This document shows, piece after piece, positions 1 to 64,000 of a stretch of DNA of 64,000 nt. Under the pieces are notes generated by a model. The model ran no database searches, was not told where the DNA came from, and saw nothing but the letters and a program-made list of their open reading frames with translations. How positions within the stretch are numbered: the stretch's first letter is position 1; each line of letters starts with the position of its first letter. Source of the stretch: Gammaproteobacteria bacterium (GTDB taxonomy: Bacteria > Pseudomonadota > Gammaproteobacteria > Ga0077536). The position numbers were made by a program, and so were the translations under genes. The stretch spans positions 13,171-77,170 of the forward strand of contig JBFWUN010000003.1 in assembly GCA_050247235.1 (NCBI GenBank), written 5' to 3'.

Positions 1-1861
1 ACGTCGAATAATCCGGTGTCGTCGGCTGGATGACCGGGAGCTCGCCGCGCGTCGCGGCCAGTTCCGCGCGCCTGCGTTCCGTCGCCCGGGCATCGAGTGC
101 GAATGTCACGGGATGCATGACGACGCCGTAGATGTCACGCGCGGTCTCGAAACTGATGATCTCGTCGCGCACGTGCTCGCAGACCTTCTCGGCCGGTCGG
201 GTCAGCGGATCGCCGTAACCGCCGCCGCCGGAGGACACGCCCACCCAGGCTTCGCCGGGCTTGATCTCCAGATAGCCCTTGGCCGAGCAGTAGTCGCGGT
301 GACCCGTCGCGAGATTCTCGCGGTAATTGCCGCCACCGATTCCCGGGGTGCCGCCGAACAGCCCGAACGGCGGGTTGGCGCAGCCGTCGCCGGTGTTATG
401 GCAGGCCATCGGCGTGTCGTACGGCCGCACGCGGATGCGGATGCCCGCCCCTCCCATCGTCGCGCCCTGGCCCATGGAGTCCTGCTCGATCTCGTGGTGA
501 TCGATCATGATCGGGTAGAGGAGTTCGCTCATCTCGGTGCTGATGATCTTGAGACCCCCCAGCCCGGATGACGTCATGATGAGCGGCCAGCCATCGGCGT
601 TCTTGGACGCCCCACCCCCCGATCCACCGTTGAAGAACATGGCTGCCCAGTCGGCGGGTTGCTGGCCCCGGCGGTCGACCCCGGAAATGGACGGGATACA
701 GTGAAAGCCGCCGTATCCCGCCGACGCCCGCTCGGGCGCCGCCTTCGCGAGCGCTTTCCAGACCACTTCCTGTTCCTGGCCGGCGGGACACAGGGTCGCC
801 ATCGCTGTTGCCGCCGGATACTTGGCCTTGACGATCGAGCCTTCCGGCGCGTCGCAGGTGATGTGACGCAGACAGCCATCGTTGTGCGGGATGTCCGGGT
901 CGATGGCGGTCAGGATGGGCAGCCCGGCGGACGCTTCCATCACGCCGCGCGTCCCGTTGGTGCCGCCCTTGCCCTGCGGGGCGCTGCCGGCGAAGTCGAC
1001 GTGGATGCGGTCGCCCTTCACTGTCACCGCGGCTTTCACGAGCAGGTTCGTGTTGCCCATCCCGTCGGAATCGATCCAGGACTCCGCTTCGTAGGTGCCG
1101 TCCGGGATCGCACGAATCTCTTCCGAGGTGCGACGGTCGGCGTAATCCATGATCGCTTCGACGTAATGCGCCAGTTCCTCCGGGCCGTACTCGTCGACGA
1201 GTTCGATCATGCGCCGGCGACCCGTCCAGATCGATCCGAGCTGGGCCTTCAGATCGCCGTACAGCAGGTCGCGATAACGTACGTTCGCGAGATACATGTT
1301 GATGACGTCCTGGCGTGGTTCGCCGCGGTCGTAGAACTTGATCGGCGGCAGCTGCAGTGCTTCCTGCCAGACGTCCTTGGCGCTCGGCGCGACGCTCGTC
1401 GCCTCGTACGCGCCGCAGTCCAGCTGATGGCCCTTGGTCACCGCCCAGAACAGGTGTTCGCCTTTGTAGAACACCGGGCACGCGGTGACGAAATCGCCGA
1501 CATGCGTGTTGCCGCTGTAAGGGTCGTTGCTGACGATCACGTCGCCGTCGTAGACCTTGCCTTCGAACGCCTTCACCATCGAGCCCAGGATCACGTGCAG
1601 CGAATTGCAGTGAATCGGCAGTGCGTCCATCATCGCGACCTGCCGCCCCTTGGCGTCGTAGATCGCGCACGAGAAGTCACGCGCCAGCGCGAGGATGGAC
1701 GTCCACGAGGTGTACTCGAGCGCGAGCGTCATCTCGCGGGCGATCGTGTTGAACCGGTTCAGGATGACCGAGAACGTGATCGGATCGATATTCTCGGCCG
1801 CGAGCAGCCCGAAATCGCCGGACTTCGGCGCGAGGCTGTCGACAGGTCTGACGGTGCTCAT
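1..1861 (-). CDS. hyuB: N-methylhydantoinase/hydantoinase B subunit (HyuB family), C-terminus runs off the window
   Basis: Hand translation of the minus strand from ATG at 1861..1859 gives MSTVRPVDSLAPKSGDFGLLAAENIDPITFSVILNRFNTIAREMTLALEYTSW...DPYSGNTHVGD..., typical of the HyuB/acetone-carboxylase-alpha family. GGAGGA SD ~8 nt upstream. No stop within the window, so it is absent from the ORF track. Sits 20 nt downstream of the hyuA stop. Confidence 0.85.
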   Translation of the reverse strand, partial: MSTVRPVDSLAPKSGDFGLLAAENIDPITFSVILNRFNTIAREMTLALEYTSWTSILALARDFSCAIYDAKGRQVAMMDALPIHCNSLHVILGSMVKAFEGKVYDGDVIVSNDPYSGNTHVGDFVTACPVFYKGEHLFWAVTKGHQLDCGAYEATSVAPSAKDVWQEALQLPPIKFYDRGEPRQDVINMYLANVRYRDLLYGDLKAQLGSIWTGRRRMIELVDEYGPEELAHYVEAIMDYADRRTSEEIRAIPDGTYEAESWIDSDGMGNTNLLVKAAVTVKGDRIHVDFAGSAPQGKGGTNGTRGVMEASAGLPILTAIDPDIPHNDGCLRHITCDAPEGSIVKAKYPAATAMATLCPAGQEQEVVWKALAKAAPERASAGYGGFHCIPSISGVDRRGQQPADWAAMFFNGGSGGGASKNADGWPLIMTSSGLGGLKIISTEMSELLYPIMIDHHEIEQDSMGQGATMGGAGIRIRVRPYDTPMACHNTGDGCANPPFGLFGGTPGIGGGNYRENLATGHRDYCSAKGYLEIKPGEAWVGVSSGGGGYGDPLTRPAEKVCEHVRDEIISFETARDIYGVVMHPVTFALDARATERRRAELAATRGELPVIQPTTPDYST

Positions 1862-1881
1862 GAATCCATCCTCCGTTCGGT

Positions 1882-3945
1882 TTAGAGATCCATGACGAAA
1901 TCGCCGTACTCGTTCACCGCGAGCTTCTGCCCCGGGAACACGACGATCGTCGTAGTGGCCTGTTCGATGACCGCCGGCCCCATGACCGACATGCCAGGCA
2001 CCAATGCGTCGCCATCGTAGATCCTCGTCTCACGATAGTCGTCGATATCGCCGAAGTATACGTTGCGGGTGCCTTTGCCCGCCGCGTCGGCCGGGCGATC
2101 GCGAGCGGCCGCGGAAGGAGTTGCAGGGGGCGTGACCTTGCGATGCGCCACCACCCGCCAGTGGAACAGGTCGACCGGGCTTTCGAGAACGTTATACGTG
2201 AACATGCGTTCGTGCAGCCCGTGGAAGGCCTGCTCCATCGCCTGGACGTCGTCCGGCGTCAGCGGGCCGCCGGCGCGTACCGGGATGGTCAGTTCGTGGA
2301 TCTGCGCGGGGTACTTCGCATCGGCGAACCGCGTGAGCACGACTTCGCCTTCCGGGAAACCTTCCTCGATCATGTCTTGCATCGCGCGGCGCTCGAGCTC
2401 GGCGATCACCTGGTTGGCGCCGGCGAGATCGAAATGTGCCGTGTTGGTGGCGAACGCCTGCATGTAGTCGTGGCGCACGTCCGAGACGATCATGCCGAAC
2501 GAACAGAACACGCCGCTGTAGCGCGGAATGATCGCCTTCTTCATGCCCAGGGTGCGGCCGAGCACCCCCGCGTGAATGGCGCCCGCCCCGCCGCCGACCA
2601 CCAGTGCATAGTGACGTGGGTCGATGCCGCGTTCGATGGACACCACGCGGATCGCATCGACCATGTTGTTGTTGATGATGCGGAAGATGCCGTGCGCGGC
2701 CTGCGGCACCGTCAGGCCGAGCGGCTGCGCGACATGCGTGTCGATCGCCACACGTGACAGTTCCGGATCGATGGTGCGGCGACCGCCCAGGAAGTACTCG
2801 GGATTGATGTAACCAAGCACCACGTTGGCATCGGTACAGGTCGGTGTGGTGCCGCCCTGGCCATAACAGGCCGGGCCCGGTTCCGCGCCAGCGCTCCGCG
2901 GGCCCACCTGCAGGGCGCCGCCCTTGTCGATCCACGCGATGCTGCCGCCGCCCGCGCCGATGGAATGCACGTCCACCGCGGCCACGCCCACCGGCATGTC
3001 GTGCACCCGCAGCTCGCGCGTGAGCGTCGGGGCGCCATCCGTCACCATCGACACGTCGAAGCTCGTCCCGCCCATGTCGATCGTGATGACGTCGGGGATG
3101 CCAATGCGCTGCGAGCAGTACAGACCGGCTACCGGTGCCGCGGCCGGACCGGAGGCGAGCGAGTTGATCGGGCGTTGCAGCACCTTGCTCACAGTGGAGC
3201 ATCCGCCGTTCAGCTGCATGATGAGCAGTGGATGCGGGAATCCGTTCGCATGCAGGAACTGCTCGAGCTCCAACATGTAGCGGCCCACGCCGGGCAGCAC
3301 GTATGCGCTCAGGATCGTGCAGGTCGTGCGCTCCCATTCGCGGATCATCGGCAGCACGTCCGAACTCAGCACCACCGGCACACCCGGCAGCTCTTCGGCG
3401 AGAATGGCCTTGACCCGCTGTTCGTGAGCCGGGTTGATGATCGACCACAGGAACGCGACCGCCACCGACTCGACGTTTTCGTCGCGCAGCTTCGCGGCGG
3501 CCGCCCGCACGCTCGCCTCGTCGAGCGGGATCTGGACTTCCCCCGCGTAGTTCACGCGCTCCGTGACCGGGAGACGGAGGTAGCGGGGGACGAAATCCTC
3601 CGGTGGCTGCAGCTGGATGTTGTAACGCTCCGGTTTGAAGCCGTCGCGGAAGTGGATGATGTCGCGGAATCCATGCGTGCACAGCAGCGCGGTCTTGGGG
3701 CCGTTGCGCTGGATTACCGTGTTGGTGGCGATGGTCTGACCGTGGACGAACAGGTCGAGTCGCTGCAGGAACGTCTGGACATCGCCGCCCAGCTGCCCGG
3801 CCAGCGCCGCGATGCCCTTGCGGATCGCGGCGGACGAATCGCGCGGCGTGGAGGGCTCCTTCCATAACGTGATCCCGCCCTTGTCGTCGAAGAGCGAGAA
3901 ATCCGTGAACGTGCCGCCGATGTCGACGCCTAGAACGTACTGCAT
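1882..3945 (-). CDS. hyuA: Hydantoinase/oxoprolinase A subunit (HyuA family, ATP-dependent)
   Basis: 687-aa ORF. N-terminus MQYVLGVDIGGTFTDFSLFD is the canonical hydantoinase_A/ASKHA start. hyuA-hyuB operon order. Confidence 0.9.
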   Translation of the reverse strand: MQYVLGVDIGGTFTDFSLFDDKGGITLWKEPSTPRDSSAAIRKGIAALAGQLGGDVQTFLQRLDLFVHGQTIATNTVIQRNGPKTALLCTHGFRDIIHFRDGFKPERYNIQLQPPEDFVPRYLRLPVTERVNYAGEVQIPLDEASVRAAAAKLRDENVESVAVAFLWSIINPAHEQRVKAILAEELPGVPVVLSSDVLPMIREWERTTCTILSAYVLPGVGRYMLELEQFLHANGFPHPLLIMQLNGGCSTVSKVLQRPINSLASGPAAAPVAGLYCSQRIGIPDVITIDMGGTSFDVSMVTDGAPTLTRELRVHDMPVGVAAVDVHSIGAGGGSIAWIDKGGALQVGPRSAGAEPGPACYGQGGTTPTCTDANVVLGYINPEYFLGGRRTIDPELSRVAIDTHVAQPLGLTVPQAAHGIFRIINNNMVDAIRVVSIERGIDPRHYALVVGGGAGAIHAGVLGRTLGMKKAIIPRYSGVFCSFGMIVSDVRHDYMQAFATNTAHFDLAGANQVIAELERRAMQDMIEEGFPEGEVVLTRFADAKYPAQIHELTIPVRAGGPLTPDDVQAMEQAFHGLHERMFTYNVLESPVDLFHWRVVAHRKVTPPATPSAAARDRPADAAGKGTRNVYFGDIDDYRETRIYDGDALVPGMSVMGPAVIEQATTTIVVFPGQKLAVNEYGDFVMDL

Positions 3946-4064
3946 GGTGCCCTAGCCTCGTGTCGTCGCGCGCGAGCCGGTCGGGGGGCCGACCGTCGTG
4001 CGCGTTGGTCGGGTATCGGCGCATGCGTCGCACACCGACCCGGGGGCCGGCGATTGCCTACGCG

Positions 4065-4092
4065 AGTGAAAAAACAAGCTTGCTTTTTCACT
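4065..4092. promoter_or_regulatory. 28-bp AT-rich near-perfect palindrome (AGTGAAAAAACAAGCTTGCTTTTTCACT) in the divergent hyuA / flavoprotein promoter region; candidate operator
   Basis: Read directly from the sequence. Reverse complement differs at one symmetric position pair. Centred on AAGCTT. Lies in the 254-bp divergent intergenic region. A TATACT -10-like hexamer sits at 4101-4106. Confidence 0.4.
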
Positions 4093-4199
4093 GAGCCGAC
4101 TATACTGCGCTGAATACGGTCAGGCAACACCCGAGTTGCGCGCCATGCGGGCGCGCCACGACGCATGGAATCCGCGCACGCAGCAATCGAGGGCATGAC

Positions 4200-6134
4200 A
4201 TGTACACACGACTGTTCGAACCCACGCGGATCGGCGGCATGCATCTCAAGAACCGCATCGTCCGTGCCGCGAACACCACCCTGTTCGCTTCGCCGAAGGA
4301 CGGGGTGGTAACCCAGTTGCTGCTGGACCACTACGCGATCGAAGCGGCGGGGGGCGTGGGGTTGTGCCTGGTCGAAGCCTCGTCGGTGGAGGTCAATTCG
4401 CGGTTGCAGTACGGCGAGCCGACGGTGGACTCCGAGTACGCGCTGGGCGGGCTGTGGCATCTCGCCGAGACCATCAGGATGAACGGGGCGAAAGCCGGCA
4501 TCCAGCTGATCCACGCCGGTCGCCAGTGCCTCGTCCGCGAGAAAATGCCCGTGGCGCCGTCGCCCCGCCAGGACGGCTACTTCCGCGTGCAGCCGCGCGC
4601 GCTCACGGAGGAGGAGATTGAAGCCATTCTCGACGCCTTCGCCGACGGGGTGGATCGCGCGCAGCGGGCCGGTTTCGACTGCGTCGAATTCCACGGCGCA
4701 CACGGTTACCTGCCCGCGGAGTTCCTGTCCCGCGAAGCCAATCATCGCACGGACCAGTGGGGTGGATCGCTCGCCAACCGCGCGCGCTTCGGGTTGGAGA
4801 TCGTGCGCCGTGCGCGTGCCAGGGTCGGTGCGCGCTATCCGCTGATCTACAAGGTCTCCGCCGAGGATTACGTGCAGGACGGCGTGACGCTCGAAGAATC
4901 GATCCAGTTCTGCAAATGGCTGGAAGACGCCGGCATCGACGCCATCGAAGTGTCCGGCGGTACCGGCGAGGTCTGGGAGCATACCTGTGCGCCGACGCAT
5001 TTCCCTTACGGCAACCTGGTGCACCTCGCGGCCGCCATCAGGAACGAGGTGAAGATCCCGATCATCGCGGTCGGTGCGATCAACGAGCCCGCGTTTGCCG
5101 AGCAGATCCTCGCCGACGGGAAGGCGGATCTCATCGCGTTGTGCCGTGCCATCACCGCCGATCCCGACTGGGCGAACAAGGCCGCCGCAGGAAAAGCCGA
5201 GGAGATCCGGCCGTGCATCCGCTGCAACGACTGCCTGGACAGCATCCTGCCGGGCACGCCGATGCGCTGCCGGGTCAACTTTCTGGGTGGACGCGAATCG
5301 CGCTACCAGCTCAAACCCGCGCGCGAAGCGAAGAGGGTCGTCGTGGTAGGGGGAGGGGCGGCGGGCATGGAGGCAGCGCGCACCGCGCACTATCGGGGTC
5401 ACGACGTGACGTTGATCGAGCAGCGCGCGCAGCTCGGCGGGCTGCTGATCCCAGCCTGTGAGATTCCCGCGAAGCACGATCTCGACAAGCTCTTCAAGTG
5501 GTATGTCCGGGAAATGCACCGCCTGCCGATCCGGGTCATGACTTCGACCGCGGCAACGCCCGAGCTGGTCCGGTCGCTGGGTGCCGATGCTCTCATCGTC
5601 GCCACCGGTCACGGCGACGCGCCCAACCGGCCGGCCGGTCTGCAGGGTCTCGACCATCCGCACGTCATCACCACGATGGACCTGCTGGAACATCGCGCGG
5701 AACCCGAGGACAGCATCGTGATCGGCGGGGGCTTCATGGGCTGCGACATCGCGCAGCACATCGCCGGTGCCGGCAAGCGCGTGACGCTGCTCTCGCGTTA
5801 CGACCGTGAACACATCGGCGGCACCGTGGGCTTTTTCACGCGCAATTCGCTGTTCCAGCTTCTGGAGAAACTGCGGGTCGAGATCCGTGCGGGCGTGAAC
5901 TACAGGCGGATCACCGACGACGGTGTCGTCATCCGGAACACGGACGGCACCGAAGATCTCGTGCCGGGCAGGCGGGTGGTGCTGGCGAACGGCTTCAAGG
6001 TGGACCTGGATTCGATGGCGAAATGGCAGGGCTGCGCGTCCGAAGTCCACCTGGTCGGCAACTGCATCGACCCGGCCAACATCATGGGCACCACCCGGCA
6101 GGCGAACGCCGCGGTCTATCGCATCGGAGCCTGA
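4200..6134 (+). CDS. Trimethylamine-dehydrogenase/DgcA/StcD-family Fe-S flavoprotein (OYE-like FMN TIM barrel + 4Fe-4S + FAD/NAD(P) domain); probable N-methyl amine demethylase/dehydrogenase
   Basis: 644 aa. OYE-type N-terminus. C-x2-C-x2-C-x11-C motif (CIRCNDCLDSILPGTPMRC) as in TMADH. C-terminal Rossmann VVVVGGGAAGMEAA. SD GAGGG upstream of the ATG. Confidence 0.85.
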   Translation: MYTRLFEPTRIGGMHLKNRIVRAANTTLFASPKDGVVTQLLLDHYAIEAAGGVGLCLVEASSVEVNSRLQYGEPTVDSEYALGGLWHLAETIRMNGAKAGIQLIHAGRQCLVREKMPVAPSPRQDGYFRVQPRALTEEEIEAILDAFADGVDRAQRAGFDCVEFHGAHGYLPAEFLSREANHRTDQWGGSLANRARFGLEIVRRARARVGARYPLIYKVSAEDYVQDGVTLEESIQFCKWLEDAGIDAIEVSGGTGEVWEHTCAPTHFPYGNLVHLAAAIRNEVKIPIIAVGAINEPAFAEQILADGKADLIALCRAITADPDWANKAAAGKAEEIRPCIRCNDCLDSILPGTPMRCRVNFLGGRESRYQLKPAREAKRVVVVGGGAAGMEAARTAHYRGHDVTLIEQRAQLGGLLIPACEIPAKHDLDKLFKWYVREMHRLPIRVMTSTAATPELVRSLGADALIVATGHGDAPNRPAGLQGLDHPHVITTMDLLEHRAEPEDSIVIGGGFMGCDIAQHIAGAGKRVTLLSRYDREHIGGTVGFFTRNSLFQLLEKLRVEIRAGVNYRRITDDGVVIRNTDGTEDLVPGRRVVLANGFKVDLDSMAKWQGCASEVHLVGNCIDPANIMGTTRQANAAVYRIGA

Positions 6135-6137
6135 GCC

Positions 6138-8591
6138 TTGACCCATACCATTTTCCCGACACACGCGCGGGCCGTCGTGGTGGGCGGCGGCATCATCGGC
6201 TGCTCCGTGGCCTACCACCTTGCCAGGCTCGGCTGGCAGGACGTGGTCCTGCTGGAACGCAAGCAGCTGACCTGCGGCACCACGTGGCATGCGGCCGGTC
6301 TCATCACCACGTTGCGCGACACCGAAGCGCAGACCCGGCTCGCACAGTACTCGTTGAAACTCTACGACGAGCTGGAGGCGGAGACCGGCCAGGCCACGGG
6401 CTTCATCCGTTGCGGTTCCGTGCAGCTCGCAATGACTGCAGAGAAGGCGGAAGAGATGCGTCGGGGCTGCGCGATGGCGCGCCTGTTCGGCGTAGAGAAC
6501 CACGAGATCTCGCCGCGCGAGGTCAAAGATCTGTTCCCGCTCGCGTACGTCGACGACCTCGTCGCCGGTTTCTACTTCCCGGCGGACGGGCGTGTGAACC
6601 CGGCCGATGTCGCGCAGGCGCTCGCGAAGGGCGCGCGCGCCCGCGGCGTGCGCATCCTCGAGCACACCCCGATGCGCGAAGTGCTGTTCGACGGCGCGCG
6701 GGCGGTGGGGGTGCGCACGGACCAGGGAGACATCCGGGCGGAGGCCGTCGTGCTGTGCCCCGGCATGTGGGGGCGCGAAGTCGGACTTGCGGCGGGCATC
6801 GATCTGCCGCTGCAGGCGGCCGAGCACTACTACCTGATCTCAGAACCGATCGGGGGACTGCACAACCGGCTGCCGATCCTGCGCGACCCGGGTCGCGCAG
6901 TCTATGCGCGCGAGGAGGCCGGCAAGCTCATGCTCGGTTTCTTCGAGCCGGTGGCGGCGCCGTGGGGCATCAACGGCATCCCGCGGGATTTCTGCTTCGG
7001 CGAGATTCAGCCCGACTGGGAGCGGATGGAACCGCACATCGCGCGCGGCATGCAGCGTCTGCCCATCCTGTTCGAAACCGGGATCCGCCAGTTCTTCTGC
7101 GGCCCCGAGTCGTTCACCCCGGATCACAACTACCTGATGGGCCGCGCGCCGTTCAAGGAGAACCTGTACGTCGCCTGCGGGTTCAATTCGCTCGGCATCC
7201 TGTCCGCCGGCGGCGCCGGCCACGTGATGGCGCACTGGATGAACGACGGCGTGCAGCCGATGGACATCTGGGATGTCGATGTCAGGCGCATCCAGCCGTG
7301 CCACAACCAGCGGAAGTTCGTCGTCGACCGCACCGTGGAGTCGCTCGGGATCGCCTACCAGATGCACTGGCCCCACCGGCAGTGGGAGACCGCGCGCGGG
7401 GTCAGGCACTCGGTGCTGCACGACCGCGTGGCGGCCGCCGGCGCGGTGTTCGGCGAATCGGCAGGATGGGAACGTCCCAACTGGTACGCGCGCGCAGGCC
7501 AGGATCGGACTTACGCGTACGACTTCCATCGCCAGAACTGGTTCGAGAACAACGCCCACGAGCACCGCGCGGTGCGCGACGGTGTGGGCGTGTTCGAGCA
7601 GTCGTCGTTCGCCAAGCTGCTGGTGCAGGGCCGCGACGCCGAGCGCGTGCTGAACCGGATCGCTACGGCGAACCTCGCGGTCGCGCCCGGCAAGGTCGTC
7701 TATACGCAGTTCCTCAACGCGCGCGGCGGCGTGGAAGCCGATCTCACGGTCTCGCGCCTCGCCGAGGACCGATTTCTCGTCGTCACGGCGGCGTTCACCC
7801 AGACGCACGTGCACGCCTGGATCCACGAGAACATTCCGCCGGAGGCGCACTGCGTGATCACGGACGTCACCGGCGCGTACGCCATGCTGAACGTCCAGGG
7901 CCCGCACTCACGCGCGTTGCTGACACGGGTGTCGTCGGGCGATTTTTCCAACGCGGCGTTTCCGTTCGGCACATGGCAGAAGGTCGAAATCGGCTACCAG
8001 CACGCGATCGCCCTGCGTATCTCCTACACGGGGGAACTCGGCTGGGAACTCTACATCCCCACGGAGATGGCACCGGCTGTGTACGACACGCTGATCGCCG
8101 CCGGGCGAGAGTTCGATCTCACCCACTGCGGGTATCACACGTTGAACACGCTGCGCATCGAGAAGGCGTACCGCGAGTGGGCGCACGATATGGGGCCGGT
8201 CGACACGCTCATCGAGGCAGGGCTGGCCTTCACGGCGGCGTGGGACAAGCCCGCAGGATTCATCGGACGCGAAGCGCTGCTGCGCGCGCGCGAACGCGGG
8301 GCGCCGACCCGACGACTTGTGCAGTTCCTGCTCCAAGATCCCACCCCGATGCTCACGCACAACGAAGCGGTATGGCGCAACGGCGTGCGCGCGGGGTACA
8401 CGCTGTCGTCCGGGTACGCGCACACACTCGGCGCATGCGCGGCGATGGCCTACGTAAAATGCGAAGAAGGCGTCAGTGCGGAATTCATCCAGGACGGCAC
8501 CTACGAGATCGAGCAGGCGGATCGGCGCTACCCGGCGCGCGCTTCCCTGACACCGCTGTATGACCCCCGGAGCTTGCGCGCGCGGTCGTGA
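6138..8591 (+). CDS. Dimethylglycine/sarcosine dehydrogenase-family protein (DAO FAD domain + GcvT aminomethyltransferase-like folate domain)
   Basis: 817 aa. TTG start 3 nt after the upstream stop, suggesting translational coupling. N-terminal VVVGGGIIGCSVAYHLA dinucleotide fold. C-terminal GcvT-like region. Length matches DMGDH/SarDH. Confidence 0.85.
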   Translation: MTHTIFPTHARAVVVGGGIIGCSVAYHLARLGWQDVVLLERKQLTCGTTWHAAGLITTLRDTEAQTRLAQYSLKLYDELEAETGQATGFIRCGSVQLAMTAEKAEEMRRGCAMARLFGVENHEISPREVKDLFPLAYVDDLVAGFYFPADGRVNPADVAQALAKGARARGVRILEHTPMREVLFDGARAVGVRTDQGDIRAEAVVLCPGMWGREVGLAAGIDLPLQAAEHYYLISEPIGGLHNRLPILRDPGRAVYAREEAGKLMLGFFEPVAAPWGINGIPRDFCFGEIQPDWERMEPHIARGMQRLPILFETGIRQFFCGPESFTPDHNYLMGRAPFKENLYVACGFNSLGILSAGGAGHVMAHWMNDGVQPMDIWDVDVRRIQPCHNQRKFVVDRTVESLGIAYQMHWPHRQWETARGVRHSVLHDRVAAAGAVFGESAGWERPNWYARAGQDRTYAYDFHRQNWFENNAHEHRAVRDGVGVFEQSSFAKLLVQGRDAERVLNRIATANLAVAPGKVVYTQFLNARGGVEADLTVSRLAEDRFLVVTAAFTQTHVHAWIHENIPPEAHCVITDVTGAYAMLNVQGPHSRALLTRVSSGDFSNAAFPFGTWQKVEIGYQHAIALRISYTGELGWELYIPTEMAPAVYDTLIAAGREFDLTHCGYHTLNTLRIEKAYREWAHDMGPVDTLIEAGLAFTAAWDKPAGFIGREALLRARERGAPTRRLVQFLLQDPTPMLTHNEAVWRNGVRAGYTLSSGYAHTLGACAAMAYVKCEEGVSAEFIQDGTYEIEQADRRYPARASLTPLYDPRSLRARS

Positions 8592-8635
8592 CGGGACCGC
8601 GCAATGGGCGCTATCTCGCAGCAGGCGCGGGTTCC

Positions 8636-9691
8636 TCAGTCGAACCCTTCCTCCCACACCAGCGGTGCCTCCTGTAGCGCCGCCAGCTGCTCGCGCAGCG
8701 CGAGCACGTGGTCCTGCCAGTAGCGCTGAGAGTTGAACCACGGGAAGTGCAGCGGAAAGGCAGGATCCGTCCAGCGGCGCGCGAGCCACGCGGCGTAGTG
8801 GATCATCCGCAACGTCCGCAGCGCCTCGATCAGCGCCAGCTCGGCAGGGTCGAAGCGGGCGAACATCGTGTAGCCCTTCAGCACGTGGGCGAGCGCGGCG
8901 GTCATTTCGGCGCGTTCGCCGCCGAGCAGCATCCAGAGATCCTGCACCGCCGGCCCTGTCATGCAGTCGTCCAGGTCCACGAAGTGCGGGCCGGCGGGGG
9001 TCCACAGGATATTGCCCGGGTGGCAGTCGCCGTGCAGCCGGGTGCGGCGCACGGGTCCCACCGCGTCGAACACCGCGGCCAGCTGGTCGAGCGCTGCGTC
9101 GGTGACGCTGTCGTACGCGGCGCGGAGATCGGCTGGGATGAAGTCGTGCGCGCGCAGGTACGCGACGGACTCGCTGCCCAGGCGTGCCACCGTCAATGCC
9201 GTGCGCGCCGTGAAGCGGCCGGCACCGCCCACCGCGTGGATGCGCCCGAGGAAACGCCCGATCCATTCCAGCACTGCCGGATCTTCCAGCTCCGGCGTGC
9301 GGCCGGGCCGGTTGGGAAACAGCGCGAAGCGCAGCTCACCGCTCGTCCACAGGCAGGAATCACCCGCCCGCCGCAGCGGTGCCACCACGGGGATTTCGGC
9401 CGCGGCAAGCTCGTGTGCGAAAGCGTGTTCCTCGGCGATCGCGGCGTCGCTCCAGCGGCCCTTGCGGTAGAACTTCGCGATCACCGAGCCGCCGTCGTCC
9501 AGGCCCACGCGGTACACGCGGTTCTCGTAGCTGTTCAGCGCAAGCAGCCGGCCGTCGCACGCGAACCCGGCAGCCTCGATCACGTCGAGTACCCGGTCCG
9601 GGGTCAGAGTCGCAAAGGGAGCGGGATCGGGACTGTCGGTGTCCACGGGGGCGGCCGGCGCGGGCGGAGGGCCGCTGCGTTTGCGCACCAT
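8636..9691 (-). CDS. Stress-response kinase SrkA/YihE (RdoA)-family phosphotransferase
   Basis: The ORF track gives 507 aa, but the first 156 aa are Arg/Cys-rich junk. The conserved part starts at the internal ATG (9691): MVRKRS...LNSYENRVYRV...HGDCHPGNILW...DLDD, matching YihE signatures. Confidence 0.7.
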   Translation of the reverse strand: MVRKRSGPPPAPAAPVDTDSPDPAPFATLTPDRVLDVIEAAGFACDGRLLALNSYENRVYRVGLDDGGSVIAKFYRKGRWSDAAIAEEHAFAHELAAAEIPVVAPLRRAGDSCLWTSGELRFALFPNRPGRTPELEDPAVLEWIGRFLGRIHAVGGAGRFTARTALTVARLGSESVAYLRAHDFIPADLRAAYDSVTDAALDQLAAVFDAVGPVRRTRLHGDCHPGNILWTPAGPHFVDLDDCMTGPAVQDLWMLLGGERAEMTAALAHVLKGYTMFARFDPAELALIEALRTLRMIHYAAWLARRWTDPAFPLHFPWFNSQRYWQDHVLALREQLAALQEAPLVWEEGFD

Positions 9692-9696
9692 CGTGT

Positions 9697-9975
9697 TCAG
9701 CGCCGCCGCGCGACGAGCGGCACGTAGCAGTCGCCGATGTAATCCACCAGCGCCCACACGGCGAGCGACGCCACCTGGCCGGAGCGGCCGTATGCCTGCG
9801 TCAGCACGTTGAGCGCGAGCAGCCACGCGACCATCTCGACCGACAGCAGCGGCAGGCGCCACGCCGGATGCGTACCGACGTCCGCGCCGCAGGCGCGACA
9901 GCGCACGCGCCAGAACATGAGCTTCCAGACCGGGATGGTCCGCTGGCCGCAGCTCGGACAGGCGCGCGCGATCAT
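9697..9975 (-). CDS. Small zinc-ribbon membrane protein (DUF983-like)
   Basis: MIARACPSCGQRTIPVWKLMFWRVRCRACGADVG... followed by a hydrophobic segment. Its ATG overlaps the TGA of the upstream gene (ATGA), suggesting translational coupling. Confidence 0.5.
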   Translation of the reverse strand: MIARACPSCGQRTIPVWKLMFWRVRCRACGADVGTHPAWRLPLLSVEMVAWLLALNVLTQAYGRSGQVASLAVWALVDYIGDCYVPLVARRR

Positions 9976-10643
9976 GCGCGTGAGCGCCGCGCCGGGGAAG
10001 CGGTCGCCGCCCCCGGCGTCGCGGTCGCCGCACACCACAGCGACACCGCGAATACCAGCACCCAGCCGGACAGCAGCACGCTTGCCAGCCGCTGGAACAG
10101 TCCTGCCCGTTCCTCGCTGAACTGCATGTAGAACAACACCACCAGGGTCCAGATCGCAACGCCGATGCCGCCCGCGAAGAGATGCGCGAGCGCGCGTTCG
10201 CGCCGCACGCCGATGCCGACGAATAGTGCGGCGAGCATCATCGCCGCATAGCCGGCACGCGCATACGCGTGATGCCATTCCTGCGCGCGGGAGATGATGC
10301 TCGGATCGCAACCGGGCTCACACGGAAAGTAACCGGTGCCGATGCGCGCGGCGCCGCTCAGCGCGACCAGCGCCACACCGGCCAGCGCGAGCGGGCGTGC
10401 GCGCAGCCGCCACGCGGCGGCCGCCGCGAACAGCAGGTACAGCAGGCCGGTGACGTAGAAACCGGCCACGCGCATCAGGTCCGCGGTGGGCGCATCGCGC
10501 GCGGCCAGTTCCGAGATGAAGTCTGTGACGTGGGAATAGCCCGGGAACCGGCTCGCACACCACGCGATCATCACGCCCCACCACAGCGGTCCGATGATCC
10601 CGCACGCGAGCCCCAGCCGCTCGGGCAGGCTCGCGTGCGTCAT
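9972..10643 (-). CDS. Polytopic membrane protein (DUF998-like)
   Basis: 223-aa ORF with several hydrophobic helices (GIIGPLWWGVMIAW..., LLYLLFAAAAAW..., VAIWTLVVLFYMQF...). High GC3. Confidence 0.5.
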   Translation of the reverse strand: MTHASLPERLGLACGIIGPLWWGVMIAWCASRFPGYSHVTDFISELAARDAPTADLMRVAGFYVTGLLYLLFAAAAAWRLRARPLALAGVALVALSGAARIGTGYFPCEPGCDPSIISRAQEWHHAYARAGYAAMMLAALFVGIGVRRERALAHLFAGGIGVAIWTLVVLFYMQFSEERAGLFQRLASVLLSGWVLVFAVSLWCAATATPGAATASPARRSRA

Positions 10644-10693
10644 GGGGTGATGCGCGGCGCGCCGGACGGTGCGGGCAGGCGCGGGCGCATACG

Positions 10694-11455
10694 TCAGAGG
10701 TTGCCCTTGTGCTGAACCCCGTCCACGGCGAGCGTCACACCGGACACCCAGCTCGCCTTCTGCGAAGCCAGGAAGACCACGGCGTTCGCGATTTCTTCAG
10801 GGCGACCCATGCGGCCGAACGGAATCGACGCGACCACGCTGTCGTAGAACGCCTTGTTGCCCTTGTGCACGTTGTCCCAGAAGCCGTCGGGGAAATCGAT
10901 CGAGCCGGGTGCGACGCAGTTCACGCGGATACCCTTTGGCGCCAGCTCGACCGCCATGCTCTTCGAGTGACTGACGAGCGCCGCCTTCACCGCGGCATAG
11001 GCGGCCACCCCTGGCAGGCTCGCTTCCAGGCCGGAGATCGAGCTGATGTGGATGATCGCGCCGCCACCCTGCGCCTCGAGCCACGGCACCACTTTCCACG
11101 TCGCGCGTACCGGCGCCATCACGTCCACCGCGAGGCTCGCCGCCCAGCCATCCTCGTTGTCGGTGACGCCGAACCCGGACGGATTGTTGACCAGCACGTC
11201 CACACGGCCGAGCGCCGCGTGCGCGCCGTCGAGGAACCGGTTCAGCTCCGCGGCGTTGCCCACGTCACAGCCCGCCGCATGCACCTTCACGCCCTTCGCG
11301 GCGAGTTCGCCACGCGTCTTCTCCAGGGCGTCGCCGCCGCGCGCGCAGATGGCGACGTTCGCGCCTTCGTCCGCGAAAGCGTGCGCGATCGCACGGCCGA
11401 TGCCCCGGCTTGCGCCGGTGACGATGACGCTCTTGCCCTTGAGTCCGAGATCCAT
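10694..11455 (-). CDS. Short-chain dehydrogenase/reductase (SDR) family oxidoreductase
   Basis: TGASRGIGRAIA cofactor motif, NNPSG, and the catalytic YAAVKAA (YxxxK). Confidence 0.85.
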   Translation of the reverse strand: MDLGLKGKSVIVTGASRGIGRAIAHAFADEGANVAICARGGDALEKTRGELAAKGVKVHAAGCDVGNAAELNRFLDGAHAALGRVDVLVNNPSGFGVTDNEDGWAASLAVDVMAPVRATWKVVPWLEAQGGGAIIHISSISGLEASLPGVAAYAAVKAALVSHSKSMAVELAPKGIRVNCVAPGSIDFPDGFWDNVHKGNKAFYDSVVASIPFGRMGRPEEIANAVVFLASQKASWVSGVTLAVDGVQHKGNL

Positions 11456-11473
11456 TGTGCGCTCCCCTCTCGT

Positions 11474-11947
11474 TTACTGACTGGATGGATGCGAATGCGC
11501 CGCGGCGCGTTCGACTGACAGCACGGTGCCCTCCACGCCGACCACCGTGACATGAGTGCCTTTCGGCAGGTCGGGTCCGGCGACGCGCCACCACGTATCG
11601 TCCACGTGCAGGCGGCCCACGCCGTCGACGATCGGTTCGGTCAGCGTGAAACGGCGTCCGACGTACTGCGCGCCGCGCCGGTTCAACGCGGGATGGCTGG
11701 TGGTCTCCGGGTGCGCCGCGCGGTAGCGTCGCCATGCGATGATCGTGGCCGCCGAGATCACCGCGAACAGCACGAGCTGTCCCTGCCATGCGAGCGCCGG
11801 CACCACCAGCAGCGCGACGCCGACGATCACGGCGCCCACGCCGAACCACAACAGGAACGTCCCTGGCAGCAGGGTCTCGGCGATCATCAGCACCACGCCG
11901 GCGATGAACCAGTGCCAGGGCCCGAGCCGGGCAAGCAGCTCCGTCAT
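11474..11947 (-). CDS. NfeD-family membrane protein (stomatin operon partner)
   Basis: 157 aa. N-terminal TM helices plus a C-terminal OB-like beta domain. Overlaps the upstream SPFH gene stop by 4 nt. Confidence 0.75.
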
Positions 11948-12879
11948 GACTTCTTCGTCGCCGCCTGGAGGGCTTCGCGCGCGAGTTCGCCGATGCCGCC
12001 GATCGATCCCAGCACGCCGGCGGTCTCCATCGGCATGAAGATCACCTTCTGGTTGGGCGCGGCGCCGATGCTGTGCATGGCCTCCACGTACTTGAGCGCC
12101 ACGAAGTAGTTGACCGCGGTGGTACCGCCGCTGCCGATCGCCTCGGAGACGGCCCGCGTTGCCTTGGCCTCCGCTTCGGCCAGGCGTTCACGTGCCTCGG
12201 CATCGCGGAACGCGGCTTCCCGCCGGCCCTCGGCCTCCAGCACGGCCGCCTGCTTTTCGCCTTCCGCCTTGAGGATCGAGGCTTGGCGCGAGCCCTCGGC
12301 CTCCAGGATCGCGGCGCGCTTCTCGCGTTCCGCCTTCATCTGTCGCGCCATCGACTCCACCAGGTCGTGCGGCGGCGTGATGTCCTTGATCTCGATGCGC
12401 GTGACCTTGAGGCCCCACGGATGCGTGGCTTCGTCCACCACTGCCAGCAGCCGCGAATTGATCACATCGCGCTTGGACAGTGACTCGTCGAGATCCATCG
12501 AACCGAGCACGGTGCGGATGTTGGTCATCGTCAGGTTCAGGATGGCGACTTCGAGATGATTGACCTCGTACGCGGCGCGCACCGCGTCCAGCACCTGGTA
12601 GAACACCACGCCGTCCACCTTGACCACGGCGTTGTCGCGCGTGATGACCTCCTGCGAGGGCACCTCGAGCACCTGTTCCATCATGTTGATCTTGCGGCCG
12701 ATGCTATCGACGTACGGGATGATGAGGCCGAGCCCGGGACGGAGTGTCGCGCGGTAGCGGCCGAACCGTTCAACCGTCCATTCGTATCCCTGCGGGACCA
12801 TCTTCGCGCCCTTGTACAGGGTCACGATTACGAGGACGACGAAGCCGAGGACGAACGAGCCGCCGATATCCATGGGCAC
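11944..12879 (-). CDS. SPFH/Band-7 stomatin-like protein (QmcA-like)
   Basis: 311 aa. N-terminal TM, SPFH core ([19 protein letters not shown]...) and a C-terminal Ala/Glu-rich coiled coil. Confidence 0.9.
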
Positions 12880-12904
12880 CCCCCTTTGAAAAACGAGAAA
12901 GCGC

Positions 12905-12992
12905 AGAAAACGGGGACAGACCCCGATTCCGAAGAATTGGGGCCTGTCCCCGTTCTCAGCTTCTTCGGAATCGGGGTCTGTCCCCGTTTTCT
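12905..12992. repeat. 88-bp element: perfect 32-bp inverted repeat arms (12905-12936 / 12961-12992) around a 24-nt loop that carries a third partial copy of the motif (CTGTCCCCGTT)
   Basis: Verified base by base. Lies 26 nt upstream of the stomatin start and downstream of the mbfA/small-ORF unit. On the minus strand the hairpin is followed by the U-rich UUUCUCGUUUUUC. Confidence 0.6.
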
Positions 12993-13062
12993 TGGGCGCT
13001 ATTCTACCGGGGAAGGTCGGGACGGGAAGCGCGGACGACGCGCCGGGCGGAGACTGGCCGGA

Positions 13063-13254
13063 TCACTCCTGGAGCGCGCGCTGCGCGAGCGCGGCGTCGA
13101 CATGCACGCGGTACCAGCTCAGGCAGCGCGCGTGGAAGGCGTCCAGCGCGGCTTCGGGCTCGACATTGGCATCGACCCTGCGGCACTCCATGTGGCGGTG
13201 TTCGCATCCGCACACTTCGCACTGCTGCACCCATTCCATCTCGATCTGCGCCAT
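13063..13254 (-). CDS. Hypothetical small Cys-rich protein (CxxC...C motifs)
   Basis: 63-aa ORF MAQIEMEWVQQCEVCGCEHRHMECRR... with high-GC3 codon usage. Immediately downstream of mbfA. No family recognised. Confidence 0.35.
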   Translation of the reverse strand: MAQIEMEWVQQCEVCGCEHRHMECRRVDANVEPEAALDAFHARCLSWYRVHVDAALAQRALQE

Positions 13255-13390
13255 CGCTCGGTCTCCGGAAGCGGCGGCCAGGATGGCGCGCCCTCGTGTC
13301 GTCGGGATGACGAGTCTGCGCGTTCCGGCCGGAAAAACCGTCGACCCCGTCCCGTCCCGCGTAAAACAACGCAACGCGGGCGGGCAGCCG

Positions 13391-14458
13391 TCACACTCCA
13401 AGGCCGGCGACGCCGAACAGGTGTCCCAGCAGCCACGTCGCCGCGCCGGCACCCGCGCCGATCGCGGTCATGCGGAGCCCGCTCGCGATCGCGCTGCGCC
13501 CCGTGAACAGCGACAGCGTGGCCCCCACGCTGAACAGGCCGGCGAGCGCAATTCCCGTGGTGACACCGAGCGGATGCCACCTGCCCGGGCCGAGATACGG
13601 CAGCAGCGGCAGTACGGCACCCACCGCGAACGCGACGAACGAGGCCGCGGCGGCTCCCCACGGGGAACCGAGATCGTCGGGATTCAGACCAAGCTCCTCG
13701 CGTGCCAGGGTGTCCAGCGCGTGCTCGGGGTGCGCGATGAGGGCGCGTGCAAAGTCCCGCGCCGTCTCCAGTGACAGCCCGCGCGCGTGGTAGATGAGCG
13801 CGAGTTCCTCGATCTCTTCCTCCGGGTAGCTCGCGAGTTCCGCGCGCTCGAGTGCGATCTGCGACTCGAACAGTTCGCGCTGCGAGCGCATCGAGAGGTA
13901 CTCCCCGGCAGCCATCGACAGTGCGCCGGCCAGCAGCCCGGCGATACCGGTCGTGAGAATCGTGCCGTTCGGTGCGCCGGCCCCGGCCACCCCGAGGATG
14001 AGGCAGGTGTTGGAGACCAGGCCATCATTGACCCCGAACACCGCCGCGCGCAGGTTGCCGCCTGCCGCGACTCCGCGATGTCGGGCGCCCACGTCCGCCA
14101 GCGCCGTCGGCATGGCATGACCCGCCGGCAGCGGCTGCGCACGCAGCGCGGACAGGCCGCGGACCTTGAGCGCCGCCAGCGCCGGCTTCAGCGCGCGCGG
14201 CCCGAGCCAGCGGATCCCCCAGCCCGCGAGCCGCGCGCGCAGATCCGGCGTGAATACCGGCAGCGGCGCGGGCGCCTGGCGTGCCCACAGCGCGGCCTGG
14301 GCGTCGGCCGCGTCGGCGAGCGACGCGAACATCCGCGCCACCGCCGGATCGGCTTCGTGCGCCGCGATCCGCCGGTACAGCCACGCGGAACGGCATTCCT
14401 CGTGCCAGCTGCGGAGGACCTCTGCGGGGGGTGCCGCGGACGGGGTGGGGGCGGTCAT
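13391..14458 (-). CDS. mbfA: Membrane-bound ferritin / VIT1-CCC1 family iron transporter (MbfA-like: N-terminal ferritin-like domain + VIT1 domain)
   Basis: 355 aa. N-terminal ExxH-containing helical region. GVNDGLVSN VIT1 signature and C-terminal TM helices. Confidence 0.75.
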   Translation of the reverse strand: MTAPTPSAAPPAEVLRSWHEECRSAWLYRRIAAHEADPAVARMFASLADAADAQAALWARQAPAPLPVFTPDLRARLAGWGIRWLGPRALKPALAALKVRGLSALRAQPLPAGHAMPTALADVGARHRGVAAGGNLRAAVFGVNDGLVSNTCLILGVAGAGAPNGTILTTGIAGLLAGALSMAAGEYLSMRSQRELFESQIALERAELASYPEEEIEELALIYHARGLSLETARDFARALIAHPEHALDTLAREELGLNPDDLGSPWGAAAASFVAFAVGAVLPLLPYLGPGRWHPLGVTTGIALAGLFSVGATLSLFTGRSAIASGLRMTAIGAGAGAATWLLGHLFGVAGLGV

Positions 14459-14477
14459 CGTGCGGGTCGCGCGGAGG

Positions 14478-15269
14478 CTACTTCACCGCGAAGCAGTAGA
14501 AGCTGTCGTTGAACCACGCGGCCCGCACCGTGACGTCGCGAAAGCCGGTCTCGCGGAGCGCCTGCCGCAATGTCTCCGGATCGAAATACACGAGGTGATC
14601 GGGCGGGCGATAGCCGCTCCACCGGGCACCGAGCAGCCGGCGGTTGAGGCCACCGTGATTGACGGTCTTCAGCAGCAGCACGCCGCCATCCTCAAGCAGC
14701 GCGTGACAGCGTGCGAGCGCTTCGCGCGGGGTGTGCAGGTGCTCGATCAGCGAGATCATCGTGATCGCATCGAACCGGCGCGTGCCGAAAGGGTATTCGC
14801 AGAAGTTGCCCACTACCACCTCCACGCCGAGCTTGCGTGCCGCGTCGGCGAGGTGGTCGGAAATCTCGATGCCCGTGCAGCGGTAATGTGCGCGCGCGTC
14901 ACGCAGGAATGCGCCCGTGCCGCAGCCGATGTCGAGCACCGTGGCACCCGGCGGCTTGCGGCGTGCGAGTTCGCGCAGGAACAGGGTGCCCTTCGAGCGT
15001 CCGGACAGGCGGCGCAACCAGTGCCGGATCCATGCGGCAAGTCGGCTGCCGATGCCGCGACGCTTGCGCACCCGGCGATCTTCGATTGCCTCTGCCGAGT
15101 AGAACGCCGGGCGGGATTCGGGCGTGGGGTAGGGGTCGATGCGTGCGAGCCCGCAGGTGGCACAGCGCCGGATGTCCCACGCGCCGATGCGATGCAGGGT
15201 TGTCGCCTGCGTGCCGTTGCACCATGGGCAGTGACCCGAAGGCGTGGCGGTGCTGACGGCGTCGGACAT
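14478..15269 (-). CDS. Class I SAM-dependent methyltransferase with N-terminal zinc ribbon
   Basis: CPWC...CATCG zinc ribbon, then VLDIGCGTGAF (motif I) and LLEDGGVLLL (post-motif II). Confidence 0.8.
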   Translation of the reverse strand: MSDAVSTATPSGHCPWCNGTQATTLHRIGAWDIRRCATCGLARIDPYPTPESRPAFYSAEAIEDRRVRKRRGIGSRLAAWIRHWLRRLSGRSKGTLFLRELARRKPPGATVLDIGCGTGAFLRDARAHYRCTGIEISDHLADAARKLGVEVVVGNFCEYPFGTRRFDAITMISLIEHLHTPREALARCHALLEDGGVLLLKTVNHGGLNRRLLGARWSGYRPPDHLVYFDPETLRQALRETGFRDVTVRAAWFNDSFYCFAVK

Positions 15270-15287
15270 GGGCTGACAGCGCGCGGT

Positions 15288-16370
15288 CTACACGGCCCGC
15301 GCGGTGCGCGCAAACACGCGATCCGCGATGTCCTGCGCGGCGTCCCGCCGTGTCGCGAGCGCGTGGGCGCAGGCGCGCTGGTTGCGCGCACGCACGAGGT
15401 TGTGTGCGCCACGGCTGTCGAAGCGCGCCGGGTCCCAGGCGAAATAGGCCTCGTTCAGCGCGTCGGCGGCGAAGCGCATCGCGAGCTCGAGATGGATGGT
15501 CTCGGTGGCGGCGACGATCGAGGCCGCTTCGGCCTCGAGCAGGTAGTCACGGGTGGCCTCCGCGTAGCCCGCGAGCGCGGCCTCGAAGATCGGGAGGTCG
15601 AACGTGGCGCGCGGCGCATCCTCGGCCTGGGGATTGCACCACGAGCGCAGTGCATCGCCGAGCTCGTACGCGAGCGGCGCGTAGGTCAAGGTATCGAGAT
15701 CGACCAGGCAGCCCGGTGTCGCGCCCGGTCCGAACAGCAGGTTGGAGAGCTTCGGATCGCCGTGCACCAGGCGCAGTGGGCGCGTCGTCACCGGTCCGAC
15801 GGCCGCGCTCGCCGCGTCGATTGACTCGGTGAGCGCGGCAACCTCGGCGTGGAGATCATGATCCGTGTGCCGCGCGAGCGCCTCGGCAAGCACCGCACGG
15901 TGGCGCGCCGGTTCGTGCACCGGAGGCCGCGGGCACGGCAGAGGACCCCGGAAGTCCGCCAGCGCCGCGTGGAATTCGCCGAGCATCCGTCCGGCGCACC
16001 GCGCATGCGCGAGCCCGGGCATCGCCGCGAAGGTCTCGCCCGCGACGAAGGTCAGCAGCCGCCACACGGCGTCATCGCGCGTGACCCACCACGCCCCGTC
16101 CGTGGTCGCGCACAGGCGCGGCGTCCGGTGTCCCTGTGCGGCGAGGTGGCGCGTGATACGCTCGAGATTGAGGTTGACCTCCGCGGGGAACGACGCGTGC
16201 AGGCGCTGCAGGACGAACTGGCGGCCGTCTGCCGCGGTAACCTGCCACGTGGTGTTGATCAGTCCATGCGTGATCGGGGCGAGCGCGCGCGGGGTGAGCG
16301 GGTACGCGGCGAGCGCGCCACGCGCCGCGAGTTCGGTGTCCACGGGCAGCGGTTTCATCCGGCGGATCAT
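15288..16370 (-). CDS. Aminoglycoside-phosphotransferase (APH)/homoserine-kinase-II-like family kinase
   Basis: 360 aa. LVHGDPKLSNLLF (catalytic HGD + N) and VDLDT (DxD) motifs. Confidence 0.75.
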   Translation of the reverse strand: MIRRMKPLPVDTELAARGALAAYPLTPRALAPITHGLINTTWQVTAADGRQFVLQRLHASFPAEVNLNLERITRHLAAQGHRTPRLCATTDGAWWVTRDDAVWRLLTFVAGETFAAMPGLAHARCAGRMLGEFHAALADFRGPLPCPRPPVHEPARHRAVLAEALARHTDHDLHAEVAALTESIDAASAAVGPVTTRPLRLVHGDPKLSNLLFGPGATPGCLVDLDTLTYAPLAYELGDALRSWCNPQAEDAPRATFDLPIFEAALAGYAEATRDYLLEAEAASIVAATETIHLELAMRFAADALNEAYFAWDPARFDSRGAHNLVRARNQRACAHALATRRDAAQDIADRVFARTARAV

Positions 16371-16436
16371 TCGGCGCGCCGCGGCGCGCGACAGGACTCA
16401 CGGGAGACGCGGGCTATCATCGGGCGATCATACACA

Positions 16437-17885
16437 ATGCCGCCACACCGGCCCGGACCGCGTCGCCCGCGGCGCGGCGTCGTCGCCGCCCTCGCGCTGC
16501 TCGCGGGCTGTGCCGCGCTTCCCGATACCCGGCGCGCGCTGCCGGACGATCTCGCGCAGTGCCACGTGCGCTTCGTGGCTTTCGACCGCGAGGTCGCGGC
16601 GCGCGGGACCCGTTACAGCGCGGTGGCACCCGTGACGGGGTACCCGTTCCTGAAAGTCGATCGCTTCCTCGCGAGTTTCGCCGACGATGCCCGGGCCGCC
16701 CCGCTGCGCGAAGTCTGGCTCCGCGCGCTCGCGGCGCGCGATGCAGAGGCGCGCCGCATGGAGGCCGCAGCGCTCCCCGCGGCGCCATCGCTCGCCGCGC
16801 TGAACGAATGTCGCGATCGGCTCGTTGCGCACGTGCTCGCGGACCCTTCCGCAGTGGACCGCGTGCGCGCCGTCGCACGGGTGCCGGACGAATACCGCAC
16901 CTGGTGGCGTATCGCCGGGCTGTACCCGCTCGCGCGGCGGGTCGCGCTCGCCGGTGTGCGCCGGTTGCAGACCGCGCACCCGGTCGCGCCGGCGGCCGAT
17001 CCCGGTGCCGGGGTCGCCTACGCGAGCGATGCGGTGCCGGGAGTGTCCGCGCCGGACTGGTCCGGGCTCCCGCGCGATGCATTCGGGCGCGTCCGTCCCG
17101 GCCGCGCGCAGCGCGCCGCGCTGTTCGCCCGGCATGCCCCGACGTGGCGCGTGGCCACGGCATCCTCCGCGGACGCGATCGGCGCGCCGCGCTGGTGGGG
17201 TGCCGAACTCGGCGTCGACCCGTCGCTGCCCGTGGAGTACCGGTATCTCGACCACACGCGCTTCGGCGATCAGGTGCTGACCCGGCTGCACTACGTGGTG
17301 TGGTTCGGCGCACGGCCGGCGCAGGGCGCGATCGATCTGCTCGCGGGCCGGCTCGACGGTCTAACGTGGCGCGTGACCCTGGATGTGGACGGCTCGCCGC
17401 TCGCGTATGACGTCATGCACAACTGCGGCTGCTACCACCAGTGGTACCCCGGCCCGCCACTGGTGCCGCGCCCACCGCGCGCCGACGAGGAGCCGCCGTG
17501 GACACCGTTCACGCTGGCGCCGCCGCCGCCGGGGCAGCGCGTGGCGATCCACCTCGCGCCCGGGACGCATTACGTCACCGCCGTCACGCACGCGGCGCCG
17601 GATCCCCGCGCCGTGCCGCTCGCGCCGCGGGCGTACGCCTCGCTGTACCGGCTGCGCGGGCCCGTGCGCCGCGGGCTCTTCGCGTCCGACGGCAGCGTGC
17701 CCGAGAGCGCGCGCGGCGAGCGCTTCGTGCTGTGGCCGCTCGGCGTGCCCGCGCCCGGCGCGATGCGCGGCCGGGGACATCACGCCACGGCGTTTGTCGG
17801 TCGAAGGCATTTCGACGATGCGCGGATCCTGGATCGCCTCTTCACGCGGAGCCCGGTCAACGGGGACCCGGCAACCGTGCGCTGA
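16437..17885 (+). CDS. Hypothetical lipoprotein
   Basis: The ORF track start (15849) overlaps the divergent kinase gene. The internal ATG at 16437 gives MPPHRPGPRRPRRGVVAALALLAGC with a lipobox LLAGC. 482 aa, no family recognised. Confidence 0.55.
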   Translation: MPPHRPGPRRPRRGVVAALALLAGCAALPDTRRALPDDLAQCHVRFVAFDREVAARGTRYSAVAPVTGYPFLKVDRFLASFADDARAAPLREVWLRALAARDAEARRMEAAALPAAPSLAALNECRDRLVAHVLADPSAVDRVRAVARVPDEYRTWWRIAGLYPLARRVALAGVRRLQTAHPVAPAADPGAGVAYASDAVPGVSAPDWSGLPRDAFGRVRPGRAQRAALFARHAPTWRVATASSADAIGAPRWWGAELGVDPSLPVEYRYLDHTRFGDQVLTRLHYVVWFGARPAQGAIDLLAGRLDGLTWRVTLDVDGSPLAYDVMHNCGCYHQWYPGPPLVPRPPRADEEPPWTPFTLAPPPPGQRVAIHLAPGTHYVTAVTHAAPDPRAVPLAPRAYASLYRLRGPVRRGLFASDGSVPESARGERFVLWPLGVPAPGAMRGRGHHATAFVGRRHFDDARILDRLFTRSPVNGDPATVR

Positions 17886-17903
17886 TCGCGGGCACCGCGC
17901 GGG

Positions 17904-18368
17904 TCAGTCGCCCGCGTGGTGGTCGCCGCCGGCAGTCAGGCTTTTCAGGTGGGCGAGCTCCCGGCGCGCGTCGGCGAGTTCCGCGAGCGCGCGATCGCGT
18001 TCGCGTTCCACGCGCGCTGTCTCCGCCAGCGCGTCGAACGCCGAGTGTTCGGCGCGTTCGGCACGCGCGAGGGCTTCGCTGCGCTGTTCACTCAGGTGGG
18101 ATTCGAGCTGCGACGCGCCGAGAGTCTGGCGCCAGAAATGCCGGAGCATCGAGAAGTTCGGCCAGTGGCTGTGATCCCCAAGCCCGTGCTGCTCTCGCAG
18201 CGCCGCGAACTCCGGGCGTTGCAGGTGCTGGAGCGCCGCCTCGTCCAGGAAGTCGAGGCACTCGCGCGCACCTTCGTCCTCACTGGCGCCGCGCGCGGCC
18301 TGCGCCGCCCTGTGCAGTGCGCGGGCTTCGAAAAAGCCGGCCTCTCCGTCTTCGAATTCGATGTTCAT
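17904..18368 (-). CDS. Hypothetical acidic coiled-coil protein
   Basis: ORF with coding-like GC3, directly downstream of the M16 peptidase gene on the same strand. Start ambiguous: ATG at 18368, or a GTG at 18413 that overlaps the peptidase stop. Confidence 0.35.
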   Translation of the reverse strand: MNIEFEDGEAGFFEARALHRAAQAARGASEDEGARECLDFLDEAALQHLQRPEFAALREQHGLGDHSHWPNFSMLRHFWRQTLGASQLESHLSEQRSEALARAERAEHSAFDALAETARVERERDRALAELADARRELAHLKSLTAGGDHHAGD

Positions 18369-18409
18369 ATCGATGTCGGCAATGACGTTGCCGGCGGCGA
18401 CGTCGCGCG

Positions 18410-21310
18410 TCACAGCGCTTCGACGTCGAGGCCGAGCGCGTCCATTGTCGCCGCTTCGCCCCGGTGCGTCACTATGCCGACCGCCCCGCGCGCCGGCACC
18501 AGGTACCGCCCGGCGGCCGCGCGCAGATCGGCGTGGGTTATCCCGAGCGCGCGCGACCGGTAGCCGGCGCGGAACTCGGGGGTGCGGCCCTGCTGTGCAC
18601 TGTGAAAGGCATCGATGGCGGCGCCGGCCGGTGAGCGCGGTTTGTCGAGCGTGCGGATCACGCCGAGGATGGATTCCTCGAGCCGTGCCGAATCGGCGTC
18701 CTGCATGAACCAGTCGAGCGCGCGATCGAAATCCGCCAGCGTGTCGGCCAGGCGCGGGTCCCGGTAGGAATAGAAGAAGAAGCAGCCGCTGTCGCTGTCG
18801 AAACTCGCGCCACCGCCGTACGCGCCGCCCTTCTCACGCAGCGCCGCGTGCAGGAAACCGTCGGTCAGGTACCGCGCAAGGACCGACAGCGCCGGGGCGT
18901 CGGGATGACCCTCGGGAACCGCGAGATACGCTTTCGCGCAGAAGTTCACGTCCGCGTTCACGGTCCACGCGGCGGCAGCTGCCGGCGCGATGTCGGGCAG
19001 TCCGAAATGCGTGGCAGCCTCCGCCGGGGGCGCACCCGGCAGTTCGAGCAGGGCGTCGCGCGCCATCGCGATGGCGTCCGCTTCCCCCACCAGCAGTACC
19101 TGCGGCGTGCCCGCGAGCACCCGTTCGCGCAGCCGTCCGAACGTCGCGAACAAGGCGTGGAGGCGCGTCGGATCGGCGTCCGCCGCGGCATCCAGCCGCT
19201 GCACGTCACGCAGGTTCGTCGGGCCGTCCCACAGGTCGTTGAGCCAGCCGCCGCGCGACAGCCCGCGCGCCGCACCGTGCATCGCGAGCTGGTGCCCGCG
19301 ATCGGTCACGCCCATCTCGAGATCCGCGCGGGTCTGCGCGATCAGATCGCGCAGGCGCTCGGTCTCGTCAAAGCGCGCGCCGGCCAGGATCTCCAGCGGG
19401 GTGGTGGTCAGCGCCGCAGCATGGCGGCGCAGACCCTTGGCGGAGACGACCAGCCGGCCGTGGTGCCGGGTCGGATCGGAGAGATGCCCGCGCACGACGG
19501 CGGACGCGGCGAAACTGCCGATCTGCGCGCGCCGCGCCTGGGTCTCCAGGTAGGACTCCTGTCCCATGCCGAGCTCGAGCACCCACGCCGCGAACAGCGG
19601 CAGCGCGGCGAGTTCCTCCGCGTCGAGCGCCGGCAACGCGTAGACCCACTGCGCATGCAGGATGCCGTTGGTGCCGCGCAGGTAGCGGGTCACGTGGCGG
19701 CCGCCCACGACGTCGGTCGTGCCGGTGACCGGTGCGATGCCCGCGGGCACGTCGGCGAGCGTGATGCGCGGCAGGAGATCGGGATCGTCGTGGCGTGCCT
19801 GGCGCTCGGCGAGCGCCGCCGCCTGGTGTGCGAGCTCCGCGCGATGCGCCGCGTCCAGGGTCGCGGCGAGTGCCGCGAGGCGCGCCCGCTCAGCCGCCTG
19901 CTCCGCGTCACGCTTGTGGAGATCCGGTGTCATCGTCACGCGCACCCGGTGCGGATTGTCCAGCAGCAGCCGGCGCAGCAGCGTCCTGAACCAGCCGGGA
20001 TCGGCCGCTTCCTCGCGGAGCGTCGCGAGCAGCGCGTCGATGTCGAGCAGGGAGACCGGGTCCGCGCGATGCATCGCGCCCGGCAGCATCCGGGTCATCA
20101 GCTGCAGACCGTACGGAAAATGATCGCCGCTGATGTCACGTTGGGCCATCTCCAGGCGGTCGAGCGCCGCGTCCAGCATCGTGCGCGGCACGCCGTCACG
20201 TGCGAGATCACCGAGCAGCGCGAGGATGTCGGTCTCGAGGCGCCCGGCATGCGACGCTTCGGTCCCTTCCACGCCGCACAGGAACGCGAGCTGCCGCGCC
20301 GAGTCGTCGAGGCCGCAGAGCTCGGACGGTGCCTTTGCATACGGCGTCGTTTCGAGGTAGTGGCGCAGCGGGGACGCGCTGTGTTCGAGCAGCACGCCGG
20401 ACAGCAGGTGTGCTTCGAGCAGGGTGCGCGGATCGGTGGCTTCGCCCAGCAGCCAGCCCCAGACCACGTGGGTCGTGTCCGCGAGATCGCCCGGGCCGTC
20501 CACCGCGTAGGTGGTCGTCACGTGGCGCGGCGCCCCGAGGCGCGGCTGTCCCTGGCTGACGATGATCTGATCGCTGCGCGCAAAGCGCGCGAGCGCGAGC
20601 GCCTCGAAGCGGGCCTGGTGTTCGAGCACGGGGAAGTTGCCGTAGGTGATGAATACCGCCTGGCTCGGATGGTAGTGGCGCGCGTGGAACGCCTTCAGCT
20701 GCGCGTGCGTGAGTGACGGGATCTCGGCCGGATCTCCGCCGCTGTTGAAACGGTACGGCGTATCGGGGAACAGCGCAGCCTGTACGTGCTGCCAGAGCTG
20801 CGCCACCGGCGAACTCATCGCGCCCTTCATCTCGTTGTAGACCACGCCCTTGTAGACGAGCGCGGCCTCCCGATCGGCATCGGCCAGTTCCACGCGACAG
20901 CCTTCCTGCGCGAAATCGAGCGGATCGAGGTTCGGGAAGAACACGGCATCCAGGTAGATCGCGAGCAGGTTGTCGAAATCCTTGCGGTTGCGGGTCGCGA
21001 ACGGGTAAGCCGTGCTGTCGCTGCCGGTGAACGCGTTCATGAACGTGTTGAGCGAACGCCGCAACATCATGAAGAACGGGTCACGGACCGGGTAGCGCCG
21101 GCTGCCGCACAGTGCGGTGTGCTCGAGGATGTGGGCGACGCCGGTGGAATCACCCGGGATCGTCGGAAACGCAACGAGAAAGGCGTTGTTGTCGTCGTCG
21201 GCGGCCAGGTGGAAATGGCGCGCGCCGGTGGCGACGTGGTGGTATGCCTGGACCTCGATCCGGAGCGAGTCGATGCGCCGCACGCCGTCCAATGTGAAAG
21301 CCGATGTCAT
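18410..21310 (-). CDS. M16C-family zinc metallopeptidase (presequence-protease/PreP-like)
   Basis: 966 aa. HILEH inverted zincin motif (HxxEH) near the N-terminus. Length and architecture match M16C. Confidence 0.9.
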   Translation of the reverse strand: MTSAFTLDGVRRIDSLRIEVQAYHHVATGARHFHLAADDDNNAFLVAFPTIPGDSTGVAHILEHTALCGSRRYPVRDPFFMMLRRSLNTFMNAFTGSDSTAYPFATRNRKDFDNLLAIYLDAVFFPNLDPLDFAQEGCRVELADADREAALVYKGVVYNEMKGAMSSPVAQLWQHVQAALFPDTPYRFNSGGDPAEIPSLTHAQLKAFHARHYHPSQAVFITYGNFPVLEHQARFEALALARFARSDQIIVSQGQPRLGAPRHVTTTYAVDGPGDLADTTHVVWGWLLGEATDPRTLLEAHLLSGVLLEHSASPLRHYLETTPYAKAPSELCGLDDSARQLAFLCGVEGTEASHAGRLETDILALLGDLARDGVPRTMLDAALDRLEMAQRDISGDHFPYGLQLMTRMLPGAMHRADPVSLLDIDALLATLREEAADPGWFRTLLRRLLLDNPHRVRVTMTPDLHKRDAEQAAERARLAALAATLDAAHRAELAHQAAALAERQARHDDPDLLPRITLADVPAGIAPVTGTTDVVGGRHVTRYLRGTNGILHAQWVYALPALDAEELAALPLFAAWVLELGMGQESYLETQARRAQIGSFAASAVVRGHLSDPTRHHGRLVVSAKGLRRHAAALTTTPLEILAGARFDETERLRDLIAQTRADLEMGVTDRGHQLAMHGAARGLSRGGWLNDLWDGPTNLRDVQRLDAAADADPTRLHALFATFGRLRERVLAGTPQVLLVGEADAIAMARDALLELPGAPPAEAATHFGLPDIAPAAAAAWTVNADVNFCAKAYLAVPEGHPDAPALSVLARYLTDGFLHAALREKGGAYGGGASFDSDSGCFFFYSYRDPRLADTLADFDRALDWFMQDADSARLEESILGVIRTLDKPRSPAGAAIDAFHSAQQGRTPEFRAGYRSRALGITHADLRAAAGRYLVPARGAVGIVTHRGEAATMDALGLDVEAL

Positions 21311-21425
21311 GTCGAACCTCGCAAATCAATCCGCAGTTTCGAATTCCGGGCAATCGCCGTCCGCGCCGGCGGCTTGGCGCGGCACACGGCAGGCCCCGAC
21401 CATGCGCTGCGTCCCGTCCAGTTGG

Positions 21426-22121
21426 TCAGCGCGCGCGCGCGATGGTTCGGAGCGCCGCGCGCAGGTCACCCAGGTGCGCGATCTCGGCGGCGGGGCGGCG
21501 ATGGGCCGGGGGCCATGGCCGCGCGTGCCGGTTGACCCAGACCGCCGCCACCGCCGCACGGTGCGCACCCTCGACGTCGTGGAGCGGTTCGTCGCCCACG
21601 TGCACCATCGCGGAGGGTGGCACGCCGGCGCGGGCGCCGGCTGCCTCGAACATCGCGGGATCCGGCTTGCTGGTGCCCGTGTCCGCCGGCGCGAGACAGA
21701 ACTCGAAGTAGTGCGCGACGCCGGCCTGCCGGAGATCCGTGTTGCCGTTCGTGATCGCGGCGAGCCGGAACTCCGCGGCGAGCGCGCGCAAGGTCGCATC
21801 CACTTCCGGGTACAGCGCCACGGTGCTGCGCGCCCGCAGGAACGTCGCGACGCCGTCGCGCGCGGCGGCGGGATCGTAGCCGTGCGCCGCGAGCAACCGG
21901 GACAACGCGGCGAGACGCAACGCGGTGAAATCGTGGCGAAGCGCCGGATCCGCCGCCGCGAGCTGCCGCCGATAGGCCGCGAGTTCGGCGATTCCGTAGC
22001 GGGCGGCCACCTTGGGGGCATGCGCGGAAATCCAGGCGTACTGCACTTCGTCGGCGCGCCGGAGCACCGGCCCGGCATCCCACAGCGTATCGTCCAGGTC
22101 GAAGGTCACGAGCTCGATCAC
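21426..22121 (-). CDS. HAD-superfamily hydrolase (subfamily IA)
   Basis: FDLDDTLW motif I right after the proposed GTG start, and a SKPDP motif. Start uncertain: the ORF track extends to 22154. Confidence 0.7.
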   Translation of the reverse strand: MIELVTFDLDDTLWDAGPVLRRADEVQYAWISAHAPKVAARYGIAELAAYRRQLAAADPALRHDFTALRLAALSRLLAAHGYDPAAARDGVATFLRARSTVALYPEVDATLRALAAEFRLAAITNGNTDLRQAGVAHYFEFCLAPADTGTSKPDPAMFEAAGARAGVPPSAMVHVGDEPLHDVEGAHRAAVAAVWVNRHARPWPPAHRRPAAEIAHLGDLRAALRTIARAR

Positions 22122-22196
22122 GTGCGCAGCATACCGCACGGGGCGCGTGGGCACGCGCTACAATGCGCGCCGGCGGCAAATCCCGGAGAACGGCGC

Positions 22197-22679
22197 ATGC
22201 CTTCGTTCGACATCGTGTCCGAAGTGGACCTCCACGAACTCACCAACGCGGTGGACCAGTCCAATCGCGAGATTGCGAACCGGTTCGATTTCAAGGGCAC
22301 GGGCGCCAAGGTCGAGCAGAACGCCCACGTGATGACGATCACCGCGCAGACGGATTTCCAGGTGAAGCAGGTCCTCGAGATCCTGCGGCTGAAGATCGCG
22401 AAGCGCGGGATCGACGTCGCCTGCCTCGAGGACGGTCCGCTGCACGTCGCGCTGAACGAGGCGCGCCAGACGCTGACGGCGCGCCACGGGCTGGACAAGG
22501 AGATCGGCAGGAAGGTCGTGAAGTTCATCAAGGACGGCGGCCAGAAGGTGCAGGCCCAGATCCAGGACGAGCAGGTGCGGGTGACTGGCAAGAAGCGCGA
22601 CGACCTGCAGGCCGTGATCGCGGCGCTGCGCGGTGCGAGCCTCGGCATGCCGCTGCAGTTCACGAACTTCCGGGACTGA
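22197..22679 (+). CDS. yajQ: YajQ-family (UPF0234) nucleotide / cyclic-di-GMP-binding protein
   Basis: 160 aa, MPSFDIVSEVDLHELTNAVDQSNREIANRFDFKG... SD GGAGAA 7 nt upstream. TACAAT -10-like box at 22159-22164. The ORF track N-terminal extension (from 21117) is rejected. Confidence 0.85.
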   Translation: MPSFDIVSEVDLHELTNAVDQSNREIANRFDFKGTGAKVEQNAHVMTITAQTDFQVKQVLEILRLKIAKRGIDVACLEDGPLHVALNEARQTLTARHGLDKEIGRKVVKFIKDGGQKVQAQIQDEQVRVTGKKRDDLQAVIAALRGASLGMPLQFTNFRD

Positions 22680-22692
22680 GCCCGGTTCGCCG

Positions 22693-22884
22693 GTGGCCGC
22701 GCTCGAGGAGCATTTCTACGCCTGCCCGTACTGCGGAGAACGCATTTCGAGCCTGCTCGATCCCGCGCAGTCCCTGCAACGCTACATCGAGGACTGCGAG
22801 GTCTGCTGCCGGCCGATCGAGCTCGAGTTCGCGTGGGACGGCGATGAGCTCGCGTATTTCGTCGCCCGTACCCAGGACGACTGA
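22693..22884 (+). CDS. CPXCG-related small zinc-finger protein
   Basis: EEHFYACPYCGERISSLLD...CEVCCRPIEL, matching the CPXCG zinc-finger family. Probable GTG start. Confidence 0.6.
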   Translation: MAALEEHFYACPYCGERISSLLDPAQSLQRYIEDCEVCCRPIELEFAWDGDELAYFVARTQDD

Positions 22885-22889
22885 CCGTC

Positions 22890-23234
22890 ATGCACGACGC
22901 ACTGCTCCTGCTCGGGATCGCGGGCGCCGCGGCCGGGGTGTGGTACTGGAGCGTGGCCGGGCGCGAACGGGTGCTCGCCATCAGCGCCGAGATCTGTCGC
23001 GATCTCGATGTGCAGCGGCTGGATGATTCGGTGGCGCTGCGCGGCGTGAAATGGCGGCGCGGCGCGGTGGGCGTGATCGAACGGCGCTACGAATTCGAAT
23101 TCAGCACCAACGGCCTCGATCGACGGCGCGGCGAGGTGGTGCTGCACGGTCTCGTCCTGCTGCGCGCGTCACTGGAGCTGCCGGACGGTCCACTCCTCAT
23201 CGACGTGGCCGCGGGCGCGCCCCGCGACGCCTGA
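22890..23234 (+). CDS. DUF3301-like small membrane protein
   Basis: 114 aa with an N-terminal TM helix. Characteristically paired with a CPXCG zinc-finger gene. Confidence 0.6.
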   Translation: MHDALLLLGIAGAAAGVWYWSVAGRERVLAISAEICRDLDVQRLDDSVALRGVKWRRGAVGVIERRYEFEFSTNGLDRRRGEVVLHGLVLLRASLELPDGPLLIDVAAGAPRDA

Positions 23235-23315
23235 ACCGCCCGGTGCAGGCGCGCGTTCTGCCCGGCTTGGACCCGGACGAACCGGCCTGCAGCCGGCTGG
23301 CTGCCAAGGGTGGCG

Positions 23316-26300
23316 TCAGTCGTCGTCGCGCAGCCGCGCGGCGAGTTCCTCGATCAGCGCCTGGTCATGCGCCTTCGCAGCGCTCCGCGCCGCCTGCGCG
23401 CGCTGCTTGATGCGCTCGATGTGTGCCTTCTGGTTCGCGAAGACGCGCTTGGAGGCCTCGCCGCCCGTCGAATCCTCCTGCTCGCGCAGCCATGCTTCGA
23501 TCTCCTGTTCGAAGCGGGCGCGGGAGGCGGTCTCTTCCTGGCGGTGATTTTCGAGGTTCTGCAGGTTGCGCGCCGCCGCGGCCTGCACGCGCAGCCGTGC
23601 CGCCTCGGCTGCTGCCGCCTGCGCCCGCGCTTCGTTGACTTCGGCCTCGATCGCGGCGGCATCCACCGCGAGCTGCGCTTCCCGCGCGGTGTGCTGGGCG
23701 CCGTCGCGCATGCGCGCCACCTGCGCCTCGCGCAGCTGGCTCTCGAGCTTGCCCTGCAGGGCGAGCGCCTGCTCCTGCGCGCGCTGCGCGTCCGCCAGTG
23801 CCGCGCGCAGCTCGGAGGCCTCGCTTTCGAGCCGCTCGCGCTCGAGTCGCAGTTTCTCCTCTTCGCGCTCGCGCAGCTGCTGATGTGACTGCTTGTACTC
23901 CTGGATGATGCGCTCGGCTTCTTCCGCGGCGGCGACTCTCGCGGCTTCCGCGGCCGCCTTCTCGCGCCGGGCCCGCTCCAGTTCCTCCGCGTTGCGCGCG
24001 AACTCGGCTTCGAGCTTGCGTCGCTCGCCATCCACCTTGGACTGGATCTCGTCGCGCAGCTTGCGCTCGAGTTCGAGCTGGCGCTGCTGCCGCGCCTCGG
24101 CGTCCCGCGCGCTCTCGGCGCGCGCATGCTCCACTTCGACCTGCAGCCGCTTGGCCTCGGCCAGCCGCTTCAACGCCTCTTCCGATTCCAGCTTCAGCCG
24201 TTCTCGCTCCTGCGTGAGCTGCTGCTCCGCCTCTTCCTTCATGCGCTGGAGACGCGCGAGTTCCTCGGCCTGCCACGCGTAGCTCTCTTCGAGCTTGCGT
24301 TCCTCCTCGCGCAGGCGGCGCTCGGCTTCCTCGCGCATGCGCTGGATCTGCTCTTCCTCGGCGAGGCGTCGCGCGGCGGCTTCGTCCTCGGCGCGGCGCT
24401 TTTCCTCTTCGATCTGAGACTTCAGGCGTTGCGCTTCTTCCCAGGTGCGCTGCGCGCGGGCGGCTTCCTCGGCCAGGCGCACCTGTTCTTCGGCGAGTTT
24501 GCGCGCCGAGTCCTGTTCCACCGCAATGCGTGCCGCCTCGGCTTCTTCGCGCATGCGCTGTGCACGCTCGACTTCCGCGTTGGCCGCCTGGATTTCGGCC
24601 AGCGCCTCGGCACGCCGGGCCTCGGCCTCCTGTTCGGCCTGCTGGCGTTCGCGTTCGGCCTGCGCCTTCAGCGCCTGTGCCTCCTCGAACGCCCGGCGTG
24701 CGCGTTCGGCTTCGTCCGCGATCCGCGTCTGTTCCTCGCGGATCCGCGCCTCGGCTTCCCGGGCCAGGTGTTCGCGGGCGGCCTGGTTCTCGGCTTTCAG
24801 CCGCTCCGCCTCTTCCAGCGCCTCCCGCATCCGCCGCGCTTCCTCCGCGAGCTGCGCCTGCTGCTCGCGGCTCCGCGCTTCGTTCTCGGCCTTGATCCGC
24901 TGGGCTTCCTCGAACGCCAGGCGAGCGGCTTCCGCGTCGGCGGCCAGCCGCGCCTGTTCTTCGCGCAGCTTCGCCTCGACTTCGCGGGTGGCGTGCTGGC
25001 GGGCGACCTCCGCCTCGGCCTTGATCCGCTCCGCTTCCTCGAGCGCCTCGTGCATGCGCTGCGCCTCGCGCGCGAGCTGATCCTGCTGTTCGCGCAGCGC
25101 CGCCTCCGACGCGGCCTTCAGACGCTCCGCTTCCTCGACGGCGGCCCGCGCACGCTCCGCTTCGCGCGCGATGCGCGCCTGTTCCTCGCGCAGCCGATCC
25201 TCCGCTTCGCGTGCGAGCCGGGCCTGCTCTTCCTGCAGCCGGGACTCGGCCTCGCGTGCGACGTGCTCGCGCATGGCCTCGGCTTCGGCCTTGACCCGCT
25301 GGGCCTCCTCGAGCGCGCGTCGCGCGTGCTCCGTCTCGGCAGCCAGCCGGTCCTGTTCCTCGCGCAGGCGCGCGTCGGCCTCGCGCGCCAGAGCGTCGCG
25401 CGCGGCTTCCGCTTCGGCCTTCAGCCGCTGGGTCTCCTCCCACGCGATCCGCGCCCGCGCCGCCTCGGCCTCGATCCGCGCCTGTTCCTCGCGCAGGCGC
25501 GCTTCGGCATCCTGCTGCATGTCGCGCCGCGCCGCTTCGACCTCGGCCTGCAGGCGACGCGCTTCCTCGAGCTGATGCGCGACGAGCTCCGCTTCCTCGA
25601 CCTCGCGCTCGCGCAACCGCGCCGCATTCGCCTCGGCCGCCCGCTGTTCGGTTTCGAGACGGGTGCGCAGCGCGGTCGCCTCGGCGGCGAGCGCCAGGCG
25701 TGTCTGTTCCGCCTCCGCCGCCAGCTTGGCCTTCTCGGCGGCCAGGCGTTCGCGGAGCTCGGTTTCCATCTGCGCGCGCGCCGCCTCGGCCTCCTGCCGC
25801 AGCCGCAGCGCCTCCGCGACTTTCTCGTTCGCCTCGCGAAGCTCTGCCGACTCCTGTTCGCGGACGCGCTCGGTCTGCGCGAGCGCCCGCAGCTTCTCTT
25901 CCTCGACCTGGGCCTTCAGCCGGCGCGCATGCTCGAGTGCCTGCCGGGCCTTCTCGGCATCCAGCGCCAACCGGGCGCGTTCGGCGTCGAGCTGGGACCT
26001 GGCGCGCTGCTCGGCTTCCACCCGGGCCTTCTCGGCCTGTTCCTTCAGCTTGCGCGCTTCCTCGAGCTGGATGTTCGCGCGCGCGAGCTCGGCCTTCAGC
26101 GCCTGCGCCCGCAGATCGGCGTCCAGCGGATCGGACGCCGGGGCCTCGGTGCGGGGCAGCCCGGCGCGCTCCGTCTCCGAACGCTGCGATGCCGGCACCA
26201 CCGCGCTGACGGGGATCGGGGTTACGACGTCGGTGGCGCGGCGGGCGGTCGGCCGGGTGGGCGCGGGCCTGGCGGGGGTGACTGGCGCGGCGGACGTGCC

Positions 26301-27377
26301 GCCGTTCGCGGTCTTCAGCACACCGTAGCGGGCCATGCCGCCGGCGAGGTAGTGCACGTCGAATCCGCGTTCCGAAAGCAGGAACGCCGCCACCGAGGAC
26401 CGCGAGCCGGTGTCGCAGCACACCACGTAGACTTTCGAGTGGTCCAGCCGCTCGGCGTGCATCCTGAGCGTGTTCAGCGGCAGGTTGAGACTGCCTTCGA
26501 TGCCACCTTCCTTGTGTTCCTCGGGAAACCGCACGTCCAGCCACAGCGCGCCCTGCTGCGCGACGATTCGCAGCGCTTCCTGGTAGGTGACGTCGCTCAG
26601 CAGGGGTTTCTTGATGAGCTCGACGAAGTCGTTCTTCGTCAGCCGCATGAGGACGCCTGCCGAAAGCATCACGACGGTCGCGTTGCGTCGCGCGTCTGCG
26701 ACCAGCGCTTCCTCGCCGAACGTGTCCCCGGGACCAAGCGTCGCGAGCTTGATCGGCGTCTTGCCCGACGCGATCTGGCGGCTCACCTGGCAGCGCCCCT
26801 GCTGTATCACGTAGTAGTAGTCGCCGACGTCCCCCTGCTTGACGACGACGTCGCCAGCCTTGAGTTCGATCGGTTCGAGGCTCGAGAAGATGCGCTGGAT
26901 GTTCGCCGCGGGCACCCGGCTGAACAGCTCCGACTGGAGCATGCGGGTCATCCAGTCGCCATCGTCCTCGGCCTCGATCTCGCTGACCCGCACCTCGTGC
27001 ACTTCGCTGACGCCGTCGAGCGCGAGCAGCTTGTCGAGCAGGTCGCGGCTCACGCGCAGCACGTTGACGTCGCTGACGGCCCGCGCGGAGAGCTGTCTCG
27101 GTTGCAGCTGGGCGAGCGGATGGACGGCGTCGGCCGTGCCGCCGACCAGCCGCTTCACGAGCTGCTGGCCGGAAAAGAGTTCGAGTCCGCCCTCGAGCAG
27201 GAAGAACGTGTTCTCGTCGCGGTCGCCTTCGTGGAAGACGTAATTGCCGCGCCGGAAACTCAGCACTTCGGCCTGCGCGAACAACTGCTGCCGCCGCGGC
27301 ACCGACAGGCCGTTGAGTGGCACCAGCATGCGCAGGACCTGCGCGAATTTCTCTTCGATGGCCACTGAGGCACTCAT
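23316..27377 (-). CDS. Giant cytoplasmic protein: 2x cyclic-nucleotide-binding (CAP effector) domains + rhodanese domain + ~900-aa Ala/Glu/Arg-rich repetitive coiled coil
   Basis: 1353-aa ORF. cNMP domains: FHEGDRDENTFFLLEGGLEL... and GPGDTFGEEALV...RNATVV. Rhodanese domain with active-site Cys (VVCCDTGSRS). Pro/Thr-rich linker. Then degenerate tandem ~75-aa (43+32) units of type EEAxRxKAEAEAAREHLAREAEARLREEQARLA. No TM segments. Confidence 0.85.
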   Translation of the reverse strand: MSASVAIEEKFAQVLRMLVPLNGLSVPRRQQLFAQAEVLSFRRGNYVFHEGDRDENTFFLLEGGLELFSGQQLVKRLVGGTADAVHPLAQLQPRQLSARAVSDVNVLRVSRDLLDKLLALDGVSEVHEVRVSEIEAEDDGDWMTRMLQSELFSRVPAANIQRIFSSLEPIELKAGDVVVKQGDVGDYYYVIQQGRCQVSRQIASGKTPIKLATLGPGDTFGEEALVADARRNATVVMLSAGVLMRLTKNDFVELIKKPLLSDVTYQEALRIVAQQGALWLDVRFPEEHKEGGIEGSLNLPLNTLRMHAERLDHSKVYVVCCDTGSRSSVAAFLLSERGFDVHYLAGGMARYGVLKTANGGTSAAPVTPARPAPTRPTARRATDVVTPIPVSAVVPASQRSETERAGLPRTEAPASDPLDADLRAQALKAELARANIQLEEARKLKEQAEKARVEAEQRARSQLDAERARLALDAEKARQALEHARRLKAQVEEEKLRALAQTERVREQESAELREANEKVAEALRLRQEAEAARAQMETELRERLAAEKAKLAAEAEQTRLALAAEATALRTRLETEQRAAEANAARLREREVEEAELVAHQLEEARRLQAEVEAARRDMQQDAEARLREEQARIEAEAARARIAWEETQRLKAEAEAARDALAREADARLREEQDRLAAETEHARRALEEAQRVKAEAEAMREHVAREAESRLQEEQARLAREAEDRLREEQARIAREAERARAAVEEAERLKAASEAALREQQDQLAREAQRMHEALEEAERIKAEAEVARQHATREVEAKLREEQARLAADAEAARLAFEEAQRIKAENEARSREQQAQLAEEARRMREALEEAERLKAENQAAREHLAREAEARIREEQTRIADEAERARRAFEEAQALKAQAERERQQAEQEAEARRAEALAEIQAANAEVERAQRMREEAEAARIAVEQDSARKLAEEQVRLAEEAARAQRTWEEAQRLKSQIEEEKRRAEDEAAARRLAEEEQIQRMREEAERRLREEERKLEESYAWQAEELARLQRMKEEAEQQLTQERERLKLESEEALKRLAEAKRLQVEVEHARAESARDAEARQQRQLELERKLRDEIQSKVDGERRKLEAEFARNAEELERARREKAAAEAARVAAAEEAERIIQEYKQSHQQLREREEEKLRLERERLESEASELRAALADAQRAQEQALALQGKLESQLREAQVARMRDGAQHTAREAQLAVDAAAIEAEVNEARAQAAAAEAARLRVQAAAARNLQNLENHRQEETASRARFEQEIEAWLREQEDSTGGEASKRVFANQKAHIERIKQRAQAARSAAKAHDQALIEELAARLRDDD
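24380..25460. repeat. Degenerate in-frame tandem coding repeats (~225-bp period) inside the coiled-coil region of the giant gene; coordinates approximate
   Basis: Periodicity inferred from the protein (alternating 43- and 32-aa units). It produces stop-free antisense and off-frame ORFs, e.g. the 1080-aa plus-strand shadow ORF at 24126..27368. Confidence 0.45.
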
Positions 27378-27519
27378 GGAGACAGCCAGCCCAGGTTGAT
27401 ACTCGCAGGGATCAGAAGCGGCGGCATCGTGCCGTCAGGCGCAATTAAAGCAGTACCGATCTGGTTCTGCCGTGCGGCTGCGGGGTCTTTGTGATAGCGG
27501 TCACGCATTCTTTTTCCCA

Positions 27520-27550
27520 GTCGATTCACCGGGATGGCCGGTGAATCGAC
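27520..27550. promoter_or_regulatory. Perfect 13-bp inverted repeat GTCGATTCACCGG-N5-CCGGTGAATCGAC in the region upstream of the giant gene and the divergent DUF465 gene; candidate operator
   Basis: Verified directly. No flanking U-run on either strand, so it is not a canonical terminator. Confidence 0.35.
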
Positions 27551-27833
27551 GCGCGTATCGGCGACCGGCGCGGCCTCTGCAGCGGCGTGCTGAGCGCTGC
27601 GTCACAGCCTCGAGCCAGGCTGTGGTCCGGCCAGTCCCTGGCGGATGTCGGGCGTTGGATTCCGTGACGGATTATACGCACCCGCCCCGGCACGGCGAGG
27701 GTTCCTGGTCCGGCGGACGCGGTGGCCGGGTCCGGGGCGAGGCGTGCCGATGGGGGGAGGCCGGGAATGGGCGTAGAATGACCGCCCACGCGACAGGGCC
27801 GCTCCAGGCCCGCGCGAACGGGCGGGGACCTGG

Positions 27834-28040
27834 GTGAGCGACACCGAACACACATCGATCGCGCGGCGACTGTTCGATCTCGAGGCGCAGCATCGCGACC
27901 TCGATGAAGTCGTCGCGCATCTGACCGAGTCCGCGCGCGGCGACGAACTCCTGATCAGGCGCCTGAAGAAACGCAAGCTCCAGCTCAAGGACCAGATCGC
28001 GAAGCTGCGCAGCGCGCTCATTCCCGATCTCGACGCCTGA
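27834..28040 (+). CDS. DUF465/YdcH-like small coiled-coil protein
   Basis: 68 aa. GTG start with a GGGGA SD upstream. Confidence 0.6.
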   Translation: MSDTEHTSIARRLFDLEAQHRDLDEVVAHLTESARGDELLIRRLKKRKLQLKDQIAKLRSALIPDLDA

Positions 28041-28173
28041 TCTCCGACGCCCGCGAGAACAGGTCCTGGCGTGCGGCGTCGTCCCCGGGTGCGGGGCCCC
28101 GACGACGGCACGTGCCTTCGCGACAGGCCGGGCACGCGGCAGCATGACCGCGTACCGGCGATCGCCCCGTCAA

Positions 28174-28650
28174 TCAGGCGGCGCGGCTGTCCTCGTCGCG
28201 GGTGAAGACCGGTGTGCCGAACTGCTCGGTGAAGAACGTTTCGACCAGGCGGCGCGCCTTCGGGCGCAGCTCGAGGAAGCGGAAGCCGAGTACGCAGTCC
28301 CGCGCATGGTCGTCGTGACGGCAGTAGATCAGGCGCACGCCGATGGACAATGTCTGGGGGCCGTCGGCGAGCGGCAGAACGGCCGTCGCGTGCAGCAGCG
28401 GCTGGTTGTCCGGCCCGAGGCGGCCGCCGCGCGGATGGATCGTCTGCGCGGTGGCCATATTGCAGCGAACCTGCAGTCCGTCGACGGACAGGTTGGACAA
28501 CCGCGCGGCACAATGCTGACCGACACCATTGCGGAAAGCCACCGGGACCAGCATTTCGAGGCGCGGCGCAGCGCGCTGTTCACCGGGCATCGCGCCCTGC
28601 CAGTCGGGCACCGCACCCCCACCGGGGCGAATCTCATCCATCAAATTCAT
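28174..28650 (-). CDS. PilZ-domain (c-di-GMP-binding) protein
   Basis: The internal ATG at 28650 gives a 158-aa protein. RxxxR motif (QRAAPRLEM) and D/NxSxxG motif (LSNLSVDGLQV). The upstream Arg/Gly-rich extension in the ORF track is rejected. Confidence 0.65.
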   Translation of the reverse strand: MNLMDEIRPGGGAVPDWQGAMPGEQRAAPRLEMLVPVAFRNGVGQHCAARLSNLSVDGLQVRCNMATAQTIHPRGGRLGPDNQPLLHATAVLPLADGPQTLSIGVRLIYCRHDDHARDCVLGFRFLELRPKARRLVETFFTEQFGTPVFTRDEDSRAA

Positions 28651-28841
28651 TGGCGTACCACCTTCTCCGGGATGTGCTGTTCTTGTCATGCGATCCGGTG
28701 CGCGCCGTCGGGCACCGGCGTGCACCAAGATTAGAGATGCGATGTGACGAGAAAGGCGACCGAGTTCACGATCCGGGCCGACGGTGCGGTCCCTTGCGTT
28801 GTTTTGCAAAGGCGGCGCGACCTGCGAGCCCGCGCGGATGA

Positions 28842-29639
28842 TCAGCGCCGCGGCGACCAGTCCTCGGCCAGCGCTCGGGCCGCTTCGATCTCGTCCGGCG
28901 CCAACCGGCCGGAGAGCACGGTGGCGTTCTGCGCCGCGACCGCCAGTCCGGCGGCCGCCGCGACGCGGTACCACGCCAGCGCGCGGACGGGGTCGACAGG
29001 CACGCCTTCGCCCCGTTCGTACGCGGCGCCAAGCGCGTTCTGCGCGAGCGGCGAGCCTTCACGCGCGGCCTTTTCCCACCATTCGGCGGCGCGTGCCGGG
29101 TCGCGCGCGACCCCGAGTCCGCGCACGTGGAGGATGCCAAGGTTGTAGCCCGCATCGGGTTCGTGACCGGCGAAGGCCTGCTGCCACCACTGCTCGGCGG
29201 CCGCGTAATCGCGGCTCACGCCGTCCCCGTGGAAATGGAGCAGGCCAAGCTGCTGCGCCGAGCGCGCGCTGCCGTGCGCCGCGGCCTTCTCCAGCCAGTG
29301 CAGCGCACGTGCCGGGTCCCGTGCCACGCCGTCGCCCTGCAGGTACATGATCCCGAGGTTGTGCTCGGCTTTCGCGAACCCCTGGGCCGCGGCCTTCTCG
29401 AACCATGCCCGCGCACGCGCGGGGTCCGCGATCGTTCCCCACCCCTGGGCGTGCAGCACACCGAGCGTGTACTGCGCGGCCGCATCTCCGTCCGCCGCGG
29501 GCGCCGCGAGTGCCTGCAGGGCGAGACCGTAGTCGCCCGCCCGGAACGCCGCGAGACCGCGGGCGGCATCTTCCGCGGGCGCCGCGCGAATCGCCGCACA
29601 GGCGAGGCAGAAAAGGGCAATGGCCCACGGGCGTCGCAC
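28842..29639 (-). CDS. Secreted Sel1-repeat (TPR-like) protein
   Basis: Multiple Sel1 units (AQYxLGxxYxxGxGVxxDxxxAxxWxxKAA). A GTG start at 29639 yields the signal peptide RRPWAIALFCLACAAIRAAPA. Confidence 0.7.
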   Translation of the reverse strand: MRRPWAIALFCLACAAIRAAPAEDAARGLAAFRAGDYGLALQALAAPAADGDAAAQYTLGVLHAQGWGTIADPARARAWFEKAAAQGFAKAEHNLGIMYLQGDGVARDPARALHWLEKAAAHGSARSAQQLGLLHFHGDGVSRDYAAAEQWWQQAFAGHEPDAGYNLGILHVRGLGVARDPARAAEWWEKAAREGSPLAQNALGAAYERGEGVPVDPVRALAWYRVAAAAGLAVAAQNATVLSGRLAPDEIEAARALAEDWSPRR

Positions 29640-29823
29640 GCGCGATGCCGCGGCGTCACCGCGTTCCACGTTCAACGGCCGCACGGGAATTCCTCCGATA
29701 CCGGTTTCGTCCAGTATGCCCGCGATCCACGGGGCATGCGGCGTTCGACCCGGACCCGCGCGCACGGTTCCCGCGTCGCATGCTTTACAATGCCGACCTC
29801 TTCCCCAGCCAATGGAATCCCCC

Positions 29824-30681
29824 ATGTCGACAGCGCGCTTCACTGGCACCGACTCCTATGTCGCGACCGAAGACCTCATGATGGCGGTGAACGCCGCGAT
29901 CACGCTCGGCCGCCCGCTGCTGGTCAAGGGGGAACCCGGCACGGGCAAGACCATGCTGGCGGAAGAGATCGCGCGGTCGCTCGCTCGGCCGCTGATCCAG
30001 TGGCACATCAAGTCCACGACCAAGGCCGCGCGCGGGCTGTACGAGTACGATGCCGTGGCGCGCCTGCGCGACTCCCAGCTGGGCGACGATCGCGTGAAGG
30101 ACATCCACAACTACATCCTGAAGGGCAAGCTGTGGGAGGCGTTCGAGTCGGCTGTGCAGCCCGTGCTGCTGATCGACGAGATCGACAAGGCGGACATCGA
30201 GTTTCCGAACGACCTGCTGCAGGAACTCGACCGTATGGAGTTCTTCGTCTACGAGACGAAGGAGACGATCTCGGCCACGCAGCGGCCGATCATCATCATC
30301 ACCAGCAACAACGAGAAGGAGCTTCCGGACGCATTCCTGCGCCGCTGCTTCTTTCACTACATCCGCTTCCCGGACCAGGACACGATGGAGCAGATCGTCC
30401 GCGTGCACTACCCGGACATCAAGAAACGGCTGCTGGCGGAGGCCATGCAGTGCTTCTTCGAGCTGCGCGAACTTCCCGGCCTGAAGAAGAAGCCGTCAAC
30501 GTCGGAACTGCTGGACTGGATCAAGCTGCTCGTCGCCGACGACATCCCGCCGGAGGCGCTGCGCGAGAAGGACACCCGCAAGGCCATTCCCAAGCTCTAC
30601 GGCGCGCTGCTGAAGAACGAACAGGACATGCACCTCTTCGAGCGCCTGGTGTTCATGTCGCGGGGGCGTGGTGCTAACTGA
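29824..30681 (+). CDS. MoxR-family AAA+ ATPase (AAA_5; CbbQ/NorQ/CoxD-like)
   Basis: Walker A LLVKGEPGTGKT. Walker B VLLIDEIDKA. The internal ATG at 29824 gives 285 aa; the upstream extension is rejected. Confidence 0.9.
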   Translation: MSTARFTGTDSYVATEDLMMAVNAAITLGRPLLVKGEPGTGKTMLAEEIARSLARPLIQWHIKSTTKAARGLYEYDAVARLRDSQLGDDRVKDIHNYILKGKLWEAFESAVQPVLLIDEIDKADIEFPNDLLQELDRMEFFVYETKETISATQRPIIIITSNNEKELPDAFLRRCFFHYIRFPDQDTMEQIVRVHYPDIKKRLLAEAMQCFFELRELPGLKKKPSTSELLDWIKLLVADDIPPEALREKDTRKAIPKLYGALLKNEQDMHLFERLVFMSRGRGAN

Positions 30682-31855
30682 GCTCTTCTACCGGCTGCGC
30701 AAGGTCCAGGTTCCGGTTTCCATCACCGAGTTCCTGACCCTGATGGCGGCGCTGGAGGCCCGCATCGCGGGCTTCAGCGTGGACGACTTCTACTACCTCG
30801 CGCGCGCGACGCTGGTGAAGGACGAGCGCTACTTCGATCGCTTCGACCAGGTCTTCGGGGACTACATCCGCGGCCAGCAGACGATCTTCGAAGAGATCCT
30901 CGGTGAGATCCCGCTCGAATGGCTGCGCAAGCAGAAGGAGCTGAATCTCACGGACGAGGAGAAAGCGAAGATCGAGGCGCTCGGCGGCTGGGAGAAGCTG
31001 ATGGAGACGCTCCGCCAGCGGCTCGAAGAGCAGAAGAAGGCGCATCACGGCGGCAGCAAGTGGATCGGCACGGGCGGCACGTCGCCGTTCGGCGCATACG
31101 GGTACAACCCGGAAGGCGTCCGCATCGGCCAGGACAAGGGCCGCCAGGGCCGCGCGGTCAAGGTGTGGGACAAGCGCGAGTACCAGAACCTGGATGACCA
31201 GGTCGAGCTCGGCACCCGCAACATCAAGGTGGCGCTGCGCAAGCTGCGCCGCTTCGCGCGCGAGGGGGCCGAGGAGGAACTCGACCTCGACGATACGATC
31301 CGCTCGACCGCCCGCCAGGCGGGCATGCTCGACATCAAGCTCGTGCCGGAACGCCGCAATACCACCAAGTTCCTGCTGTTCCTGGACGTGGGTGGATCGA
31401 TGGACCCGCACGTCAAGATCTGCGAGGAGCTGTTTTCGGCGGCGCGCGCCGAGTTCAAGCACCTGGAACACTTCTACTTCCACAACTTCATCTACGAGAC
31501 GGTCTGGCGCGACAACCACATGCGCAACAACGTGCGCTTTCCCACCCAGCAGCTGATGAACACCTACAGCGCAGATCACAAGGTGGTGTTCGTCGGCGAC
31601 GCGACGATGAGCCCGTACGAGATCCAGGCGGTGGGCGGCAGCATCGAGCACTGGAACGAGGAATCGGGCGCCACCTGGGTCGCGCGGCTGCTGGCACTGT
31701 ATCCGTACGCGGTGTGGCTGAATCCGCAGCCGGAGGATTACTGGAGCTACATCCCATCGATCGGGATGGTCAAGCAGCTGTTCGCCGATCGCATGTTCCC
31801 GCTGACGATCGACGGTCTCGAGCGCGCGATGAAGGCGCTGAAGAAAGCGCATTGA
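30668..31855 (+). CDS. VWA-domain protein, CoxE-like (MoxR partner)
   Basis: 395 aa. VWA_CoxE-like with a MIDAS-containing region (LLFLDVGGSM). Overlaps the MoxR gene end. Confidence 0.85.
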   Translation: MVLTELFYRLRKVQVPVSITEFLTLMAALEARIAGFSVDDFYYLARATLVKDERYFDRFDQVFGDYIRGQQTIFEEILGEIPLEWLRKQKELNLTDEEKAKIEALGGWEKLMETLRQRLEEQKKAHHGGSKWIGTGGTSPFGAYGYNPEGVRIGQDKGRQGRAVKVWDKREYQNLDDQVELGTRNIKVALRKLRRFAREGAEEELDLDDTIRSTARQAGMLDIKLVPERRNTTKFLLFLDVGGSMDPHVKICEELFSAARAEFKHLEHFYFHNFIYETVWRDNHMRNNVRFPTQQLMNTYSADHKVVFVGDATMSPYEIQAVGGSIEHWNEESGATWVARLLALYPYAVWLNPQPEDYWSYIPSIGMVKQLFADRMFPLTIDGLERAMKALKKAH

Positions 31856-32053
31856 GACGGCATCCCGGGGCATGCGGGCCGGTGATGCACCCGCGTGAAC
31901 CCCACCCTCGGAATCCGCGCCGCTGACCGTGGGACTCGGACACCCTTGCAACAGGGGACGCCGCGGACGCGCGCACCGGCGCACTCCGCAGTGCTGAGCG
32001 CATCAGAGGCTGTCCCGCCCGTAGGCTCGGGTGTGAACGGCGCCAGCATCCGC

Positions 32054-33070
32054 GTGCGTCGCGCGTGCCGGTGGCTGCTGGCGTGGGCGCTCGCGATCGG
32101 CGCCGCGGGCGCGGGCGCGATCATGCCGGCCGAACTTGCGATCATCATCAATTCCGATGACCCCCTGAGCGTAGCGCTCGGCGAGGAATATCGCGCGGCG
32201 CGCGAGGTGCCCGCGACGAACGTGCTGAAGATCCCGCTCGGACCTCCGCGCGCGGTGCTGCCGCCGGACGACTTCGCCCGCGCGTGGGAGACGCTGCGCC
32301 GGCGGCTGCCCGATTCCGTCCAGGCGCTGGCGCTCGCGTGGCGGCTGCCATACCGCGTGGGCTGCATGTCCGTGACGAGCGCGTTCGCGTTCGGCTACGG
32401 CACGCGCTTCTGCGCGAGCGGCTGCAGACCCACCGCGCCCAACCCGTACTTCGACCAGCCGTCGCACCGGCCGTACACCGATTTCCGCGTGCGGCCCGCG
32501 ATGCTGCTTGCGGCGGCGACGCTCGCCAACGGACGCCGCCTGATCGAACGCGGGCTGCGTAGTGACGGCCTCGCACCGGCCGGCCGGGCCTATCTCGTGG
32601 AGACGCCCGACCGGGCGCGCGGCGTACGCGCGCGCGCCTACCCGCTGATCCGAGCAACGTTCGGCGCGCGCTACCCCGTGGAACTCGTGCGGGCCGCGGG
32701 CATCCGCGATCGCTACGACGTGATGTTCTACTTCACCGGCGCGACCCACGTCCCGCACCTCGACACCCTGGGATTCCTGCCGGGCGCGCTGGCCGACCAC
32801 CTGACCTCGGCGGGCGGGCAGCTCGACGGCAGCACGCAGATGAGCGCGCTGCGCTGGCTGGAAGCCGGCGCGACCGGCAGCTACGGGACGGTTGTCGAAC
32901 CGTGCAACTTTCCGCAGAAGTTTCCCGACCCGGCACTCGCGATGAAGTATTACCTCGCGGGGGACACGCTCGTGGAGGCTTACTGGAAGAGCGTCGTGTG
33001 GCCCGGCCAGGGGGTTTTCATCGGCGAGCCGCTGGCCGCACCGTTCGCATCCGGTCCGCCGTCGCGCTGA
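32054..33070 (+). CDS. Hypothetical secreted protein
   Basis: A GTG start at 32054 gives the signal peptide RRACRWLLAWALAIGAAGAGA. ~338 aa, no family recognised. Start uncertain. Confidence 0.5.
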   Translation: MRRACRWLLAWALAIGAAGAGAIMPAELAIIINSDDPLSVALGEEYRAAREVPATNVLKIPLGPPRAVLPPDDFARAWETLRRRLPDSVQALALAWRLPYRVGCMSVTSAFAFGYGTRFCASGCRPTAPNPYFDQPSHRPYTDFRVRPAMLLAAATLANGRRLIERGLRSDGLAPAGRAYLVETPDRARGVRARAYPLIRATFGARYPVELVRAAGIRDRYDVMFYFTGATHVPHLDTLGFLPGALADHLTSAGGQLDGSTQMSALRWLEAGATGSYGTVVEPCNFPQKFPDPALAMKYYLAGDTLVEAYWKSVVWPGQGVFIGEPLAAPFASGPPSR

Positions 33071-33339
33071 GCGCGGCGGCGGGTGTCGTCCCGGGAGTGC
33101 CCCTGCGCGACCGGATCTGTCGCCGTGAGACGTCACCCGCGCGCGCCGGCGCCGCGCGCGCGCCGGCGCGCCCTCAGCTTCGCGGCCGGGCGGTCGCTAA
33201 CCCGGCGTGAAGCGGTTCACGCTTTTGCCCCGGAAATCCGCAGTCCGTCGCATTCCGTTCACCCGACACCGGCACCTTGGCCGCGTTGGAACATCTCTTG
33301 CGACGGAGGGGGCACGCTGACCAGGGAGAAGATACAACG

Positions 33340-33546
33340 ATGAAGGCCATCCAGTCGGCCGACCGCCGCATCGCGCGCTTCGCAGGCTACCGCGACATGA
33401 ACGGCGAGTTCGTGCCGTTCGCGACATCGGACGAAGTGTTCCGCCGCGCGCGCAAGCTCGGCGCCCGCGTGCTGCTGCGACTCGAAATCGCCGAAGGTGA
33501 ACTGCAGGGCCTGTTCTATACGAACGACCACAGCCTGTCGCGCTGA
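33340..33546 (+). CDS. Hypothetical small protein
   Basis: 68 aa, MKAIQSADRRIARFAGYRDMNGEF... Good SD (GGGAGAA) upstream. A short stem-loop (TGCCGCG-AGTC-CGCGGCA) follows the stop. Confidence 0.4.
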   Translation: MKAIQSADRRIARFAGYRDMNGEFVPFATSDEVFRRARKLGARVLLRLEIAEGELQGLFYTNDHSLSR

Positions 33547-33639
33547 GCGGGTGCCGCGAGTCCGCGGCAGCTGTTCCCGCGCGCGCGAGCCGGCATACTG
33601 GGCGACCGGGATGGCCCCTGATCCCACGGAGAAAATCGC

Positions 33640-34410
33640 ATGAGCGCCCCCAGACTCGAGGCCGAATTCGCGGCGTTCGCCACCGGCGACTCTGACGTCC
33701 TGGCCGGCGCGCTGCTGGTGTCGCGGCTGCTCGACCCGGCCACCGACGAAGCGTGGTGCCGCCAGGAGCTGGCGCGCCTTGCCGCCGCCGTCCGCGCTCC
33801 CGGAGACGCGCAGGCGGTGCTCGAGACGCTGGCCGCCGCCGGGTTCGCCGGCGCGGATGAATACTATGAGTCGCGCAACAGCGCGCTGTCGTACGTTCTG
33901 AAGGCGCGGCGCGGCATCCCGATCAGCCTGGCCGCGGTCCTGATTGCGCTGTGCGACACGCTCGGCCTGCCCGCGCACGGCATCAACTTCCCCGGTCACT
34001 TCCTGGTGCGCATCGACGACCAGCTGGTGGACCCCTTTCTGCTCGACGTCGTGTACGACGACGATCTCGACCAGCGGCTCGAAGCGGCGGGTGTCCCGGC
34101 CGCGCAGGCGCTGAGGGTCGCGGGACCGCGCGACATGGTGCTCCGCATGCTGAACAACCTGCGCGGCCTCGCGATGGGCCACGGCAACCACGCCCTCGCG
34201 CTCGAGTACACGGACTACCAGCTCCTGCTGACCGAGGAACGCTACGTGCTACGGATGGTCCGGGCCGATCTCTGGCGTTCGCTGGGCGTGCCCGGCATGG
34301 TGCAGGTCGAACTGCGGCACGCGCTCGCCGACGCGCCCGACGACGCGACGCGCGATCAGATCGCGCTGCGGCTCGAGCAACCCGATCCGCCGCGGCCGCG
34401 GCTGCACTGA
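33640..34410 (+). CDS. Transglutaminase-like/TPR family protein (SirB1-like, UPF0162)
   Basis: 256 aa. Transglutaminase-core-2-like N-terminal region and a C-terminal TPR-like helical region. Confidence 0.65.
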   Translation: MSAPRLEAEFAAFATGDSDVLAGALLVSRLLDPATDEAWCRQELARLAAAVRAPGDAQAVLETLAAAGFAGADEYYESRNSALSYVLKARRGIPISLAAVLIALCDTLGLPAHGINFPGHFLVRIDDQLVDPFLLDVVYDDDLDQRLEAAGVPAAQALRVAGPRDMVLRMLNNLRGLAMGHGNHALALEYTDYQLLLTEERYVLRMVRADLWRSLGVPGMVQVELRHALADAPDDATRDQIALRLEQPDPPRPRLH

Positions 34411-34591
34411 ACCGCCGGGCGCACGTTCCGGTCCCCGCGTAGGTGGTTTCTCCGGGCGCGTGTTCCCGGAGAGTCCCGCGACGACGCGCTCGGAACCCCC
34501 TGTTTATCGCAGGCGCGCACGCTCGCCGCGCGGCTCACCAGGAACGGGACCCTGCATCTACTCACCCCGTGCAGATTCGACTGGATCGGTT

Positions 34592-35719
34592 CTAGCGTGC
34601 CGTCCCCGCCGCAGACAGCAGCGAGTGGACCACGCGCTCTGCCAGCGGCAAGCAGGACGTCAGGCCCGGCGACTCGATGCCGAACAGGTTCACGAGTCCC
34701 GGCAGGCCGTGCGCGGGGGGACCCTGGAGCACGAAATCCGGGGCCGGATCCGAGCGCGAGAGCTTCGGGCGGATGCCCGCGTACGCAGGCCGCAGCGGCG
34801 CGTCGGGCAGTCCCGGCCAGTACTTGCGGATCTCGTCCCGGAAATGCGCGGCGCGAGCCGGCGGCACGTCGTACTCGATCGTCTCCACCCACTGGACGTC
34901 CGGACCGAAGCGTCCCTGGCCGGCGAGATCCAGCGTGAGGTGCACTCCCAGGCCGCCCGGTTCCGGCACCGGGTAGACGAGGCGCGAGAACGGCACCCGT
35001 CCCGGGCAGTTGAAATAGCAGCCCTTGGCGAAGAGATCCGGGGGCACGTGCGCCGCTGCCAGCCCCTCGATGCGGCGCGCGAGCGACGGCGCGAAGAGTC
35101 CCGCGGAATTGACCACCAGGCGCGCGTCGATCGCCGCCGTTTCGCCATCGGACCGCACGTGCAGCCGCCAGGCCGACGGCGCGCGCGTGATCCGTTCCAC
35201 GTCGGCGTGCGTGACGAGGACGGCGCCATGCCGTTCCGCGTCGCCGAGCAGTGCGAGCATCAGCGCGTGCGAGTCGATGATCCCGGTACCGGGTGAGTAG
35301 AGCGCTTCGTCGGCGGCCAGCGCCGGCTCCAGCGCACGCGCGTCGACGCCGGACAGCCGCTCGAGATCGGTCACTCCATTGCGTATCCCCTGTGCATGCA
35401 GCGTCGCCAGCCGGGCGCGCTGCGCGGGCGCGGTGGCGACGATGAGCTTGCCGCAGCGGCGATGCGGCACCCCGTACTCGGCGCAGAACGCGTAGAGCGC
35501 CCGGTTGCCGGCCACGCAGCATTCTGCCTTCAAGGAGCCGGTGGGGTAGTAGAGGCCGGCGTGGATCACCTCGCTGTTGCGCGAACTCGTTTCCTGGCCG
35601 AAGCCCGGCAGACGCTCCAGTACCAGCGTTTCCAGCCCGGCGCGGGCCAGCGCGCGCGCGCAGGCCAGGCCGATGACCCCCGCGCCGACGACGACTGCAT
35701 CGACCCGGTCGGTGCTCAT
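34592..35719 (-). CDS. FAD-dependent oxidoreductase (L-2-hydroxyglutarate oxidase LhgO/YgaF-like, DAO family)
   Basis: The internal ATG at 35719 gives [21 protein letters not shown], a dinucleotide-binding motif. Confidence 0.8.
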
Positions 35720-35875
35720 GGGGCGGGATGACCGGGCAGGGCGGATGCGCGCATCGGACGGCGATGGTCGCATGGCCGAAGTGCCGCGCGAAAGCCGGAC
35801 GCGCAAGGCTCACGAGCCTGTTCACAATCTGAACACGCTCGGGCTAGAATGCGTTCATTCCATGAAAGGCTTGCC

Positions 35876-36520
35876 ATGACCCCGGACCGTGAAGAAGCGC
35901 TGACCTTGGAGGTGCTGTCTGCCATCGATGCGCGCAGCGACCTGACGCAACGCCACCTGGCCGATCGCCTGGGGGTGGCGCTCGGTCTCGCCAATTCCTA
36001 CCTGCGGCGCTGCGTGCGCAAGGGGCTCGTGAAAATCACGCAGGCCCCGGCCAACCGGTACCTCTACTACCTGACGCCGCAGGGTTTCGCCGAGAAGAGC
36101 CGGCTGACCGCGCAGTACCTGAGTGCGTCGTTCGATTTCTATCGGCGCGCCAGCGCCGCGATGCGCCAGTCCTTCCAGCACTGCGAAGCCGCGGGATTCC
36201 GGCGCATCGCGTTCGCGGGCATTTCCGAACTTGCGGAGGTCGCTCATGTCCGCAGCCACGATTTCGCGCTGGACGTGGTGGGCATCTGGGCGCCGGGGGC
36301 TGCGCGGCCTGCGTACCTGGGAAAGCCGGTCTGGCAGACGCTGCCGGCCGACGCGGTGGATGCCGTGGTGCTGACCGCACTCGAAGACTCCGCCGCGCTG
36401 TACGCGGCGCTGGTTCTGGACCTCGCGCCGGACCGTATCGTCGTGCCCGAACTGCTCATCGCGCTGATCGCGCCGGCGGGCGCGTCCACCGAGCTGCCGT
36501 CCGCGGCAACCGCGTCCTGA
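35876..36520 (+). CDS. Winged-helix transcriptional regulator (MarR-like N-terminus) immediately upstream of the polysaccharide genes
   Basis: N-terminal wHTH (LTQRHLADRLGVALGLANSYLRRCVRKGLV). Start uncertain, ATG 35849 vs 35876. Confidence 0.5.
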   Translation: MTPDREEALTLEVLSAIDARSDLTQRHLADRLGVALGLANSYLRRCVRKGLVKITQAPANRYLYYLTPQGFAEKSRLTAQYLSASFDFYRRASAAMRQSFQHCEAAGFRRIAFAGISELAEVAHVRSHDFALDVVGIWAPGAARPAYLGKPVWQTLPADAVDAVVLTALEDSAALYAALVLDLAPDRIVVPELLIALIAPAGASTELPSAATAS

Positions 36521-36545
36521 CCGGAACTCACAGGGGGAAACATCC

Positions 36546-37610
36546 GTGCCCTACCGCTCACCGTACCAGATAGACAATCGCCGGATCCGCTTTGCGGTCG
36601 TCGGCTGCGGACGCATTTCGGATCGGCACTTCGATGCACTGAAATCGCATGCCGAGCGCGCCGAGCTCGTCGCCGTGTGCGACACGGACAAAGCGGCGCT
36701 CGCCAGGACGGCGGCCGATCTCGGGGTCGAAGGCTACGACAGCCTGGACTCGCTGCTGAGCCGGTCCGAGGCCGACGTCGTGGTGCTGTGCACGCCGAGC
36801 GGCCTGCACCCGTCGCAGACCATCCAGGTGGCGCGCGCCGGGCGCCACATCGTGACGGAGAAACCGATGGCCACCCGGCTCGCCGACGGCAAGCGGATGG
36901 TGGCGACCTGCGACGACGAGCACGTGCACCTGTTCGTGGTCAAGCAGAACCGGCTCAACCCCACCTTGCAGCTCGTCAAGCGGGCGGTCCGCAAGAAGCG
37001 GTTCGGGCGCATCTACATGGTGAACGTGAACGTGTTCTGGACGCGCCCGCAGTCCTACTACGATTCCTCGCGCTGGCGTGGCACCTGGGAGTTCGACGGC
37101 GGCGCGTTCATGAACCAGGCGAGCCACTACGTCGACCTCCTCGACTGGCTGATCGGCCCCATCGAGAGCGTGCACGCGTACACCTCCACGCTCGAGCGCA
37201 ACATCGAGGTGGAGGACTCGGGGGTCGCGAACATCAAGTGGCGCTCGGGGGCGCTCGGTTCGATCAACGTCACGATGCTGACCTATCCGAAGAACCTGGA
37301 AGGCTCGATCACCATTCTCGGCGAGAAGGGGACGGTGCAGGTGGGCGGCGTGGCGGTGAACGAGATCAAGCACTGGGAGTTCGCGGAGCCCGACGAGGAC
37401 GACGCCAAGGTCGAGGACGCGAGCTACGGCACCGTGTCGGTCTACGGCATCGGGCACCCGGTCTACTACGACAACGTGATCCGGGTGCTGCGGGGCGAGG
37501 CGAGTCCCGAGACGGACGGTCGCGAGGGGCTGCGCTCGCTGGAGACGCTGATCGCGATGTACACGTCCTCGCGCGACGGCCGGCGCGTGTCGCTGCCGCT
37601 GGAGTACTGA
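36546..37610 (+). CDS. wbpB: Gfo/Idh/MocA-family oxidoreductase, WbpB/WlbA-like (UDP-GlcNAcA 3-dehydrogenase)
   Basis: N-terminal Rossmann ([12 protein letters not shown]). Gene order B-D-E and neighbours support the call. Confidence 0.85.
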
Positions 37611-37614
37611 CGCG

Positions 37615-38196
37615 ATGGCGAACTACACCGTGCACCCCAGCGCGATCGTCGACGACGGCGCGCAGATCGGCGAAGGCACGCGCATCTGGCACTGGGTGCA
37701 CGTCAGCGGCGGCGCCCGCATCGGCGCGCGCTGCTCGCTCGGCCAGAACGTCTACGTGGGCAACCGCGTGACGATCGGCGACAACGTCAAGATCCAGAAC
37801 AACGTGTCGGTCTACGACAACGTCACGCTGGAGGACGACGTGTTCTGCGGCCCGAGCATGGTGTTCACGAACGTCTACAACCCGCGTTCGGCGGTCTCAC
37901 GCAAGGACGAGTACCGGGACACGCGGGTGAAGCGCGGTGCGACGCTCGGCGCGAACTGCACCATCGTGTGCGGCGCCACGATCGGCGAGTACGCGTTCGT
38001 CGGGGCCGGCGCGGTGGTCAACCGCGACGTGCCGGCCTTCGCGCTGATGGTCGGCGTCCCCGCGCGGCAGGCCGGCTGGATGAGCCGCTTCGGCGAACGG
38101 CTCGCGCTGCCGCTCACGGGCGACGGCGAAGCGACCTGCCCTCACACCGGCGACCGCTACGTGCTGCGCAACGGCGTGTGCACGCTCGCGCCCTGA
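37615..38196 (+). CDS. wbpD: Left-handed beta-helix N-acetyltransferase, WbpD/WlbB-like
   Basis: 193 aa with hexapeptide repeats throughout. Confidence 0.8.
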
Positions 38197-38220
38197 ATCC
38201 AACCCCGAGACCGAACCCCG

Positions 38221-39321
38221 ATGGAATTCATCGACCTGAAGACGCAGTACCGCCAGCTCAAGCCGGAAATCGACCGCCGGATCCAGGCGGTGCTGGATCA
38301 CGGCGCCTACATCATGGGCCCCGAAGTCGCCGAGTGCGAAGCGGCGCTCGCGGCCTACACCGGGTCCCGGCACTGCATCACCGTCGCGAGCGGCACCGAT
38401 GCGCTGCTGATCGCGATGATGGCGCTCGGGGTCAAGGCCGGCGACGAGATCATCACCACGCCGTTCACGTTCATCGCGACCGGCGAGATGATCGCGCTGA
38501 TCGGCGCGCAGCCGGTGTTCGTCGACATCGAGCCGCGCACCTGCAATCTCGACCCCGCGCAGGTCGAAGCCGCGATCACGCCGCGCACGAAAGCCATCAT
38601 GCCGGTCAGCCTGTACGGGCAGTGTGCCGACTACGACGCGATCAATGCCATCGCGTCGAAACACGGCCTCCCGGTGATCGAGGACGCCGCGCAGAGCTTC
38701 GGCGCGACCTACAAGGGCCGCAGGTCGTGCGCGCTGACCACGATCGGCTGCACGAGCTTCTTCCCGTCCAAGCCGCTCGGCTGCTACGGCGACGGCGGGG
38801 CGTGCTTCACCGACGACGATGCGCTCGCGAAGCTGATGCGCGAAATCCGCGTGCACGGGCAGGATCGGCGCTATCACCACCCGGTGATCGGCGTGAACGG
38901 CCGGATGGACACCCTGCAATGCGCGGTGCTGCTCGCGAAGATGCCGACGTTCCCGCAGGAGGTGGCCGCGCGCGAGCGGATCGGCGCGCGCTATTCGGCG
39001 CTCGTCCGCGAGCATGCGCCGGGTGCGACCCCGCCGACCATCGAATCCCACAACACGTCGGTGTACGCGCAGTACACCGTCGAGGTGGGTGACCGCGAGG
39101 GCGTGCAGGAACGGCTGAAGGCGGCGGGGATCCCCACCGCCGTGCATTACCCGACGCCGCTGCACCTGCAGCCCGCGTTCGCGCACCTCGGGCTCGGGCG
39201 CGGGGCGTTTCCCGTCGCCGAGGCAGCCGGTGCGCGCGTGATGAGCCTGCCGATGCATCCGTTTCTTGACGAGGCGACGCAGCTGCGTGTCGTCGACAGC
39301 CTGCGTGTCGCGCTCGCTTGA
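38221..39321 (+). CDS. wbpE: DegT/DnrJ/EryC1-family PLP aminotransferase, WbpE/WlbC-like
   Basis: 366 aa. Canonical DegT family with a PLP-lysine region. Confidence 0.85.
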   Translation: MEFIDLKTQYRQLKPEIDRRIQAVLDHGAYIMGPEVAECEAALAAYTGSRHCITVASGTDALLIAMMALGVKAGDEIITTPFTFIATGEMIALIGAQPVFVDIEPRTCNLDPAQVEAAITPRTKAIMPVSLYGQCADYDAINAIASKHGLPVIEDAAQSFGATYKGRRSCALTTIGCTSFFPSKPLGCYGDGGACFTDDDALAKLMREIRVHGQDRRYHHPVIGVNGRMDTLQCAVLLAKMPTFPQEVAARERIGARYSALVREHAPGATPPTIESHNTSVYAQYTVEVGDREGVQERLKAAGIPTAVHYPTPLHLQPAFAHLGLGRGAFPVAEAAGARVMSLPMHPFLDEATQLRVVDSLRVALA

Positions 39322-39475
39322 CCACCTTGCGCATCTGCTTCACCCGTAGAGATTCGCGCGCCGTCGGAGGTGTAGTATCCGGTGCCGTGTGCGCGGACAT
39401 TCCGTCGCGCAATACGTCGACTGCGGAACGTTCGGAAGGTGAATGGTGCGTGACGGCTGGGGAAAACGCACCGCT

Positions 39476-39994
39476 ATGAAGCATCAAGCCGCGTGGACGT
39501 TGGTCCAATCCAAACCACGTCAGGAACGGGTTGCACTCGAAAACCTGCTTCGCCAGGGTTACGAGGCCTATCTGCCGCTCATTCGCACCGCGGATCGAAG
39601 TATCCCGCGCCGCACGGGCGTTTCGCCCGCGTTTCCTCGCTACCTGTTTGTGAACCTTCGGCCCGAGGTCGACGCGTTCGCGCCGATTCGATCCACGTCC
39701 GGAGTATCGTCGCTCGTGCGATTCGGCAACCAGTACGCTACCGTCGCGGACGATCTGATCCGGAATCTGAAGGCGCGCTCCGATCCTGACGGCGTCTATG
39801 ATTTGGCGCTGAAACCGCTGAAACCGCTGAAACCCGGAGACCGCGTGCGCGTGATGTCGGGGCCGCTTGCGGAGTACGAGTGCATTGTTGCGGCCCCTAG
39901 TGGTCGCGAGCGAGTGGAACTGTTGCTCCAATTCGTAGCCCGCGAAGTTAAGGTTAGCGTGCCGCTAGCGGCTGTCCGCTATATCGGTATCTGA
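39476..39994 (+). CDS. rfaH: RfaH-type NusG-paralog transcription antiterminator
   Basis: 172 aa. Aligns block by block with E. coli RfaH: WTLVQSKPRQERVALENLLRQGYEAYLPLI ~ WYLLYCKRGQLQRAQEHLERQAVNCLAPMI, PAFPRYLFVNLRPEV ~ PLFPNYLFVEFDPEV, and the KOW region PGDRVRVMSGPLAEY. Confidence 0.85.
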   Translation: MKHQAAWTLVQSKPRQERVALENLLRQGYEAYLPLIRTADRSIPRRTGVSPAFPRYLFVNLRPEVDAFAPIRSTSGVSSLVRFGNQYATVADDLIRNLKARSDPDGVYDLALKPLKPLKPGDRVRVMSGPLAEYECIVAAPSGRERVELLLQFVAREVKVSVPLAAVRYIGI

Positions 39995-40078
39995 CCGTAG
40001 ACTGCGGTTCGCGCACGTTCGCGTGCAGCAGCCGCATCTAACATAACCGCTAGCGCTGGTCTTCGACGAGACCGGTAC

Positions 40079-40090
40079 GGCGGTAGCGTG
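40079..40090 (+). promoter_or_regulatory. ops element (operon polarity suppressor), exact GGCGGTAGCGTG, in the 5' leader of the polysaccharide island operon
   Basis: Exact 12-mer match to the canonical ops sequence. Lies 85 nt downstream of rfaH and ~50 nt upstream of the first island gene. Confidence 0.7.
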
Positions 40091-40139
40091 CCCTATCGGC
40101 CGCGGCGTGGCGTCAAATTCTCAAACCGCGAAGACCTAA

Positions 40140-41057
40140 ATGGGAAGGATAGTAGTGAGCGGAGGCAGCATCCCTCGGTGCAAAGATTGTGGCGGTCAGT
40201 CGTTCATTTCCGTTACGACCTATAAGCGACTGTGGAAGATTTGTCGGGGTTGCGGCGCCGGCTTCCCGGAACAGCGGGCCAAGTACCCGTTCCGTTGGCT
40301 TTCTTTTCCGGACGTGAAGAAGCAGGACTATCTAGACGAAGCAAAAATGTATGACTACTTCACAACCGATATCCACATCAAACTTGCCATCGACGAAGCG
40401 CAGGAGTTCCATCAACGATTCATGATCGCCAAAAGGTTGGATCTAACCGGTAGAAGCTTGCTCGATATCTCCGGCGGAAATGGTCATTTCGCAAAATGGT
40501 ACGCCGACACCTTCTCCATGCCGACATCTTTTACAGAAATAAACCAGCCCGCGCTCGACTACGCACGAACGCATCATCAATTTGATGCTGTCGCCCATTA
40601 TGATCTCAATAAAGATGACCTCCGCGAAACAATGGGCCGGACTTTCGATGTTGTCATGGCAAGGGCTTGCATAATGTTTTGCGATGATCTCGTCGGTTTC
40701 GCGAACCAACTTCGTAGGGCGATCAATCCGGGTGGCTTGGTGATCGTGGATCGTTCAACCGAACCAACACTTGGCACTCTCGTCCGCGTTCAGTTAGATG
40801 AATTCAGCTATCACGTTCTCAGGCAGCCCGACGCAGTCGAGAGGGTATTTGAAGTCGCGGGCTTTCAGCTGGAAGCGCGACATGACGAAACCGATCCCAG
40901 CCTATACGTCTACGATCACGATCTACTACCCCACTGGTCTTTCTTGCACTACCTATATGAAATCATCGGCTTGCGACAGCTGCGAGGCGAACGGATTTTC
41001 CATCTTCCCGCCCGTGACCGAAGGCGAACGACATTTTTTTTCCGTGCCCCGGCGTAG
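40140..41057 (+). CDS. SAM-dependent methyltransferase with N-terminal zinc ribbon
   Basis: CKDCGG...CRGCG zinc ribbon. LLDISGGNGHFA motif I. Confidence 0.75.
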   Translation: MGRIVVSGGSIPRCKDCGGQSFISVTTYKRLWKICRGCGAGFPEQRAKYPFRWLSFPDVKKQDYLDEAKMYDYFTTDIHIKLAIDEAQEFHQRFMIAKRLDLTGRSLLDISGGNGHFAKWYADTFSMPTSFTEINQPALDYARTHHQFDAVAHYDLNKDDLRETMGRTFDVVMARACIMFCDDLVGFANQLRRAINPGGLVIVDRSTEPTLGTLVRVQLDEFSYHVLRQPDAVERVFEVAGFQLEARHDETDPSLYVYDHDLLPHWSFLHYLYEIIGLRQLRGERIFHLPARDRRRTTFFFRAPA

Positions 41058-41101
41058 CTCTCTATCGAAGTCGCCGCGTTGCGGCGAGAACAAAATACCG
41101 A

Positions 41102-41938
41102 ATGAGACCTGTGGAATGGAGAGATAAAGTGCCCGCAAATGAACTGATGCTGGATCCGGAATCTATCAACTACGACGTGTATCCTCGCGATTTTCGGGCT
41201 GTCGCGGACGGAAAGCTCGTCATCTTCGGAATTCCTAAGTGCGGCAATACGTGGGTGCAGTCGCTACTTTGCAAATACTTCGGCGTTGAACCAGTTCTGA
41301 CGATCGAAGAATTTACTAGCAGTGGAGTCCTTTCAATACACGATCCATACGAACCATACATGCGCGAACGACCGGACTTTGTCAGTGGCTTCTGTCTGAT
41401 TCGAGATATTCGAGACATGATTGTCTCCTACTTTCATTACTCGAATACGGACCAGTGGAGACACTCCATGACTCGTCATTACTACGATGACTTCGATTCT
41501 TTCTACTATGAATGGTTTATTTCTCGTTGTGTTCCGTCCCATCGCCTTCATACGTTTGCAAGCGAATTCGCTGAACGAGGAGTTCCAATCGTGCGCTACG
41601 AGCGACTAAACGCGAATCCCCGGTTCGAGTTCGCCCGGCTACTAAAGCGGCTCGGACATGAGGTCGACCACGAAAGGCTGCGTCTAGTAATAGAGGAACA
41701 CCGCTTGGAGAATCTTAAAAGAAATGGCGTTTACATCCGCTACCGCGTGGAGCAAACGCATTTCAGAAAGGGTGGGTGGGGTAACTTCCTGGACGAAATG
41801 CCTCCGCACATCTTGGCCGATGCGAACGAGCGGTTTGGTTCGTATTTGAAGCGGTGGGGATATCCTATCGAACTATCTGAAGAGAGCATAAACACATATC
41901 GCCAACAACTCGAAGACTTGGCTCGGTTGCAAGCGTAA
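41102..41938 (+). CDS. Sulfotransferase-family protein (PAPS-dependent)
   Basis: 5'-PSB-like PKCGNTW and 3'-PB-like IRDIRD motifs. 278 aa. Confidence 0.75.
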   Translation: MRPVEWRDKVPANELMLDPESINYDVYPRDFRAVADGKLVIFGIPKCGNTWVQSLLCKYFGVEPVLTIEEFTSSGVLSIHDPYEPYMRERPDFVSGFCLIRDIRDMIVSYFHYSNTDQWRHSMTRHYYDDFDSFYYEWFISRCVPSHRLHTFASEFAERGVPIVRYERLNANPRFEFARLLKRLGHEVDHERLRLVIEEHRLENLKRNGVYIRYRVEQTHFRKGGWGNFLDEMPPHILADANERFGSYLKRWGYPIELSEESINTYRQQLEDLARLQA

Positions 41939-42203
41939 TCATCCCGCGCAGTTGTTTCGTGGCCGATTCAATCGCATCTGTCTTCCGTGCGTCGGCGACG
42001 CTGCGGGCCACGACTTTCCCGGACTGCGTGGATTTACCAGCAAATGGCTCGCGGCGAAGCTCCGAAATTCGAGTTTAATATGTTAAACGCGGAAAGGCGG
42101 CAGCGCCGTTACGGCTGTGCGCTATAAGGCCCATCCTGGATTGCACGAGCGGTCTTCGCGTCGCGAAACCAATTAGACGTATTCCAACCTATCGTCGGCA
42201 CTA

Positions 42204-43073
42204 TTGCGGCGCAGGCCGTTTACGAAAGCACACCACGTTTACATGAGTAGTACAGAACCAGCAGCCAACCGAACCGATGCGCCCCAACCAGGTTTCGGTC
42301 GTATTTTGTGGGTTCAGCATAGGCTGTTTTGGCGTCTTGTCTGGCAAGATATACGCACGACTTATGCGGGCACGATGCTCGGGATCGGCTGGGTCATCTT
42401 CGGACCGCTGTTGCTGCTGCTGCTATACGCCATCATCTACGCGGTGATTTTTCGCGTACGAATCCCGAATTTCACGATCGAGGAATACATCGTCAACGTA
42501 TTTTCCGGTTTGGTGCCATTTCTCGCCTTCGCCCAGGGTCTAGGGGCCTCTACGAACGCCATTCAACGGGGCAAAGGACTGCTGTCAAATCCCGCATTCC
42601 CAGTGGACCTGGTTCCCCTGAAACCCGTGGCTGGTGCGTATGTAATTCTGCCGGTCGGTTTCGCGTTTACTTTTATCGGCGATCTGATCTTCTCCAAAGT
42701 CACATGGACCTGGTCGTTCGTTCCTTTGGTTATGCTATTTCAGATGATGCTGTCTATGGGCATCGGCTACATTCTGTCGGTTATCAGTTTGGTTGTACGT
42801 GACTTACAGTTCTTGGTTCAGTACATCGTTATCGCGTTGCTTGTAGTAACTCCTATTGCATATACACCAAACATGATTCCTCAGGGGTTAATGTCTTTAC
42901 TCTATTTGAATCCTCTTTTCTACTCGGTGTACAGCTACCAGAATCTCGTACTACTGAACACGCTGCCTCCACCGCATATCATTTGTATAGGATCAATTAC
43001 TTCGTTAACCATATTTTGGGCGGGCCGTTGCTTCTATCGCCGCACGCGGGGGGCTATTGGAGACTTTCTGTGA
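42204..43073 (+). CDS. wzm: ABC-2 type polysaccharide exporter permease (Wzm/KpsM-like)
   Basis: Six predicted TM helices, ABC-2 family. TTG start; alternative ATG at 42243. Confidence 0.85.
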   Translation: MRRRPFTKAHHVYMSSTEPAANRTDAPQPGFGRILWVQHRLFWRLVWQDIRTTYAGTMLGIGWVIFGPLLLLLLYAIIYAVIFRVRIPNFTIEEYIVNVFSGLVPFLAFAQGLGASTNAIQRGKGLLSNPAFPVDLVPLKPVAGAYVILPVGFAFTFIGDLIFSKVTWTWSFVPLVMLFQMMLSMGIGYILSVISLVVRDLQFLVQYIVIALLVVTPIAYTPNMIPQGLMSLLYLNPLFYSVYSYQNLVLLNTLPPPHIICIGSITSLTIFWAGRCFYRRTRGAIGDFL

Positions 43074-44434
43074 CCTCGGATGCAGAGGAAACGGATGGCG
43101 ACTCGGCGTATGCGGTCCGTTGCAGGGATGTTTCTAAGAGCTATCCCCTCATCGATGATGCCTTCTCCGGGCTAAGTTATTTGGTTCGATATGCTCTCGG
43201 CGAGACGAATAGCGCCGAGCGGGTCAATCATGTGAAGGCGCTACGATCAATTGACCTCGACATCAAACGTGGGGAAAGAGTGGGTCTGATTGGCCGCAAC
43301 GGTTCCGGCAAAACGACCTTTCTTAAACTGTTGAGCGGACAGTTGCCGCCTACGTCCGGCGAGTTGAGAGTCAACGGCGGCATGTATTACTTAGGAGCCG
43401 GTACGATCGGACTCGACCCCGAACTGACGGGTCGACAGGGAATTTCCGCGTTTCTCGTCGAGCGTGGAACCCCCTCAAACGCGCTACCGGAAATTCTGGA
43501 GGAATTGGAATCATTTCTCGAACTGCACGAGTACTTTGACCAGCCTATAAAGCACTATTCTCTCGGGATGCGCGCACGTACGGAATTTGCCGCAGCTACG
43601 GCGATCACCGCTGACATCATACTTGTCGACGAGATTCTTGGTGCGGGCGACATGTTCTGGGCGGAGAAGTGCTCTCGCAGAATGGAGCGGCTATGTGCGC
43701 AGGGCCGCACGATGCTCATCGTCTCTCATTCGCTGGGGCAAATACTGCGCTTCTGCGATCGCGCAGTTTGGATAGACGTTGGAAGGATTGTAATGGACGG
43801 ACCTGTGCAAACGGTGGTTCGCCGCTACGAAGCCTTTCTCGAAAATCTGAGCTGGAAAACGGCAGATTTGGACGATAAGGCGTTCGATGCCGCGAGTCTT
43901 GCGCACGAGCTTACCGACGTGCAACTTCCACGAAGTAATGTTTCCGTGATGCGGTGGCCGGCGCGAGGTGATGTCCTCATCGAGGGAATCTGGATAAACG
44001 ATTCGTCCAATACGTCCGTGACGAGCGCCGCTGGTATGCCAGTGCGCATTCGAATCGCGCTGGAATGCATCCGGGGTGGACAATATGCGTTGCGATATCT
44101 CATCACATTTTGGACCCTTAATGGGAAACGTGTAGGAATTGTTGAGAACGAAGTTGATAGGGTGGTTTTGAAGTCGACAGAGAAACACGAAGTCGAGGTT
44201 ACGATAGGCGGGGGGAATATCGGCCCTGGTATTTACGCTGTAACGGTTTCGCTTTTCCAGGTAAGCGAAGCGGGGAGCAGTGCGAACGAGTACGACGCCC
44301 GCCAAGATATGATTTACAAATCATACACGCTTCTCATCGAACATCAGGCCAGCACCAATGACTGGCGTCCGCCTGCCATTCACACTGTCTCAATTGCGAC
44401 AAAGAGTGACGCCGAGGCAGATGCGACCGTCTGA
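43070..44434 (+). CDS. wzt: ABC transporter ATP-binding protein Wzt-like, with a C-terminal extension (putative glycan-terminus-binding domain)
   Basis: GTG start overlapping the wzm stop (GTGA). Walker A GRNGSGKT, signature YSLGMRAR, Walker B IILVDE. ~200-aa C-terminal beta-rich extension. Confidence 0.85.
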   Translation: MTSDAEETDGDSAYAVRCRDVSKSYPLIDDAFSGLSYLVRYALGETNSAERVNHVKALRSIDLDIKRGERVGLIGRNGSGKTTFLKLLSGQLPPTSGELRVNGGMYYLGAGTIGLDPELTGRQGISAFLVERGTPSNALPEILEELESFLELHEYFDQPIKHYSLGMRARTEFAAATAITADIILVDEILGAGDMFWAEKCSRRMERLCAQGRTMLIVSHSLGQILRFCDRAVWIDVGRIVMDGPVQTVVRRYEAFLENLSWKTADLDDKAFDAASLAHELTDVQLPRSNVSVMRWPARGDVLIEGIWINDSSNTSVTSAAGMPVRIRIALECIRGGQYALRYLITFWTLNGKRVGIVENEVDRVVLKSTEKHEVEVTIGGGNIGPGIYAVTVSLFQVSEAGSSANEYDARQDMIYKSYTLLIEHQASTNDWRPPAIHTVSIATKSDAEADATV

Positions 44435-44595
44435 TGTGAGACTAGGATTTATAGGTCGAATCCAATTTTTGGAAGACCAAAGCGGCCCGCAACATGTCTG
44501 GCGATATCGCTACGTGTGAGACTCTCCGAATTATCGATCGGTGATGAAGTCGAGTGCGTTTCGCCGTCGCGGCGAATCGGGCAGGTAAGTGAAGC

Positions 44596-45972
44596 ATGAA
44601 GCATGCATCAGAGTCTTTTGTTATCGCATCAACACATCGAACGGTTATCGAACTTGAGTGCGTATCGAAAAGCTTCCAACTATTCGAGTCAAGTTCGACG
44701 CGTGCCTTTTCAGCACTAGCGTTCTGGCGGCAGCGGGCAAACCGAGGCATCGTCGGCGTGCGTACTGCCCTTAAGGACGTCACGTTAAAGGTTGAGTGTA
44801 GAGAGCGCGTTGGGCTGGTTGGACATAACGGGTCGGGGAAGACGACGCTACTCAATTTGATTCTGGGGTTGAGTGTTCCTACAGCCGGAATGGTCCGGGT
44901 ACGAGGCAGAGCACACGGGCTTATGTCGGTAGGATCAGGATATGACGATGGCATGACCGGAAGGAAGGTTATTCATTCTCTACTCATGCTCAACAATCTC
45001 TCGCGAAGCGAAGAGCGAGAAGCGACGAGGGACATCGAGGAATTCGTCGAGCTTGGTGAATTTCTGGATCACCCGGTGAGGACATACTCCCTAGGAATGC
45101 GGGCGCGCCTTGAGTTTGCCGTAGCGACAGCAATCGCTCCGGACGTGCTGGCGGTTGACGAGGTGCTAGGAGCAGGAGATGGATATTTTGCCCAGAAATC
45201 GGCGCGCCGCATGCGCGCGGTTGCCGGGAGATCAACATTGCTGTTGGTGTCGCATTCGATGCGACAGATCCTCGACTACTGCGAACGCGCGATCTGGCTT
45301 AACGAAGGAGTGGTGGAAGCTGACGGACCGGCTGAAGAGGTCGTTAAGGCATACGAGGAATTCATGATGCGCAAGGAAGCGGCTCAGCTGGATAGGCAGA
45401 ATTCGATCATTGAGAGGAAGGCGGACGACGTTGAAGGAACTTTGTCTCACATGGATTCCACGGTTGTCCGCTTGGCATCGCAAAGATTGGTCCCGGCACC
45501 CCGGGCTAAGGAAAAAGCCATCGGTCAGCTCATCGACGCCTGGTTTCTTCCTTCGAAGAGCAGGATTCACGTCACCGAAACGGGTGCACTGCTGACTGTC
45601 GCCGTTCGTGTTTGGATTCCAACGGTGAGTCGCGATCAGCTTGGCATAGTGCTCCTAGCGTTTGGCCCTTCGGGGCAGCTCCTCTGGGACGCCCGTGTCG
45701 AACCGCAAGTGTTCGGCTCGGGCGAGCGAACGCTGCTGCTGGAGATCGCAAAGGCGACGCCCGGGGTGGGCGATTACTTGATTACGATAGTCTTGGAAAA
45801 GCAACAGGACGAACAGTCGTTCGCGCCCGTGGACTGCCTGCATGGGGCGCTCAAACTGCGAATGATCACGACCAACTATTCTGACCCACCCGTATTCCAT
45901 TGCGCTGGAGAGTGGCGGTACGGAAGCGCCGGCGAGCGACGCGAGTCGAGTCGAGTTAGTGCGTGGGTCTGA
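44596..45972 (+). CDS. Second Wzt/TagH-like ABC ATP-binding protein with a distinct C-terminal extension
   Basis: Walker A GHNGSGKT, signature YSLGMRAR, Walker B VLAVDE. 458 aa. Confidence 0.8.
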   Translation: MKHASESFVIASTHRTVIELECVSKSFQLFESSSTRAFSALAFWRQRANRGIVGVRTALKDVTLKVECRERVGLVGHNGSGKTTLLNLILGLSVPTAGMVRVRGRAHGLMSVGSGYDDGMTGRKVIHSLLMLNNLSRSEEREATRDIEEFVELGEFLDHPVRTYSLGMRARLEFAVATAIAPDVLAVDEVLGAGDGYFAQKSARRMRAVAGRSTLLLVSHSMRQILDYCERAIWLNEGVVEADGPAEEVVKAYEEFMMRKEAAQLDRQNSIIERKADDVEGTLSHMDSTVVRLASQRLVPAPRAKEKAIGQLIDAWFLPSKSRIHVTETGALLTVAVRVWIPTVSRDQLGIVLLAFGPSGQLLWDARVEPQVFGSGERTLLLEIAKATPGVGDYLITIVLEKQQDEQSFAPVDCLHGALKLRMITTNYSDPPVFHCAGEWRYGSAGERRESSRVSAWV

Positions 45973-46007
45973 TGCGTCTCTGCGGAATCGATTGGTAGCT
46001 ATCCACC

Positions 46008-47900
46008 GTGTGCGGTTTTGTCGCGGTGTTTTCTCCAAACCGTCCGATCGAAGGGGGGGACCTAGCTTTCATGCGAGATCGCCTCTCGCATCGTGGGCCG
46101 GATGGCGCTAAGTCGTGGCAACGGCAGTATTCGCGACTTGCGGTGGGCCTTGGTCATCGACGCCTCAAGGTAGTGGACCTGCGAGATGTCGCCGACCAAC
46201 CGATGGTCAGCGCCGACGGGACGAAAGTGATCTGCTTTAATGGGGAAATCTACAATTACGTAGAACTTCGGCGCGAGCTCATGGCGAGTGGACGCAGCTT
46301 CCGTACGAGAAGCGATACCGAGGTGTTGCTCCAAGCGTACGAGGAGTGGGGCGAGAGAGCGTTGCCGCGTCTGAACGGAATGTTTGCGTTCGTTATTTGG
46401 GACGAAGCGCGGAACGAAGCAATCGTGGTCAGAGATCGCTTTGGCGAAAAGCCATTGTTTTTTGCAACTGCGAAAGACGGCGCGTTGCTTTTTGCTTCTG
46501 AGATGAAAGGGTTGTTTGCCCATCCGGCACTAAGCCCGGCTATCGACGAGTCCGTCGCCGACGAAGTTCTCGGGGGAATGCTGACTTACGGGCGCCCAGA
46601 GACATTGTTTCGCGGGGTCAGGCAGTTTCCTGCGGCCCACTTCATGCGAATAACGGGCGCGGGCGAAGCCCAGAAACCTCGCCCCTACTGGTCACCGGCA
46701 TGCGACCCCGAAAATCCCGTCGTCGTCACAAAGGAGACGCGTGAGCGTTTCTTCAGTCTCCTGCAAGGCGCGGTCCGTAACCGCCTGCGTTGCGATGTAC
46801 GCGGCACCGCCGCGCTGTCCGGGGGGCTCGATTCTTCGTCACTCGTTGCGTTGATCGCCGGCATGGAGAGTCCTGGTTTCCGCCTCGAGCAGACCATTTC
46901 GGTGCAGTTCCCGGATTCTCCCGAGGTCGACGAGAGCAACCACCAGCGAGCGGTGTCGGCATTTACGGGCATCGCCGCCGCCGCAGTTACGCCGTCGCCG
47001 AGCGACCTTATCTCCGTCTTACGGCGACTTCACTGGCACCATGAAGGGGTTGTCGGCGGGCCTTCGATGTTTGCCGAATGGTGCGTCATGCGCTGGGCGA
47101 ATCAGAACGGCTACAAGGTCATCATCGATGGTCAGGGTGCTGACGAGATCCTCGCCGGATACAAAGTCTACTGGGACGCGTATCAATTCGACACGCACAC
47201 TCGAGGCGAACAGCTCCGCCGCTTGTGGAATATCTACCATATGCGTCGGCGACTCCGCGCGCAGGCGCACAGGAATCCGGGCGCCTCCCGGCGGTTGAAT
47301 GCGCCCGTGCATCTCGATCGAGAGGCGCTGTCCGGATACTGGGAAACATGGGCGAAACCGATGGCGGCAAGTTATTCATGGCCGGGAGCGCCCCAGCTTC
47401 GCAAAGGCCATGTCTTGCGTTACGCCCTCGGTGCCCATCTCATGTCCATCTCCTTGCCTTCGAACTTGTATGCCGGTGACAGGAACGCCATGGCACACGG
47501 CGTAGAGGCGCGCTACCCGTACCTGGATTACGACCTGGTCGATTTCTGCATGAGCCTCGCTGATGATGCCTTCATCCGGCACGGATGGCAGAAGTGGTTG
47601 CTCCGCGATGCGATGAGGAATCGCCTACCGCACGCCGTGGTCTGGCGGCCGGACAAGGTCGGATACGAGGTGCCGCAGCACAGATGGATAACGGCGGAGC
47701 TGAAGGAATGGATTTTGGAGCGGGCGTTCGACGAGCGGATCCGACATTTCCGCTATTTCAACGTGGAGCGGATGAATGCCTATTGGCAGGCACATTGCGC
47801 CGGCGAGGCGGACTATTCCGGCGATCTCTGGCGGGCGGCCAGTCTGTCCGAATGCATCGACATGATCGATGCGGGCGTCTGGCGACACGGGTTGCAGTAG
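46008..47900 (+). CDS. Asparagine synthase (glutamine-hydrolysing) family amidotransferase (AsnB/WbpS-like)
   Basis: N-terminal MCGF (Ntn Cys2) followed by a PP-loop SGGLDSS. 630 aa. Confidence 0.9.
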   Translation: MCGFVAVFSPNRPIEGGDLAFMRDRLSHRGPDGAKSWQRQYSRLAVGLGHRRLKVVDLRDVADQPMVSADGTKVICFNGEIYNYVELRRELMASGRSFRTRSDTEVLLQAYEEWGERALPRLNGMFAFVIWDEARNEAIVVRDRFGEKPLFFATAKDGALLFASEMKGLFAHPALSPAIDESVADEVLGGMLTYGRPETLFRGVRQFPAAHFMRITGAGEAQKPRPYWSPACDPENPVVVTKETRERFFSLLQGAVRNRLRCDVRGTAALSGGLDSSSLVALIAGMESPGFRLEQTISVQFPDSPEVDESNHQRAVSAFTGIAAAAVTPSPSDLISVLRRLHWHHEGVVGGPSMFAEWCVMRWANQNGYKVIIDGQGADEILAGYKVYWDAYQFDTHTRGEQLRRLWNIYHMRRRLRAQAHRNPGASRRLNAPVHLDREALSGYWETWAKPMAASYSWPGAPQLRKGHVLRYALGAHLMSISLPSNLYAGDRNAMAHGVEARYPYLDYDLVDFCMSLADDAFIRHGWQKWLLRDAMRNRLPHAVVWRPDKVGYEVPQHRWITAELKEWILERAFDERIRHFRYFNVERMNAYWQAHCAGEADYSGDLWRAASLSECIDMIDAGVWRHGLQ

Positions 47901-48010
47901 CGCTGTTTAGAATCTCGATACCGGACCGTCCGCGGCGTGCAACCGGAAGATTCGCGCACGGCAAGCCGGGCGAGAGGGTTTGTTTCGACGCGCGCTAACG
48001 CGCGGAGACG

Positions 48011-49432
48011 ATGACTATGTCCAAGCCACGCGTCTACGACCTTATCCGGCGCATATTGCCGCGGCCTATGCGCCGCTTGGCAGCTATGGCGCTTGGTGGC
48101 GTGCGACGCTGCATCAGTTTGGCCTGGAGGGGGGTTGGATTCTTCGTCGCACAGGGCCAAGGCGTCACCTCCTCCGCCGAGTTGGTCACCGCGCCGACGT
48201 TGGGCAAGCGAACTGCCTGGGTGATCTCCTTCACCGGGGTTTCGAATGAACCGCGGGTGCTGCGCCAGACCCAGGCGCTGCTGTCAGAAGGTTGGCGCGT
48301 GGTGGTGGTCGGCTACGATGGCCATTCGCCGCGTCCGACGGAATGGAATTTCGTACGGTTGCGGGATCGCGCGAGGCACGCGTCGCGCTTCTCCTTCGCG
48401 CTACTGCGCGCGCAGCGCGCGCTGGGGCGAATCCTGTTCATGAATGCGCATCGATCTCCTGCGTTACGTTCGTTCGGCGCCCGCCTCTATTACGACGCGA
48501 TTCCGAACTGGCGAGAGAATCTCAGGCAGACAATGCGCATCGCGCGCCAGAATCCGCAACTTGCGGCGAATCTCGTTCTCGCACACGACTGGCACACAAG
48601 TCCCGTTGGATGGCGCCTTTCCCGGTATTTCCGCTGCCCCTTGTCGATTGATTGCCACGAGTATGCCCGGGGCCAGTACCTGCACGATCCAAAGTGGGTC
48701 CAGGAGCAGCAGCCGTTCGTCGTGGGAATGCTCGATTACTACCTGTCCCGTGCCGATCTGGTGACCACGGTCTGCGAGGGCATTGCCGGTTTGCTCGACC
48801 GCGAGCAGCGCCTGAAGCAGCCGGCGGTGGTGGTTCGCAGCGTGCCGCGCTACGAAAAACAGGTCTTCAGACCCTGCGGCAACCAGATAGTCGTTCTCTA
48901 CCACGGCGATGTTTCGTATGTTCGCGGCCTTCATAAGGCGGTAAGATCCATGCCCCTCTGGCGACCCGAGTTCCGACTGCACATCAGGGGTGCGGGAGAC
49001 CCCGACTACATCGCGAGCCTGCAGCGGATTGCGGCAGAGTCGGGAGTCGCAGATCGCCTGAGTTTCGAAGGACCCGTGCCGTTCAACGAGATAGTCGGGG
49101 CGGCGAATCGTGCGGACATCGGCTACTTCGTCCACAAGGATGTGTCGCCGCAGAAGCGTTTCGTGCTGCCGAACAAGTTCTTCGAGTACATCATGGCCGG
49201 GCTGGCTCTCTGCGTCAGCGATCTACCGGAAATGGCCCGCATCGTGCGCCGATACGACCTCGGCCTGCTCGTCGACGAGTACGACGAGCCTTCGATTGCC
49301 CGTGTCATCAACGGCTTCAGCCGCGACTCTATTGACCGCTACAAACGGGCGGCTCTTGAAGCGGCCGCGGTTCTGAACTGGGAAGCGGAACAACGAGCGA
49401 TGTTAGACGCGTACGCCCAGATAACAGGATAG
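48011..49432 (+). CDS. Glycosyltransferase family 4 (GT-B, RfaB-like)
   Basis: C-terminal GT1 domain with the EX7E-like region (FVLPNKFFEYIMAGLAL). Confidence 0.8.
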   Translation: MTMSKPRVYDLIRRILPRPMRRLAAMALGGVRRCISLAWRGVGFFVAQGQGVTSSAELVTAPTLGKRTAWVISFTGVSNEPRVLRQTQALLSEGWRVVVVGYDGHSPRPTEWNFVRLRDRARHASRFSFALLRAQRALGRILFMNAHRSPALRSFGARLYYDAIPNWRENLRQTMRIARQNPQLAANLVLAHDWHTSPVGWRLSRYFRCPLSIDCHEYARGQYLHDPKWVQEQQPFVVGMLDYYLSRADLVTTVCEGIAGLLDREQRLKQPAVVVRSVPRYEKQVFRPCGNQIVVLYHGDVSYVRGLHKAVRSMPLWRPEFRLHIRGAGDPDYIASLQRIAAESGVADRLSFEGPVPFNEIVGAANRADIGYFVHKDVSPQKRFVLPNKFFEYIMAGLALCVSDLPEMARIVRRYDLGLLVDEYDEPSIARVINGFSRDSIDRYKRAALEAAAVLNWEAEQRAMLDAYAQITG

Positions 49433-49441
49433 GCTTGCGCT

Positions 49442-50617
49442 GTGCGTCGCGCTTTAGTGCTCTGCCTCTCCAATCCGAATCGCGATCCGCGACCCCGAAG
49501 AGCGCTCGAGTGGCTGTCGTCCGAATTCGAACTTACGACCGCAGCGTTCGCACCCACTGAATTCGTTCACAGCCGCTTCGTCGACGTCTCCGCCCACGCG
49601 AAGCCGGCGCTCGGGGGTGTTGTGGGCTTCCTGAGCCACGCCGCGTCCCTGAAGTTGAATTCGTTACTGGACCGCAACGAAGCATCGGAATGGACCAAGG
49701 GGCTGCGCGCCGCTCGAACGGAACTATCCGGCGCCGCCTTCGATCTTGTCTTGTGTTTCGACGCCGAGCTTCTCCCGTTGGCAAACGCTGTCCGGGGCCG
49801 CGCCAAACTCATATTCGATGCCCGCGAATACTACCCGGCACAGTTCGAGGACAGGTTGATCTGGCGCTCCTGTATGCGAGACTTCGCGTGGCACCTGTGT
49901 CGCTCCTACCTATCGCGCTGTGACGCGATCTTCACCGTCAGTGAAGGTCTCCGGGAGGGATACCGCACCACCTTCGGTGTCGATTCGGAGGTGCTGTACA
50001 GCTTGCCGAGCTATCGGGAGCTCGCGCCCACCCCCGTGGACCCCTCATCGATACGGCTCGTCTATCATGGAAACGCGAACCCCAGTCGCGCCACTCACTT
50101 GATGGTCTCCTTTGCGCGGGCGCTGGAGCGGCGTTTTCTCATGGATTTCGTGGTACTCCCGCCAGACTCGCGCTACGTCGCGCGTCTGCGCCACGATGCC
50201 TCAGGCTGCGAACGAATTCGTTTTCTGGAGCCTTTGGCGTTCGAAGACATCGTCCCTTTCCTGAATCGGTACGATCTCGGCGTGTTCTACGTTCCGCCGA
50301 CCAATTTCAACCTGAAGCACTGCATGCCAAACAAGCTGTTCGAGTTCATCCAGGCGCGGCTGGGCGTAATCGTCGGGCCGTCGCCCGACATGAAGCGCTT
50401 CGTGGAGGCGACGGGCGTAGGTCTGGCCGGGAGCGAGTGGAACGTCAACTCGCTCGTCCGCGACGTGAACGCACTTGGCGTGCAGGACATCGAGCGCTAC
50501 AAGCAACGCAGCCACGCCGTGGCTGCGGATTACTCATCCCTAACTTCCGCGCGACAGTTCCGCGCGGCGGTCGAGCGGGTGATGTCCGCACCTGGTGTCA
50601 GCTCGAGCGGCGGATGA
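49442..50617 (+). CDS. Glycosyltransferase family 4-like
   Basis: C-terminal GT1-like domain (MPNKLFEFIQARLGV). Confidence 0.75.
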   Translation: MRRALVLCLSNPNRDPRPRRALEWLSSEFELTTAAFAPTEFVHSRFVDVSAHAKPALGGVVGFLSHAASLKLNSLLDRNEASEWTKGLRAARTELSGAAFDLVLCFDAELLPLANAVRGRAKLIFDAREYYPAQFEDRLIWRSCMRDFAWHLCRSYLSRCDAIFTVSEGLREGYRTTFGVDSEVLYSLPSYRELAPTPVDPSSIRLVYHGNANPSRATHLMVSFARALERRFLMDFVVLPPDSRYVARLRHDASGCERIRFLEPLAFEDIVPFLNRYDLGVFYVPPTNFNLKHCMPNKLFEFIQARLGVIVGPSPDMKRFVEATGVGLAGSEWNVNSLVRDVNALGVQDIERYKQRSHAVAADYSSLTSARQFRAAVERVMSAPGVSSSGG

Positions 50618-51378
50618 GGGCCCGATACTTCCTTGCCACGGTGGCGCTTTCCTTCGTGGTCTGCGGCGTCACGTTGACCAATCTGGAAAGCCGCGGGGTA
50701 ATCTGGAACTTGACGCGGACCCGATTGGGCTACGTCGAGGGATTCGCGCCAGCCAGCGCATTGAGTGCCCTGCCGGCGGTTGCGGATCTGAAGATCGCCG
50801 CGGTCGGCGGGCCCGAGTTCGTGGCCGCCGCCGAACGGGCACTTGGATCGGACACCCGGCTGCGGACATGCGTCATTCCAAACCCCGACGCAAGCGACGT
50901 TGCAGACTGCGTGGATGCTATCGGAAGTCGTTGGCCGCGACTCGCAATCGCGGCGGAGCTTCATCCGTTCTTTTTCTCCGACATCGTGGAGTCGGGCGAA
51001 CGGCCGCGCTTCGATGTGCTGGATCACGACCCTGCATGGCAGTGGTGGTCCATGCCACGCATCAGGCGTGCGTTCGAACTTGCAGGTGCCTGGGCAGGTG
51101 CCGGCTCGACTGGGCCGTCGACGGGTGCGGCGCGGCAGTTCGATCCGATGATGTCCTTCGTCCCGGAAACAGCCGCTCTGTCACGCGTGCGGGAACGCGC
51201 CGTATCCAGCGGTCTCGATATCTATTGGGTGGAGGCACCCGACAGTGGCAGATACGCGAGCGCGCCACGCTTCTGGTCAGCTTACGCGGAAGCTCGGGTC
51301 AGGCTTGCTGAAAGGCTGCGGCCGGGACAGTTGGTGGAGTTGAACCAGTTAGCCGGCAGGTTCCGTACGCCGAAATAA
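50614..51378 (+). CDS. Hypothetical membrane-anchored protein
   Basis: The internal ATG overlaps the upstream stop (ATGA). N-terminal TM (YFLATVALSFVVCGVTL). The ORF track N-terminal extension is rejected. Confidence 0.4.
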   Translation: MRARYFLATVALSFVVCGVTLTNLESRGVIWNLTRTRLGYVEGFAPASALSALPAVADLKIAAVGGPEFVAAAERALGSDTRLRTCVIPNPDASDVADCVDAIGSRWPRLAIAAELHPFFFSDIVESGERPRFDVLDHDPAWQWWSMPRIRRAFELAGAWAGAGSTGPSTGAARQFDPMMSFVPETAALSRVRERAVSSGLDIYWVEAPDSGRYASAPRFWSAYAEARVRLAERLRPGQLVELNQLAGRFRTPK

Positions 51379-51403
51379 ATGACTCGATCAGGCGACGGAA
51401 GTC

Positions 51404-52597
51404 ATGTTCTACCACCCACAGCTCGCAATCTTGCTGCTGCTCGTCGGCGCATCGATCTACTGGTCGATTCCGCCAACCCGCCCCGGAGTCCGCATGGGTT
51501 GGTTAGTGACATTCTCGGTAGCGGCAATAGGGTTAGCGGCGCCATACGCGGTGTTGATTTCCCTGGCGATGTCGCTGATGGTAGTAGGGTGGTCCATCGT
51601 ATTCGAACGGCAAGGACGCGCCGCCGCGCAGCGCTCGGGCACGATCGTCCGACAGCACAGCGTACTGCTCTTCTGGACTGCGCTCTGCAGCGTCCTGGCG
51701 ATACCCGTGCTGCTCGATATTCGGAACGTGTCCGATCCCGTCATCGTGCTGGGTGTCTCCTACGTGCTTCTCAAGTCAGTCGTTGCGTTGATGGACTCCT
51801 ATGCCGCGAGACGGCGACTCGGGCTGCGGCAGGTCGCGCTGATGAACTGCTTCTTGCCGATCTACTCCGCCGGTCCCATTGAGGGACCGGCCGCTTTTGC
51901 GCCAAGTGCGTTCGAGAACAGGTTGAATGCCAAGGGTATCGCGAATGGACTTTCCCGAATTACGATCGGCATTTTCAAAACATACTTCATCGCCGAAACG
52001 ATCATTTCAGGTTTTCTCGACGCACGGTTTGCCGACGTACTCTCGTCACCGGAGAGATACGGTCCGGCGAGCCTGGGAGCATTCGTGCTGGTGCGTTTTC
52101 TGCATGTCTATGTGAATTTTAGCGGCTACAGCGACATGGCGATCGGTGCGAGTTTGCTCTTCGGCCTGCGGGTATCAGAGAACTTTCGTCATCCATGGTG
52201 TGCGACGAATCTCCAGGAATTTTGGCGTCGCTGGCATATGTCGCTGGCGCGATTCGTCCAGCAGTACGTCTACCTGCGCCTTACCGTAATCCTGCGACGA
52301 CCGTATGTCGCTCTTTTCATTGCCTTCGTGCTCGCGGGGCTGTGGCACAAGGTCGCGCTCGGATACCTGCTGTGGGGCATTGGCCACGGCGCAGGTCTGG
52401 TCACCTATGCATTCCTCCGGCGGCGATTGGGCGCGAAGGCCACGTATCGGCGGGTCAGCGCTTCTTTGCCGTACACTTTTCTGAGCTGGCTGTCGACCAT
52501 GAGCTACGTTGCCTTCCTGTCGTTGCTCGCCAACGAAGACCTTTCCACAGTCGGTCGTTTGGCGCTGGCTTTCATCGGCATGCGAGCGGACGCATGA
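51404..52597 (+). CDS. MBOAT-family membrane-bound O-acyltransferase (DltB/AlgI-like)
   Basis: 397 aa, polytopic. Conserved FWRRWHMSLARFVQQYVY block with the catalytic His. Confidence 0.85.
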   Translation: MFYHPQLAILLLLVGASIYWSIPPTRPGVRMGWLVTFSVAAIGLAAPYAVLISLAMSLMVVGWSIVFERQGRAAAQRSGTIVRQHSVLLFWTALCSVLAIPVLLDIRNVSDPVIVLGVSYVLLKSVVALMDSYAARRRLGLRQVALMNCFLPIYSAGPIEGPAAFAPSAFENRLNAKGIANGLSRITIGIFKTYFIAETIISGFLDARFADVLSSPERYGPASLGAFVLVRFLHVYVNFSGYSDMAIGASLLFGLRVSENFRHPWCATNLQEFWRRWHMSLARFVQQYVYLRLTVILRRPYVALFIAFVLAGLWHKVALGYLLWGIGHGAGLVTYAFLRRRLGAKATYRRVSASLPYTFLSWLSTMSYVAFLSLLANEDLSTVGRLALAFIGMRADA

Positions 52598-52759
52598 CGA
52601 AAGACGCCGCGCGAGAACCAATGGAGATAGTCCGCGATGTCTTGCAGGCGATCACTACGGGTCTTGCGCTCCTGTACTATGTTTCCGCGTTTCCGCTGGG
52701 CCAGATTCTGTTCGTGTACCAACAATACTGACGGCTTCGGCCCTGAGAGTTCGAACGCG

Positions 52760-53947
52760 ATGAATGAAATCTTGATCGAGTATCCACCTGGCTGGCGGGG
52801 CAATCCGGAGCTCGAGAAGGATGTTGGAGAGAAGATCTACTATCTCTCACGACTCATCACCGGCTTTTCATTCACTGCACAAGGGCTGCGCCTGAATCTT
52901 GAGGCTGGCAGGCTCGATTTGGTCGCACTCAAGGAAGACGCGCTCGAGCTGCTCAGAATGTTGAGTGCGTCATACCAACGAGCAACCCATACTATCCTGG
53001 CTGAGGGAAGTGGTGCCCTCGAACCGGCATTCGACGCGTTCAGCGCACTGGTGTCGGATCGTCAGATCAAGATGACTCTTCCCGGCGTGCCCGCGTTGCG
53101 GGGCGATTTTCTCATGCTGCTCCAGGCCCTGGACCGCGCCTTTCGAGAGTACGGCCAAGGTCTCGGCGCATGCGAACAGCGCTACGGAACCACGCTGCCT
53201 ACGCGCAGCTTGATTGATTCCGGTTATCTGCAGAGCTTTCCTCAACACGCGCTGCTCGTCGGTGCGATTCACCACGACCTGGATTCCCTGCAAGCAATCG
53301 CGGCCGAGCCGGGACGCTTCTCCGCCGTAAACGAATTGGACACACTGGTCAGCGATCACCACCAGATTCTCGCGCCCACGGTGTGTGGCCACTGTTTCGA
53401 AACGTTGAAGGAGCAGCGAATCGATCGCACCCCTCTGCTCGTGACGGCGATGGGTTACTGTCATCGTCACGAAGGTCGAAACCACGCCCGTTTCGAGCGG
53501 CTGCAGACTTACTCGATGCGGGAGATCGTGTTTTTTGGAGACGAGAGCTTCGTTCGCGGAACGCAGGAGCGTATCCTAGCGCACTGCAGGGAACTCATGG
53601 TTGCATGGAACATGACCTGGCGGGTGGTCGTCGCGTCGGACCCGTTCTTCGCAACCGCGAACGCGAAGAGACGTTCGTATCAGACGGCGCTGCGACTCAA
53701 GTACGAGCTGCAGGCGCTGCTGCCCGAACGCGAAGAGTGGATCGCCATCGCGTCGTTCAACCATCACCAGGAAAGCCTCGTGAAGGCTTACGGTATATCG
53801 CATGGCGACGATGAGAGCGCGCGCCTGAACAGCGGTTGTTTCGGGGTAGGCCTCGAGCGGCTTTGCTTTGCGGTCTTCGCCCAGAAGGGTTTGGACACGG
53901 CGCGCTGGCCACTCGACTTGCAACGCAAGGTAGAACGTCTCGGATGA
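52760..53947 (+). CDS. Class-II aminoacyl-tRNA-synthetase-like amino acid:[carrier protein] ligase (SerRS-core homolog lacking tRNA-binding domains); proposed DltA functional analog
   Basis: 395 aa. Motif-2-like CHRHEGRNHARFERLQTYSMREIVFFG and motif-3-like NSGCFGVGLERLCFAVF (GxGxGxxR). Conserved Cys/Glu candidates for a Zn site. No anticodon-binding domain. The ORF-track extension (from 52637) is rejected. Confidence 0.65.
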   Translation: MNEILIEYPPGWRGNPELEKDVGEKIYYLSRLITGFSFTAQGLRLNLEAGRLDLVALKEDALELLRMLSASYQRATHTILAEGSGALEPAFDAFSALVSDRQIKMTLPGVPALRGDFLMLLQALDRAFREYGQGLGACEQRYGTTLPTRSLIDSGYLQSFPQHALLVGAIHHDLDSLQAIAAEPGRFSAVNELDTLVSDHHQILAPTVCGHCFETLKEQRIDRTPLLVTAMGYCHRHEGRNHARFERLQTYSMREIVFFGDESFVRGTQERILAHCRELMVAWNMTWRVVVASDPFFATANAKRRSYQTALRLKYELQALLPEREEWIAIASFNHHQESLVKAYGISHGDDESARLNSGCFGVGLERLCFAVFAQKGLDTARWPLDLQRKVERLG

Positions 53948-54963
53948 TCACCGAGTTTGGCGCGGGCTCTTCGGGCGAAAGGCGCTTACGCACGGGGCTG
54001 CGTGTGCTTGCCGCGTTGGGTGTCCTGGGTGGCGTATTTGGCGGAATCCTCGTCTTCGGTACCGCGCCGTGGCGATACGCGGAATATCCATGCCAGTACG
54101 CACTGATCTACGGTGAACGGGGTCCGGTCGATCTCGCGATTGTCGGTTCTTCCCGTTCCGTGCTAGGGGTGGGTGCTGCCGAGATCGCGGAAGTCCTGCG
54201 ACCAACCGCAGGACGCGAGGTAGTCGTTTACGATCTTTCCAAATCCTGGCGCGGCGAAGGTATGAACTACACCTTCGTGCGGGATCTGCTGGACAATCGA
54301 CAGGTCAGACATCTTCTGGTGGAGGCCAATCTACCAGAAGCAGGAAGCTATCATGCGCACTGGTACCTGGCCGCGAGGTACGAAGACCTTGTACGGAATA
54401 TCGCGTTCGAGCAACGCCACGGATTCGCCTTGCGACCAATCGCCCGCGCGGCGCGCATGGTCGCTGACCGCCTTGTCGATCGCGTCGCCCGATACCTGAC
54501 CGGCGAAGTCCGGCCCGCACCGCTTGCATCGAGCAGCCGGCCAGCTGCGACCAAGGACTGCATGGTGCGAGAGGAACCGGTCAAACCCGATGCGCTTGCC
54601 GCGCGCGCCGCGGCCCACGCGAAGTACTACCGAGGCCAGGTGTGGCATTGGGACATGGAAAGCCGCGACGCGCTCCACGATACGGGGTTCTACGGAGCGC
54701 TTGTCTCACTCGCGAGTTCCCGCGGCGTGACGTTGCATTTCTACTACGTACACGAGCGACATTACAGCCGGCTCGACCCGGCATTTGCCTCGGCATTTCA
54801 GCAAACCACCGGCGCGCCTCTGCTGATTCCGCCGGATGACCTGGTTGATCGACTGGAAGCTGACGGCTACGCCGATCCGACGCACATGAATCCTCATGGC
54901 CGCGCACTCTATTCGGCGTGGCTGGCCAAACGCCTTATATCTGAACTGAACGGCAAGATATGA
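53944..54963 (+). CDS. Membrane-anchored DltD-like / SGNH-fold-like protein
   Basis: ATGA-coupled internal start. N-terminal TM (LRVLAALGVLGGVFGGILVF). AIVGSSRS (block-I-like Ser) and DPTHMNPHG (DxxH block-V-like). Confidence 0.5.
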   Translation: MITEFGAGSSGERRLRTGLRVLAALGVLGGVFGGILVFGTAPWRYAEYPCQYALIYGERGPVDLAIVGSSRSVLGVGAAEIAEVLRPTAGREVVVYDLSKSWRGEGMNYTFVRDLLDNRQVRHLLVEANLPEAGSYHAHWYLAARYEDLVRNIAFEQRHGFALRPIARAARMVADRLVDRVARYLTGEVRPAPLASSSRPAATKDCMVREEPVKPDALAARAAAHAKYYRGQVWHWDMESRDALHDTGFYGALVSLASSRGVTLHFYYVHERHYSRLDPAFASAFQQTTGAPLLIPPDDLVDRLEADGYADPTHMNPHGRALYSAWLAKRLISELNGKI

Positions 54964-55199
54964 ACGTAGATTCGAGGTTGATCGACCAGCTCTGCGCGCT
55001 GTTCGGCGAACAGTATCGCGGCGAGATATCACTGCAAACCACCATGGACGACATCCCCGAATGGGATTCGCTTTCATTCGTCGACGTCGTCTGTGCCCTG
55101 GAGACCACTTTCAACGTGACCGTCGGTCCGAATGACGCTGCGAACATGACCAGCGTCGGCGCCATTCAGGAATTTCTGCGCAACGCGGGCGCGCTCTGA
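54960..55199 (+). CDS. Acyl/aminoacyl carrier protein (phosphopantetheine-binding, DltC/ACP-like)
   Basis: 79 aa. DIPEWDSLSFVDVVCALETTF matches the ACP DSL phosphopantetheine-attachment motif. ATGA-coupled to the upstream gene. Confidence 0.8.
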   Translation: MNVDSRLIDQLCALFGEQYRGEISLQTTMDDIPEWDSLSFVDVVCALETTFNVTVGPNDAANMTSVGAIQEFLRNAGAL

Positions 55200-55253
55200 G
55201 CAGCGCCGCCGCCGTACAATCACCCGAACGTTTCGCCTCGTAACGCGTCCCAG

Positions 55254-56132
55254 ATGAGAGCGGATTGCTCAATCTTCTTCGGCACCGGTGCCGGTCGCTG
55301 TGGCACGATGGCGCTGGCCAATCTCCTGAATGCGGAACCGGACGTGCTTTGCTGTCATGAAGGTCAGATACGTCATTTGGAGCAGATTGGTGACCAACAT
55401 CTGCCGTATATGACGCTCGAGAATTTCCAGGCCTACCGCCATCCAGAGCGTGCCAAAGCAACTTTCGCGGCCAAGCGTCGCGAGATGCGCGCGCTCGGTG
55501 CGCACTTGAATCTGCGCGCGATCGGCGACATCGCCTACAACAACGCGCCTTTCGTCCACGTGATCCCTAGTCTGTTTCCGGATGCGCGTCTGGTGGTGCT
55601 TACGAGGGACGGCCGGGACTTCGTGCGATCGGCCTACACGCGCCAGCGACCCGATCCGACGCCCGTAGGATGGCTTGACGAGAATACCGAACTCTCCCGT
55701 ATCGAACGTTTCGTCGCGCTGGGAAGATTGCGGCCGCTGGATTCCGAGGCGCCGAATTCCGAGTGGCGGCGAATGTCTGTGGTCGCTAAGAACGCCTGGC
55801 TATGGGCAGAGACCTATCGGCTAATCCTGGATGGACTCGTCGCTTGGGATGAGAATCGCGTGCAATTCGTGCGCCTCGAGGACTTCCGCACCTCTCCACG
55901 TGAACAGTATGGGCATGTTCGCCGATTTCTGGGGCTCGATGACGCGCCGTTGCCACCGGCCGTGGAAATGCTGCTCGTGCAACCGATCAATCGGCGCGAC
56001 GAGTCCGCAAAAGTCCTTCCCGACTGGCGTGCATGGACTGCCCCGGAAACAGAGGATTTCTGGCGGTACGCCGGCCCGATGATGGGACGTCTTGGCTATG
56101 CGAAGGACGATGAAGCAAGTGTTACGGCATGA
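55254..56132 (+). CDS. Sulfotransferase-family protein (second copy)
   Basis: FFGTGAGRCGTMALANLL (P-loop-like 5'-PSB) and VLTRDGRDFVRS (3'-PB RDxRD). Confidence 0.65.
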   Translation: MRADCSIFFGTGAGRCGTMALANLLNAEPDVLCCHEGQIRHLEQIGDQHLPYMTLENFQAYRHPERAKATFAAKRREMRALGAHLNLRAIGDIAYNNAPFVHVIPSLFPDARLVVLTRDGRDFVRSAYTRQRPDPTPVGWLDENTELSRIERFVALGRLRPLDSEAPNSEWRRMSVVAKNAWLWAETYRLILDGLVAWDENRVQFVRLEDFRTSPREQYGHVRRFLGLDDAPLPPAVEMLLVQPINRRDESAKVLPDWRAWTAPETEDFWRYAGPMMGRLGYAKDDEASVTA

Positions 56133-58063
56133 AGCAGCGGTTCCAAACGAGTGCCTCGCCCCGAGCAGTAGCCAGTGTTTGCGCGTTGCTCGTCGTGATG
56201 GCTGCGATTACGAACCTCTCCGGTTCCGTTCTGGAACGGCGTCCGCAAGCCGAGGGACTGGAGAATCGCGGCCAGGCGACCCCAACCGGAACGGTGAGTC
56301 GCGGATGCGATTTCGACCGCCTGGAAATCGACCTAAGCGTCAACGGGACCAACCCCCTGCGGTCCGGCCCGAACATGGTCGCCGCGGCGTTGGCGGGCGG
56401 GCGAGACCCGCGAACCGTGACGGCCGCTGAATTGGGCCATGACCCGCAGTTCATCGTGGGTTATCCGAGCAAGCTCTCGTTCTTGCAAGGCGAACCCGTT
56501 CGCATCCGGTATGCCGGTGGCGAGTGGCGGCGGGGCACCTCGCTCGCGTCTTATACGATCGTCGATGCGCTTGAGGGAAAGCTCATCAAGACGATCGACG
56601 TCGCGCGGCGCGACCACCCGCTACGTTTCAGCGGGTGCGTAGCTTATTACAATGGAGGATGTCGGTTTCGACAGCAACTCTCGTTGGGCTCGCTGGCGGC
56701 CGGGGTTTACTATGTGTTCCTGACCGATGATACGGGCGCGGATAGTTATCCGATTTTCTTCATTGTTCGCCCTGCGAAACAGGAGCGTCACGTGATCGTG
56801 GTATTTCCCGAGTACACGTGGCAGGCCTACAATCGGTTCGGGGGAGGGTCGCTCTATTCGATCCATGTACCAGACGAGAGTGGCCGACTCCACAACAACG
56901 AGTTCTCCACTACTCGCCTCTACTCAGCATCTCTCGACCGCCCGATACTGTTCGATCCGTCTGGGACGCGGTGCAACTGGAATCCGCACTCCGCGCGGCG
57001 CCTCTTCGAGTCTAATCCATCCATTCGGTTCGATATTCGCCTCGACCTCACCCGAGTGCGTAAGCCAGCCCAAACATCGCTTCCTCTAAGGCGAATGGAG
57101 GTGTGTCGATCGAGAGATCCCGTACATTGGATGCAAGAACTATATAACGGACCGGAAGGAACGTTGCCATTTCTCCGTGAGTTGACGCGTAATGGCGTCT
57201 CCGTGTCAGCGATCTCCGAGCATGACCTTACGACCGATAGGCAGATATTGGACGGTGTCCGGATCGTGGTATTGACAGGCCACCACGAGTACTGGACCAC
57301 GGCAGAGTATGAAGCGTTGAGCGAGTTTGTGCGCAGCGGGGGATCTATTGCAAATTTCGCGGGGAACGTTGATGCCGGACGGGTGAACGTCGATCGCCGC
57401 AATCTATACTTTGATCAAATTGGCGGTAAGCGTCCCGAGGGATGCCGGCATCTCGTGCCGCGTCAGTTTGACGGCACGGGAGTCGTTGGGGTCCACGTTT
57501 TCCCCGGATCGGAAAAATTGCTGGGAATCGCCTACAGGTTCGCCGGCTATCCTCTGCGCGAGTACTTCTACTTCCATGGCGACGAAGACGAGATGCGCCG
57601 TGCAGGCCTGTCCGATATCCAAAGGTTGGAGACCACGGGTGTTCGTATCGTCGCGCCCGGACATCCGGTGTTCGCGGGAACGGGATTGAAGAACGGGCAA
57701 CGCTGGGGCACAGATTCGCCTATTCTGTCGGTCGAGCTTGACGGGGCACCGCTCCTGCCCGACGGTCGTCTGGACCGCCGATTCTCCGCGGACTTTCCGG
57801 TTGAACTAACGGTGCTGGCCACTGGGAGCACCTTCGCCTCCAATGTGGTGAGGAGCCCGACAGATGTAGAACTCAAGTACTACGGTGCGAAGAACCCGGC
57901 AATCTTCGTTGATTCCAGGCCGTCCGGCGCGCCCCACGGCGGCCGCGTCGTCAGCTTCGGTTCAATCTCCTTTGGCACCATGCTTGCTCTCGGTGACCGA
58001 ACGGCCAGACGCGTATTCCTGAATACACTTCGCTACCTGGACGAGCAAAGTCGCTACCAGTAA
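56129..58063 (+). CDS. Secreted hypothetical protein, possible N,N-dimethylformamidase-beta/ThuA-like C-terminal domain
   Basis: Signal peptide (AVASVCALLVVMAAITNLSG). 644 aa. VVLTGHHEYWT motif. Function unknown. Confidence 0.5.
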   Translation: MKQRFQTSASPRAVASVCALLVVMAAITNLSGSVLERRPQAEGLENRGQATPTGTVSRGCDFDRLEIDLSVNGTNPLRSGPNMVAAALAGGRDPRTVTAAELGHDPQFIVGYPSKLSFLQGEPVRIRYAGGEWRRGTSLASYTIVDALEGKLIKTIDVARRDHPLRFSGCVAYYNGGCRFRQQLSLGSLAAGVYYVFLTDDTGADSYPIFFIVRPAKQERHVIVVFPEYTWQAYNRFGGGSLYSIHVPDESGRLHNNEFSTTRLYSASLDRPILFDPSGTRCNWNPHSARRLFESNPSIRFDIRLDLTRVRKPAQTSLPLRRMEVCRSRDPVHWMQELYNGPEGTLPFLRELTRNGVSVSAISEHDLTTDRQILDGVRIVVLTGHHEYWTTAEYEALSEFVRSGGSIANFAGNVDAGRVNVDRRNLYFDQIGGKRPEGCRHLVPRQFDGTGVVGVHVFPGSEKLLGIAYRFAGYPLREYFYFHGDEDEMRRAGLSDIQRLETTGVRIVAPGHPVFAGTGLKNGQRWGTDSPILSVELDGAPLLPDGRLDRRFSADFPVELTVLATGSTFASNVVRSPTDVELKYYGAKNPAIFVDSRPSGAPHGGRVVSFGSISFGTMLALGDRTARRVFLNTLRYLDEQSRYQ

Positions 58064-58092
58064 AAGCACATGCAATATCGGAATCCCCCAAC

Positions 58093-58716
58093 ATGATCGC
58101 AGTCATCGACGTAGGACTCGGCAACCCGCGTTCGGTACAGAACATGATCCGAAAGGCGGGAGGCGAAGCGGTGATCACCCGCGTACCCAGCGAGATTCGG
58201 GCTGCCGAAAAGCTCGTGCTGCCCGGCGTCGGACACTTCGCGCATGGAATGGAATCTCTGCATCGCCACGGGCTGGTCGAGGAACTCACTCGCTTTGCAC
58301 TGGATCTGGGAAGGCCGGTCCTTGGAATCTGTCTGGGTGCGCAGTTGTTGGGATTCGGCAGTGAGGAAGGGCCTGGAGTGGGCGGCCTGGGATGGTTGCC
58401 GTTGCATTGCCGGCGATTTCCCTCTCTTCCCGGGCTGCGCATTCCGCAGATGGGATGGAACGAGATCGAGATCGTTCGCGAGAACGCTCTCCTGCGCGAG
58501 GCCCTCCCCGAACGTCGATTCTACTTCGTACATTCGTACTACATGGAATGCGACGACCCGGAAATCGTGGTTGCGCGAGCTCACTACGGCTTGGATTACG
58601 CCTGTGTCGTGCATCGCGGAAACATCTACGGTACGCAGTTCCACCCCGAAAAATCCCATAAGTTCGGCCTGGCGTTGATGAAGGCGTTTGTCGAACTACC
58701 GTCTTCGCAGATGTAG
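58093..58716 (+). CDS. HisH-like glutamine amidotransferase (O-antigen paralog, WbuY/HisH2-like)
   Basis: GICLGAQLL (catalytic Cys) and YGTQFHPEKS (His/Glu). Confidence 0.9.
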   Translation: MIAVIDVGLGNPRSVQNMIRKAGGEAVITRVPSEIRAAEKLVLPGVGHFAHGMESLHRHGLVEELTRFALDLGRPVLGICLGAQLLGFGSEEGPGVGGLGWLPLHCRRFPSLPGLRIPQMGWNEIEIVRENALLREALPERRFYFVHSYYMECDDPEIVVARAHYGLDYACVVHRGNIYGTQFHPEKSHKFGLALMKAFVELPSSQM

Positions 58717-58729
58717 GGCGCATATCATC

Positions 58730-59491
58730 ATGATGAAGACGAGAGTGATCCCGGTGCTGCTCCTGCAAGGGCAGGGTCTTGTCAAGACCGTCCGGTTCAA
58801 GGATCCGACGTACATTGGGGACCCGATCAATTCGATTAGGATTTTCAACGAGAAGGAAGTCGATGAACTCGTGTTTCTCGACATATCCGCGACCGCCGAA
58901 GGCAGGGAGCCCAACTATCAGATCATTGAAGATATCGCGGGCGAGGCATTCATGCCGCTCGCCTATGGAGGAGGTGTCGGCAACCTGGAGCAGGCGCAGA
59001 GGATATTCGCCCTCGGATTCGAGAAAATAGTGCTGAGCGCCGCGACCTACGACAACGAACGCCTCATCACCGAACTCGTCGGCCGCTACGGCAGTTCATC
59101 GGTCGTGGCGTGCGTAGACTGCAAAAGGAACCTTTTCGGCCGCCACGAGCTGTTCACGCACAACGGAAAGGTTCGCCGGAAGCGGAAGCTGGTGGAACAC
59201 GTGAAGAGACTGGCAGAGTTGGGTGTGGGCGAGATCATCGTGAACAGCATAGACCGTGACGGCACTCAACGGGGCTATGACATCGAGCTTATCGCCTCGG
59301 TCGCGGGTGCCGTGGCGGTTCCGGTGGTTGCCTGCGGAGGCGCCTCCGGCGTCGAGGATTTCGAGCACGCGGTGTCGCAAGGCGGCGCGTCGGCGGTGGC
59401 GGCTGGCAGTCTGTTCGTCTTCAAGGGGCCGCATCGGGCGGTGCTCATCAACTACCCGGATCGCGGTGAACTGACGCGTGTCCTCCCGTGA
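58730..59491 (+). CDS. HisF-like cyclase (O-antigen paralog, WbuZ/HisF2-like)
   Basis: RVIPVLLLQ N-terminus and TIM-barrel HisF motifs (VACGGASGVEDF). Confidence 0.9.
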   Translation: MMKTRVIPVLLLQGQGLVKTVRFKDPTYIGDPINSIRIFNEKEVDELVFLDISATAEGREPNYQIIEDIAGEAFMPLAYGGGVGNLEQAQRIFALGFEKIVLSAATYDNERLITELVGRYGSSSVVACVDCKRNLFGRHELFTHNGKVRRKRKLVEHVKRLAELGVGEIIVNSIDRDGTQRGYDIELIASVAGAVAVPVVACGGASGVEDFEHAVSQGGASAVAAGSLFVFKGPHRAVLINYPDRGELTRVLP

Positions 59492-59550
59492 GGGCCGGGT
59501 GTCGAGCGTCACGCGCCGTAAATTTCCAACTACCCAGAGGTTGCAGAACA

Positions 59551-60741
59551 GTGAATATCATAGAAAAGGCGTGGATGCCGGACGGCAGGGAACGGCCTTA
59601 CAGGATGTGCACCCGATGTGTCATGGACACTACCGATCCCCTCATCGAGTTCGACGAAAAGGGGGTCTGCAATCATTGCCATTACTTCGAGAACAACGTT
59701 AAGCCGAATTGGTTTCCGGACGATGAGGGCGCGGTCCGGCTTCAGAAAATGCTCGAGGAGGTCAAGGCTTATGGAAGAAATCGACGTTACGACTGTATCG
59801 TGGGTGTGTCAGGCGGCGTAGACAGTTCCTACCTGACGGCGAAGATAGTCGAGTGGGGGTTGAGACCCCTGATGGTGCACGTCGACGCGGGCTGGAACTC
59901 GGAGCTCGCTGTCAAGAATATCGAGACCCTGATCAACAGGCTCGGCCTCGATCTCGTCACGCATGTCGTGAACTGGGAGGAAATGAAGGATCTGCAGCTC
60001 GCGTTCTTGCGTTCCAATCTAGCGAATCAGGACGTGCCGCAGGATCACGCCTTCTTTGCGGCGCTCTACAACTACGCTGTGAAAGAAAAGGTCAAGTACG
60101 TCATCAGCGGGAGCAACTACGCGACCGAGAGCATCCTGCCGCAAGCCTGGGGTTACGATGCCATGGACGTAAAGCACCTGGAGGCGATTCACGATCGATT
60201 CGGCAAGCGCCCGTTGAAGACGTTCCCGCGCGTCAGCTTTTTCAATTTCTATATTTACTATCCCCGCGTCCTCGAGATGAAGGTTCTTACTCCGCTCAAC
60301 TATATGCCATATAGCAAGGCCGAGGCGATCAAGACGCTGGAGCGCGACTATGGCTGGCGTTATTACGGCGGGAAACACTACGAGTCACGATGGACTAGGT
60401 TCTTCCAGGCGCATTACCTGCCCATCAAGTTCGGCTACGACAAGCGCAAAGCACACCTGTCCAGCCTCGTCGTGGCAGGCGAGATATCCAGAGAGGATGC
60501 GATCGTCGAACTGCAGGCGCCGCTTTACGACGATCGCGATCTCGCGGAGGACAAGTTGTTCATATCGAAGAAGCTCGGAATCACCGTGGCTGAACTGGAT
60601 GCGCTGATCGCCGCCCCTCCGCGGCACTATTCCGAGTTTCCGAACAACGAGGCGCGCAAGTTGCAGGCAATGGAAACGTTGCAGAAATACCGGAAGGTAT
60701 CCGCCAGGGCGTTTGCGCTGTTGCGCCGATTTGCGGGGTGA
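59551..60741 (+). CDS. wbpG: N-acetyl sugar amidotransferase (WbpG/PseA/WbuX-like PP-loop enzyme)
   Basis: N-terminal zinc ribbon CTRCVMD...CNHC. PP-loop VGVSGGVDSSY. Probable GTG start at 59551 (ATG alternative at 59578). Confidence 0.85.
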   Translation: MNIIEKAWMPDGRERPYRMCTRCVMDTTDPLIEFDEKGVCNHCHYFENNVKPNWFPDDEGAVRLQKMLEEVKAYGRNRRYDCIVGVSGGVDSSYLTAKIVEWGLRPLMVHVDAGWNSELAVKNIETLINRLGLDLVTHVVNWEEMKDLQLAFLRSNLANQDVPQDHAFFAALYNYAVKEKVKYVISGSNYATESILPQAWGYDAMDVKHLEAIHDRFGKRPLKTFPRVSFFNFYIYYPRVLEMKVLTPLNYMPYSKAEAIKTLERDYGWRYYGGKHYESRWTRFFQAHYLPIKFGYDKRKAHLSSLVVAGEISREDAIVELQAPLYDDRDLAEDKLFISKKLGITVAELDALIAAPPRHYSEFPNNEARKLQAMETLQKYRKVSARAFALLRRFAG

Positions 60742-60786
60742 GAAACGGGTGCGGCCAAAGCCGCGGGCGATGCGCGGAGCGCGATC

Positions 60787-62007
60787 ATGGGTGACGCGAT
60801 CGCGATGTTTAATCTGACCAGCCTGGGGCAGGGCGAAGGAGGGGCGCTGCATCAGATTGCGCTGGTGCGGGGATTTCGCGCGTGCGGATGGCGGGTCCGG
60901 CTCGTCGTCCCGCGGCGAGCCGGCCGTGACCAGGTTCCCGCGGATCTGCGCGATATCACGTGGCAGACGCCGAGCGTCGAATGCATGGGCTTGCCGCGTT
61001 CTCTGGATAGCTGGTTGCAGATCCCAGCACTGGTGTGGCTGAGGCTTACCGGTCGTGCCGACATTCTCTATATTCGCGCCAACCTGTTTTCCTGGGCCGT
61101 GATTGCGGTGGCGCGCCTGCTCGGCATGTACGTGATCAGCGAGCACAACGGTTGGTCGGCCAGCGAGCGGCTGGCGCGCGGCGGCGGCGGCCTGCCCGTT
61201 CGCCTGGAGACGATGGCGCAGGTCCTGGTGGGGCGCTGGTCGCAACGGTCGCGGTGCGTCACCGCCGGGATCGCGAGGCTATTGATACGGCACGGGGTCG
61301 ATCCGGTCCGCGTGTTCGTGGTCGGTAACGGTGTCGACACGCGAGAGATGAGGCCCCGCCGGGTACCGACGGTGAGCGGTTCGGCTGACAGACCCGTCCA
61401 GCTGGGGTTCATCGGCGGCCTGGTTCGGTGGCAGGGGATCGACACCGCCATCAGGGCACTTTCGTTGCTCGAGGACCTCCCGCACCTGCAACTAACAATC
61501 GCGGGAGACGGTCCTGAACGCGGACGACTGGAAGCGCTGGCGAATGACTTGGGTGTCTCGTCGCGAGTGACCTTCCTCGGATACATTCCCTATCAACGCG
61601 CCGCCGAAGTCATCAATTCATTCGATATCGCGCTCGCGCCCTTCACGGTGGAGCGCAACGCAGAGATCGGGCTTTCGCCAATCAAGATTCGCGATTACGC
61701 CGCAGCAGGACGAATTGTCGTTGCCTCCGGTATTGAAGGCATCCGCGATTTCGAATCCGCGGGCTGGCTGTTCACGCATCGAGCGGACGATCCCGACGAT
61801 CTCGCGACCACGATTCGGCGTGTGATGTCGATGCCTCCCGGCGACTTCGCTCAACGGGGCGCCATGGCGCGCGAATACGCGCAGAGACACTTTGACTGGA
61901 ACCGAATCGTGGATCGCATTCGCGAGGAGATGCCTGAATCGCCAAAGAAGACCGCGCCATCTACCCGACCGCAGGATGAACCGGAGAGTGCAAAGCGTGA
62001 CGAATAA
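60787..62007 (+). CDS. Glycosyltransferase family 4 (high-GC, native)
   Basis: GT-B fold with a C-terminal GT1 domain (IKIRDYAAAGRIVVAS). Confidence 0.8.
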   Translation: MGDAIAMFNLTSLGQGEGGALHQIALVRGFRACGWRVRLVVPRRAGRDQVPADLRDITWQTPSVECMGLPRSLDSWLQIPALVWLRLTGRADILYIRANLFSWAVIAVARLLGMYVISEHNGWSASERLARGGGGLPVRLETMAQVLVGRWSQRSRCVTAGIARLLIRHGVDPVRVFVVGNGVDTREMRPRRVPTVSGSADRPVQLGFIGGLVRWQGIDTAIRALSLLEDLPHLQLTIAGDGPERGRLEALANDLGVSSRVTFLGYIPYQRAAEVINSFDIALAPFTVERNAEIGLSPIKIRDYAAAGRIVVASGIEGIRDFESAGWLFTHRADDPDDLATTIRRVMSMPPGDFAQRGAMAREYAQRHFDWNRIVDRIREEMPESPKKTAPSTRPQDEPESAKRDE

Positions 62008-62020
62008 CACGCCCCGGCTC

Positions 62021-63172
62021 ATGGTCGCGATCGGACAACTGGACCGGGGAGGTACGGAGCAACACCTGTGTCAGGTCCTGCCGGCGCTCGCGCGCTCCGG
62101 CTGGAGGATCACGGTATTCGTCCTGCGTCGTGGCGGTGCGCTTTCGGAGACGCTGACATCTGCTGGCGTGACGGTTACTGGACCCGATCTCCCGTGCGAT
62201 GGCCTGCGAAGTACCGTGCGCGCGGCCATTCAGCTCCGAGCGCTCGCGCATCGCGAGAGGCCGGATGTCGTGCATTTTTTTCTGCCGCCGGCATACCTCC
62301 TGGGCGCAACCGCTACGCTTGGCATGCGGATACGTCGGGTCATGAGCCGGCGCAGCCTCGCGACGTACCAGCGTCGGTATTTCGGTGTCCGCACGCTGGA
62401 ATGGTGGCTGCACCGCAGGATGGACATCGTACTGGCGAACTCGCTGGCAGTCGCCGCGGAGCTCAGTCGAGAGGGGGTGCCGCCCGAACGACTGGGTCTC
62501 CTCTATAACGGCGTCGACGTTCCCGAGCGACCGACCCTGCGTTCCGATGCGCGTACACGGCTCGAACTCGGCTCCGACATTCTCGTCATGGTTTGTGTGG
62601 CCAATCTCATCGCATACAAGGGGCACGCCGTATTGCTGGAGGCACTCTCCCGCATCCGTGATCGCTTGCCCGCGGACTGGGTCGTGCTGATGGTGGGGCG
62701 CGACAGCGGTATCGGCGGCGCGTTACGCGCGCAGAGCCACGATTTGGATCTCGAACATCACGTCCGGTGGGTCGGCGGCGTTCCTGACGTTGGGGATTAT
62801 CTGGCCGCCGCAGACATTGGCGTGCTGGCTTCACACGAGGAAGGATTCAGTAACGCGGTACTGGAGAGCATGGCGGCCGGGTTGCCCATGGTGGTGACGG
62901 ATGTCGGCGGCAACGCCGAGGCCGTTGTCGATGGCCGGTGTGGTCGTGTCGTTCCCAGCGCGAATCCCGGCGCCTTGGCGGCAGCGCTGCTCGAATTGAG
63001 CGTATCCCCGGACCTCAGGCGTACGTGGGGCGATTCGGCGAGGAGCCGTGTACTGCAGTCATTCAACCTCTCGCGGTGTGTTGCGCTCTATCGCCAACTC
63101 TACGAGAACTTGGCCGCCGGTGTTCCGCAACCCCTCCCACGCGATGCTCGCGTGGAGCCCGCAGGGCACTGA
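62021..63172 (+). CDS. Glycosyltransferase family 4 (high-GC, native)
   Basis: MVAIGQLDRGGTEQHL N-terminus and a C-terminal GT1 domain (EGFSNAVLESMAAGLPMVVTDVGG). Alternative GTG start at 61997. Confidence 0.8.
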   Translation: MVAIGQLDRGGTEQHLCQVLPALARSGWRITVFVLRRGGALSETLTSAGVTVTGPDLPCDGLRSTVRAAIQLRALAHRERPDVVHFFLPPAYLLGATATLGMRIRRVMSRRSLATYQRRYFGVRTLEWWLHRRMDIVLANSLAVAAELSREGVPPERLGLLYNGVDVPERPTLRSDARTRLELGSDILVMVCVANLIAYKGHAVLLEALSRIRDRLPADWVVLMVGRDSGIGGALRAQSHDLDLEHHVRWVGGVPDVGDYLAAADIGVLASHEEGFSNAVLESMAAGLPMVVTDVGGNAEAVVDGRCGRVVPSANPGALAAALLELSVSPDLRRTWGDSARSRVLQSFNLSRCVALYRQLYENLAAGVPQPLPRDARVEPAGH

Positions 63173-63214
63173 GTCACACATAAACGGCGTCCCCCCGAGC
63201 GCGACTGACGAAAT

Positions 63215-64000
63215 ATGTGCGGAATCACAGGGTTCCTCAAGCAGGCCGACGGGGCGAACGCCGCGGCGGCGATCGCCGCGATGACGGATGCACTCCTGCA
63301 CCGCGGCCCCGACGCCGGCAATATCTGGTGCGATTCCGCGGCCGGCATCGCCCTCGGCCATCGCCGCCTCGCGATCCTCGACCTCTCTCCCGCCGGCGCG
63401 CAGCCGATGCATTCGAAGGACGGCCGCTGGGTCATCGCGTTCAACGGCGAGATCTACAACTTCCCCGAGCTCCGCGACGATCTCGCCGCGCGCGGAATCA
63501 CATTCGCCGGTCATTCGGACACCGAGATCATCCTCGCCGGCTTCGCTGCATGGGGCGTCGAGGCCACGTTGAAGCGCTGCAACGGCATGTTCGCGATCGC
63601 GCTGTGGGATCGTGCGCGGCGCGAGCTGCACCTCGCGCGTGATCGCCTCGGCGAGAAGCCGCTCTACTACGGCTGGCACCGCGGCGCGTTCCTGTTCGCG
63701 TCCGAACTGAAGTCCCTGCACGCGTGGCCGGAGTTCCGGCCGGAGATCGATCGCGACGTGCTGACCCTGTTCCTGCGTCACAACTACATCCCGGAGCCGT
63801 TCTGTATCTACCGCGATCTGTGCAAGCTCGTGCCGGGAACTTACGTCACGGTGCGCGGGGGCGATCGCGCAATGCCGACCCCCATACCGTACTGGTCGCT
63901 CGCGGACGCGATCCGCCGTGGCCGCGCGGATCCGCTGCGCGGCTCGCCGGAGGAGGGTGTCGAACTGCTGGACCAGGCACTGCGCCGCTCGGTGCGCAGC
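63215..64000 (+). CDS. Asparagine synthase (glutamine-hydrolysing) family amidotransferase, N-terminal part (runs off window)
   Basis: MCGITGF N-terminus. Class-II GATase domain similar to the 46008 gene but high-GC. Confidence 0.85.
   Translation, partial: MCGITGFLKQADGANAAAAIAAMTDALLHRGPDAGNIWCDSAAGIALGHRRLAILDLSPAGAQPMHSKDGRWVIAFNGEIYNFPELRDDLAARGITFAGHSDTEIILAGFAAWGVEATLKRCNGMFAIALWDRARRELHLARDRLGEKPLYYGWHRGAFLFASELKSLHAWPEFRPEIDRDVLTLFLRHNYIPEPFCIYRDLCKLVPGTYVTVRGGDRAMPTPIPYWSLADAIRRGRADPLRGSPEEGVELLDQALRRSVRS

What the first reader, a model, noticed from the sequence alone, without database searches (positions are those of the whole stretch)
23316..27377. 1353-aa protein fusing two cNMP-binding domains and a rhodanese domain to a ~900-aa repetitive Ala/Glu/Arg coiled coil
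The architecture, 2x CAP-effector domains + catalytic-Cys rhodanese + long tandem-repeat coiled coil with no membrane anchor, is not a family I recognise. It suggests a cyclic-nucleotide-regulated filament/scaffold protein, possibly with redox or sulfur-transfer input. The coiled coil is built from degenerate ~75-aa (43+32) units. The gene sits among other second-messenger genes (YajQ, PilZ). GC-rich GAG/GCG/CGC repeats generate a 1080-aa antisense shadow ORF, which is a trap for annotation pipelines.
Basis: partly seen in the sequence, partly recalled or inferred. Interest (0 to 1): 0.75.

Follow-up and report, generated by a model that had tools for sequence, protein, structure and literature searches.

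The report
Cyclic-nucleotide sensor on a long helical rod
This is a real 1353-residue bacterial gene that joins a cyclic-nucleotide sensor and a sulfur-transfer domain to a very long repetitive helical rod; it belongs to a widespread but unstudied family, and its promoter carries a conserved binding box for a cAMP-type regulator.

Summary
Window 23316-27377 (-) is one intact 1353-aa gene. It has two cNMP-binding domains (the first lacks the binding-site Gly-Glu, the second is canonical), a rhodanese with an invariant active-site Cys, a disordered linker of about 65 aa, and about 930 aa of Ala/Glu/Arg-rich helix built from 43- and 32-aa units. There is no membrane segment, and the 1080-aa antisense shadow ORF exists.

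The family is uncharacterised but not rare. It has more than 960 database members, almost all from uncultured Gammaproteobacteria, with generic names only. The last 383 aa are a family-specific helical domain, not generic coiled coil. The window protein is the longest member because its repeats have expanded.

Three things are new here:
- A nearly invariant CRP/Vfr-type box plus an extended -10, in class I geometry, lies upstream in orthologues.
- Relatives usually carry a second, shorter paralogue preceded by a DUF465 gene. The window keeps DUF465 but has lost the paralogue.
- Helix hydropathy repeats every 3.58 residues, not 3.5.

Best reading: a cNMP-responsive, non-DNA-binding effector or scaffold with a thiol/persulfide site. 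Its biochemical function is untested. I rate it a new variant of a known kind, of moderate interest.

The parts
23316..27377 (-). Whole gene: 1353 aa, CNB-A / CNB-B / rhodanese / disordered linker / helical rod
   Evidence: ORF list and translation; Pfam; single-ORF orthologues.
27015..27356 (-). CNB-A (about residues 8-121). The phosphate-binding cassette is degenerate: 'HPLAQLQPRQLSARA' (86-100) has no Gly-Glu but is almost invariant in the family.
   Evidence: Two Pfam cNMP_binding stretches; conservation; pLDDT above 90 in the homologue model.
26592..26957 (-). CNB-B (about residues 141-262) with a canonical cassette F220-G-E-E-A-L...R231-N-A-T234 (nt 26676-26720)
26328..26582 (-). Rhodanese domain (residues 266-350). 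Active-site loop C321-D-T-G-S-R-S327; the Cys codon is at 26415-26417.
26112..26309 (-). Pro/Ala/Thr-rich linker (about residues 357-422), predicted disordered. It contains a short conserved motif, PIP-x-S...SE-x-E.
   Evidence: Composition; pLDDT below 50 in both models; low conservation except the motif.
23319..26111 (-). Helical rod (residues 423-1353), A/E/R-rich and amphipathic, with a hydropathy period of 3.58 residues
   Evidence: AF2 predicts 8 helices of 44-147 aa. Periodicity power is 17, reached by 0 of 200 shuffles. No Pfam or PDB relative.
24408..25580 (-). Expanded repeat array (about residues 600-990) of 43- and 32-aa units anchored by [A/W/L/F]EEAxR[LIV]KAE
   Evidence: Residues 480-970 are gapped in more than half of the homologues.
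23319..24467 (-). Family-specific conserved C-terminal helical domain (residues 971-1353)
   Evidence: phmmer against 1.84 billion representatives gives only 140 hits, nearly all at the C-end of 750-1200-aa proteins. All six full-length (691-864 aa) distant hits scanned carry CNB plus rhodanese; four shorter hits, probably fragments, had at most the rhodanese. pLDDT is 80-85 for the last three helices.
27490..27505 (-). CRP/Vfr-type box CGTGA-CCGCTA-TCACA, 113-128 bp upstream of the ATG
   Evidence: The same box is upstream of the family gene in L001-L009, L011, L012, L014 and L015. It is nearly invariant in an otherwise diverged intergenic alignment.
27444..27452 (-). Conserved extended -10 element TGcTTTAAT. 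It puts the box centre at about -60.5, a class I geometry.
   Evidence: Alignment A4: T108, T109, G110, T112, A116 and T117 nearly invariant. Spacing counted from the sequence. This is inference; no transcription start site data.
27834..28040 (+). DUF465 gene (68 aa), divergent from the target. In relatives it heads the operon of the second, shorter paralogue, which is missing here.
   Evidence: Pfam PF04325, E 6.9e-13; DUF465 lies next to a family member in L012, L014, L015 and L016.
28174..28650 (-). PilZ-domain protein (probable start at M109 of the long ORF) with RxxxR (QRAAPR) and NxSxxG (NLSVDG) motifs
   Evidence: Pfam; translation; 153-155-aa orthologues.
22200..22679 (+). YajQ (DUF520) gene, a conserved neighbour
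   Evidence: Pfam E 9.7e-61; synteny.
22890..23234 (+). DUF3301 gene, convergent with the 3' end of the target
   Evidence: Pfam; synteny.
24126..27368 (+). 1080-aa antisense shadow ORF, not a gene
   Evidence: GC1/2/3 of 0.86/0.44/0.81. All homology and domain evidence lies on the minus-strand frame.

Best explanation
The gene encodes a soluble cytoplasmic second-messenger effector of an uncharacterised gammaproteobacterial family.

**What is shown**
- An N-terminal sensor module folds like the tandem CNB-A/CNB-B of PKA-R and PKG. CNB-A has a degenerate but highly conserved cassette. CNB-B has a complete one.
- This module is fused directly to a sulfurtransferase-type rhodanese with an invariant Cys.
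- A disordered tether of about 65 aa follows.
- Then comes a helical, amphipathic rod of about 930 aa, ending in a family-specific helical domain of about 380 aa.
- In the window protein the rod is lengthened by about 10 extra 43/32-aa units.

**What is inferred**
- Transcription is driven from a class I promoter activated by a CRP/Vfr-type regulator. The evidence is a conserved TGTGA-N6-TCACA-like box centred near -60.5 and an extended -10.
- CNB-B binds a cyclic nucleotide, most likely cAMP. This changes the conformation of the CNB-rhodanese module, as in PKA-R and Epac.
- That change gates either the reactivity of the rhodanese Cys (persulfide relay or sensing) or the binding of a partner.
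- The rod oligomerises. In most relatives it probably pairs with the adjacent shorter paralogue, and it places the sensor heads on a scaffold.

The protein has no DNA-binding domain, so it is not a CRP-type transcription factor, despite the database name 'CRP-like'.
For: - **Architecture.** Pfam, NCBIfam and PDB sequence matches. AF2 models have pLDDT above 90 for the N module.
- **Binding-site residues.** F220, G221, E222, E223, L225 and N232 are invariant and R231 is at least 90% conserved. C321 is invariant.
- **C-terminal domain.** It is restricted to this architecture and unknown to Pfam and PDB.
- **Rod.** Hydropathy periodicity of 3.58 residues is coherent over 930 residues, reached by 0 of 200 shuffles. 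It is also seen in the family profile. The 43-aa and 32-aa units equal 12 and 9 turns at that period, so duplications keep the hydrophobic seam in phase.
- **Promoter.** The CRP-type box and the extended -10 are conserved with fixed spacing in orthologues down to about 45-50% protein identity, while the flanking DNA has diverged.
- **Paralogue and DUF465.**
- **Housekeeping-type context.** The synteny is stable and there are no defence-system hits beyond CNB homology.
Against: - No ligand, enzymatic, oligomeric or localisation data exist for any member (searches found none).
- The residue after the cassette Arg is an invariant Asn, which is unusual, so the ligand could be something other than cAMP.
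- CNB-A lacks the Gly-Glu.
- The rod has only about 15% large hydrophobic residues.
- AF2 confidence in the repeats is 50-75, and the monomer model breaks them at places without Gly or Pro. The packing mode is therefore open: dimeric coiled coil, antiparallel hairpins, or a partly single helix.
- The CRP box is absent upstream of the most distant members, L013 and L016.
- No CRP gene is present in the window.
- The transcription start is inferred, not measured.
Confidence: 0.5

Rival explanations
1. It is a cyclic-nucleotide-regulated sulfurtransferase. The rhodanese is the true output, with CNB-B switching catalysis on or off. The helical tail is only an oligomerisation or spacing stalk with no scaffold role.
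For: - The active-site loop CDxGxRS is invariant.
- The closest rhodanese matches are catalytic ones: PspE, GlpE, TSTD1 and the rhodanese domains of persulfide reductases.
- CNB-B abuts the rhodanese with no linker.
Against: - About 70% of the protein is the rod, including a strongly conserved 380-aa C-terminal domain that is never found apart from the N module in the full-length hits scanned. That is hard to explain as a passive stalk.
- No sulfur-metabolism genes are conserved next to it in the window clade.
Confidence: 0.25
2. The tail is not a coiled coil. It is a largely single, charge-stabilised helix or flexible spacer, like a SAH (single alpha-helix) domain or TolA domain II, acting as a molecular ruler between the sensor head and a C-terminal docking domain.
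For: - A+E+R make up 66% of residues 441-1030, with only 15% large hydrophobics and 0.22 opposite-charge i/i+4 pairs per residue.
- Heptad scoring is weak.
- AF2 confidence is lowest in the repeats.
- Repeat number, and so rod length, varies between lineages.
Against: - A coherent amphipathic period of 3.58 residues spans the whole region.
- Leu/Ile/Val positions are conserved about once per two turns, with Ala between them. This forms a seam that SAH domains lack.
- Charged residues are about 47%, well below the roughly 70-80% I recall for known SAH domains (own knowledge).
Confidence: 0.15
3. The CNB domains are pseudo-receptors that bind no cyclic nucleotide. They may bind another ligand or serve only as a protein-interaction module, so the protein is not a second-messenger effector.
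For: - CNB-A lacks the Gly-Glu of the cassette, yet it is the most conserved stretch of the protein.
- CNB-B has an unusual invariant Asn after the Arg.
- CNB folds that bind other ligands are known. PDB hits include cAMP-independent trypanosome PKA-R bound to nucleosides, and NtcA and FNR.
Against: CNB-B keeps every canonical cassette residue: F-G-E-x-A-L...R-x-A-T. The conserved CRP-type box fits a cAMP circuit.
Confidence: 0.15
4. It is an annotation artefact: two genes joined by a sequencing frameshift, or the real gene is the antisense 1080-aa ORF.
For: The antisense ORF has a coding-like GC profile. The region is repeat-rich and about 72% GC.
Against: - The N module and the conserved C-terminal domain are in one frame here and in every orthologue examined, from independent assemblies.
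- 962 homologues share the architecture.
- No homology supports the antisense frame.
Confidence: 0.01

Closest known systems
Tandem CNB-A/CNB-B regulatory modules of PKA R subunits and PKG
   Different: There is no kinase partner or domain, no N-terminal docking/dimerisation domain and no inhibitor sequence. CNB-A lacks the Gly-Glu. The output is a rhodanese plus a 930-aa helical rod.
CbpA of Pseudomonas aeruginosa (non-CRP cAMP-binding protein, polar; Endoh & Engel 2009, cited in PMC11139211 and PMC3019171)
   Same: It is a bacterial cAMP receptor that is not a transcription factor. From my own knowledge, it has one degenerate and one functional CNB-like domain and is expressed under Vfr/cAMP control. 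That parallels the degenerate/canonical pair and the conserved CRP-type box here.
   Different: From memory, CbpA is a small protein without a rhodanese or a helical rod. Homology to the N module was not tested because the sequence and the paper were not available here.
Single-domain rhodanese sulfurtransferases (GlpE, PspE, TSTD1) and rhodanese domains of persulfide/CoA-disulfide reductases
   Different: Scores are far below the NCBIfam equivalog cutoffs (34 against 102 bits). Here the domain is embedded in a signalling protein. No activity is known.
Sensor-domain plus long coiled-coil proteins of bacteria (Myxococcus FrzS and AglZ; coiled-coil-rich proteins such as crescentin, FilP and Scy). 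Named from my own knowledge.
   Same: The overall logic is the same: a small N-terminal signalling domain joined to a rod several hundred residues long that would mediate oligomerisation or localisation.
   Different: No sequence relationship exists. The sensor is CNB plus rhodanese rather than a receiver domain. The hydropathy period is 3.58, not a clean heptad. Filament formation is untested.
CRP/Vfr/Clp transcription factors (the name some databases give this protein: 'CRP-like cAMP-binding protein')
   Same: They share the CNB fold.
   Different: There is no C-terminal helix-turn-helix domain, so this protein is not a CRP-family regulator. Rather, its gene appears to be a target of one.

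Membership tests
cNMP-binding (CAP effector) domain, PF00027 | Eight-stranded beta-barrel CNB fold, detected by profile and by structure | tested here: met
cNMP-binding (CAP effector) domain, PF00027 | Phosphate-binding cassette G-E-x-A-L...R-[ST/x]-A-[ST] (CNB-B) | tested here: met
   The cassette reads FGEEALVADARRNAT. F220, G221, E222, E223, L225 and N232 are invariant and R231 is at least 90% conserved.
cNMP-binding (CAP effector) domain, PF00027 | Phosphate-binding cassette in CNB-A | tested here: not met
   The stretch reads GGTADAVHPLAQLQPRQLSARA. There is no Gly-Glu nine or ten residues before the Arg. The Arg and Ser are kept and the motif is nearly invariant.
cNMP-binding (CAP effector) domain, PF00027 | Actual binding of cAMP or cGMP | not testable with these tools
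   This needs ITC, DRaCALA or a similar assay on residues 1-360.
PKA-R / PKG-type regulators | Tandem CNB-A/CNB-B | tested here: met
PKA-R / PKG-type regulators | Kinase domain or partner, inhibitor sequence, N-terminal dimerisation domain | tested here: not met
   No kinase domain appears in the protein or its neighbours. CNB-A starts at about residue 8.
Rhodanese sulfurtransferases, PF00581 | Rhodanese fold | tested here: met
Rhodanese sulfurtransferases, PF00581 | Catalytic Cys at the start of a six-residue loop | tested here: met
   The loop is C321-D-T-G-S-R-S327. C321 and G324 are invariant; D322, R326 and S327 are at least 90% conserved.
Rhodanese sulfurtransferases, PF00581 | Sulfur-transfer activity | not testable with these tools
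   An enzyme assay is needed.
CRP/FNR transcription factors | C-terminal HTH DNA-binding domain | tested here: not met
   No HTH family is hit, even at E up to 10, for residues 350-1353.
Canonical heptad coiled coil / coiled-coil-rich cytoskeletal proteins | Hydrophobic a/d seam with a period of 3.5 | tested here: inconclusive
   There is a significant amphipathic period, but at 3.58 residues. Only 15% of residues are large hydrophobics, with Ala at alternate core positions.
Canonical heptad coiled coil / coiled-coil-rich cytoskeletal proteins | Oligomerisation or filament formation | not testable with these tools
   Only monomer AF2 was available.
Single alpha-helix (SAH, E-R/K) domains | Very high E+K+R content and no hydrophobic seam | tested here: not met
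   Charged residues are about 47%, Ala 25%, and there is a coherent hydropathy period.
Class I CRP-dependent promoter | TGTGA-N6-TCACA box centred near -61.5 (or -71.5 and so on) upstream of a -10 element | tested here: met
   The box CGTGACCGCTATCACA is centred about 60.5 bp upstream of the start predicted from the conserved TGcTTTAAT. The start site is inferred.
Class I CRP-dependent promoter | Binding and activation by a CRP-family protein | not testable with these tools
   EMSA or a reporter assay is needed. No crp gene lies in the 64-kb window.
Pycsar-type defence effectors (CNB plus a toxic domain) | CNB fused to a TIR or transmembrane effector, next to a cyclase, in a defence island | tested here: not met
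   The only PADLOC hit is a weak CNB-only match (E 3.9e-6). Synteny is of the stable housekeeping type.

The most novel reading that the evidence does not exclude
The family may define a new class of bacterial cAMP effector. In this reading, a CRP-controlled two-paralogue rod system, with DUF465 as a small partner, forms a cytoplasmic scaffold or filament. Its heads would integrate cyclic-nucleotide level (CNB-B) with sulfane-sulfur or redox state (rhodanese Cys), giving a structural output of cAMP signalling distinct from transcription. The non-heptad 43/32-aa repeat would set an evolvable rod length.
Probability: 0.2. Interest if true: 0.75.

Novelty: new variant of a known kind. Interest (0 to 1): 0.55.

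Why it matters
Outside CRP/Vfr, very few bacterial cAMP receptors are known. A review notes that cAMP acts almost only through CRP, with CbpA as a rare exception (PMC11139211).

This family is conserved and widespread in environmental Gammaproteobacteria. It combines a canonical cNMP site, a reactive-Cys rhodanese and a large, novel helical domain. Its gene sits behind a conserved CRP-type promoter.

That makes it a concrete, testable candidate for a non-transcriptional branch of cAMP signalling, and for cross-talk between cyclic nucleotides and sulfur or redox state. It also flags an annotation hazard: the generic 'CRP-like' names and two shadow ORFs of more than 1000 aa.

Tried and rejected
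- **Word-indexed search with the C-terminal 354 aa**. It returned only 5 fragments, because low-complexity words swamped the candidate list. I replaced it with the exhaustive phmmer search.
- **Alignment A2** (rod alone against full-length homologues). It mis-aligned the repeats onto the homologues' N modules and was discarded. A3, anchored on CNB-B and the rhodanese, was used instead.
- **The fold searches** were dominated by the globular domains and said nothing about the rod.
- **Pfam at E up to 10 and PDB phmmer on the rod** found nothing.
- **Rfam and tRNA scans of the window** found nothing.
- **The generic promoter/terminator scan** found no sigma-70 promoter and no terminators above chance. 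The CRP box and the -10 were found by eye and by comparison between loci.
- **Seven literature searches** found no characterised member. The only mention is in Kannan et al. 2007 (PMC2246266), which lists rhodanese among the domains attached to the 'Other_bacterial' CNB group. DUF465 has no known function. The CbpA paper could not be read.
Two loci are mislabelled 'Klebsiella' MAGs.
- **Defence-system reading:** rejected.
- **Plasmid origin:** no match.
- **The small ORFs 27602-28513 and 27672-28145 (-)** are shadow frames of the real DUF465 gene on the + strand.

Full report
**1. Observation**

The ORF at window 23316-27377 on the minus strand starts with ATG and encodes 1353 aa.

Domain evidence:
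- Pfam detects two cNMP_binding stretches (E 1.3e-31) and a Rhodanese domain at residues 266-350 (E 1.8e-12).
- NCBIfam gives only sub-threshold PspE/GlpE-like rhodanese hits.
- PDB sequence search matches the tandem CNB domains of PKG and PKA-R (E down to 6e-25) and rhodanese domains of CoA-disulfide and persulfide reductases.

Other properties:
- The tail (residues 441-1353) is 24% Ala, 22% Glu and 16% Arg.
- There is no hydrophobic segment; the highest 19-residue Kyte-Doolittle mean is 1.21.
- Residue-identity autocorrelation in the tail peaks at offsets of 75 (z 6.2) and 43 (z 5.3).
- An anchor motif [A/W/L/F]EEAxR[LIV]KAE recurs at residues 439, 482, 604, 647, 690, 748, 780, 823, 855, 898 and 980, at spacings of 43 and 32.
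- TRF finds DNA periods of 225, 129 and 96 bp.
- The 1080-aa antisense ORF (24126-27368, +) exists and has a deceptively coding-like GC profile of 0.86/0.44/0.81. The true frame has 0.81/0.44/0.86.

All factual elements of the finding are therefore confirmed.

**2. One gene, not a fusion**

The database search returned 962 significant homologues. All 120 listed carry PF00027 plus PF00581 and are 793-1221 aa long. A full-length alignment shows:
- a conserved N module (residues 1-355);
- a poorly conserved Pro/Ala/Thr linker;
- a conserved helix start (DADLRAQALKAELARANIQLEEA);
- a region (about 480-970) that is gapped in more than half of the homologues;
- a well-conserved C-terminal block (970-1353), with motifs such as ESYAWQAEEL, ERRKLEAEFARNAEELERA...AAEAAR.AAAEEAERII.EYK and ILANQKAHLERIK.RA.

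Orthologues from independent assemblies are single ORFs:
- 1272-1307 aa in L001-L006;
- 972-1051 aa in L007, L008 and L011;
- 804-897 aa in L013-L016.

The window protein is the longest seen, and the difference lies in the 43/32-aa repeats.

**3. The N module**

AlphaFold2 was run on an 804-aa homologue with a 68-sequence alignment. It gives pLDDT above 90 for residues 5-355, a disordered stretch at 361-417, and then four long helices. The window protein itself (residues 154-1353, 64-sequence alignment) gives the same picture for CNB-B and the rhodanese.

Fold matches:
- Foldseek places the module with tandem CNB-A/B of PKG I-beta and PKA RI-alpha (E about 3e-19).

Binding-site residues:
- CNB-B has a complete phosphate-binding cassette, F220-G-E-E-A-L-V-A-D-A-R-R231-N-A-T234. 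F220, G221, E222, E223, L225 and N232 are invariant, and R231 is at least 90% conserved. The Asn after the Arg is unusual. My recollection is that PKA has Ala, PKG has Thr, and CAP and many bacterial domains have Ser.
- CNB-A reads GGTADAVHPLAQLQPRQLSARA. The Arg-x-x-Ser is kept, but there is no Gly-Glu, and yet the stretch is almost invariant. CNB-A is thus a conserved but non-canonical site.
- The rhodanese loop C321-D-T-G-S-R-S327 is of the sulfurtransferase type, and C321 is invariant.

**4. The tail**

No Pfam family is hit at E up to 10, and no PDB sequence is related.

An exhaustive phmmer search with the last 383 aa against 1.84 billion representatives found only 140 proteins. Nearly all are 750-1200 aa with the match at their C-terminus. 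I scanned ten distant hits with Pfam. The six full-length ones (691-864 aa) all carry CNB plus rhodanese. The four shorter ones (370-597 aa) had at most the rhodanese and are probably fragments. The C-terminal 380 aa are therefore a bona fide family-specific domain, not generic low-complexity coiled coil.

AF2 predicts helices at residues 423-569, 589-715, 726-813, 847-961, 976-1083, 1100-1224, 1230-1305 and 1307-1350.
- Confidence is 80-85 only for the last three. Their breaks coincide with Gly residues and with the breaks in the homologue model.
- The breaks inside the repeats have low confidence and may be monomer-folding artefacts.

Evidence on the packing mode:
- Large hydrophobic residues are only 15% and simple heptad scoring is weak.
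- Even so, Kyte-Doolittle hydropathy has a single coherent period of 3.58 residues over all 930 residues. The power is 17, the 95th percentile of shuffles is 8.1, and 0 of 200 shuffles reach it.
- The family profile shows the same 3.52-3.60 signal.
- 43 aa is 12 turns and 32 aa is 9 turns at this period, so unit duplications keep the Leu/Ala seam in register.

I conclude that the tail is a set of long amphipathic helices able to pack as a long-pitch coiled coil or an antiparallel bundle. It is not a canonical heptad coiled coil, and it is not a SAH (single alpha-helix) domain.

**5. Context**

In the window the gene order is:
- PreP-type M16 peptidase (-);
- HAD hydrolase (-);
- YajQ (+);
- DUF3301 (+);
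- target (-);
- DUF465 (+, 27834-28040);
- PilZ (-);
- Sel1-repeat protein (-);
- AAA ATPase (+);
- VWA/CoxE-like protein (+)

. The PilZ protein has RxxxR and NxSxxG motifs.

This order is conserved in L001-L009, L011, L012 and L015. It is absent in L013 and L014 and only loosely kept in L016. The YajQ/PilZ link is therefore clade-level synteny rather than a family-wide association.

Two features are more constant.
- **A second, shorter paralogue.** Most genomes carry one (813-875 aa, about 52% identical in the N module, same domains) next to the long one. It is either divergent (L001, L007, L011, L012, L015) or in tandem (L014).
- **A 68-aa DUF465 gene.** It lies immediately upstream of, and co-oriented with, a family member in L012, L014, L015 and L016.

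In the window, DUF465 is intact, but only 133 bp separate it from the PilZ stop codon. The short paralogue has been lost, as also in L003. No copy exists elsewhere in the 64 kb.

**6. Conserved promoter**

Reading the 456-bp region upstream of the ATG, I noticed CGTGA-CCGCTA-TCACA at 27490-27505.

- The pattern GTGA-N6-TCAC occurs 4 times in the window, against 0.74 expected.
- In the fetched loci it lies 114-190 bp upstream of the family gene in L001-L009, L011, L012, L014 and L015. L011, L012 and L015 have two copies about 42 bp apart.
- These upstream sites account for 15 of the 24 matches in about 300 kb of loci. The upstream windows make up under 1% of that sequence.
- An alignment of 12 upstream regions has 46% mean identity, but an almost invariant block AATGCGTGAyCrcTATCACAAAG.
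- At fixed distance there is a second conserved block, TTGCTTTAAT. I read this as an extended -10 (TG-n-TTTAAT).
- Counting from the sequence, the box centre is about 60.5 bp upstream of the start site implied by that -10. This is the class I CRP geometry; the textbook value is -61.5.
- L014 has the perfect consensus TGTGAATTCGCTCACA.
- The two most distant members, L013 and L016, lack the box.

This supports control by a CRP/Vfr/Clp-type regulator as an inference. The regulator itself is not in the window, and the start site is not measured.

**7. Mechanism**

The mechanism I commit to is stated under Best explanation. Shown: the architecture, conserved binding and catalytic residues, a family-specific C-terminal domain, amphipathic helices, a conserved box, and the paralogue/DUF465 association. 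Inferred: cNMP binding at CNB-B, an allosteric effect on the rhodanese or on partner binding, oligomerisation through the rod, CRP-dependent expression, and a scaffold role.

The rivals are:
- a regulated sulfurtransferase with a passive stalk;
- a SAH-like spacer;
- pseudo-receptor CNB domains;
- an artefact, which is refuted.

**8. Comparison with the known**

- The N module works like the tandem CNB regulators of PKA and PKG, but there is no kinase.
- The closest bacterial analogy is CbpA of P. aeruginosa, a non-transcriptional polar cAMP-binding protein (cited in PMC11139211 and PMC3019171). Its Vfr dependence and its degenerate/functional domain pair are from my memory of Endoh & Engel 2009, which I could not read.
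- The CNB-plus-rhodanese combination is noted only in a census table (Kannan et al. 2007, PMC2246266).
- The database name 'CRP-like cAMP-binding protein' is misleading, because there is no HTH domain.
- No paper in the library describes a member.

**9. Verdict**

The finding is real and correctly described. The family is uncharacterised but abundant in uncultured Gammaproteobacteria. The sample names of the loci suggest groundwater and glacier-fed-stream MAGs, among others.

I rate it a new variant of a known kind: a non-transcriptional cNMP effector with a new helical output domain. Interest is 0.55. It is not categorically new, but it is a well-defined, testable candidate for a structural, non-CRP branch of cAMP signalling.

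Noticed in passing
window 27834-28040 (+); L012 5313-5519; L014 10734-10940; L015 7243-7449; L016 7694-7915: A 68-aa DUF465 (PF04325) gene is the most constant neighbour of the family. It lies directly upstream of, and co-oriented with, a family member. In the window it is orphaned, because the short paralogue that should follow it is missing. The ORFs 27602-28513 and 27672-28145 (-) are shadow frames of it.
   Followed up: partly
L001 6865-9312 (-); L007 6860-9301 (-); L011 6681-9308 (-); L014 10969-13440 (+); L015 4743-7202 (-): There is a second, shorter paralogue (813-875 aa, about 52% identical in the N module, same CNB-CNB-rhodanese-helical architecture) next to the long one in most genomes. 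It is absent from the window and from L003. This suggests a heteromeric pair, which I could not test.
   Followed up: partly
window 33207-33220; L001 1619-1632; L002 631-644; L006 1934-1947; L011 2097-2110: A second conserved GTGA-N6-TCAC (CRP-type) site lies in the intergenic region after the 391-aa gene at 31895-33070 and before the transglutaminase-like gene at 33640-34410.
   Followed up: no
window 27670-27695 (-); start of L003 3821-3845: A perfect TATAAT within 'GCGTATAATCCGTCAC' is conserved between the window and L003, upstream of the CRP box and reading toward the target. In the window about 140 extra bases separate it from the box. It may be a second promoter.
   Followed up: no
window about 40000-64000: GC content drops from about 0.69 to 0.52-0.62. 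The genes there are glycosyltransferases (48011-49432, 60787-62007, 61892-63172), an MBOAT acyltransferase (51404-52597) and a HisF-like protein (58688-59491). Sugar-modifying genes precede them at 36546-39321. This looks like a polysaccharide or O-antigen-type island, possibly acquired horizontally.
   Followed up: partly
window 29620-31855 (+): An AAA ATPase and a VWA (CoxE-like) protein form a pair that is 88-93% identical to the L001-L006 copies. That is far more conserved than the neighbouring Sel1, PilZ and target genes. They are always adjacent to the Sel1-PilZ genes in this clade.
   Followed up: no
window 28174-28650 (-): The PilZ protein has intact c-di-GMP-binding motifs (QRAAPR and NLSVDG). 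The listed 266-aa ORF overlaps the Sel1 gene and is probably over-extended. Orthologues are 153-155 aa.
   Followed up: partly
L001 (CAMATU010000001.1) and L006 (CAZKRY010000001.1): The public records holding the closest orthologues are titled 'Klebsiella pneumoniae' and 'uncultured Klebsiella sp.' MAGs. Their gene content and about 59% GC match the other unclassified Gammaproteobacteria MAGs, so the taxonomic labels look wrong.
   Followed up: no
window 22329-22342 (inside yajQ): A GTGA-N6-TCAC match lies inside the yajQ coding sequence and is also present in L001 and L002. It probably reflects coding conservation rather than a binding site.
   Followed up: no

What the first reader, a model, noticed from the sequence alone, without database searches (positions are those of the whole stretch)
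39330..60750. Mosaic lower-GC island encoding a probably sulfated, ABC-exported glycan
A ~21-kb stretch of ~50-57% GC sits between native ~69% GC wbpBDE and GT genes. It contains Wzm/Wzt export (no Wzx/Wzy seen in the window), two distinct sulfotransferase-family genes, a Zn-ribbon methyltransferase, an AsnB amidotransferase, an acetamidino module, an MBOAT and the aminoacylation module. Sulfotransferases are unusual in O-antigen loci. In ABC-dependent pathways, terminal modification (methyl/phosphate) controls chain length and is read by the Wzt C-terminal domain. A sulfate or methyl terminator is plausible here.
Basis: partly seen in the sequence, partly recalled or inferred. Interest (0 to 1): 0.6.

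Follow-up and report, generated by a model that had tools for sequence, protein, structure and literature searches.

The report
Sulfated-glycan export island with paired Wzt
A foreign 24-kb block in a surface-polysaccharide locus of an uncultured gammaproteobacterium encodes a probably sulfated, methylated and aminoacylated acidic sugar polymer, exported by an unusual ABC transporter with two different, co-inherited ATPase subunits.

Summary
The low-GC stretch is real, but it runs from about 39.4 to 63.2 kb, not to 60.75 kb. Third-codon-position GC is 0.87 in native genes, 0.58 in block A (40.1-46.0 kb) and 0.71 in block B (46.0-63.2 kb).

Both sulfotransferase calls pass Pfam thresholds and carry PAPS-binding motifs. 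Relatives with the same left flank (MarR-wbpBDE) carry other downstream genes. This is therefore the variable part of an RfaH/ops-type polysaccharide locus, not a mobile element.

The gene set is not a random mosaic. Nearly all of it recurs, rearranged and at 26-66% protein identity, in a 45%-GC metagenome contig.

- There are two Wzt ATPases. They belong to old paralogue lineages (38% identical to each other, about 50% within a lineage). They occur together in 11 loci and co-diversify. Each has a different, weakly Wzt_C-like C-terminal domain.
- The methyltransferase and sulfotransferase 1 sit inside the wzm/wzt block in several loci.
- A complete Dlt-like aminoacylation set is present, including a DltX-like microprotein, with a seryl-tRNA-synthetase-like ligase in place of DltA.

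A sulfate or methyl chain-end cap is plausible but not shown. I rate this a new variant of a known kind.

The parts
36546..39321 (+). wbpB (36546-37610), wbpD (37615-38196) and wbpE (38221-39321). These are native-composition genes for a UDP-2,3-diacetamido-2,3-dideoxy-hexuronic acid precursor and form the conserved 5' frame of the locus.
   Evidence: Pfam gives GFO_IDH_MocA, Hexapep and DegT_DnrJ_EryC1. GC3 is 0.91-0.96. The MarR-wbpBDE frame is conserved at 77-88% in related MAGs L005-L007, L010 and L011.
39476..39994 (+). RfaH-like (NusG-family) transcription antiterminator. It is the first gene with non-native composition.
   Evidence: Pfam NusG 4.6e-16. NCBIfam RfaH TIGR01955 scores 133.7 bits, just under its 144.5 cut-off. 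GC3 is 0.67.
40079..40089 (+). ops-like element GGCGGTAGCGT in the 160-nt leader between the RfaH-like gene and the methyltransferase gene.
   Evidence: It is the only match in the window. By count alone it is weak, because 22 of 100 shuffles also give at least one match. The same 8-mer lies in the wbpB leader of L021, L029, L030 and L049.
40155..41057 (+). SAM-dependent methyltransferase with an N-terminal Cys4 zinc ribbon. It is a candidate O-methyl cap enzyme.
   Evidence: Methyltransf_23/12/11. CxxC...CxxC is invariant in 5 orthologues at 48-74% identity, from Roseicyclus (L002), L091, L100 and L107. It always lies next to Wzt1-type genes.
41129..41938 (+). Sulfotransferase 1, of the cytosolic-SULT type.
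   Evidence: PF00685 scores 65.7 bits. The family has only 44 clusters among 5.8 billion proteins. PKxGNxW, His71, RDxRDxxxS and RKGG are invariant or nearly so in 30 homologues. The PDB best hits are human SULT1C2 and SULT1A1.
42243..43073 (+). Wzm, the ABC-2 permease. It is the only one in the window.
   Evidence: PF01061 scores 28.3 bits against a cut-off of 26.9. It is 50-62% identical to Wzm of L002 to L004, L091, L093 and L107.
43070..44434 (+). Wzt1, an ABC ATPase with a Wzt_C-like C-terminal domain containing an RWP motif.
   Evidence: ABC_tran 6.9e-19; NCBIfam Wzt/TagH families. The C-terminal domain hits Wzt_C at E 0.0023, and its orthologues hit at 5e-4, 0.012 and 2e-6. Walker A, Walker B, signature and H-loop are intact.
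44596..45972 (+). Wzt2, a paralogous ABC ATPase with a different C-terminal domain (TNYSDPPxxHCxGxW ... RxSAWV at the C-terminus).
   Evidence: It is 43% identical to Wzt1, in the ATPase domain only. Its C-terminal family has 16 representatives among 1.84 billion proteins. hhalign against the Wzt1 C-terminal family gives probability 92.8%, E 3.9e-7. Four of 12 members weakly hit Wzt_C. It co-occurs and co-diversifies with Wzt1.
46008..47900 (+). AsnB-type glutamine amidotransferase, a candidate for forming uronamide.
   Evidence: Asn_synthase 2.1e-70 plus GATase_7. An AsnB gene follows the Wzt2-type gene directly in 15 of 16 loci where the downstream sequence is in view.
48017..50617 (+). A GT4 glycosyltransferase (48017-49432) and a GT4-like protein (49442-50617).
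   Evidence: Glyco_trans_1_4 / Glycos_transf_1 for the first; weak Glyco_transf_4 for the second. The first has a 55% orthologue in L004.
50614..51378 (+). Membrane-anchored protein of unknown function (254 aa, one N-terminal transmembrane segment, conserved PFFFSD motif).
   Evidence: No Pfam or NCBIfam hit. A 26%-identical orthologue of the same length sits at the same position before the MBOAT gene in L004.
51404..52597 (+). DltB-type MBOAT acyltransferase, without a fused C-terminal acyl-shuttle motif.
   Evidence: PF03062 5.4e-17. The best NCBIfam match is DltB TIGR04091 at 5.3e-38 over profile positions 35-374 of 380, below the cut-off. The WRRWHMSL histidine motif is visible in the sequence.
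52594..52731 (+). DltX-like membrane microprotein (45 aa) ending in FVYQQY. It overlaps the MBOAT stop codon by 4 nt.
   Evidence: It is conserved with a 47-aa ORF in L004 (...ALLYYLADFPLGRIVFVYQKY). The FXYXXF acyl-shuttle motif of DltX is described in PMC12148441.
52760..53947 (+). Amino acid:[carrier protein] ligase, a class II seryl-tRNA-synthetase homologue.
   Evidence: NCBIfam NF005479 7.9e-40, below cut-off. PDB 3MEY/4H2W, Bradyrhizobium Bll0957 'amino acid--[acyl-carrier-protein] ligase 1', at about 1e-26.
53944..54963 (+). DltD-like membrane-anchored protein (one transmembrane segment, GSSR and DPTH motifs). It is the candidate final transferase.
   Evidence: No profile hit. It is 49% identical to the L004 orthologue, with both motifs conserved. 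The assignment rests on motif and position only.
54960..55199 (+). Acyl/peptidyl carrier protein (79 aa) with a DSLS phosphopantetheine-attachment motif.
   Evidence: NCBIfam acyl carrier protein models at 7e-7 and weaker, all below cut-off. It is 56% identical to the L004 orthologue.
55254..56132 (+). Sulfotransferase 2, of the Sulfotransfer_3 / TPST-like type.
   Evidence: PF13469 42.9 bits and PF00685 31.1 bits. GAGRCGT (5'-phosphosulfate loop) and RDGRDFVRS (3'-phosphate motif) are visible. It is 55% identical to the L004 orthologue.
56129..58063 (+). Membrane-anchored or periplasmic DMFA2_C-family protein (class-I amidotransferase-like fold). It is a candidate post-export amidase.
   Evidence: PF20254 1.3e-36. 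An N-terminal hydrophobic anchor is visible. Orthologues exist in L004 and L101. Only marginal PDB hits were found.
58093..60741 (+). Acetamidino module: HisH (58093-58716), HisF2 (58688-59491) and a WbuX/WbpG-type N-acetyl-sugar amidotransferase (ORF 59488-60741, likely start near 59605).
   Evidence: TIGR01855 scores 213.9 (cut-off 105.4). NF038364, 'AglZ/HisF2 family acetamidino modification protein', scores 359 (cut-off 310). TIGR03573 WbuX scores 301.8 (cut-off 203.2).
60787..63172 (+). Two GT4 glycosyltransferases (60787-62007, and 61976?-63172). They are the last genes with island composition.
   Evidence: Glyco_trans_1_4 3e-21 and 1.3e-33. GC3 is 0.73 and 0.71.
63215..64000 (+). Second AsnB-like amidotransferase with native composition. 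It marks the right edge and runs off the window.
   Evidence: It starts MCGITGF, has GC3 0.87, and is 44% identical to AsnB1. Relatives at 59% lie in L008/L009 downstream of wbpE.

Best explanation
Window 39.4-63.2 kb is the horizontally acquired, strain-variable part of an RfaH/ops-controlled cell-surface polysaccharide locus. [quoted passage not shown]

**Cytoplasmic steps (inferred from gene content).**
1. WbpB/D/E make a 2,3-diacetamido-hexuronic acid nucleotide sugar.
2. HisH/HisF2/WbuX turn an acetamido group into an acetamidino group.
3. AsnB amidates the carboxylate.
4. Four GT4 enzymes build the chain on undecaprenyl phosphate.
5. Two PAPS-dependent sulfotransferases and a zinc-ribbon methyltransferase decorate the chain.

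**Export (architecture shown, mechanism inferred).** The methyltransferase and sulfotransferase 1 travel with wzm/wzt, so they most likely modify the non-reducing end. The finished chain is exported through one Wzm permease. That permease is powered by a conserved pair of different ATPases, Wzt1 and Wzt2. Their two distinct Wzt_C-like domains would read the chain end.

**Periplasmic steps (inferred).** A Dlt-like relay esterifies the polymer with a small amino acid. The relay runs from the seryl-tRNA-synthetase-like ligase to the carrier protein, then DltB-like MBOAT, then the tyrosine of a DltX-like microprotein, then the DltD-like transferase. A DMFA2_C-family enzyme may then trim amides.
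For: **Composition.** Three non-overlapping GC3 classes separate native genes from blocks A and B.

**Variable region.** Relatives share VWA-...-MarR-wbpBDE at 56-90% identity. Downstream they carry AsnB-like plus a single wzm/wzt, with no sulfotransferase.

**Coherent gene set.** L004 carries orthologues of 16 island genes in a different order, at 26-66% identity and 45% GC.

**Sulfation.**
- Both enzymes pass Pfam cut-offs.
- The PAPS-binding and catalytic residues of sulfotransferase 1 are invariant.
- A related locus, L086, places cysNC/cysD (PAPS synthesis) beside HTH-NusG-wbpBD-wzm-wzt-sulfotransferase-sulfotransferase.

**Cap-type export.**
- Both Wzt proteins have about 190-residue extensions that weakly but consistently match Wzt_C. 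The two extensions match each other at the profile level.
- Transporters that carry this carbohydrate-binding domain depend on a chain-end cap (PMC9445017).
- The methyltransferase and/or sulfotransferase 1 lie within or beside the wzm/wzt block in the window, Roseicyclus, L004, L086, L091, L100 and L107.

**Paired Wzt.**
- Eleven loci hold both lineages.
- Identity is 50-51% within a lineage and 38% between lineages.
- Pairwise identities of the two lineages correlate across loci (r = 0.81, permutation p about 0.001).

**Dlt-like relay.**

**Acetamidino module.** It scores above NCBIfam cut-offs.
Against: - No chemistry is available, and the organism is known only as a MAG.
- The Wzt_C matches are all below Pfam's gathering score.
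- Single-sequence AlphaFold models of both C-terminal domains are poor (pLDDT 43 and 49). Their Foldseek hits are non-significant generic beta-sandwiches.
- Sulfotransferase 1 relatives at 38% identity occur in a Wzx-type locus (L085). The family is therefore not tied to ABC export or to capping.
- Paired-Wzt loci exist without any sulfotransferase in view (L091, L099, L100, L106).
- wbpA, wbpI, an initiating transferase, waaL and PAPS-synthesis genes are not in the window.
- Heterodimer versus two alternative homodimers cannot be decided from sequence.
- The DltD-like and unknown-A assignments rest on motifs and gene order only.
- The ops match alone is not significant.
Confidence: 0.6

Rival explanations
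1. The glycan is the same, but sulfate is an internal (repeat-unit) decoration. Only O-methylation, or something else, caps the chain. The sulfotransferases merely add negative charge, as in other sulfated bacterial polysaccharides.
For: - Sulfotransferase 1 relatives occur with a second sulfotransferase in a Wzx-flippase locus, where no cap logic applies (L085).
- Paired-Wzt loci keep the methyltransferase orthologue but lack the sulfotransferase (L091, L100).
- In L107 the sulfotransferase 1 gene is a remnant while the rest of the block is intact.
- The known caps are methyl, methyl-phosphate and Kdo. Sulfate is not among them (PMC9445017).
Against: - In the four closest contexts (42-73% identity) sulfotransferase 1 lies directly against a wzt gene or the methyltransferase.
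- If the backbone is a 4-linked 2,3-diacetamido-uronamide polymer, the only free hydroxyl is O4 of the terminal residue. This is an inference from sugar chemistry, and the backbone is unknown.
Confidence: 0.3
2. Wzt1 and Wzt2 do not form one heterodimeric motor. Each forms its own homodimer on the shared Wzm, giving two alternative exporters. These would serve two differently capped chains, or two glycans.
For: - Both proteins keep all the catalytic motifs of a competent ATPase.
- Carbohydrate-binding domains can work in trans (PMC9445017).
- There is only one wzm gene.
- The two modification enzymes next to the transporter could make two kinds of cap.
Against: - The two lineages co-occur in every locus with enough context, and they co-diversify (r = 0.81). 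This is expected for obligate partners.
- In the solved homodimeric transporter, the dimer of carbohydrate-binding domains engages only one ATPase subunit and forms a single binding site. That asymmetry could become fixed in a heterodimer.
Confidence: 0.35
3. The product is not an LPS O antigen. It is instead a capsule-like or other lipid-linked glycan, for example a protein glycan or a secondary cell-surface polymer.
For: No waaL, wzz or lipid A-core genes are in the window. Wzm/Wzt-type exporters also serve S-layer glycans and teichoic acids (the NCBIfam TagH and galactan families are the top hits).
Against: - No KpsE/KpsD/Wza-type outer-membrane export genes are in the window.
- The wbpBDE + hisHF + wbpG + RfaH/ops combination is the pattern of O-antigen loci. 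This rests on established knowledge of the P. aeruginosa O5 locus and was not tested here.
Confidence: 0.2
4. The GC dip is not due to horizontal transfer. It would reflect gene-specific composition or relaxed selection within a native locus.
For: No integrase, IS element, tRNA or flanking direct repeats were found at the borders.
Against: - The GC3 step is sharp and large (0.87 down to 0.58 and 0.71), and GC3 is largely free of protein constraint.
- Relatives have different genes at this site.
- In Roseicyclus marinus the methyltransferase-sulfotransferase pair is also a low-GC (45%) cassette, set in about 60% GC DNA between IS elements.
Confidence: 0.05

Closest known systems
Cap-dependent ABC-transporter O-antigen pathway (E. 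coli O9a/O8 WbdD-Wzm/Wzt; Aquifex aeolicus WzmWzt with a 3-O-methyl cap; PMC9445017)
   Same: It has a Wzm permease plus a Wzt ATPase with a C-terminal extension. Small-group transferases are encoded beside wzm/wzt. No Wzx/Wzy is present. The logic is that a chain-end modification stops growth and licenses export.
   Different: - Two paralogous Wzt subunits with different C-terminal domains replace one homodimeric Wzt.
- The C-terminal domains only weakly match Wzt_C.
- There is no WbdD-like kinase/coiled-coil protein.
- A sulfotransferase sits where a kinase would be. Sulfate is not a documented cap.
Pseudomonas aeruginosa O5 B-band O-antigen genes (wbpA-E, wbpI, hisH2/hisF2, wbpG); from my own knowledge
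   Same: The wbpB/D/E triad and the HisH/HisF2/WbpG acetamidino module are present. This predicts 2,3-diacetamido-uronic acids with an acetamidino group.
   Different: That system is Wzx/Wzy-dependent, whereas export here is by Wzm/Wzt. wbpA and wbpI are not in the window. Sulfation, methylation and aminoacylation genes are added.
Bordetella bronchiseptica wbm O antigen (poly-2,3-diacetamido-galacturonic acid/uronamide; periplasmic WbmE; PMC2615507)
   Same: Both involve a diacetamido-uronic acid polymer, AsnB-type amidotransferases for uronamide, and a periplasmic enzyme that edits the polymer after assembly.
   Different: Homology of the DMFA2_C protein to WbmE was not tested, so the parallel is functional only. 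No sulfotransferases are reported there.
Dlt D-alanylation pathway of Gram-positive teichoic acids (DltA, DltB, DltC, DltD, DltX; mechanism summarised in PMC12148441)
   Same: It has a DltB-type MBOAT without a fused shuttle motif, and a separate microprotein ending in F-x-Y-x-x-(F/Y). It also has a carrier protein and a membrane-anchored partner with Ser and Asp-x-x-His motifs.
   Different: - The adenylating enzyme DltA is replaced by a class II seryl-tRNA-synthetase-like amino acid:[carrier protein] ligase.
- The host is Gram-negative, and the set is embedded in a Wzm/Wzt polysaccharide locus.
- The amino acid and the acceptor are unknown.
Amino acid:[carrier protein] ligases (Bradyrhizobium Bll0957, PDB 3MEY/4H2W)
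   Same: The catalytic core matches at about 1e-26, and an adjacent small carrier protein is present.
   Different: Here the ligase has an evident downstream pathway (MBOAT/DltX-like/DltD-like). As far as I know, the physiological role of the characterised members is still unassigned.
Sulfated bacterial glycans with dedicated sulfotransferases (Sinorhizobium LpsS, PMC12445080; cyanobacterial synechan, PMC8205485; marine Vibrio and Cobetia capsules, PMC11641403 and PMC11766843)
   Same: PAPS-type sulfotransferase genes lie inside a polysaccharide locus, and the setting is environmental or marine.
   Different: Synechan, the case whose paper I list here, uses a Wzx/Wzy-type system; I did not check the others. 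None of the papers found describes a sulfotransferase embedded in a wzm/wzt block. The sulfotransferase-domain ORF next to wzt in Aeromonas salmonicida remains unexplained (PMC4483657).

Membership tests
ABC-transporter-dependent, cap-reading O-polysaccharide export (Wzm/Wzt with carbohydrate-binding domain) | ABC-2 permease Wzm | tested here: met
   PF01061 scores 28.3 bits against a cut-off of 26.9.
ABC-transporter-dependent, cap-reading O-polysaccharide export (Wzm/Wzt with carbohydrate-binding domain) | Wzt/TagH-type ATPase with intact catalytic motifs | tested here: met
   PF00005 matches both proteins. The top NCBIfam families are Wzt/RfbE and TagH. PDB TagH/TarH/Wzt hits reach 1e-46 to 1e-31. 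The motifs are visible.
ABC-transporter-dependent, cap-reading O-polysaccharide export (Wzm/Wzt with carbohydrate-binding domain) | C-terminal Wzt_C beta-sandwich carbohydrate-binding domain | tested here: inconclusive
   - Wzt_C matches are E 0.0023 for Wzt1 and 0.014 for Wzt2, both below the 30.4-bit cut-off.
- Orthologues reach 5e-4, 2e-6 and 8e-5.
- Profile-profile comparison of the two domains gives 92.8% probability.
- The AlphaFold models are all-beta but low confidence.
- No PDB sequence hit was found.
ABC-transporter-dependent, cap-reading O-polysaccharide export (Wzm/Wzt with carbohydrate-binding domain) | Dedicated terminator enzyme (WbdD-like kinase/methyltransferase or Kdo transferase) | tested here: not met
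   There is no kinase or WbdD-like protein. The methyltransferase gives only generic class-I hits in the PDB. A stand-alone methyltransferase and a sulfotransferase occupy the equivalent position.
ABC-transporter-dependent, cap-reading O-polysaccharide export (Wzm/Wzt with carbohydrate-binding domain) | Homodimeric Wzt | tested here: not met
   Two paralogous wzt genes are conserved as a pair in 11 loci. The stoichiometry itself cannot be tested here.
ABC-transporter-dependent, cap-reading O-polysaccharide export (Wzm/Wzt with carbohydrate-binding domain) | [quoted passage not shown] | not testable with these tools
   This needs NMR or mass spectrometry of the polymer.
PAPS-dependent sulfotransferases (Pfam Sulfotransfer_1 / Sulfotransfer_3) | Profile match above the curated threshold | tested here: met
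   Sulfotransferase 1: PF00685 at 65.7 bits (cut-off 22). Sulfotransferase 2: PF13469 at 42.9 bits (cut-off 27) and PF00685 at 31.1 bits (cut-off 22).
PAPS-dependent sulfotransferases (Pfam Sulfotransfer_1 / Sulfotransfer_3) | 5'-phosphosulfate loop, 3'-phosphate motif and catalytic base | tested here: met
   - Sulfotransferase 1: P36-K37-x-G39-N40-x-W42, H71, R92-D93-x-R95...S100 and R213-x-G215 are invariant or at least 90% conserved in 30 sequences.
- Sulfotransferase 2: GAGRCGT and RDGRDFVRS are visible and align to TPST. Its catalytic base was not identified.
PAPS-dependent sulfotransferases (Pfam Sulfotransfer_1 / Sulfotransfer_3) | PAPS supply (APS kinase) in the genome | not testable with these tools
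   It is not in the window. The related locus L086 has cysNC/cysD adjacent.
Horizontally acquired genomic island | Deviant composition with sharp borders | tested here: met
   GC3 is 0.87 in native genes against 0.58 and 0.71 in the island. The borders lie at about 39.3-39.5 kb and 63.17-63.21 kb.
Horizontally acquired genomic island | Absent from the same site in relatives | tested here: met
   L005-L007, L010 and L011 share the left flank but not the island genes. The nearest relative is only about 80-90% identical in the flank proteins, so the comparison is not between strains.
Horizontally acquired genomic island | Mobility hallmarks (integrase, IS element, tRNA, flanking repeats) | tested here: not met
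   There is no tRNA, no meaningful repeat, and no transposase or integrase domain. This fits the usual homologous-recombination replacement of a polysaccharide-locus variable region.
Dlt-type MBOAT acylation relay | DltB-type MBOAT with catalytic His and no fused shuttle motif | tested here: met
   PF03062 matches. DltB is the best NCBIfam hit over the whole profile, though below cut-off. WRRWHMSL is present and the C-terminus lacks FxYxxF.
Dlt-type MBOAT acylation relay | DltX microprotein with a C-terminal FXYXXF motif | tested here: inconclusive
   A 45-aa ORF ends in FVYQQY, and the L004 orthologue ends in FVYQKY. The last residue is Tyr rather than Phe, and no profile is available.
Dlt-type MBOAT acylation relay | Carrier protein | tested here: inconclusive
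   The 79-aa protein has a DSLS motif. The ACP models hit at 7e-7, below their cut-offs.
Dlt-type MBOAT acylation relay | DltD (SGNH-like) transferase | tested here: inconclusive
   A transmembrane anchor and conserved GSSR and DPTH motifs are present. There is no profile hit.
Dlt-type MBOAT acylation relay | DltA adenylation enzyme | tested here: not met
   It is replaced by a class II aaRS-like ligase.
UDP-2,3-diacetamido-2,3-dideoxy-uronic acid (Wbp) pathway | WbpB oxidase, WbpE aminotransferase, WbpD acetyltransferase | tested here: met
   The domain triad is in the canonical order. The same triad is conserved in dozens of loci.
UDP-2,3-diacetamido-2,3-dideoxy-uronic acid (Wbp) pathway | WbpA dehydrogenase and WbpI 2-epimerase | tested here: not met
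   Neither is found in the 64-kb window. They may lie beyond 64 kb. Roseicyclus has a UDP-sugar dehydrogenase next to its triad.

The most novel reading that the evidence does not exclude
This would be a previously undescribed class of O-antigen ABC exporter. A single Wzm permease works with an obligate Wzt1/Wzt2 heterodimer. The two different carbohydrate-binding domains jointly read a composite chain-end cap. In this island the cap would include a sulfate ester, a cap chemistry not yet documented. The polymer is then aminoacylated in the periplasm by a Dlt-like relay fed by a tRNA-synthetase-like ligase. That would also give the orphan amino acid:[carrier protein] ligases a physiological role.
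Probability: 0.2. Interest if true: 0.8.

Novelty: new variant of a known kind. Interest (0 to 1): 0.6.

Why it matters
Chain-length control and export licensing in ABC-dependent O-antigen synthesis have been worked out on a handful of homodimeric Wzt systems, with methyl, methyl-phosphate or Kdo caps.

**Paired Wzt.** A conserved, co-evolving pair of Wzt paralogues with different recognition domains would extend that model. The solved homodimer already shows functional asymmetry, and a fixed heterodimer would give a natural test of it.

**Sulfate.** A sulfate cap, or simply a sulfated Wzm/Wzt-exported glycan, would add a new chemistry to Gram-negative surface polymers. It could also explain stray sulfotransferase-domain genes next to wzt in other bacteria.

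**Aminoacylation.** The embedded Dlt-like set links tRNA-synthetase-like carrier-protein ligases to a concrete pathway. As far as I know, their cellular purpose has been unclear.

**Testability.** Roseicyclus marinus is named in the records as a species, so it is presumably cultured. It carries the methyltransferase-sulfotransferase cassette, which makes part of this experimentally accessible.

Tried and rejected
- **Word-indexed homologue searches.** Searches with the two Wzt C-terminal domains alone returned nothing, not even the source protein. The exhaustive HMMER search later found the Wzt2 C-terminal family.
- **Structure prediction.** Single-sequence AlphaFold2 of both C-terminal domains gave pLDDT 43 and 49. 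Foldseek against the PDB then gave only generic beta-sandwich hits at E > 1e-3. A. aeolicus Wzt appeared at rank 8 for Wzt1-C, which is not usable as evidence. Alignment-based prediction was barred, because only window sequences or proteins from the word-indexed search may be submitted.
- **PDB searches.** A profile of Wzt1-C orthologues found nothing in the PDB. The DMFA2_C protein gave only a marginal acylase hit. I could not obtain a WbmE sequence to test that analogy.
- **Mobility signatures.** No tRNA and no meaningful direct or inverted repeats were found, and none of the island proteins scanned matched a transposase or integrase family.
- **Promoters and terminators.** The scan gave no more hits than shuffled sequence. 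This is consistent with one long co-directional operon but proves nothing.
- **WbdD-like terminator.** No kinase is present, and the methyltransferase has no WbdD hit.
- **Recent duplication.** I considered that the two Wzt genes were a recent tandem duplication. This is rejected: same-locus identity is 34-41%, against about 50% within each lineage.
- **Random mosaic.** I considered the island a random mosaic of unrelated cassettes. This is rejected as a full account, because L004 carries nearly the whole set.
- **Literature.** Searches for paired or heterodimeric Wzt, and for an aaRS-like ligase with an MBOAT, found nothing relevant. The library is incomplete, so this is not proof of novelty.

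Full report
**Source and observation.**

The window matches, at 100% over 15 kb, contig JBFXJS010000021.1 of assembly GCA_050174655.1. One source labels that assembly 'MAG: Gammaproteobacteria bacterium'.

The composition profile confirms a dip. Flanking 1-kb windows are 0.62-0.76 GC, 40-45 kb is 0.51-0.55, 45-61 kb is 0.57-0.63, and 61-63 kb is 0.63-0.65.

Third-codon-position GC (GC3) is the cleaner measure. Fifteen native genes pool to 0.874 (range 0.85-0.96). Five genes at 40155-45972 (block A) pool to 0.583 (0.54-0.61). Fifteen genes at 46008-63172 (block B) pool to 0.709 (0.66-0.75). The three ranges do not overlap.

The left border is the wbpE stop at 39321. The RfaH-like gene that follows is intermediate, with GC3 0.67. 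The right border is at 63172/63215, not 60750. Native GC3 (0.87) returns only with a second AsnB-like gene that runs off the window.

**Gene content.**

All island genes are on the + strand. In order they are:
1. RfaH-like antiterminator.
2. An ops-like GGCGGTAGCGT in the following leader.
3. Zinc-ribbon SAM methyltransferase.
4. Sulfotransferase 1.
5. Wzm.
6. Wzt1.
7. Wzt2.
8. AsnB.
9. GT4.
10. GT4-like protein.
11. A membrane-anchored protein of unknown function.
12. DltB-type MBOAT.
13. A 45-aa DltX-like microprotein.
14. A seryl-tRNA-synthetase-like amino acid:[carrier protein] ligase.
15. A DltD-like membrane-anchored protein.
16. A carrier protein.
17. Sulfotransferase 2.
18. An anchored DMFA2_C-family protein.
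19. HisH.
20. HisF2.
21. A WbuX/WbpG amidotransferase.
22. Two GT4 enzymes.

No Wzx, Wzy, Wzz or WaaL is present anywhere in the window. The upstream 35 kb is ordinary metabolism.

'Uniform GC' is rejected by the figures above. 'Sulfotransferase calls not supported' is also rejected.
- ORF 41102-41938 scores 65.7 bits on Sulfotransfer_1 (cut-off 22).
- ORF 55254-56132 scores 42.9 bits on Sulfotransfer_3 (cut-off 27) and 31.1 bits on Sulfotransfer_1.

The two proteins show no detectable similarity to each other.

Sulfotransferase 1 belongs to a rare family, with 44 clusters among 5.8 billion proteins. In 30 members the 5'-phosphosulfate loop (PKxGNxW), the catalytic His71, the 3'-phosphate motif (RDxRDxxxS) and RKGG are invariant or nearly so. 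Its best solved relatives are human cytosolic sulfotransferases.

Sulfotransferase 2 shows GAGRCGT and RDGRDFVRS, and it aligns weakly to tyrosylprotein sulfotransferases.

**What kind of island.**

A scan of species-representative genomes with WbpE found related MAGs that share the native left flank. L010 has VWA at 90%, MarR at 68% and WbpB at 88%. L005-L007 and L011 have MarR-wbpBDE at 55-85%. Downstream, these relatives carry an AsnB-like gene and a single wzm/wzt pair. They have no sulfotransferase, no methyltransferase orthologue and no second Wzt.

There is no tRNA, IS element, integrase or flanking repeat. This is the usual picture of the variable middle of a surface-polysaccharide locus replaced by recombination, not a mobile element.

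The two GC3 classes do suggest two histories. In Roseicyclus marinus the methyltransferase-sulfotransferase 1 pair is itself a 45%-GC cassette, set between IS elements in about 60%-GC DNA next to wzm/wzt. It is 73% identical in protein and 68% in DNA over 1.58 kb.

The gene set is nevertheless not an arbitrary mosaic. A 45%-GC metagenome contig (L004) carries orthologues of 16 island genes at 26-66% identity. Their order there is wbpBDE, GT, hisH, hisF, wbpG, GT, wzm, wzt1, sulfotransferase 1, wzt2, asnB, unknown, MBOAT, microprotein, ligase, DltD-like, carrier protein, sulfotransferase 2, DMFA2_C.

Another locus (L086) places the PAPS-synthesis genes cysNC/cysD next to HTH, NusG-like, wbpBD, wzm, wzt, sulfotransferase 1-like and a Sulfotransfer_3 gene. 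Sulfated, Wzm/Wzt-exported diacetamido-uronic-acid glycans therefore appear to be a recurrent, if rare, type.

**The paired Wzt ATPases.**

Wzt1 (454 aa) and Wzt2 (458 aa) are 43% identical over the ATPase domain only. Both keep Walker A, Walker B with the catalytic Glu, the YSLGMRAR signature and the H-loop.

The last ~190 residues of each are unrelated by BLAST. Further evidence on these domains:
- Wzt1's C-terminal domain hits Pfam Wzt_C at E 0.0023. Its orthologues hit at 5e-4 and 0.012, and the single Wzt of L086 hits at 2e-6.
- Wzt2's C-terminal domain defines a small family, with 16 representatives among 1.84 billion proteins. It has a strongly conserved end, TN(Y/F/W)SDPPxxH...W...R(I/V)(S/N/D)AW(V/C).
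- Four of 12 members of that family weakly hit Wzt_C.
- A profile-profile comparison with the Wzt1 C-terminal family gives 92.8% probability and E 3.9e-7 over 141 columns.

Both are therefore probably divergent Wzt-type carbohydrate-binding domains. I could not confirm the fold. The single-sequence models are poor and the fold searches are non-significant.

Using the Wzt2 C-terminal motif, I collected loci from metagenomes and by exact look-up.
- Both lineages occur together in 11 loci: the window, L004, L090, L091, L093, L095, L099, L100, L102, L106 and L107. Their GC ranges from 0.43 to 0.67.
- No locus with enough upstream sequence lacks Wzt1.
- An AsnB gene follows Wzt2 directly in 15 of 16 loci where the downstream sequence is in view.
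- Within-lineage identity is 50-51%. Between-lineage identity is 38%, and 34-41% within the same locus. The split is therefore old.
- Pairwise identities of the two lineages across seven loci correlate (r = 0.81, permutation p about 0.001).

The pair is thus inherited as a unit.

Published work on the homodimeric Aquifex transporter shows that the dimer of carbohydrate-binding domains sits on only one ATPase subunit and forms a single cap-binding site (PMC9445017). A fixed heterodimer would be a natural elaboration of that asymmetry. I regard a Wzt1/Wzt2 heterodimer as somewhat more likely than two alternative homodimers, but sequence cannot decide. I found no paper describing paired Wzt subunits. 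The library is incomplete.

**Is sulfate or methyl the cap?**

Three observations favour a cap role:
- Transporters with this C-terminal domain depend on a chain-end cap.
- The zinc-ribbon methyltransferase orthologue (48-74% identity, Cys4 invariant) and sulfotransferase 1 lie inside or beside the wzm/wzt block in most loci.
- The segment between wzt1 and wzt2 is itself variable. It is empty in the window and L093, holds sulfotransferase 1 in L004, and holds the methyltransferase plus a sulfotransferase 1 remnant in L107. In L091 it holds the methyltransferase plus about 7 kb that encodes a nucleotidyltransferase and a PEP-utilising enzyme. L099, L100 and L106 have a gap of similar size there, whose content I did not annotate. 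That is how a cap-chemistry cassette would be expected to behave.

There is also a chemical argument, which is my inference. A 4-linked polymer of 2,3-diacetamido-uronamides has no free hydroxyl except O4 of the terminal sugar. O-sulfation or O-methylation there would necessarily stop elongation. However, the island has four GT4 genes and the backbone is unknown.

Three observations count against a sulfate cap:
- Sulfate is not among the documented caps.
- A 38%-identical sulfotransferase 1 relative sits in a Wzx-type locus (L085).
- Several paired-Wzt loci have no sulfotransferase.

I put a sulfate-containing cap at roughly 0.2-0.35, and internal sulfation at about 0.3. A sulfotransferase-domain ORF next to wzt in Aeromonas salmonicida was left unexplained by its authors (PMC4483657).

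**The aminoacylation module.**

- The ligase matches Bradyrhizobium Bll0957 amino acid:[carrier protein] ligase (PDB 3MEY/4H2W) at about 1e-26.
- The MBOAT's best NCBIfam match is DltB, across the whole profile.
- The MBOAT lacks the fused C-terminal FxYxxF motif that MBOATs in two other loci (L007, L081) carry as FIYFQF.
- Instead, a 45-aa ORF overlapping the MBOAT stop codon ends in FVYQQY. The L004 orthologue ends in FVYQKY. This matches the DltX 'acyl shuttle' FXYXXF, whose tyrosine carries D-alanine between DltB and DltD. Other MBOAT pathways are said to lack such a microprotein (PMC12148441).
- The next gene encodes a membrane-anchored protein with conserved GSSR and DPTH motifs, which I take to be DltD-like. 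This rests on motif and position only.

This is therefore a Dlt-type relay with a tRNA-synthetase-like ligase in place of DltA. It probably esterifies the exported polymer with a small amino acid.

**Other modules.**

- HisF2 scores 359 bits on the 'acetamidino modification protein' model (cut-off 310).
- The PP-loop protein scores 302 bits on WbuX (cut-off 203).
- AsnB plus an anchored DMFA2_C-family protein recall the amidation and periplasmic deamidation of the Bordetella O chain (PMC2615507). Homology to WbmE was not tested.

**Verdict.**

The 'sulfated, ABC-exported glycan' reading is well supported at the sequence level. The cap reading is plausible but unproven.

The locus belongs to a known kind, the variable region of an ABC-dependent polysaccharide locus. 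It has three uncommon features that together make it a new variant: a conserved pair of Wzt paralogues, sulfotransferase genes tied to the exporter, and a Dlt-like relay fed by an aaRS-like ligase.

Noticed in passing
window 52594-52731 (+): An unannotated 45-aa ORF overlaps the MBOAT stop codon and ends in FVYQQY. It looks like a DltX-type acyl-shuttle microprotein in a Gram-negative polysaccharide locus. An orthologue lies at L004 16330-16473.
   Followed up: partly
window 52760-55199 (+): A seryl-tRNA-synthetase-like amino acid:[carrier protein] ligase and its carrier protein flank a DltD-like gene. This suggests a physiological pathway for this ligase family, which has no assigned role as far as I know.
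   Followed up: partly
window 63215-64000 (+): A second AsnB-like amidotransferase has native GC3 (0.87) and is 44% identical to the island AsnB. The polysaccharide locus therefore continues beyond the window.
   Followed up: partly
L107 3705-4177: The sulfotransferase 1 gene seems to be a remnant. The tblastn hits cover only residues 3-69 and 154-264, so the catalytic His and the 3'-phosphate motif are missing. It lies between an intact methyltransferase and wzt2.
   Followed up: no
L086 1815-4599: cysNC (GTPase plus APS kinase) and cysD-like PAPS-synthesis genes lie directly beside a wzm/wzt locus that carries two sulfotransferases.
   Followed up: no
L002/L003 6862-13640 (Roseicyclus marinus): The methyltransferase-sulfotransferase 1 pair is a 45%-GC cassette bracketed by IS elements (rve, Mu-type transposase/IstB, IS110). 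The surrounding polysaccharide locus is about 60% GC.
   Followed up: partly
L091 3088-10001; probably also L099, L100 and L106 between wzt1 and wzt2: In L091 a ~7-kb insert between the two wzt genes encodes an NTP-transferase, a 1004-aa PEP-utilising enzyme, a class-I amidotransferase and unknowns. L099, L100 and L106 have a gap of similar size whose genes I did not annotate. This could be an alternative chain-end chemistry.
   Followed up: no
window 23316-27377 (-): A 1353-aa ORF has two cNMP-binding domains and a rhodanese domain. It coincides with an extreme AT skew on the + strand (-0.35 to -0.55 over 23-26 kb).
   Followed up: no
L021, L029, L030 (about 8266) and L049 (8174): The ops core GGCGGTAG lies in the leader just upstream of wbpB in several related loci that also encode an RfaH-like protein. 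In the window it instead precedes the first island gene.
   Followed up: partly
window 34314: The public contig of GCA_050174655.1 ends here, inside a transglutaminase-like gene. The 64-kb window therefore comes from a more contiguous assembly of the same organism.
   Followed up: no

What the first reader, a model, noticed from the sequence alone, without database searches (positions are those of the whole stretch)
39476..40139. RfaH paralog followed by an exact ops element at the entry of the low-GC polysaccharide island
The 172-aa protein aligns block by block with E. coli RfaH (NGN and KOW regions). 85 nt downstream lies GGCGGTAGCGTG, identical to the canonical ops 12-mer that recruits RfaH to paused RNA polymerase, in the leader of a ~20-kb co-oriented operon. 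A cis-encoded dedicated antiterminator plus its recruitment site travelling with the island would explain expression of long, foreign, lower-GC DNA.
Basis: partly seen in the sequence, partly recalled or inferred. Interest (0 to 1): 0.55.

Follow-up and report, generated by a model that had tools for sequence, protein, structure and literature searches.

The report
RfaH-like antiterminator gene with its ops site
A gene for an RfaH-type transcription elongation factor sits 85 bases upstream of an exact copy of the DNA signal that loads RfaH onto RNA polymerase, at the head of a 23-kb surface-polysaccharide gene block; the pairing is real and recurs in many environmental bacteria, but it is a new member of a known kind of system.

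Summary
ORF 39476-39994 (+, 172 aa) is a specialised NusG paralog closest to RfaH: TIGR01955 scores 133.7 bits, just under its 144.5 cut-off, against 26 bits for housekeeping NusG. It is 37% identical to E. coli RfaH. GGCGGTAGCGTG lies at 40079-40090 (+) and is the only exact copy in the window (0 of 100 shuffles).

The pairing is not chance. In 80 metagenome loci encoding relatives, 30 carry the exact 12-mer on the coding strand downstream of the gene, 4 just upstream and none on the other strand. It lies either 75-185 nt after rfaH, as here, or about 750-900 nt after it, mostly beyond an intervening HTH regulator gene.

Downstream run 19 co-oriented polysaccharide genes (40140-63172) of lower GC.

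"Travelling with the island" is only partly supported. The gene's GC3 (0.68) matches the island rather than its upstream neighbours (0.85-0.96). However, the module precedes different gene sets elsewhere. The first island cassette also occurs, IS-flanked and without rfaH or ops, in an alphaproteobacterium.

The protein lacks several E. coli ops-contact residues (R16, H20, R73) and two autoinhibition residues (E48S, F130V). AlphaFold gave a beta-barrel CTD for it and for a control, so fold switching is untested. There is no full JUMPstart.

The parts
35820..35850 (+). Candidate locus promoter and operator. The palindrome GTTCACAATCTGAAC (35820-35834) overlaps TTCACA-18-TAGAAT (35821-35850).
   Evidence: This is the only GTTCA-N5-TGAAC in the window, against 0.02 expected. 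The same palindrome occurs in 10 of the 16 loci held at that point, counting duplicate loci (7 distinct): once in each except L008/L009, which have three copies. In the loci I inspected it lies ahead of the HTH_24 gene or of the gene heading the rfaH unit. This is the best sigma-70-like match on the + strand in 35-64 kb, 10 of 12. Function is inferred.
35876..36520 (+). HTH_24 winged-helix regulator, the usual neighbour of rfaH in this clade.
   Evidence: Pfam HTH_24 at 1.4e-8. It is 58% identical to the regulator next to rfaH in L008. tblastn finds it beside rfaH in many loci.
36546..39321 (+). Three conserved sugar-precursor genes: a Gfo/Idh/MocA oxidoreductase, a hexapeptide acetyltransferase and a DegT aminotransferase (WbpB/D/E-like). 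High GC3 of 0.91-0.96.
   Evidence: Pfam. The oxidoreductase is 80% identical to its counterpart in L008. GC3.
39476..39994 (+). RfaH-like specialised NusG paralog, 172 aa.
39995..40139 (+). Leader between rfaH and the first island gene. No promoter-like or terminator-like site was found.
   Evidence: The RNA fold is not unusual, z = -1.74. The public gene call for the next gene is 300 aa, which implies a GTG start at 40155 preceded by GGAAGGA.
40051..40090 (+). Weak JUMPstart-like stretch. Only the ops half and an AGCGC box match.
   Evidence: Rfam RF01707 scores 16.6 bits, gathering score 35, E = 1.5.
40079..40090 (+). ops element GGCGGTAGCGTG, the pause and recruitment site.
   Evidence: Exact and unique in the window. 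The 12-mer is invariant in 37 of 38 distinct homologous sites, within the flanking consensus ctGcAg|ops|CC.
40140..63172 (+). Presumed target: 19 co-oriented ORFs with GC 0.49-0.64. They encode a methyltransferase, two sulfotransferases, Wzm, two Wzt-like ATPases, an AsnB-like protein, glycosyltransferases, an MBOAT, a class II aaRS-core-like protein, a HisH/HisF-like pair and others.
   Evidence: Pfam, composition. Terminator-like sites are no more frequent than in shuffles. Operon status is inferred from orientation and spacing.

Best explanation
This is a genuine RfaH-family elongation factor gene paired in cis with its canonical ops site. Together they form a conserved rfaH(-HTH regulator)-ops module placed just ahead of the variable part of a surface-polysaccharide locus. 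That locus is of the ABC-transporter-dependent type and probably makes a methylated and sulfated glycan.

Proposed mechanism, inferred from E. coli RfaH:
1. RNA polymerase starts upstream. The only recognisable promoter is at 35821-35850, ahead of the HTH regulator, so rfaH itself is probably on the same transcript.
2. The polymerase pauses at T11 of ops, and the non-template strand forms the small ops hairpin.
3. The NGN domain of the factor binds the hairpin and the beta' clamp helices, excluding NusG and therefore Rho.
4. The modified polymerase transcribes the about 23 kb of lower-GC genes without premature termination.

Shown here: the family assignment, the exact ops, and the strand-specific conservation of the gene-site pairing across many loci. 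Inferred: pausing, recruitment, anti-termination, operon structure, and which promoter feeds ops.
For: - Family: RfaH models score far above NusG, UpxY and LoaP. E. coli RfaH chains are the best PDB sequence hits. The best Foldseek match is 'fully recruited RfaH' 8phk_P at 1.3e-11.
- Key residues are retained: K10, R23, Q24, F56, I93 and R138.
- ops is exact, with 0 of 100 shuffles containing one.
- Pairing in the first loci fetched: the ops consensus GGCGGTAGnnTG (exact in five, one with C at a variable position) lies on the coding strand downstream of the homologue in 6 of 9 distinct close loci.
- Pairing in 80 further metagenome loci: 30 have ops downstream on the + strand, 4 just upstream on the + strand and 0 on the - strand. 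About 0.14 would be expected in the 145 kb of downstream sequence.
- Among loci with at least 1 kb of downstream DNA, 20 of 45 have ops within 1 kb.
- In the loci whose downstream genes were looked at (L001, L007, L008), and in the window, the genes that follow ops, directly or after the HTH gene, are polysaccharide genes.
- Literature: RfaH clusters CL2-CL8 neighbour envelope-biogenesis genes, and CL4 neighbours an HTH regulator (PMC7593976).
Against: - The RfaH equivalog models are not reached: 133.7 vs 144.5 bits, and 93.7 vs 124.
- Two of the three residues needed for autoinhibition are replaced: E48S and F130V.
- AlphaFold2 predicts a beta-barrel CTD, not the alpha-hairpin of free RfaH.
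- No promoter was found in the leader, so ops would lie about 4.2 kb into a transcript, unlike the 5'-leader position usual in E. coli.
- The first downstream gene appears to have a Shine-Dalgarno sequence, unlike typical E. coli RfaH targets.
- There are no expression data.
Confidence: 0.8

Rival explanations
1. Island cargo. The rfaH gene, ops and the whole 23-kb lower-GC block were acquired together as one mobile unit that brings its own antiterminator.
For: rfaH GC3 is 0.676 and the island genes are 0.54-0.75, against 0.85-0.96 for the four genes immediately upstream. In the other loci the rfaH homologue matches its own locus composition. The closest relative (P0002, 66% identical) lies on a contig of GC 0.57. 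Gene order differs from relatives: here rfaH follows the WbpB/D/E-like genes instead of preceding the HTH gene.
Against: The block is compositionally mosaic: 40.1-46 kb has GC 0.49-0.56 and 46-63 kb has 0.56-0.64. Its first cassette occurs at 68% nucleotide identity in Roseicyclus marinus between IS elements with no rfaH or ops. The rfaH-ops module precedes different genes in L001, L007 and L008. No integrase, tRNA or direct repeats were looked for or seen at the edges.
Confidence: 0.25
2. Decoupled factor. The cis-encoded protein is not the ops reader. With E48S and F130V it binds polymerase without needing ops, as NusG does or as E. coli RfaH F130V does. On this view ops serves only as a pause, or is read by another RfaH encoded elsewhere.
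For: F130V alone makes E. coli RfaH partly ops-independent (PMC5587751). [quoted passage not shown] R16, H20 and R73 are replaced. AlphaFold2 gives a beta-barrel CTD.
Against: The tight, strand-specific linkage of ops to this gene family (34 of 80 loci, none on the opposite strand) argues that the two work together. Every ops-linked homologue keeps R23 and Q24, and 37 of 39 keep K10. The AlphaFold result does not discriminate, because the control P0004, which keeps E48, I93 and F130, also gave a beta barrel.
Confidence: 0.1
3. Chance or misassignment. The ORF is a generic or housekeeping NusG and the 12-mer is a coincidence.
For: At one mismatch allowed, a 12-mer match is not rare in this GC-rich window: 0.79 expected.
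Against: No exact match appears in 100 shuffles. NusG scores 26 bits against RfaH at 134. The gene is not in a secE-nusG-rplK context. The pairing recurs in dozens of independent loci.
Confidence: 0.01

Closest known systems
E. coli / Salmonella RfaH with ops (JUMPstart) leaders of the rfa, rfb, kps, hly and tra operons
   Same: The fold family and domain order are the same (NGN plus KOW), with 37% identity. The ops 12-mer is identical. The target is a long polysaccharide operon of lower GC. K10, R23, Q24, F56, I93 and R138 are retained.
   Different: E. coli rfaH is monocistronic, unlinked to its targets and acts in trans on several operons. Here the gene lies 85 nt upstream of ops, inside the locus. 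R16, H20, R73, E48, F130 and the HTT motif are not conserved. There is no full JUMPstart (16.6 vs 35 bits). The alpha-hairpin CTD is not shown.
RfaH clusters CL2-CL8 of Wang et al. 2020 (PMC7593976), especially CL4, which neighbours an HTH regulator
   Same: These are RfaH-like genes embedded among cell-envelope and polysaccharide genes, with an adjacent HTH transcriptional regulator. R73 is described there as a late-arising residue.
   Different: Membership of a particular cluster was not tested here. In the sections I read, the paper says recruitment modes of operon-encoded paralogs are unknown. It does not report a canonical ops next to these genes.
PrfaH of IncX plasmids (PMC11880322; PDB 9ik0) and ActX of conjugative plasmids
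   Same: These are cis-encoded RfaH-like factors in the long operon they activate. For PrfaH an ops-like site is reported close to the gene.
   Different: They are plasmid conjugation operons rather than a chromosomal polysaccharide locus. 9ik0 is only a weak structural match, E = 3.6e-4 over the NGN domain.
Bacteroides UpxY, Myxococcus TaA and Bacillus LoaP
   Same: These are specialised NusG paralogs encoded at the head of the polysaccharide or polyketide operon they control.
   Different: They are different subfamilies: UpxY model 64 bits and LoaP 30 bits, against RfaH 134. To my knowledge they do not use the ops 12-mer.

Membership tests
RfaH (NusG specialised paralog; TIGR01955 / NF006534) | NGN domain followed by a KOW-type C-terminal domain | tested here: met
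   Pfam NusG NGN scores 59.8 bits. KOW scores 14.5 bits, below its 22.3 cut-off. The AlphaFold2 model has pLDDT 87 and shows an NGN domain plus a five-strand barrel. Foldseek places RfaH and NusG structures at the top.
RfaH (NusG specialised paralog; TIGR01955 / NF006534) | Score at or above the curated equivalog cut-off | tested here: not met
   TIGR01955 scores 133.7 vs 144.5, and NF006534 scores 93.7 vs 124. The public record calls the protein only 'NusG family protein'.
RfaH (NusG specialised paralog; TIGR01955 / NF006534) | Closer to RfaH than to housekeeping NusG or other paralog families, and not in the secE-nusG-rplK context | tested here: met
   Scores are RfaH 133.7, UpxY 64.1, LoaP 29.9 and NusG 26.1 bits. 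In PDB, RfaH reaches about 1e-18 and NusG 2.6e-5. The neighbours are polysaccharide genes.
RfaH (NusG specialised paralog; TIGR01955 / NF006534) | ops-contacting side chains K10, R16, H20, R23, R73 (plus Q24) | tested here: not met
   K13, R26 and Q27 are conserved. R16 becomes V19, H20 becomes N23 and R73 becomes S75. Among 39 ops-linked homologues, K10 is K in 37, R23 and Q24 are kept in all 39, R16 is never R, H20 is N in 32 and R73 is R or K in 12. An Arg at E. coli position N70 is present in 38 of 39.
RfaH (NusG specialised paralog; TIGR01955 / NF006534) | F56, which gives tight binding to the beta' clamp helices | tested here: met
   F58 is invariant in 70 of 70 homologues.
RfaH (NusG specialised paralog; TIGR01955 / NF006534) | Loss of the NusG Rho-binding loop (I164-F165-G166) | tested here: inconclusive
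   The aligned positions are F153-V154-A155. E. coli RfaH has L145-I146-N147 there. This is not the NusG motif, but it rests on alignment alone.
RfaH (NusG specialised paralog; TIGR01955 / NF006534) | Autoinhibition residues E48, I93 and F130 | tested here: not met
   The window protein has S50, I95 and V138, so only I93 is kept. In the 70-protein set E48 is E or D in 51 and F130 is F or Y in 68. Val at the F130 position occurs in 8 of 90 loci. F130V relieves autoinhibition in E. coli RfaH.
RfaH (NusG specialised paralog; TIGR01955 / NF006534) | [quoted passage not shown] | tested here: inconclusive
   AlphaFold2 gives a beta barrel, and full-length matches are to activated RfaH. The control P0004, which keeps E48, I93 and F130, also gives a beta barrel with the same alignment, so the method does not discriminate.
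RfaH (NusG specialised paralog; TIGR01955 / NF006534) | A cognate ops element on the non-template strand in the leader of the target operon | tested here: met
   Exact GGCGGTAGCGTG at 40079-40090 (+). It is conserved beside homologues.
RfaH (NusG specialised paralog; TIGR01955 / NF006534) | ops-dependent recruitment to paused RNA polymerase, and anti-termination | not testable with these tools
   This needs in vitro transcription or genetics.
JUMPstart RNA/DNA element (Rfam RF01707) | The 38-39 nt element: an upstream CAGYGC box, a spacer and ops, scoring above the gathering score | tested here: not met
   The score is 16.6 bits against a gathering score of 35, E = 1.5. Only tAGCGCt and the ops half match, with a 21-nt spacer. 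There were no hits at gathering threshold in the whole window.
UpxY / LoaP operon-embedded NusG paralogs | Score above the family model cut-off | tested here: not met
   UpxY scores 64.1 vs 100, and LoaP scores 29.9 vs 125.

The most novel reading that the evidence does not exclude
This clade may be an evolutionary intermediate between cis-acting, operon-embedded NusG paralogs and the trans-acting, autoinhibited enterobacterial RfaH. On this reading it already depends on a perfectly canonical ops, which is invariant over proteins only 36-66% identical to the window protein. It would read ops with a different residue set: K10, R23 and Q24, plus Arg at position 70 and Asn at position 20, without R16, H20 or R73. 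In the window protein and its nearest relative, the natural E48S and F130V changes would mean autoinhibition has been relaxed or was never completed. Specificity would then come from being made next to the site rather than from fold-switch gating.
Probability: 0.2. Interest if true: 0.6.

Novelty: new member of a known kind. Interest (0 to 1): 0.4.

Why it matters
Most of what is known about RfaH recruitment comes from enterobacterial proteins that act in trans. Reviews state that recruitment of operon-encoded paralogs is unknown (PMC7593976, PMC7819879). This window and about 35 related loci show that a large environmental clade of locus-embedded RfaH-like genes is physically coupled to the exact E. 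coli ops sequence, even though several E. coli ops-contact and autoinhibition residues differ. That gives a ready-made natural series for two questions: which residues are really needed to read ops, and whether autoinhibition is dispensable when factor and site are encoded together. For this genome specifically, it predicts how a long, compositionally foreign polysaccharide operon escapes premature termination.

Tried and rejected
- Exact-sequence lookup of the window protein's contig found nothing on record.
- The single genome-contig scan, run with the protein alone, returned only two close relatives (Ectothiorhodospiraceae MAGs) and four distant Bacteroidota UpxY-like loci.
- Rfam at gathering threshold gave nothing in the window. 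The permissive search gave only a sub-threshold JUMPstart match.
- Promoter and terminator scans found nothing in the rfaH-ops leader.
- RNA folding of the leader (z = -1.74) and of the 154-nt gap upstream of rfaH (z = +0.87) was unremarkable.
- AlphaFold2 was used to test for the alpha-hairpin CTD. It gave a beta barrel both for the query and for a control that retains E48, I93 and F130, so I do not use it as evidence for or against autoinhibition.
- I first thought rfaH-ops was a resident, host-composition anchor. The GC3 analysis contradicted that for the gene itself.
- I then tested strict co-transfer with the island. The Roseicyclus cassette, which lacks rfaH and ops, contradicts it for the first island genes.
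- A literature search for a prior description of 'ops downstream of rfaH' found none among open-access papers. That is not proof of absence.

Full report
**1. What is in the sequence**

The window is high-GC DNA, about 0.66-0.75 over the first 39 kb. An identical protein is on record from a metagenome-assembled 'Gammaproteobacteria bacterium'.

ORF 39476-39994 (+) encodes 172 aa.
- Pfam finds a NusG NGN domain (3.9e-16) and a sub-threshold KOW motif.
- NCBIfam ranks RfaH TIGR01955 first: 133.7 bits, model positions 1-158 of 159, cut-off 144.5.
- A second RfaH model scores 93.7, UpxY 64, LoaP 30 and housekeeping NusG 26.
- Against PDB sequences, E. coli RfaH chains lead at about 1e-18 over residues 3-164; the best NusG reaches 2.6e-5.
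- Identity to E. coli RfaH is 36.7% over 158 aa.

GGCGGTAGCGTG lies at 40079-40090 (+), 84 nt after the stop codon. It is the only exact copy in the window, and none of 100 shuffles contains one. It equals the ops end of the Rfam JUMPstart consensus. The full JUMPstart model scores only 16.6 bits against a gathering score of 35.

**2. Surroundings**

Downstream, 19 co-oriented ORFs run from 40140 to 63172. The public call implies a GTG start at 40155 for the first. They encode:
- a SAM methyltransferase and two sulfotransferases;
- a Wzm-like ABC-2 permease and two Wzt-like ATPases;
- an AsnB-like amidotransferase, several GT4 glycosyltransferases and an MBOAT acyltransferase;
- a class II aaRS-core-like protein, a DMFA2_C-domain protein and a HisH/HisF-like pair.

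This is a surface-polysaccharide locus of the ABC-transporter type. Its GC is 0.49-0.56 over 40.1-46 kb and 0.56-0.64 over 46-63 kb. Terminator-like hairpins are no more frequent than in shuffles.

Upstream lie an HTH_24 regulator (35876-36520) and three WbpB/D/E-like precursor genes (36546-39321).

The only good sigma-70-like promoter on this strand in 35-64 kb is TTCACA-18-TAGAAT at 35821-35850. It overlaps a palindrome, GTTCACAATCTGAAC. No promoter-like site was found in the 145-nt rfaH-ops leader. As far as can be seen, ops lies about 4.2 kb into a transcript that also encodes the regulator and rfaH.

**3. Is the gene-site pairing more than chance?**

I fetched loci encoding homologues. 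Among the first nine distinct close loci, six match the ops consensus GGCGGTAGnnTG on the coding strand downstream of the gene. Five are exact; L002 has C at a variable position. They are the window, L001, L002, L007, L008 and L015. L015 encodes the nearest relative (66% identity), with ops 310 nt after the stop codon.

A profile-guided scan of metagenome contigs gave 80 more loci, 36-59% identical. The results are:
- 30 have exact GGCGGTAGCGTG downstream on the + strand;
- 4 have it 62-2342 nt upstream on the + strand;
- none has it on the - strand;
- about 0.14 would be expected in the 145 kb of downstream sequence.

Distances fall in two classes. One is 75-185 nt, as in the window. The other is about 750-900 nt, where the HTH_24 gene mostly lies between rfaH and ops. 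Of the loci with at least 1 kb of downstream DNA, 20 of 45 have ops within 1 kb.

Across 38 distinct sites the 12-mer is invariant except for one C/G change, inside the consensus ctGcAg|ops|CC.

The pairing is a conserved module.

**4. Resident anchor or island cargo?**

Close homologues above about 45% identity sit inside polysaccharide loci. Typically the order is UDP-sugar dehydrogenases, rfaH, HTH, then WbpB/D/E-like genes. A more distant one in Fluviibacter is stand-alone, as in E. coli. In the window the order differs: HTH, WbpB/D/E, rfaH, ops, then the island.

Composition:

| Genes | GC3 |
|---|---|
| rfaH in the window | 0.676 |
| Four genes immediately upstream | 0.85-0.96 |
| Island genes | 0.54-0.75 |

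In the other loci rfaH matches its own surroundings.

Two observations count against a single travelling unit:
- The block is mosaic in composition.
- Its first two genes are 68% identical at the nucleotide level to an IS-flanked pair in Roseicyclus marinus, an alphaproteobacterium. That locus has no rfaH homologue and no ops.

In addition, ops is followed by different genes in L001, L007 and L008.

My reading is that rfaH(-HTH)-ops is a portable junction module in front of an exchangeable gene set. This is analogous to JUMPstart/ops ahead of variable O-antigen clusters in enterobacteria (established knowledge). Strict co-transfer of the whole 23 kb is possible but less likely.

**5. How like E. 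coli RfaH is the protein?**

Positions were mapped through alignments A1 and A2.

| Role in E. coli RfaH | Retained | Replaced |
|---|---|---|
| ops contacts (10.1101/324400) | K10, R23, Q24 | R16V, H20N, R73S |
| Clamp-helix binding | F56 | HTT motif (H65-T67) is A-F-A |
| Autoinhibition (PMC7593976) | I93, R138 | E48S, F130V |

Among 39 ops-linked homologues:
- R23, Q24, F56 and R138 are invariant, and K10 is K in 37;
- an Arg at the position of E. coli N70 is present in 38;
- R16 is never Arg, H20 is Asn in 32, and R73 is Arg or Lys in only 12.

In this clade ops is therefore conserved without the full E. coli read-out set.

F130V on its own makes E. coli RfaH partly ops-independent (PMC5587751). 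Val at that position occurs in 8 of 90 loci. The S/V combination occurs only in the window and its nearest relative.

AlphaFold2 predicts a beta-barrel CTD (pLDDT 87), and the model matches activated RfaH best. A control protein that keeps E48, I93 and F130 gave the same fold with the same alignment. The fold-switch feature therefore remains untested.

**6. Comparison with what is known**

RfaH/ops is textbook. RfaH-like genes next to envelope genes, including a cluster associated with an HTH regulator, were catalogued by Wang et al. 2020. Operon-embedded NusG paralogs (UpxY, TaA, LoaP, ActX) are known. A plasmid PrfaH with an adjacent ops-like site was reported in 2025.

What I did not find described is that a broad environmental clade of locus-embedded RfaH-like genes is coupled in cis to the exact canonical ops.

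I file this as a new member of a known kind. It functions like RfaH. Strict equivalog membership is not met on score, on the ops-contact set or on the autoinhibition residues.

**7. Verdict**

The feature is real, correctly located and correctly interpreted in outline. 'Paralog' is untestable from this window. 'Travelling with the island' is only partly supported, and there is no full JUMPstart. Interest is moderate: it is ordinary in kind, but it offers a useful natural series for the evolution of ops recognition and autoinhibition.

Noticed in passing
window 35820-35834; L001 6539; L002 1390; L007 6519; L008 8568, 8600, 8989; L011 6543; L013 11136; L015 941: A conserved palindrome, GTTCA-N5-TGAAC, occurs in most related loci: once each, except L008/L009 with three copies. 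In the loci I inspected it lies in front of the HTH_24 regulator gene or of the gene that heads the rfaH-HTH unit. In the window it overlaps the best sigma-70-like promoter. It is probably the operator of the HTH_24 regulator.
   Followed up: partly
loci L021-L096, about 20-25 nt upstream of ops: Many ops sites are preceded by a second conserved box, (A/G)TGCGGA(G/A)C, then about 12-14 nt, then CTGCAG directly abutting ops. The window's leader lacks this box and has tAGCGCt instead. Its function is unknown, and it differs from the enterobacterial JUMPstart upstream half.
   Followed up: no
window 40140-41938; L097 10172-11736: The methyltransferase-sulfotransferase pair that opens the island is 68% identical at the nucleotide level (74% protein identity for the methyltransferase) to a pair in Roseicyclus marinus (Alphaproteobacteria). 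There it lies between IS3-family and IS21-family transposase genes and has GC 0.44-0.45. It looks like a cassette mobile across classes.
   Followed up: partly
window 23316-27377 (-), repeats 24682-25553: A 1353-aa ORF has two cyclic-nucleotide-binding domains and a rhodanese domain. It contains a long, imperfectly repeated Ala/Glu/Arg/Leu-rich stretch with DNA repeat periods of 45-225 nt. This produces a striking AT skew of -0.35 to -0.55 over 23-26 kb.
   Followed up: partly
window 52637-53947, 46008-47900, 58093-59491, 41102-41938, 55254-56132, 42983-45972: The island carries unusual tailoring genes: a class II aminoacyl-tRNA-synthetase-core-like ORF, an AsnB-like amidotransferase, a HisH/HisF-like pair, two sulfotransferases and two Wzt-like ATPases. 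Together these suggest an amidated or amino-acid-decorated, sulfated glycan.
   Followed up: no
window 36546-39321 and the rest of the window: WbpB/D/E-like genes are present, but no UDP-sugar 6-dehydrogenase (WbpA-like) gene was seen among the ORFs scanned. In related loci one or two such genes directly precede rfaH.
   Followed up: no
L019 25, L020 1760, L087 481, L063 10: In four relatives ops lies upstream of rfaH on the coding strand, at 62-410 nt in three and 2342 nt in L063. There the factor gene itself would be inside the ops-controlled unit, giving possible positive feedback.
   Followed up: no
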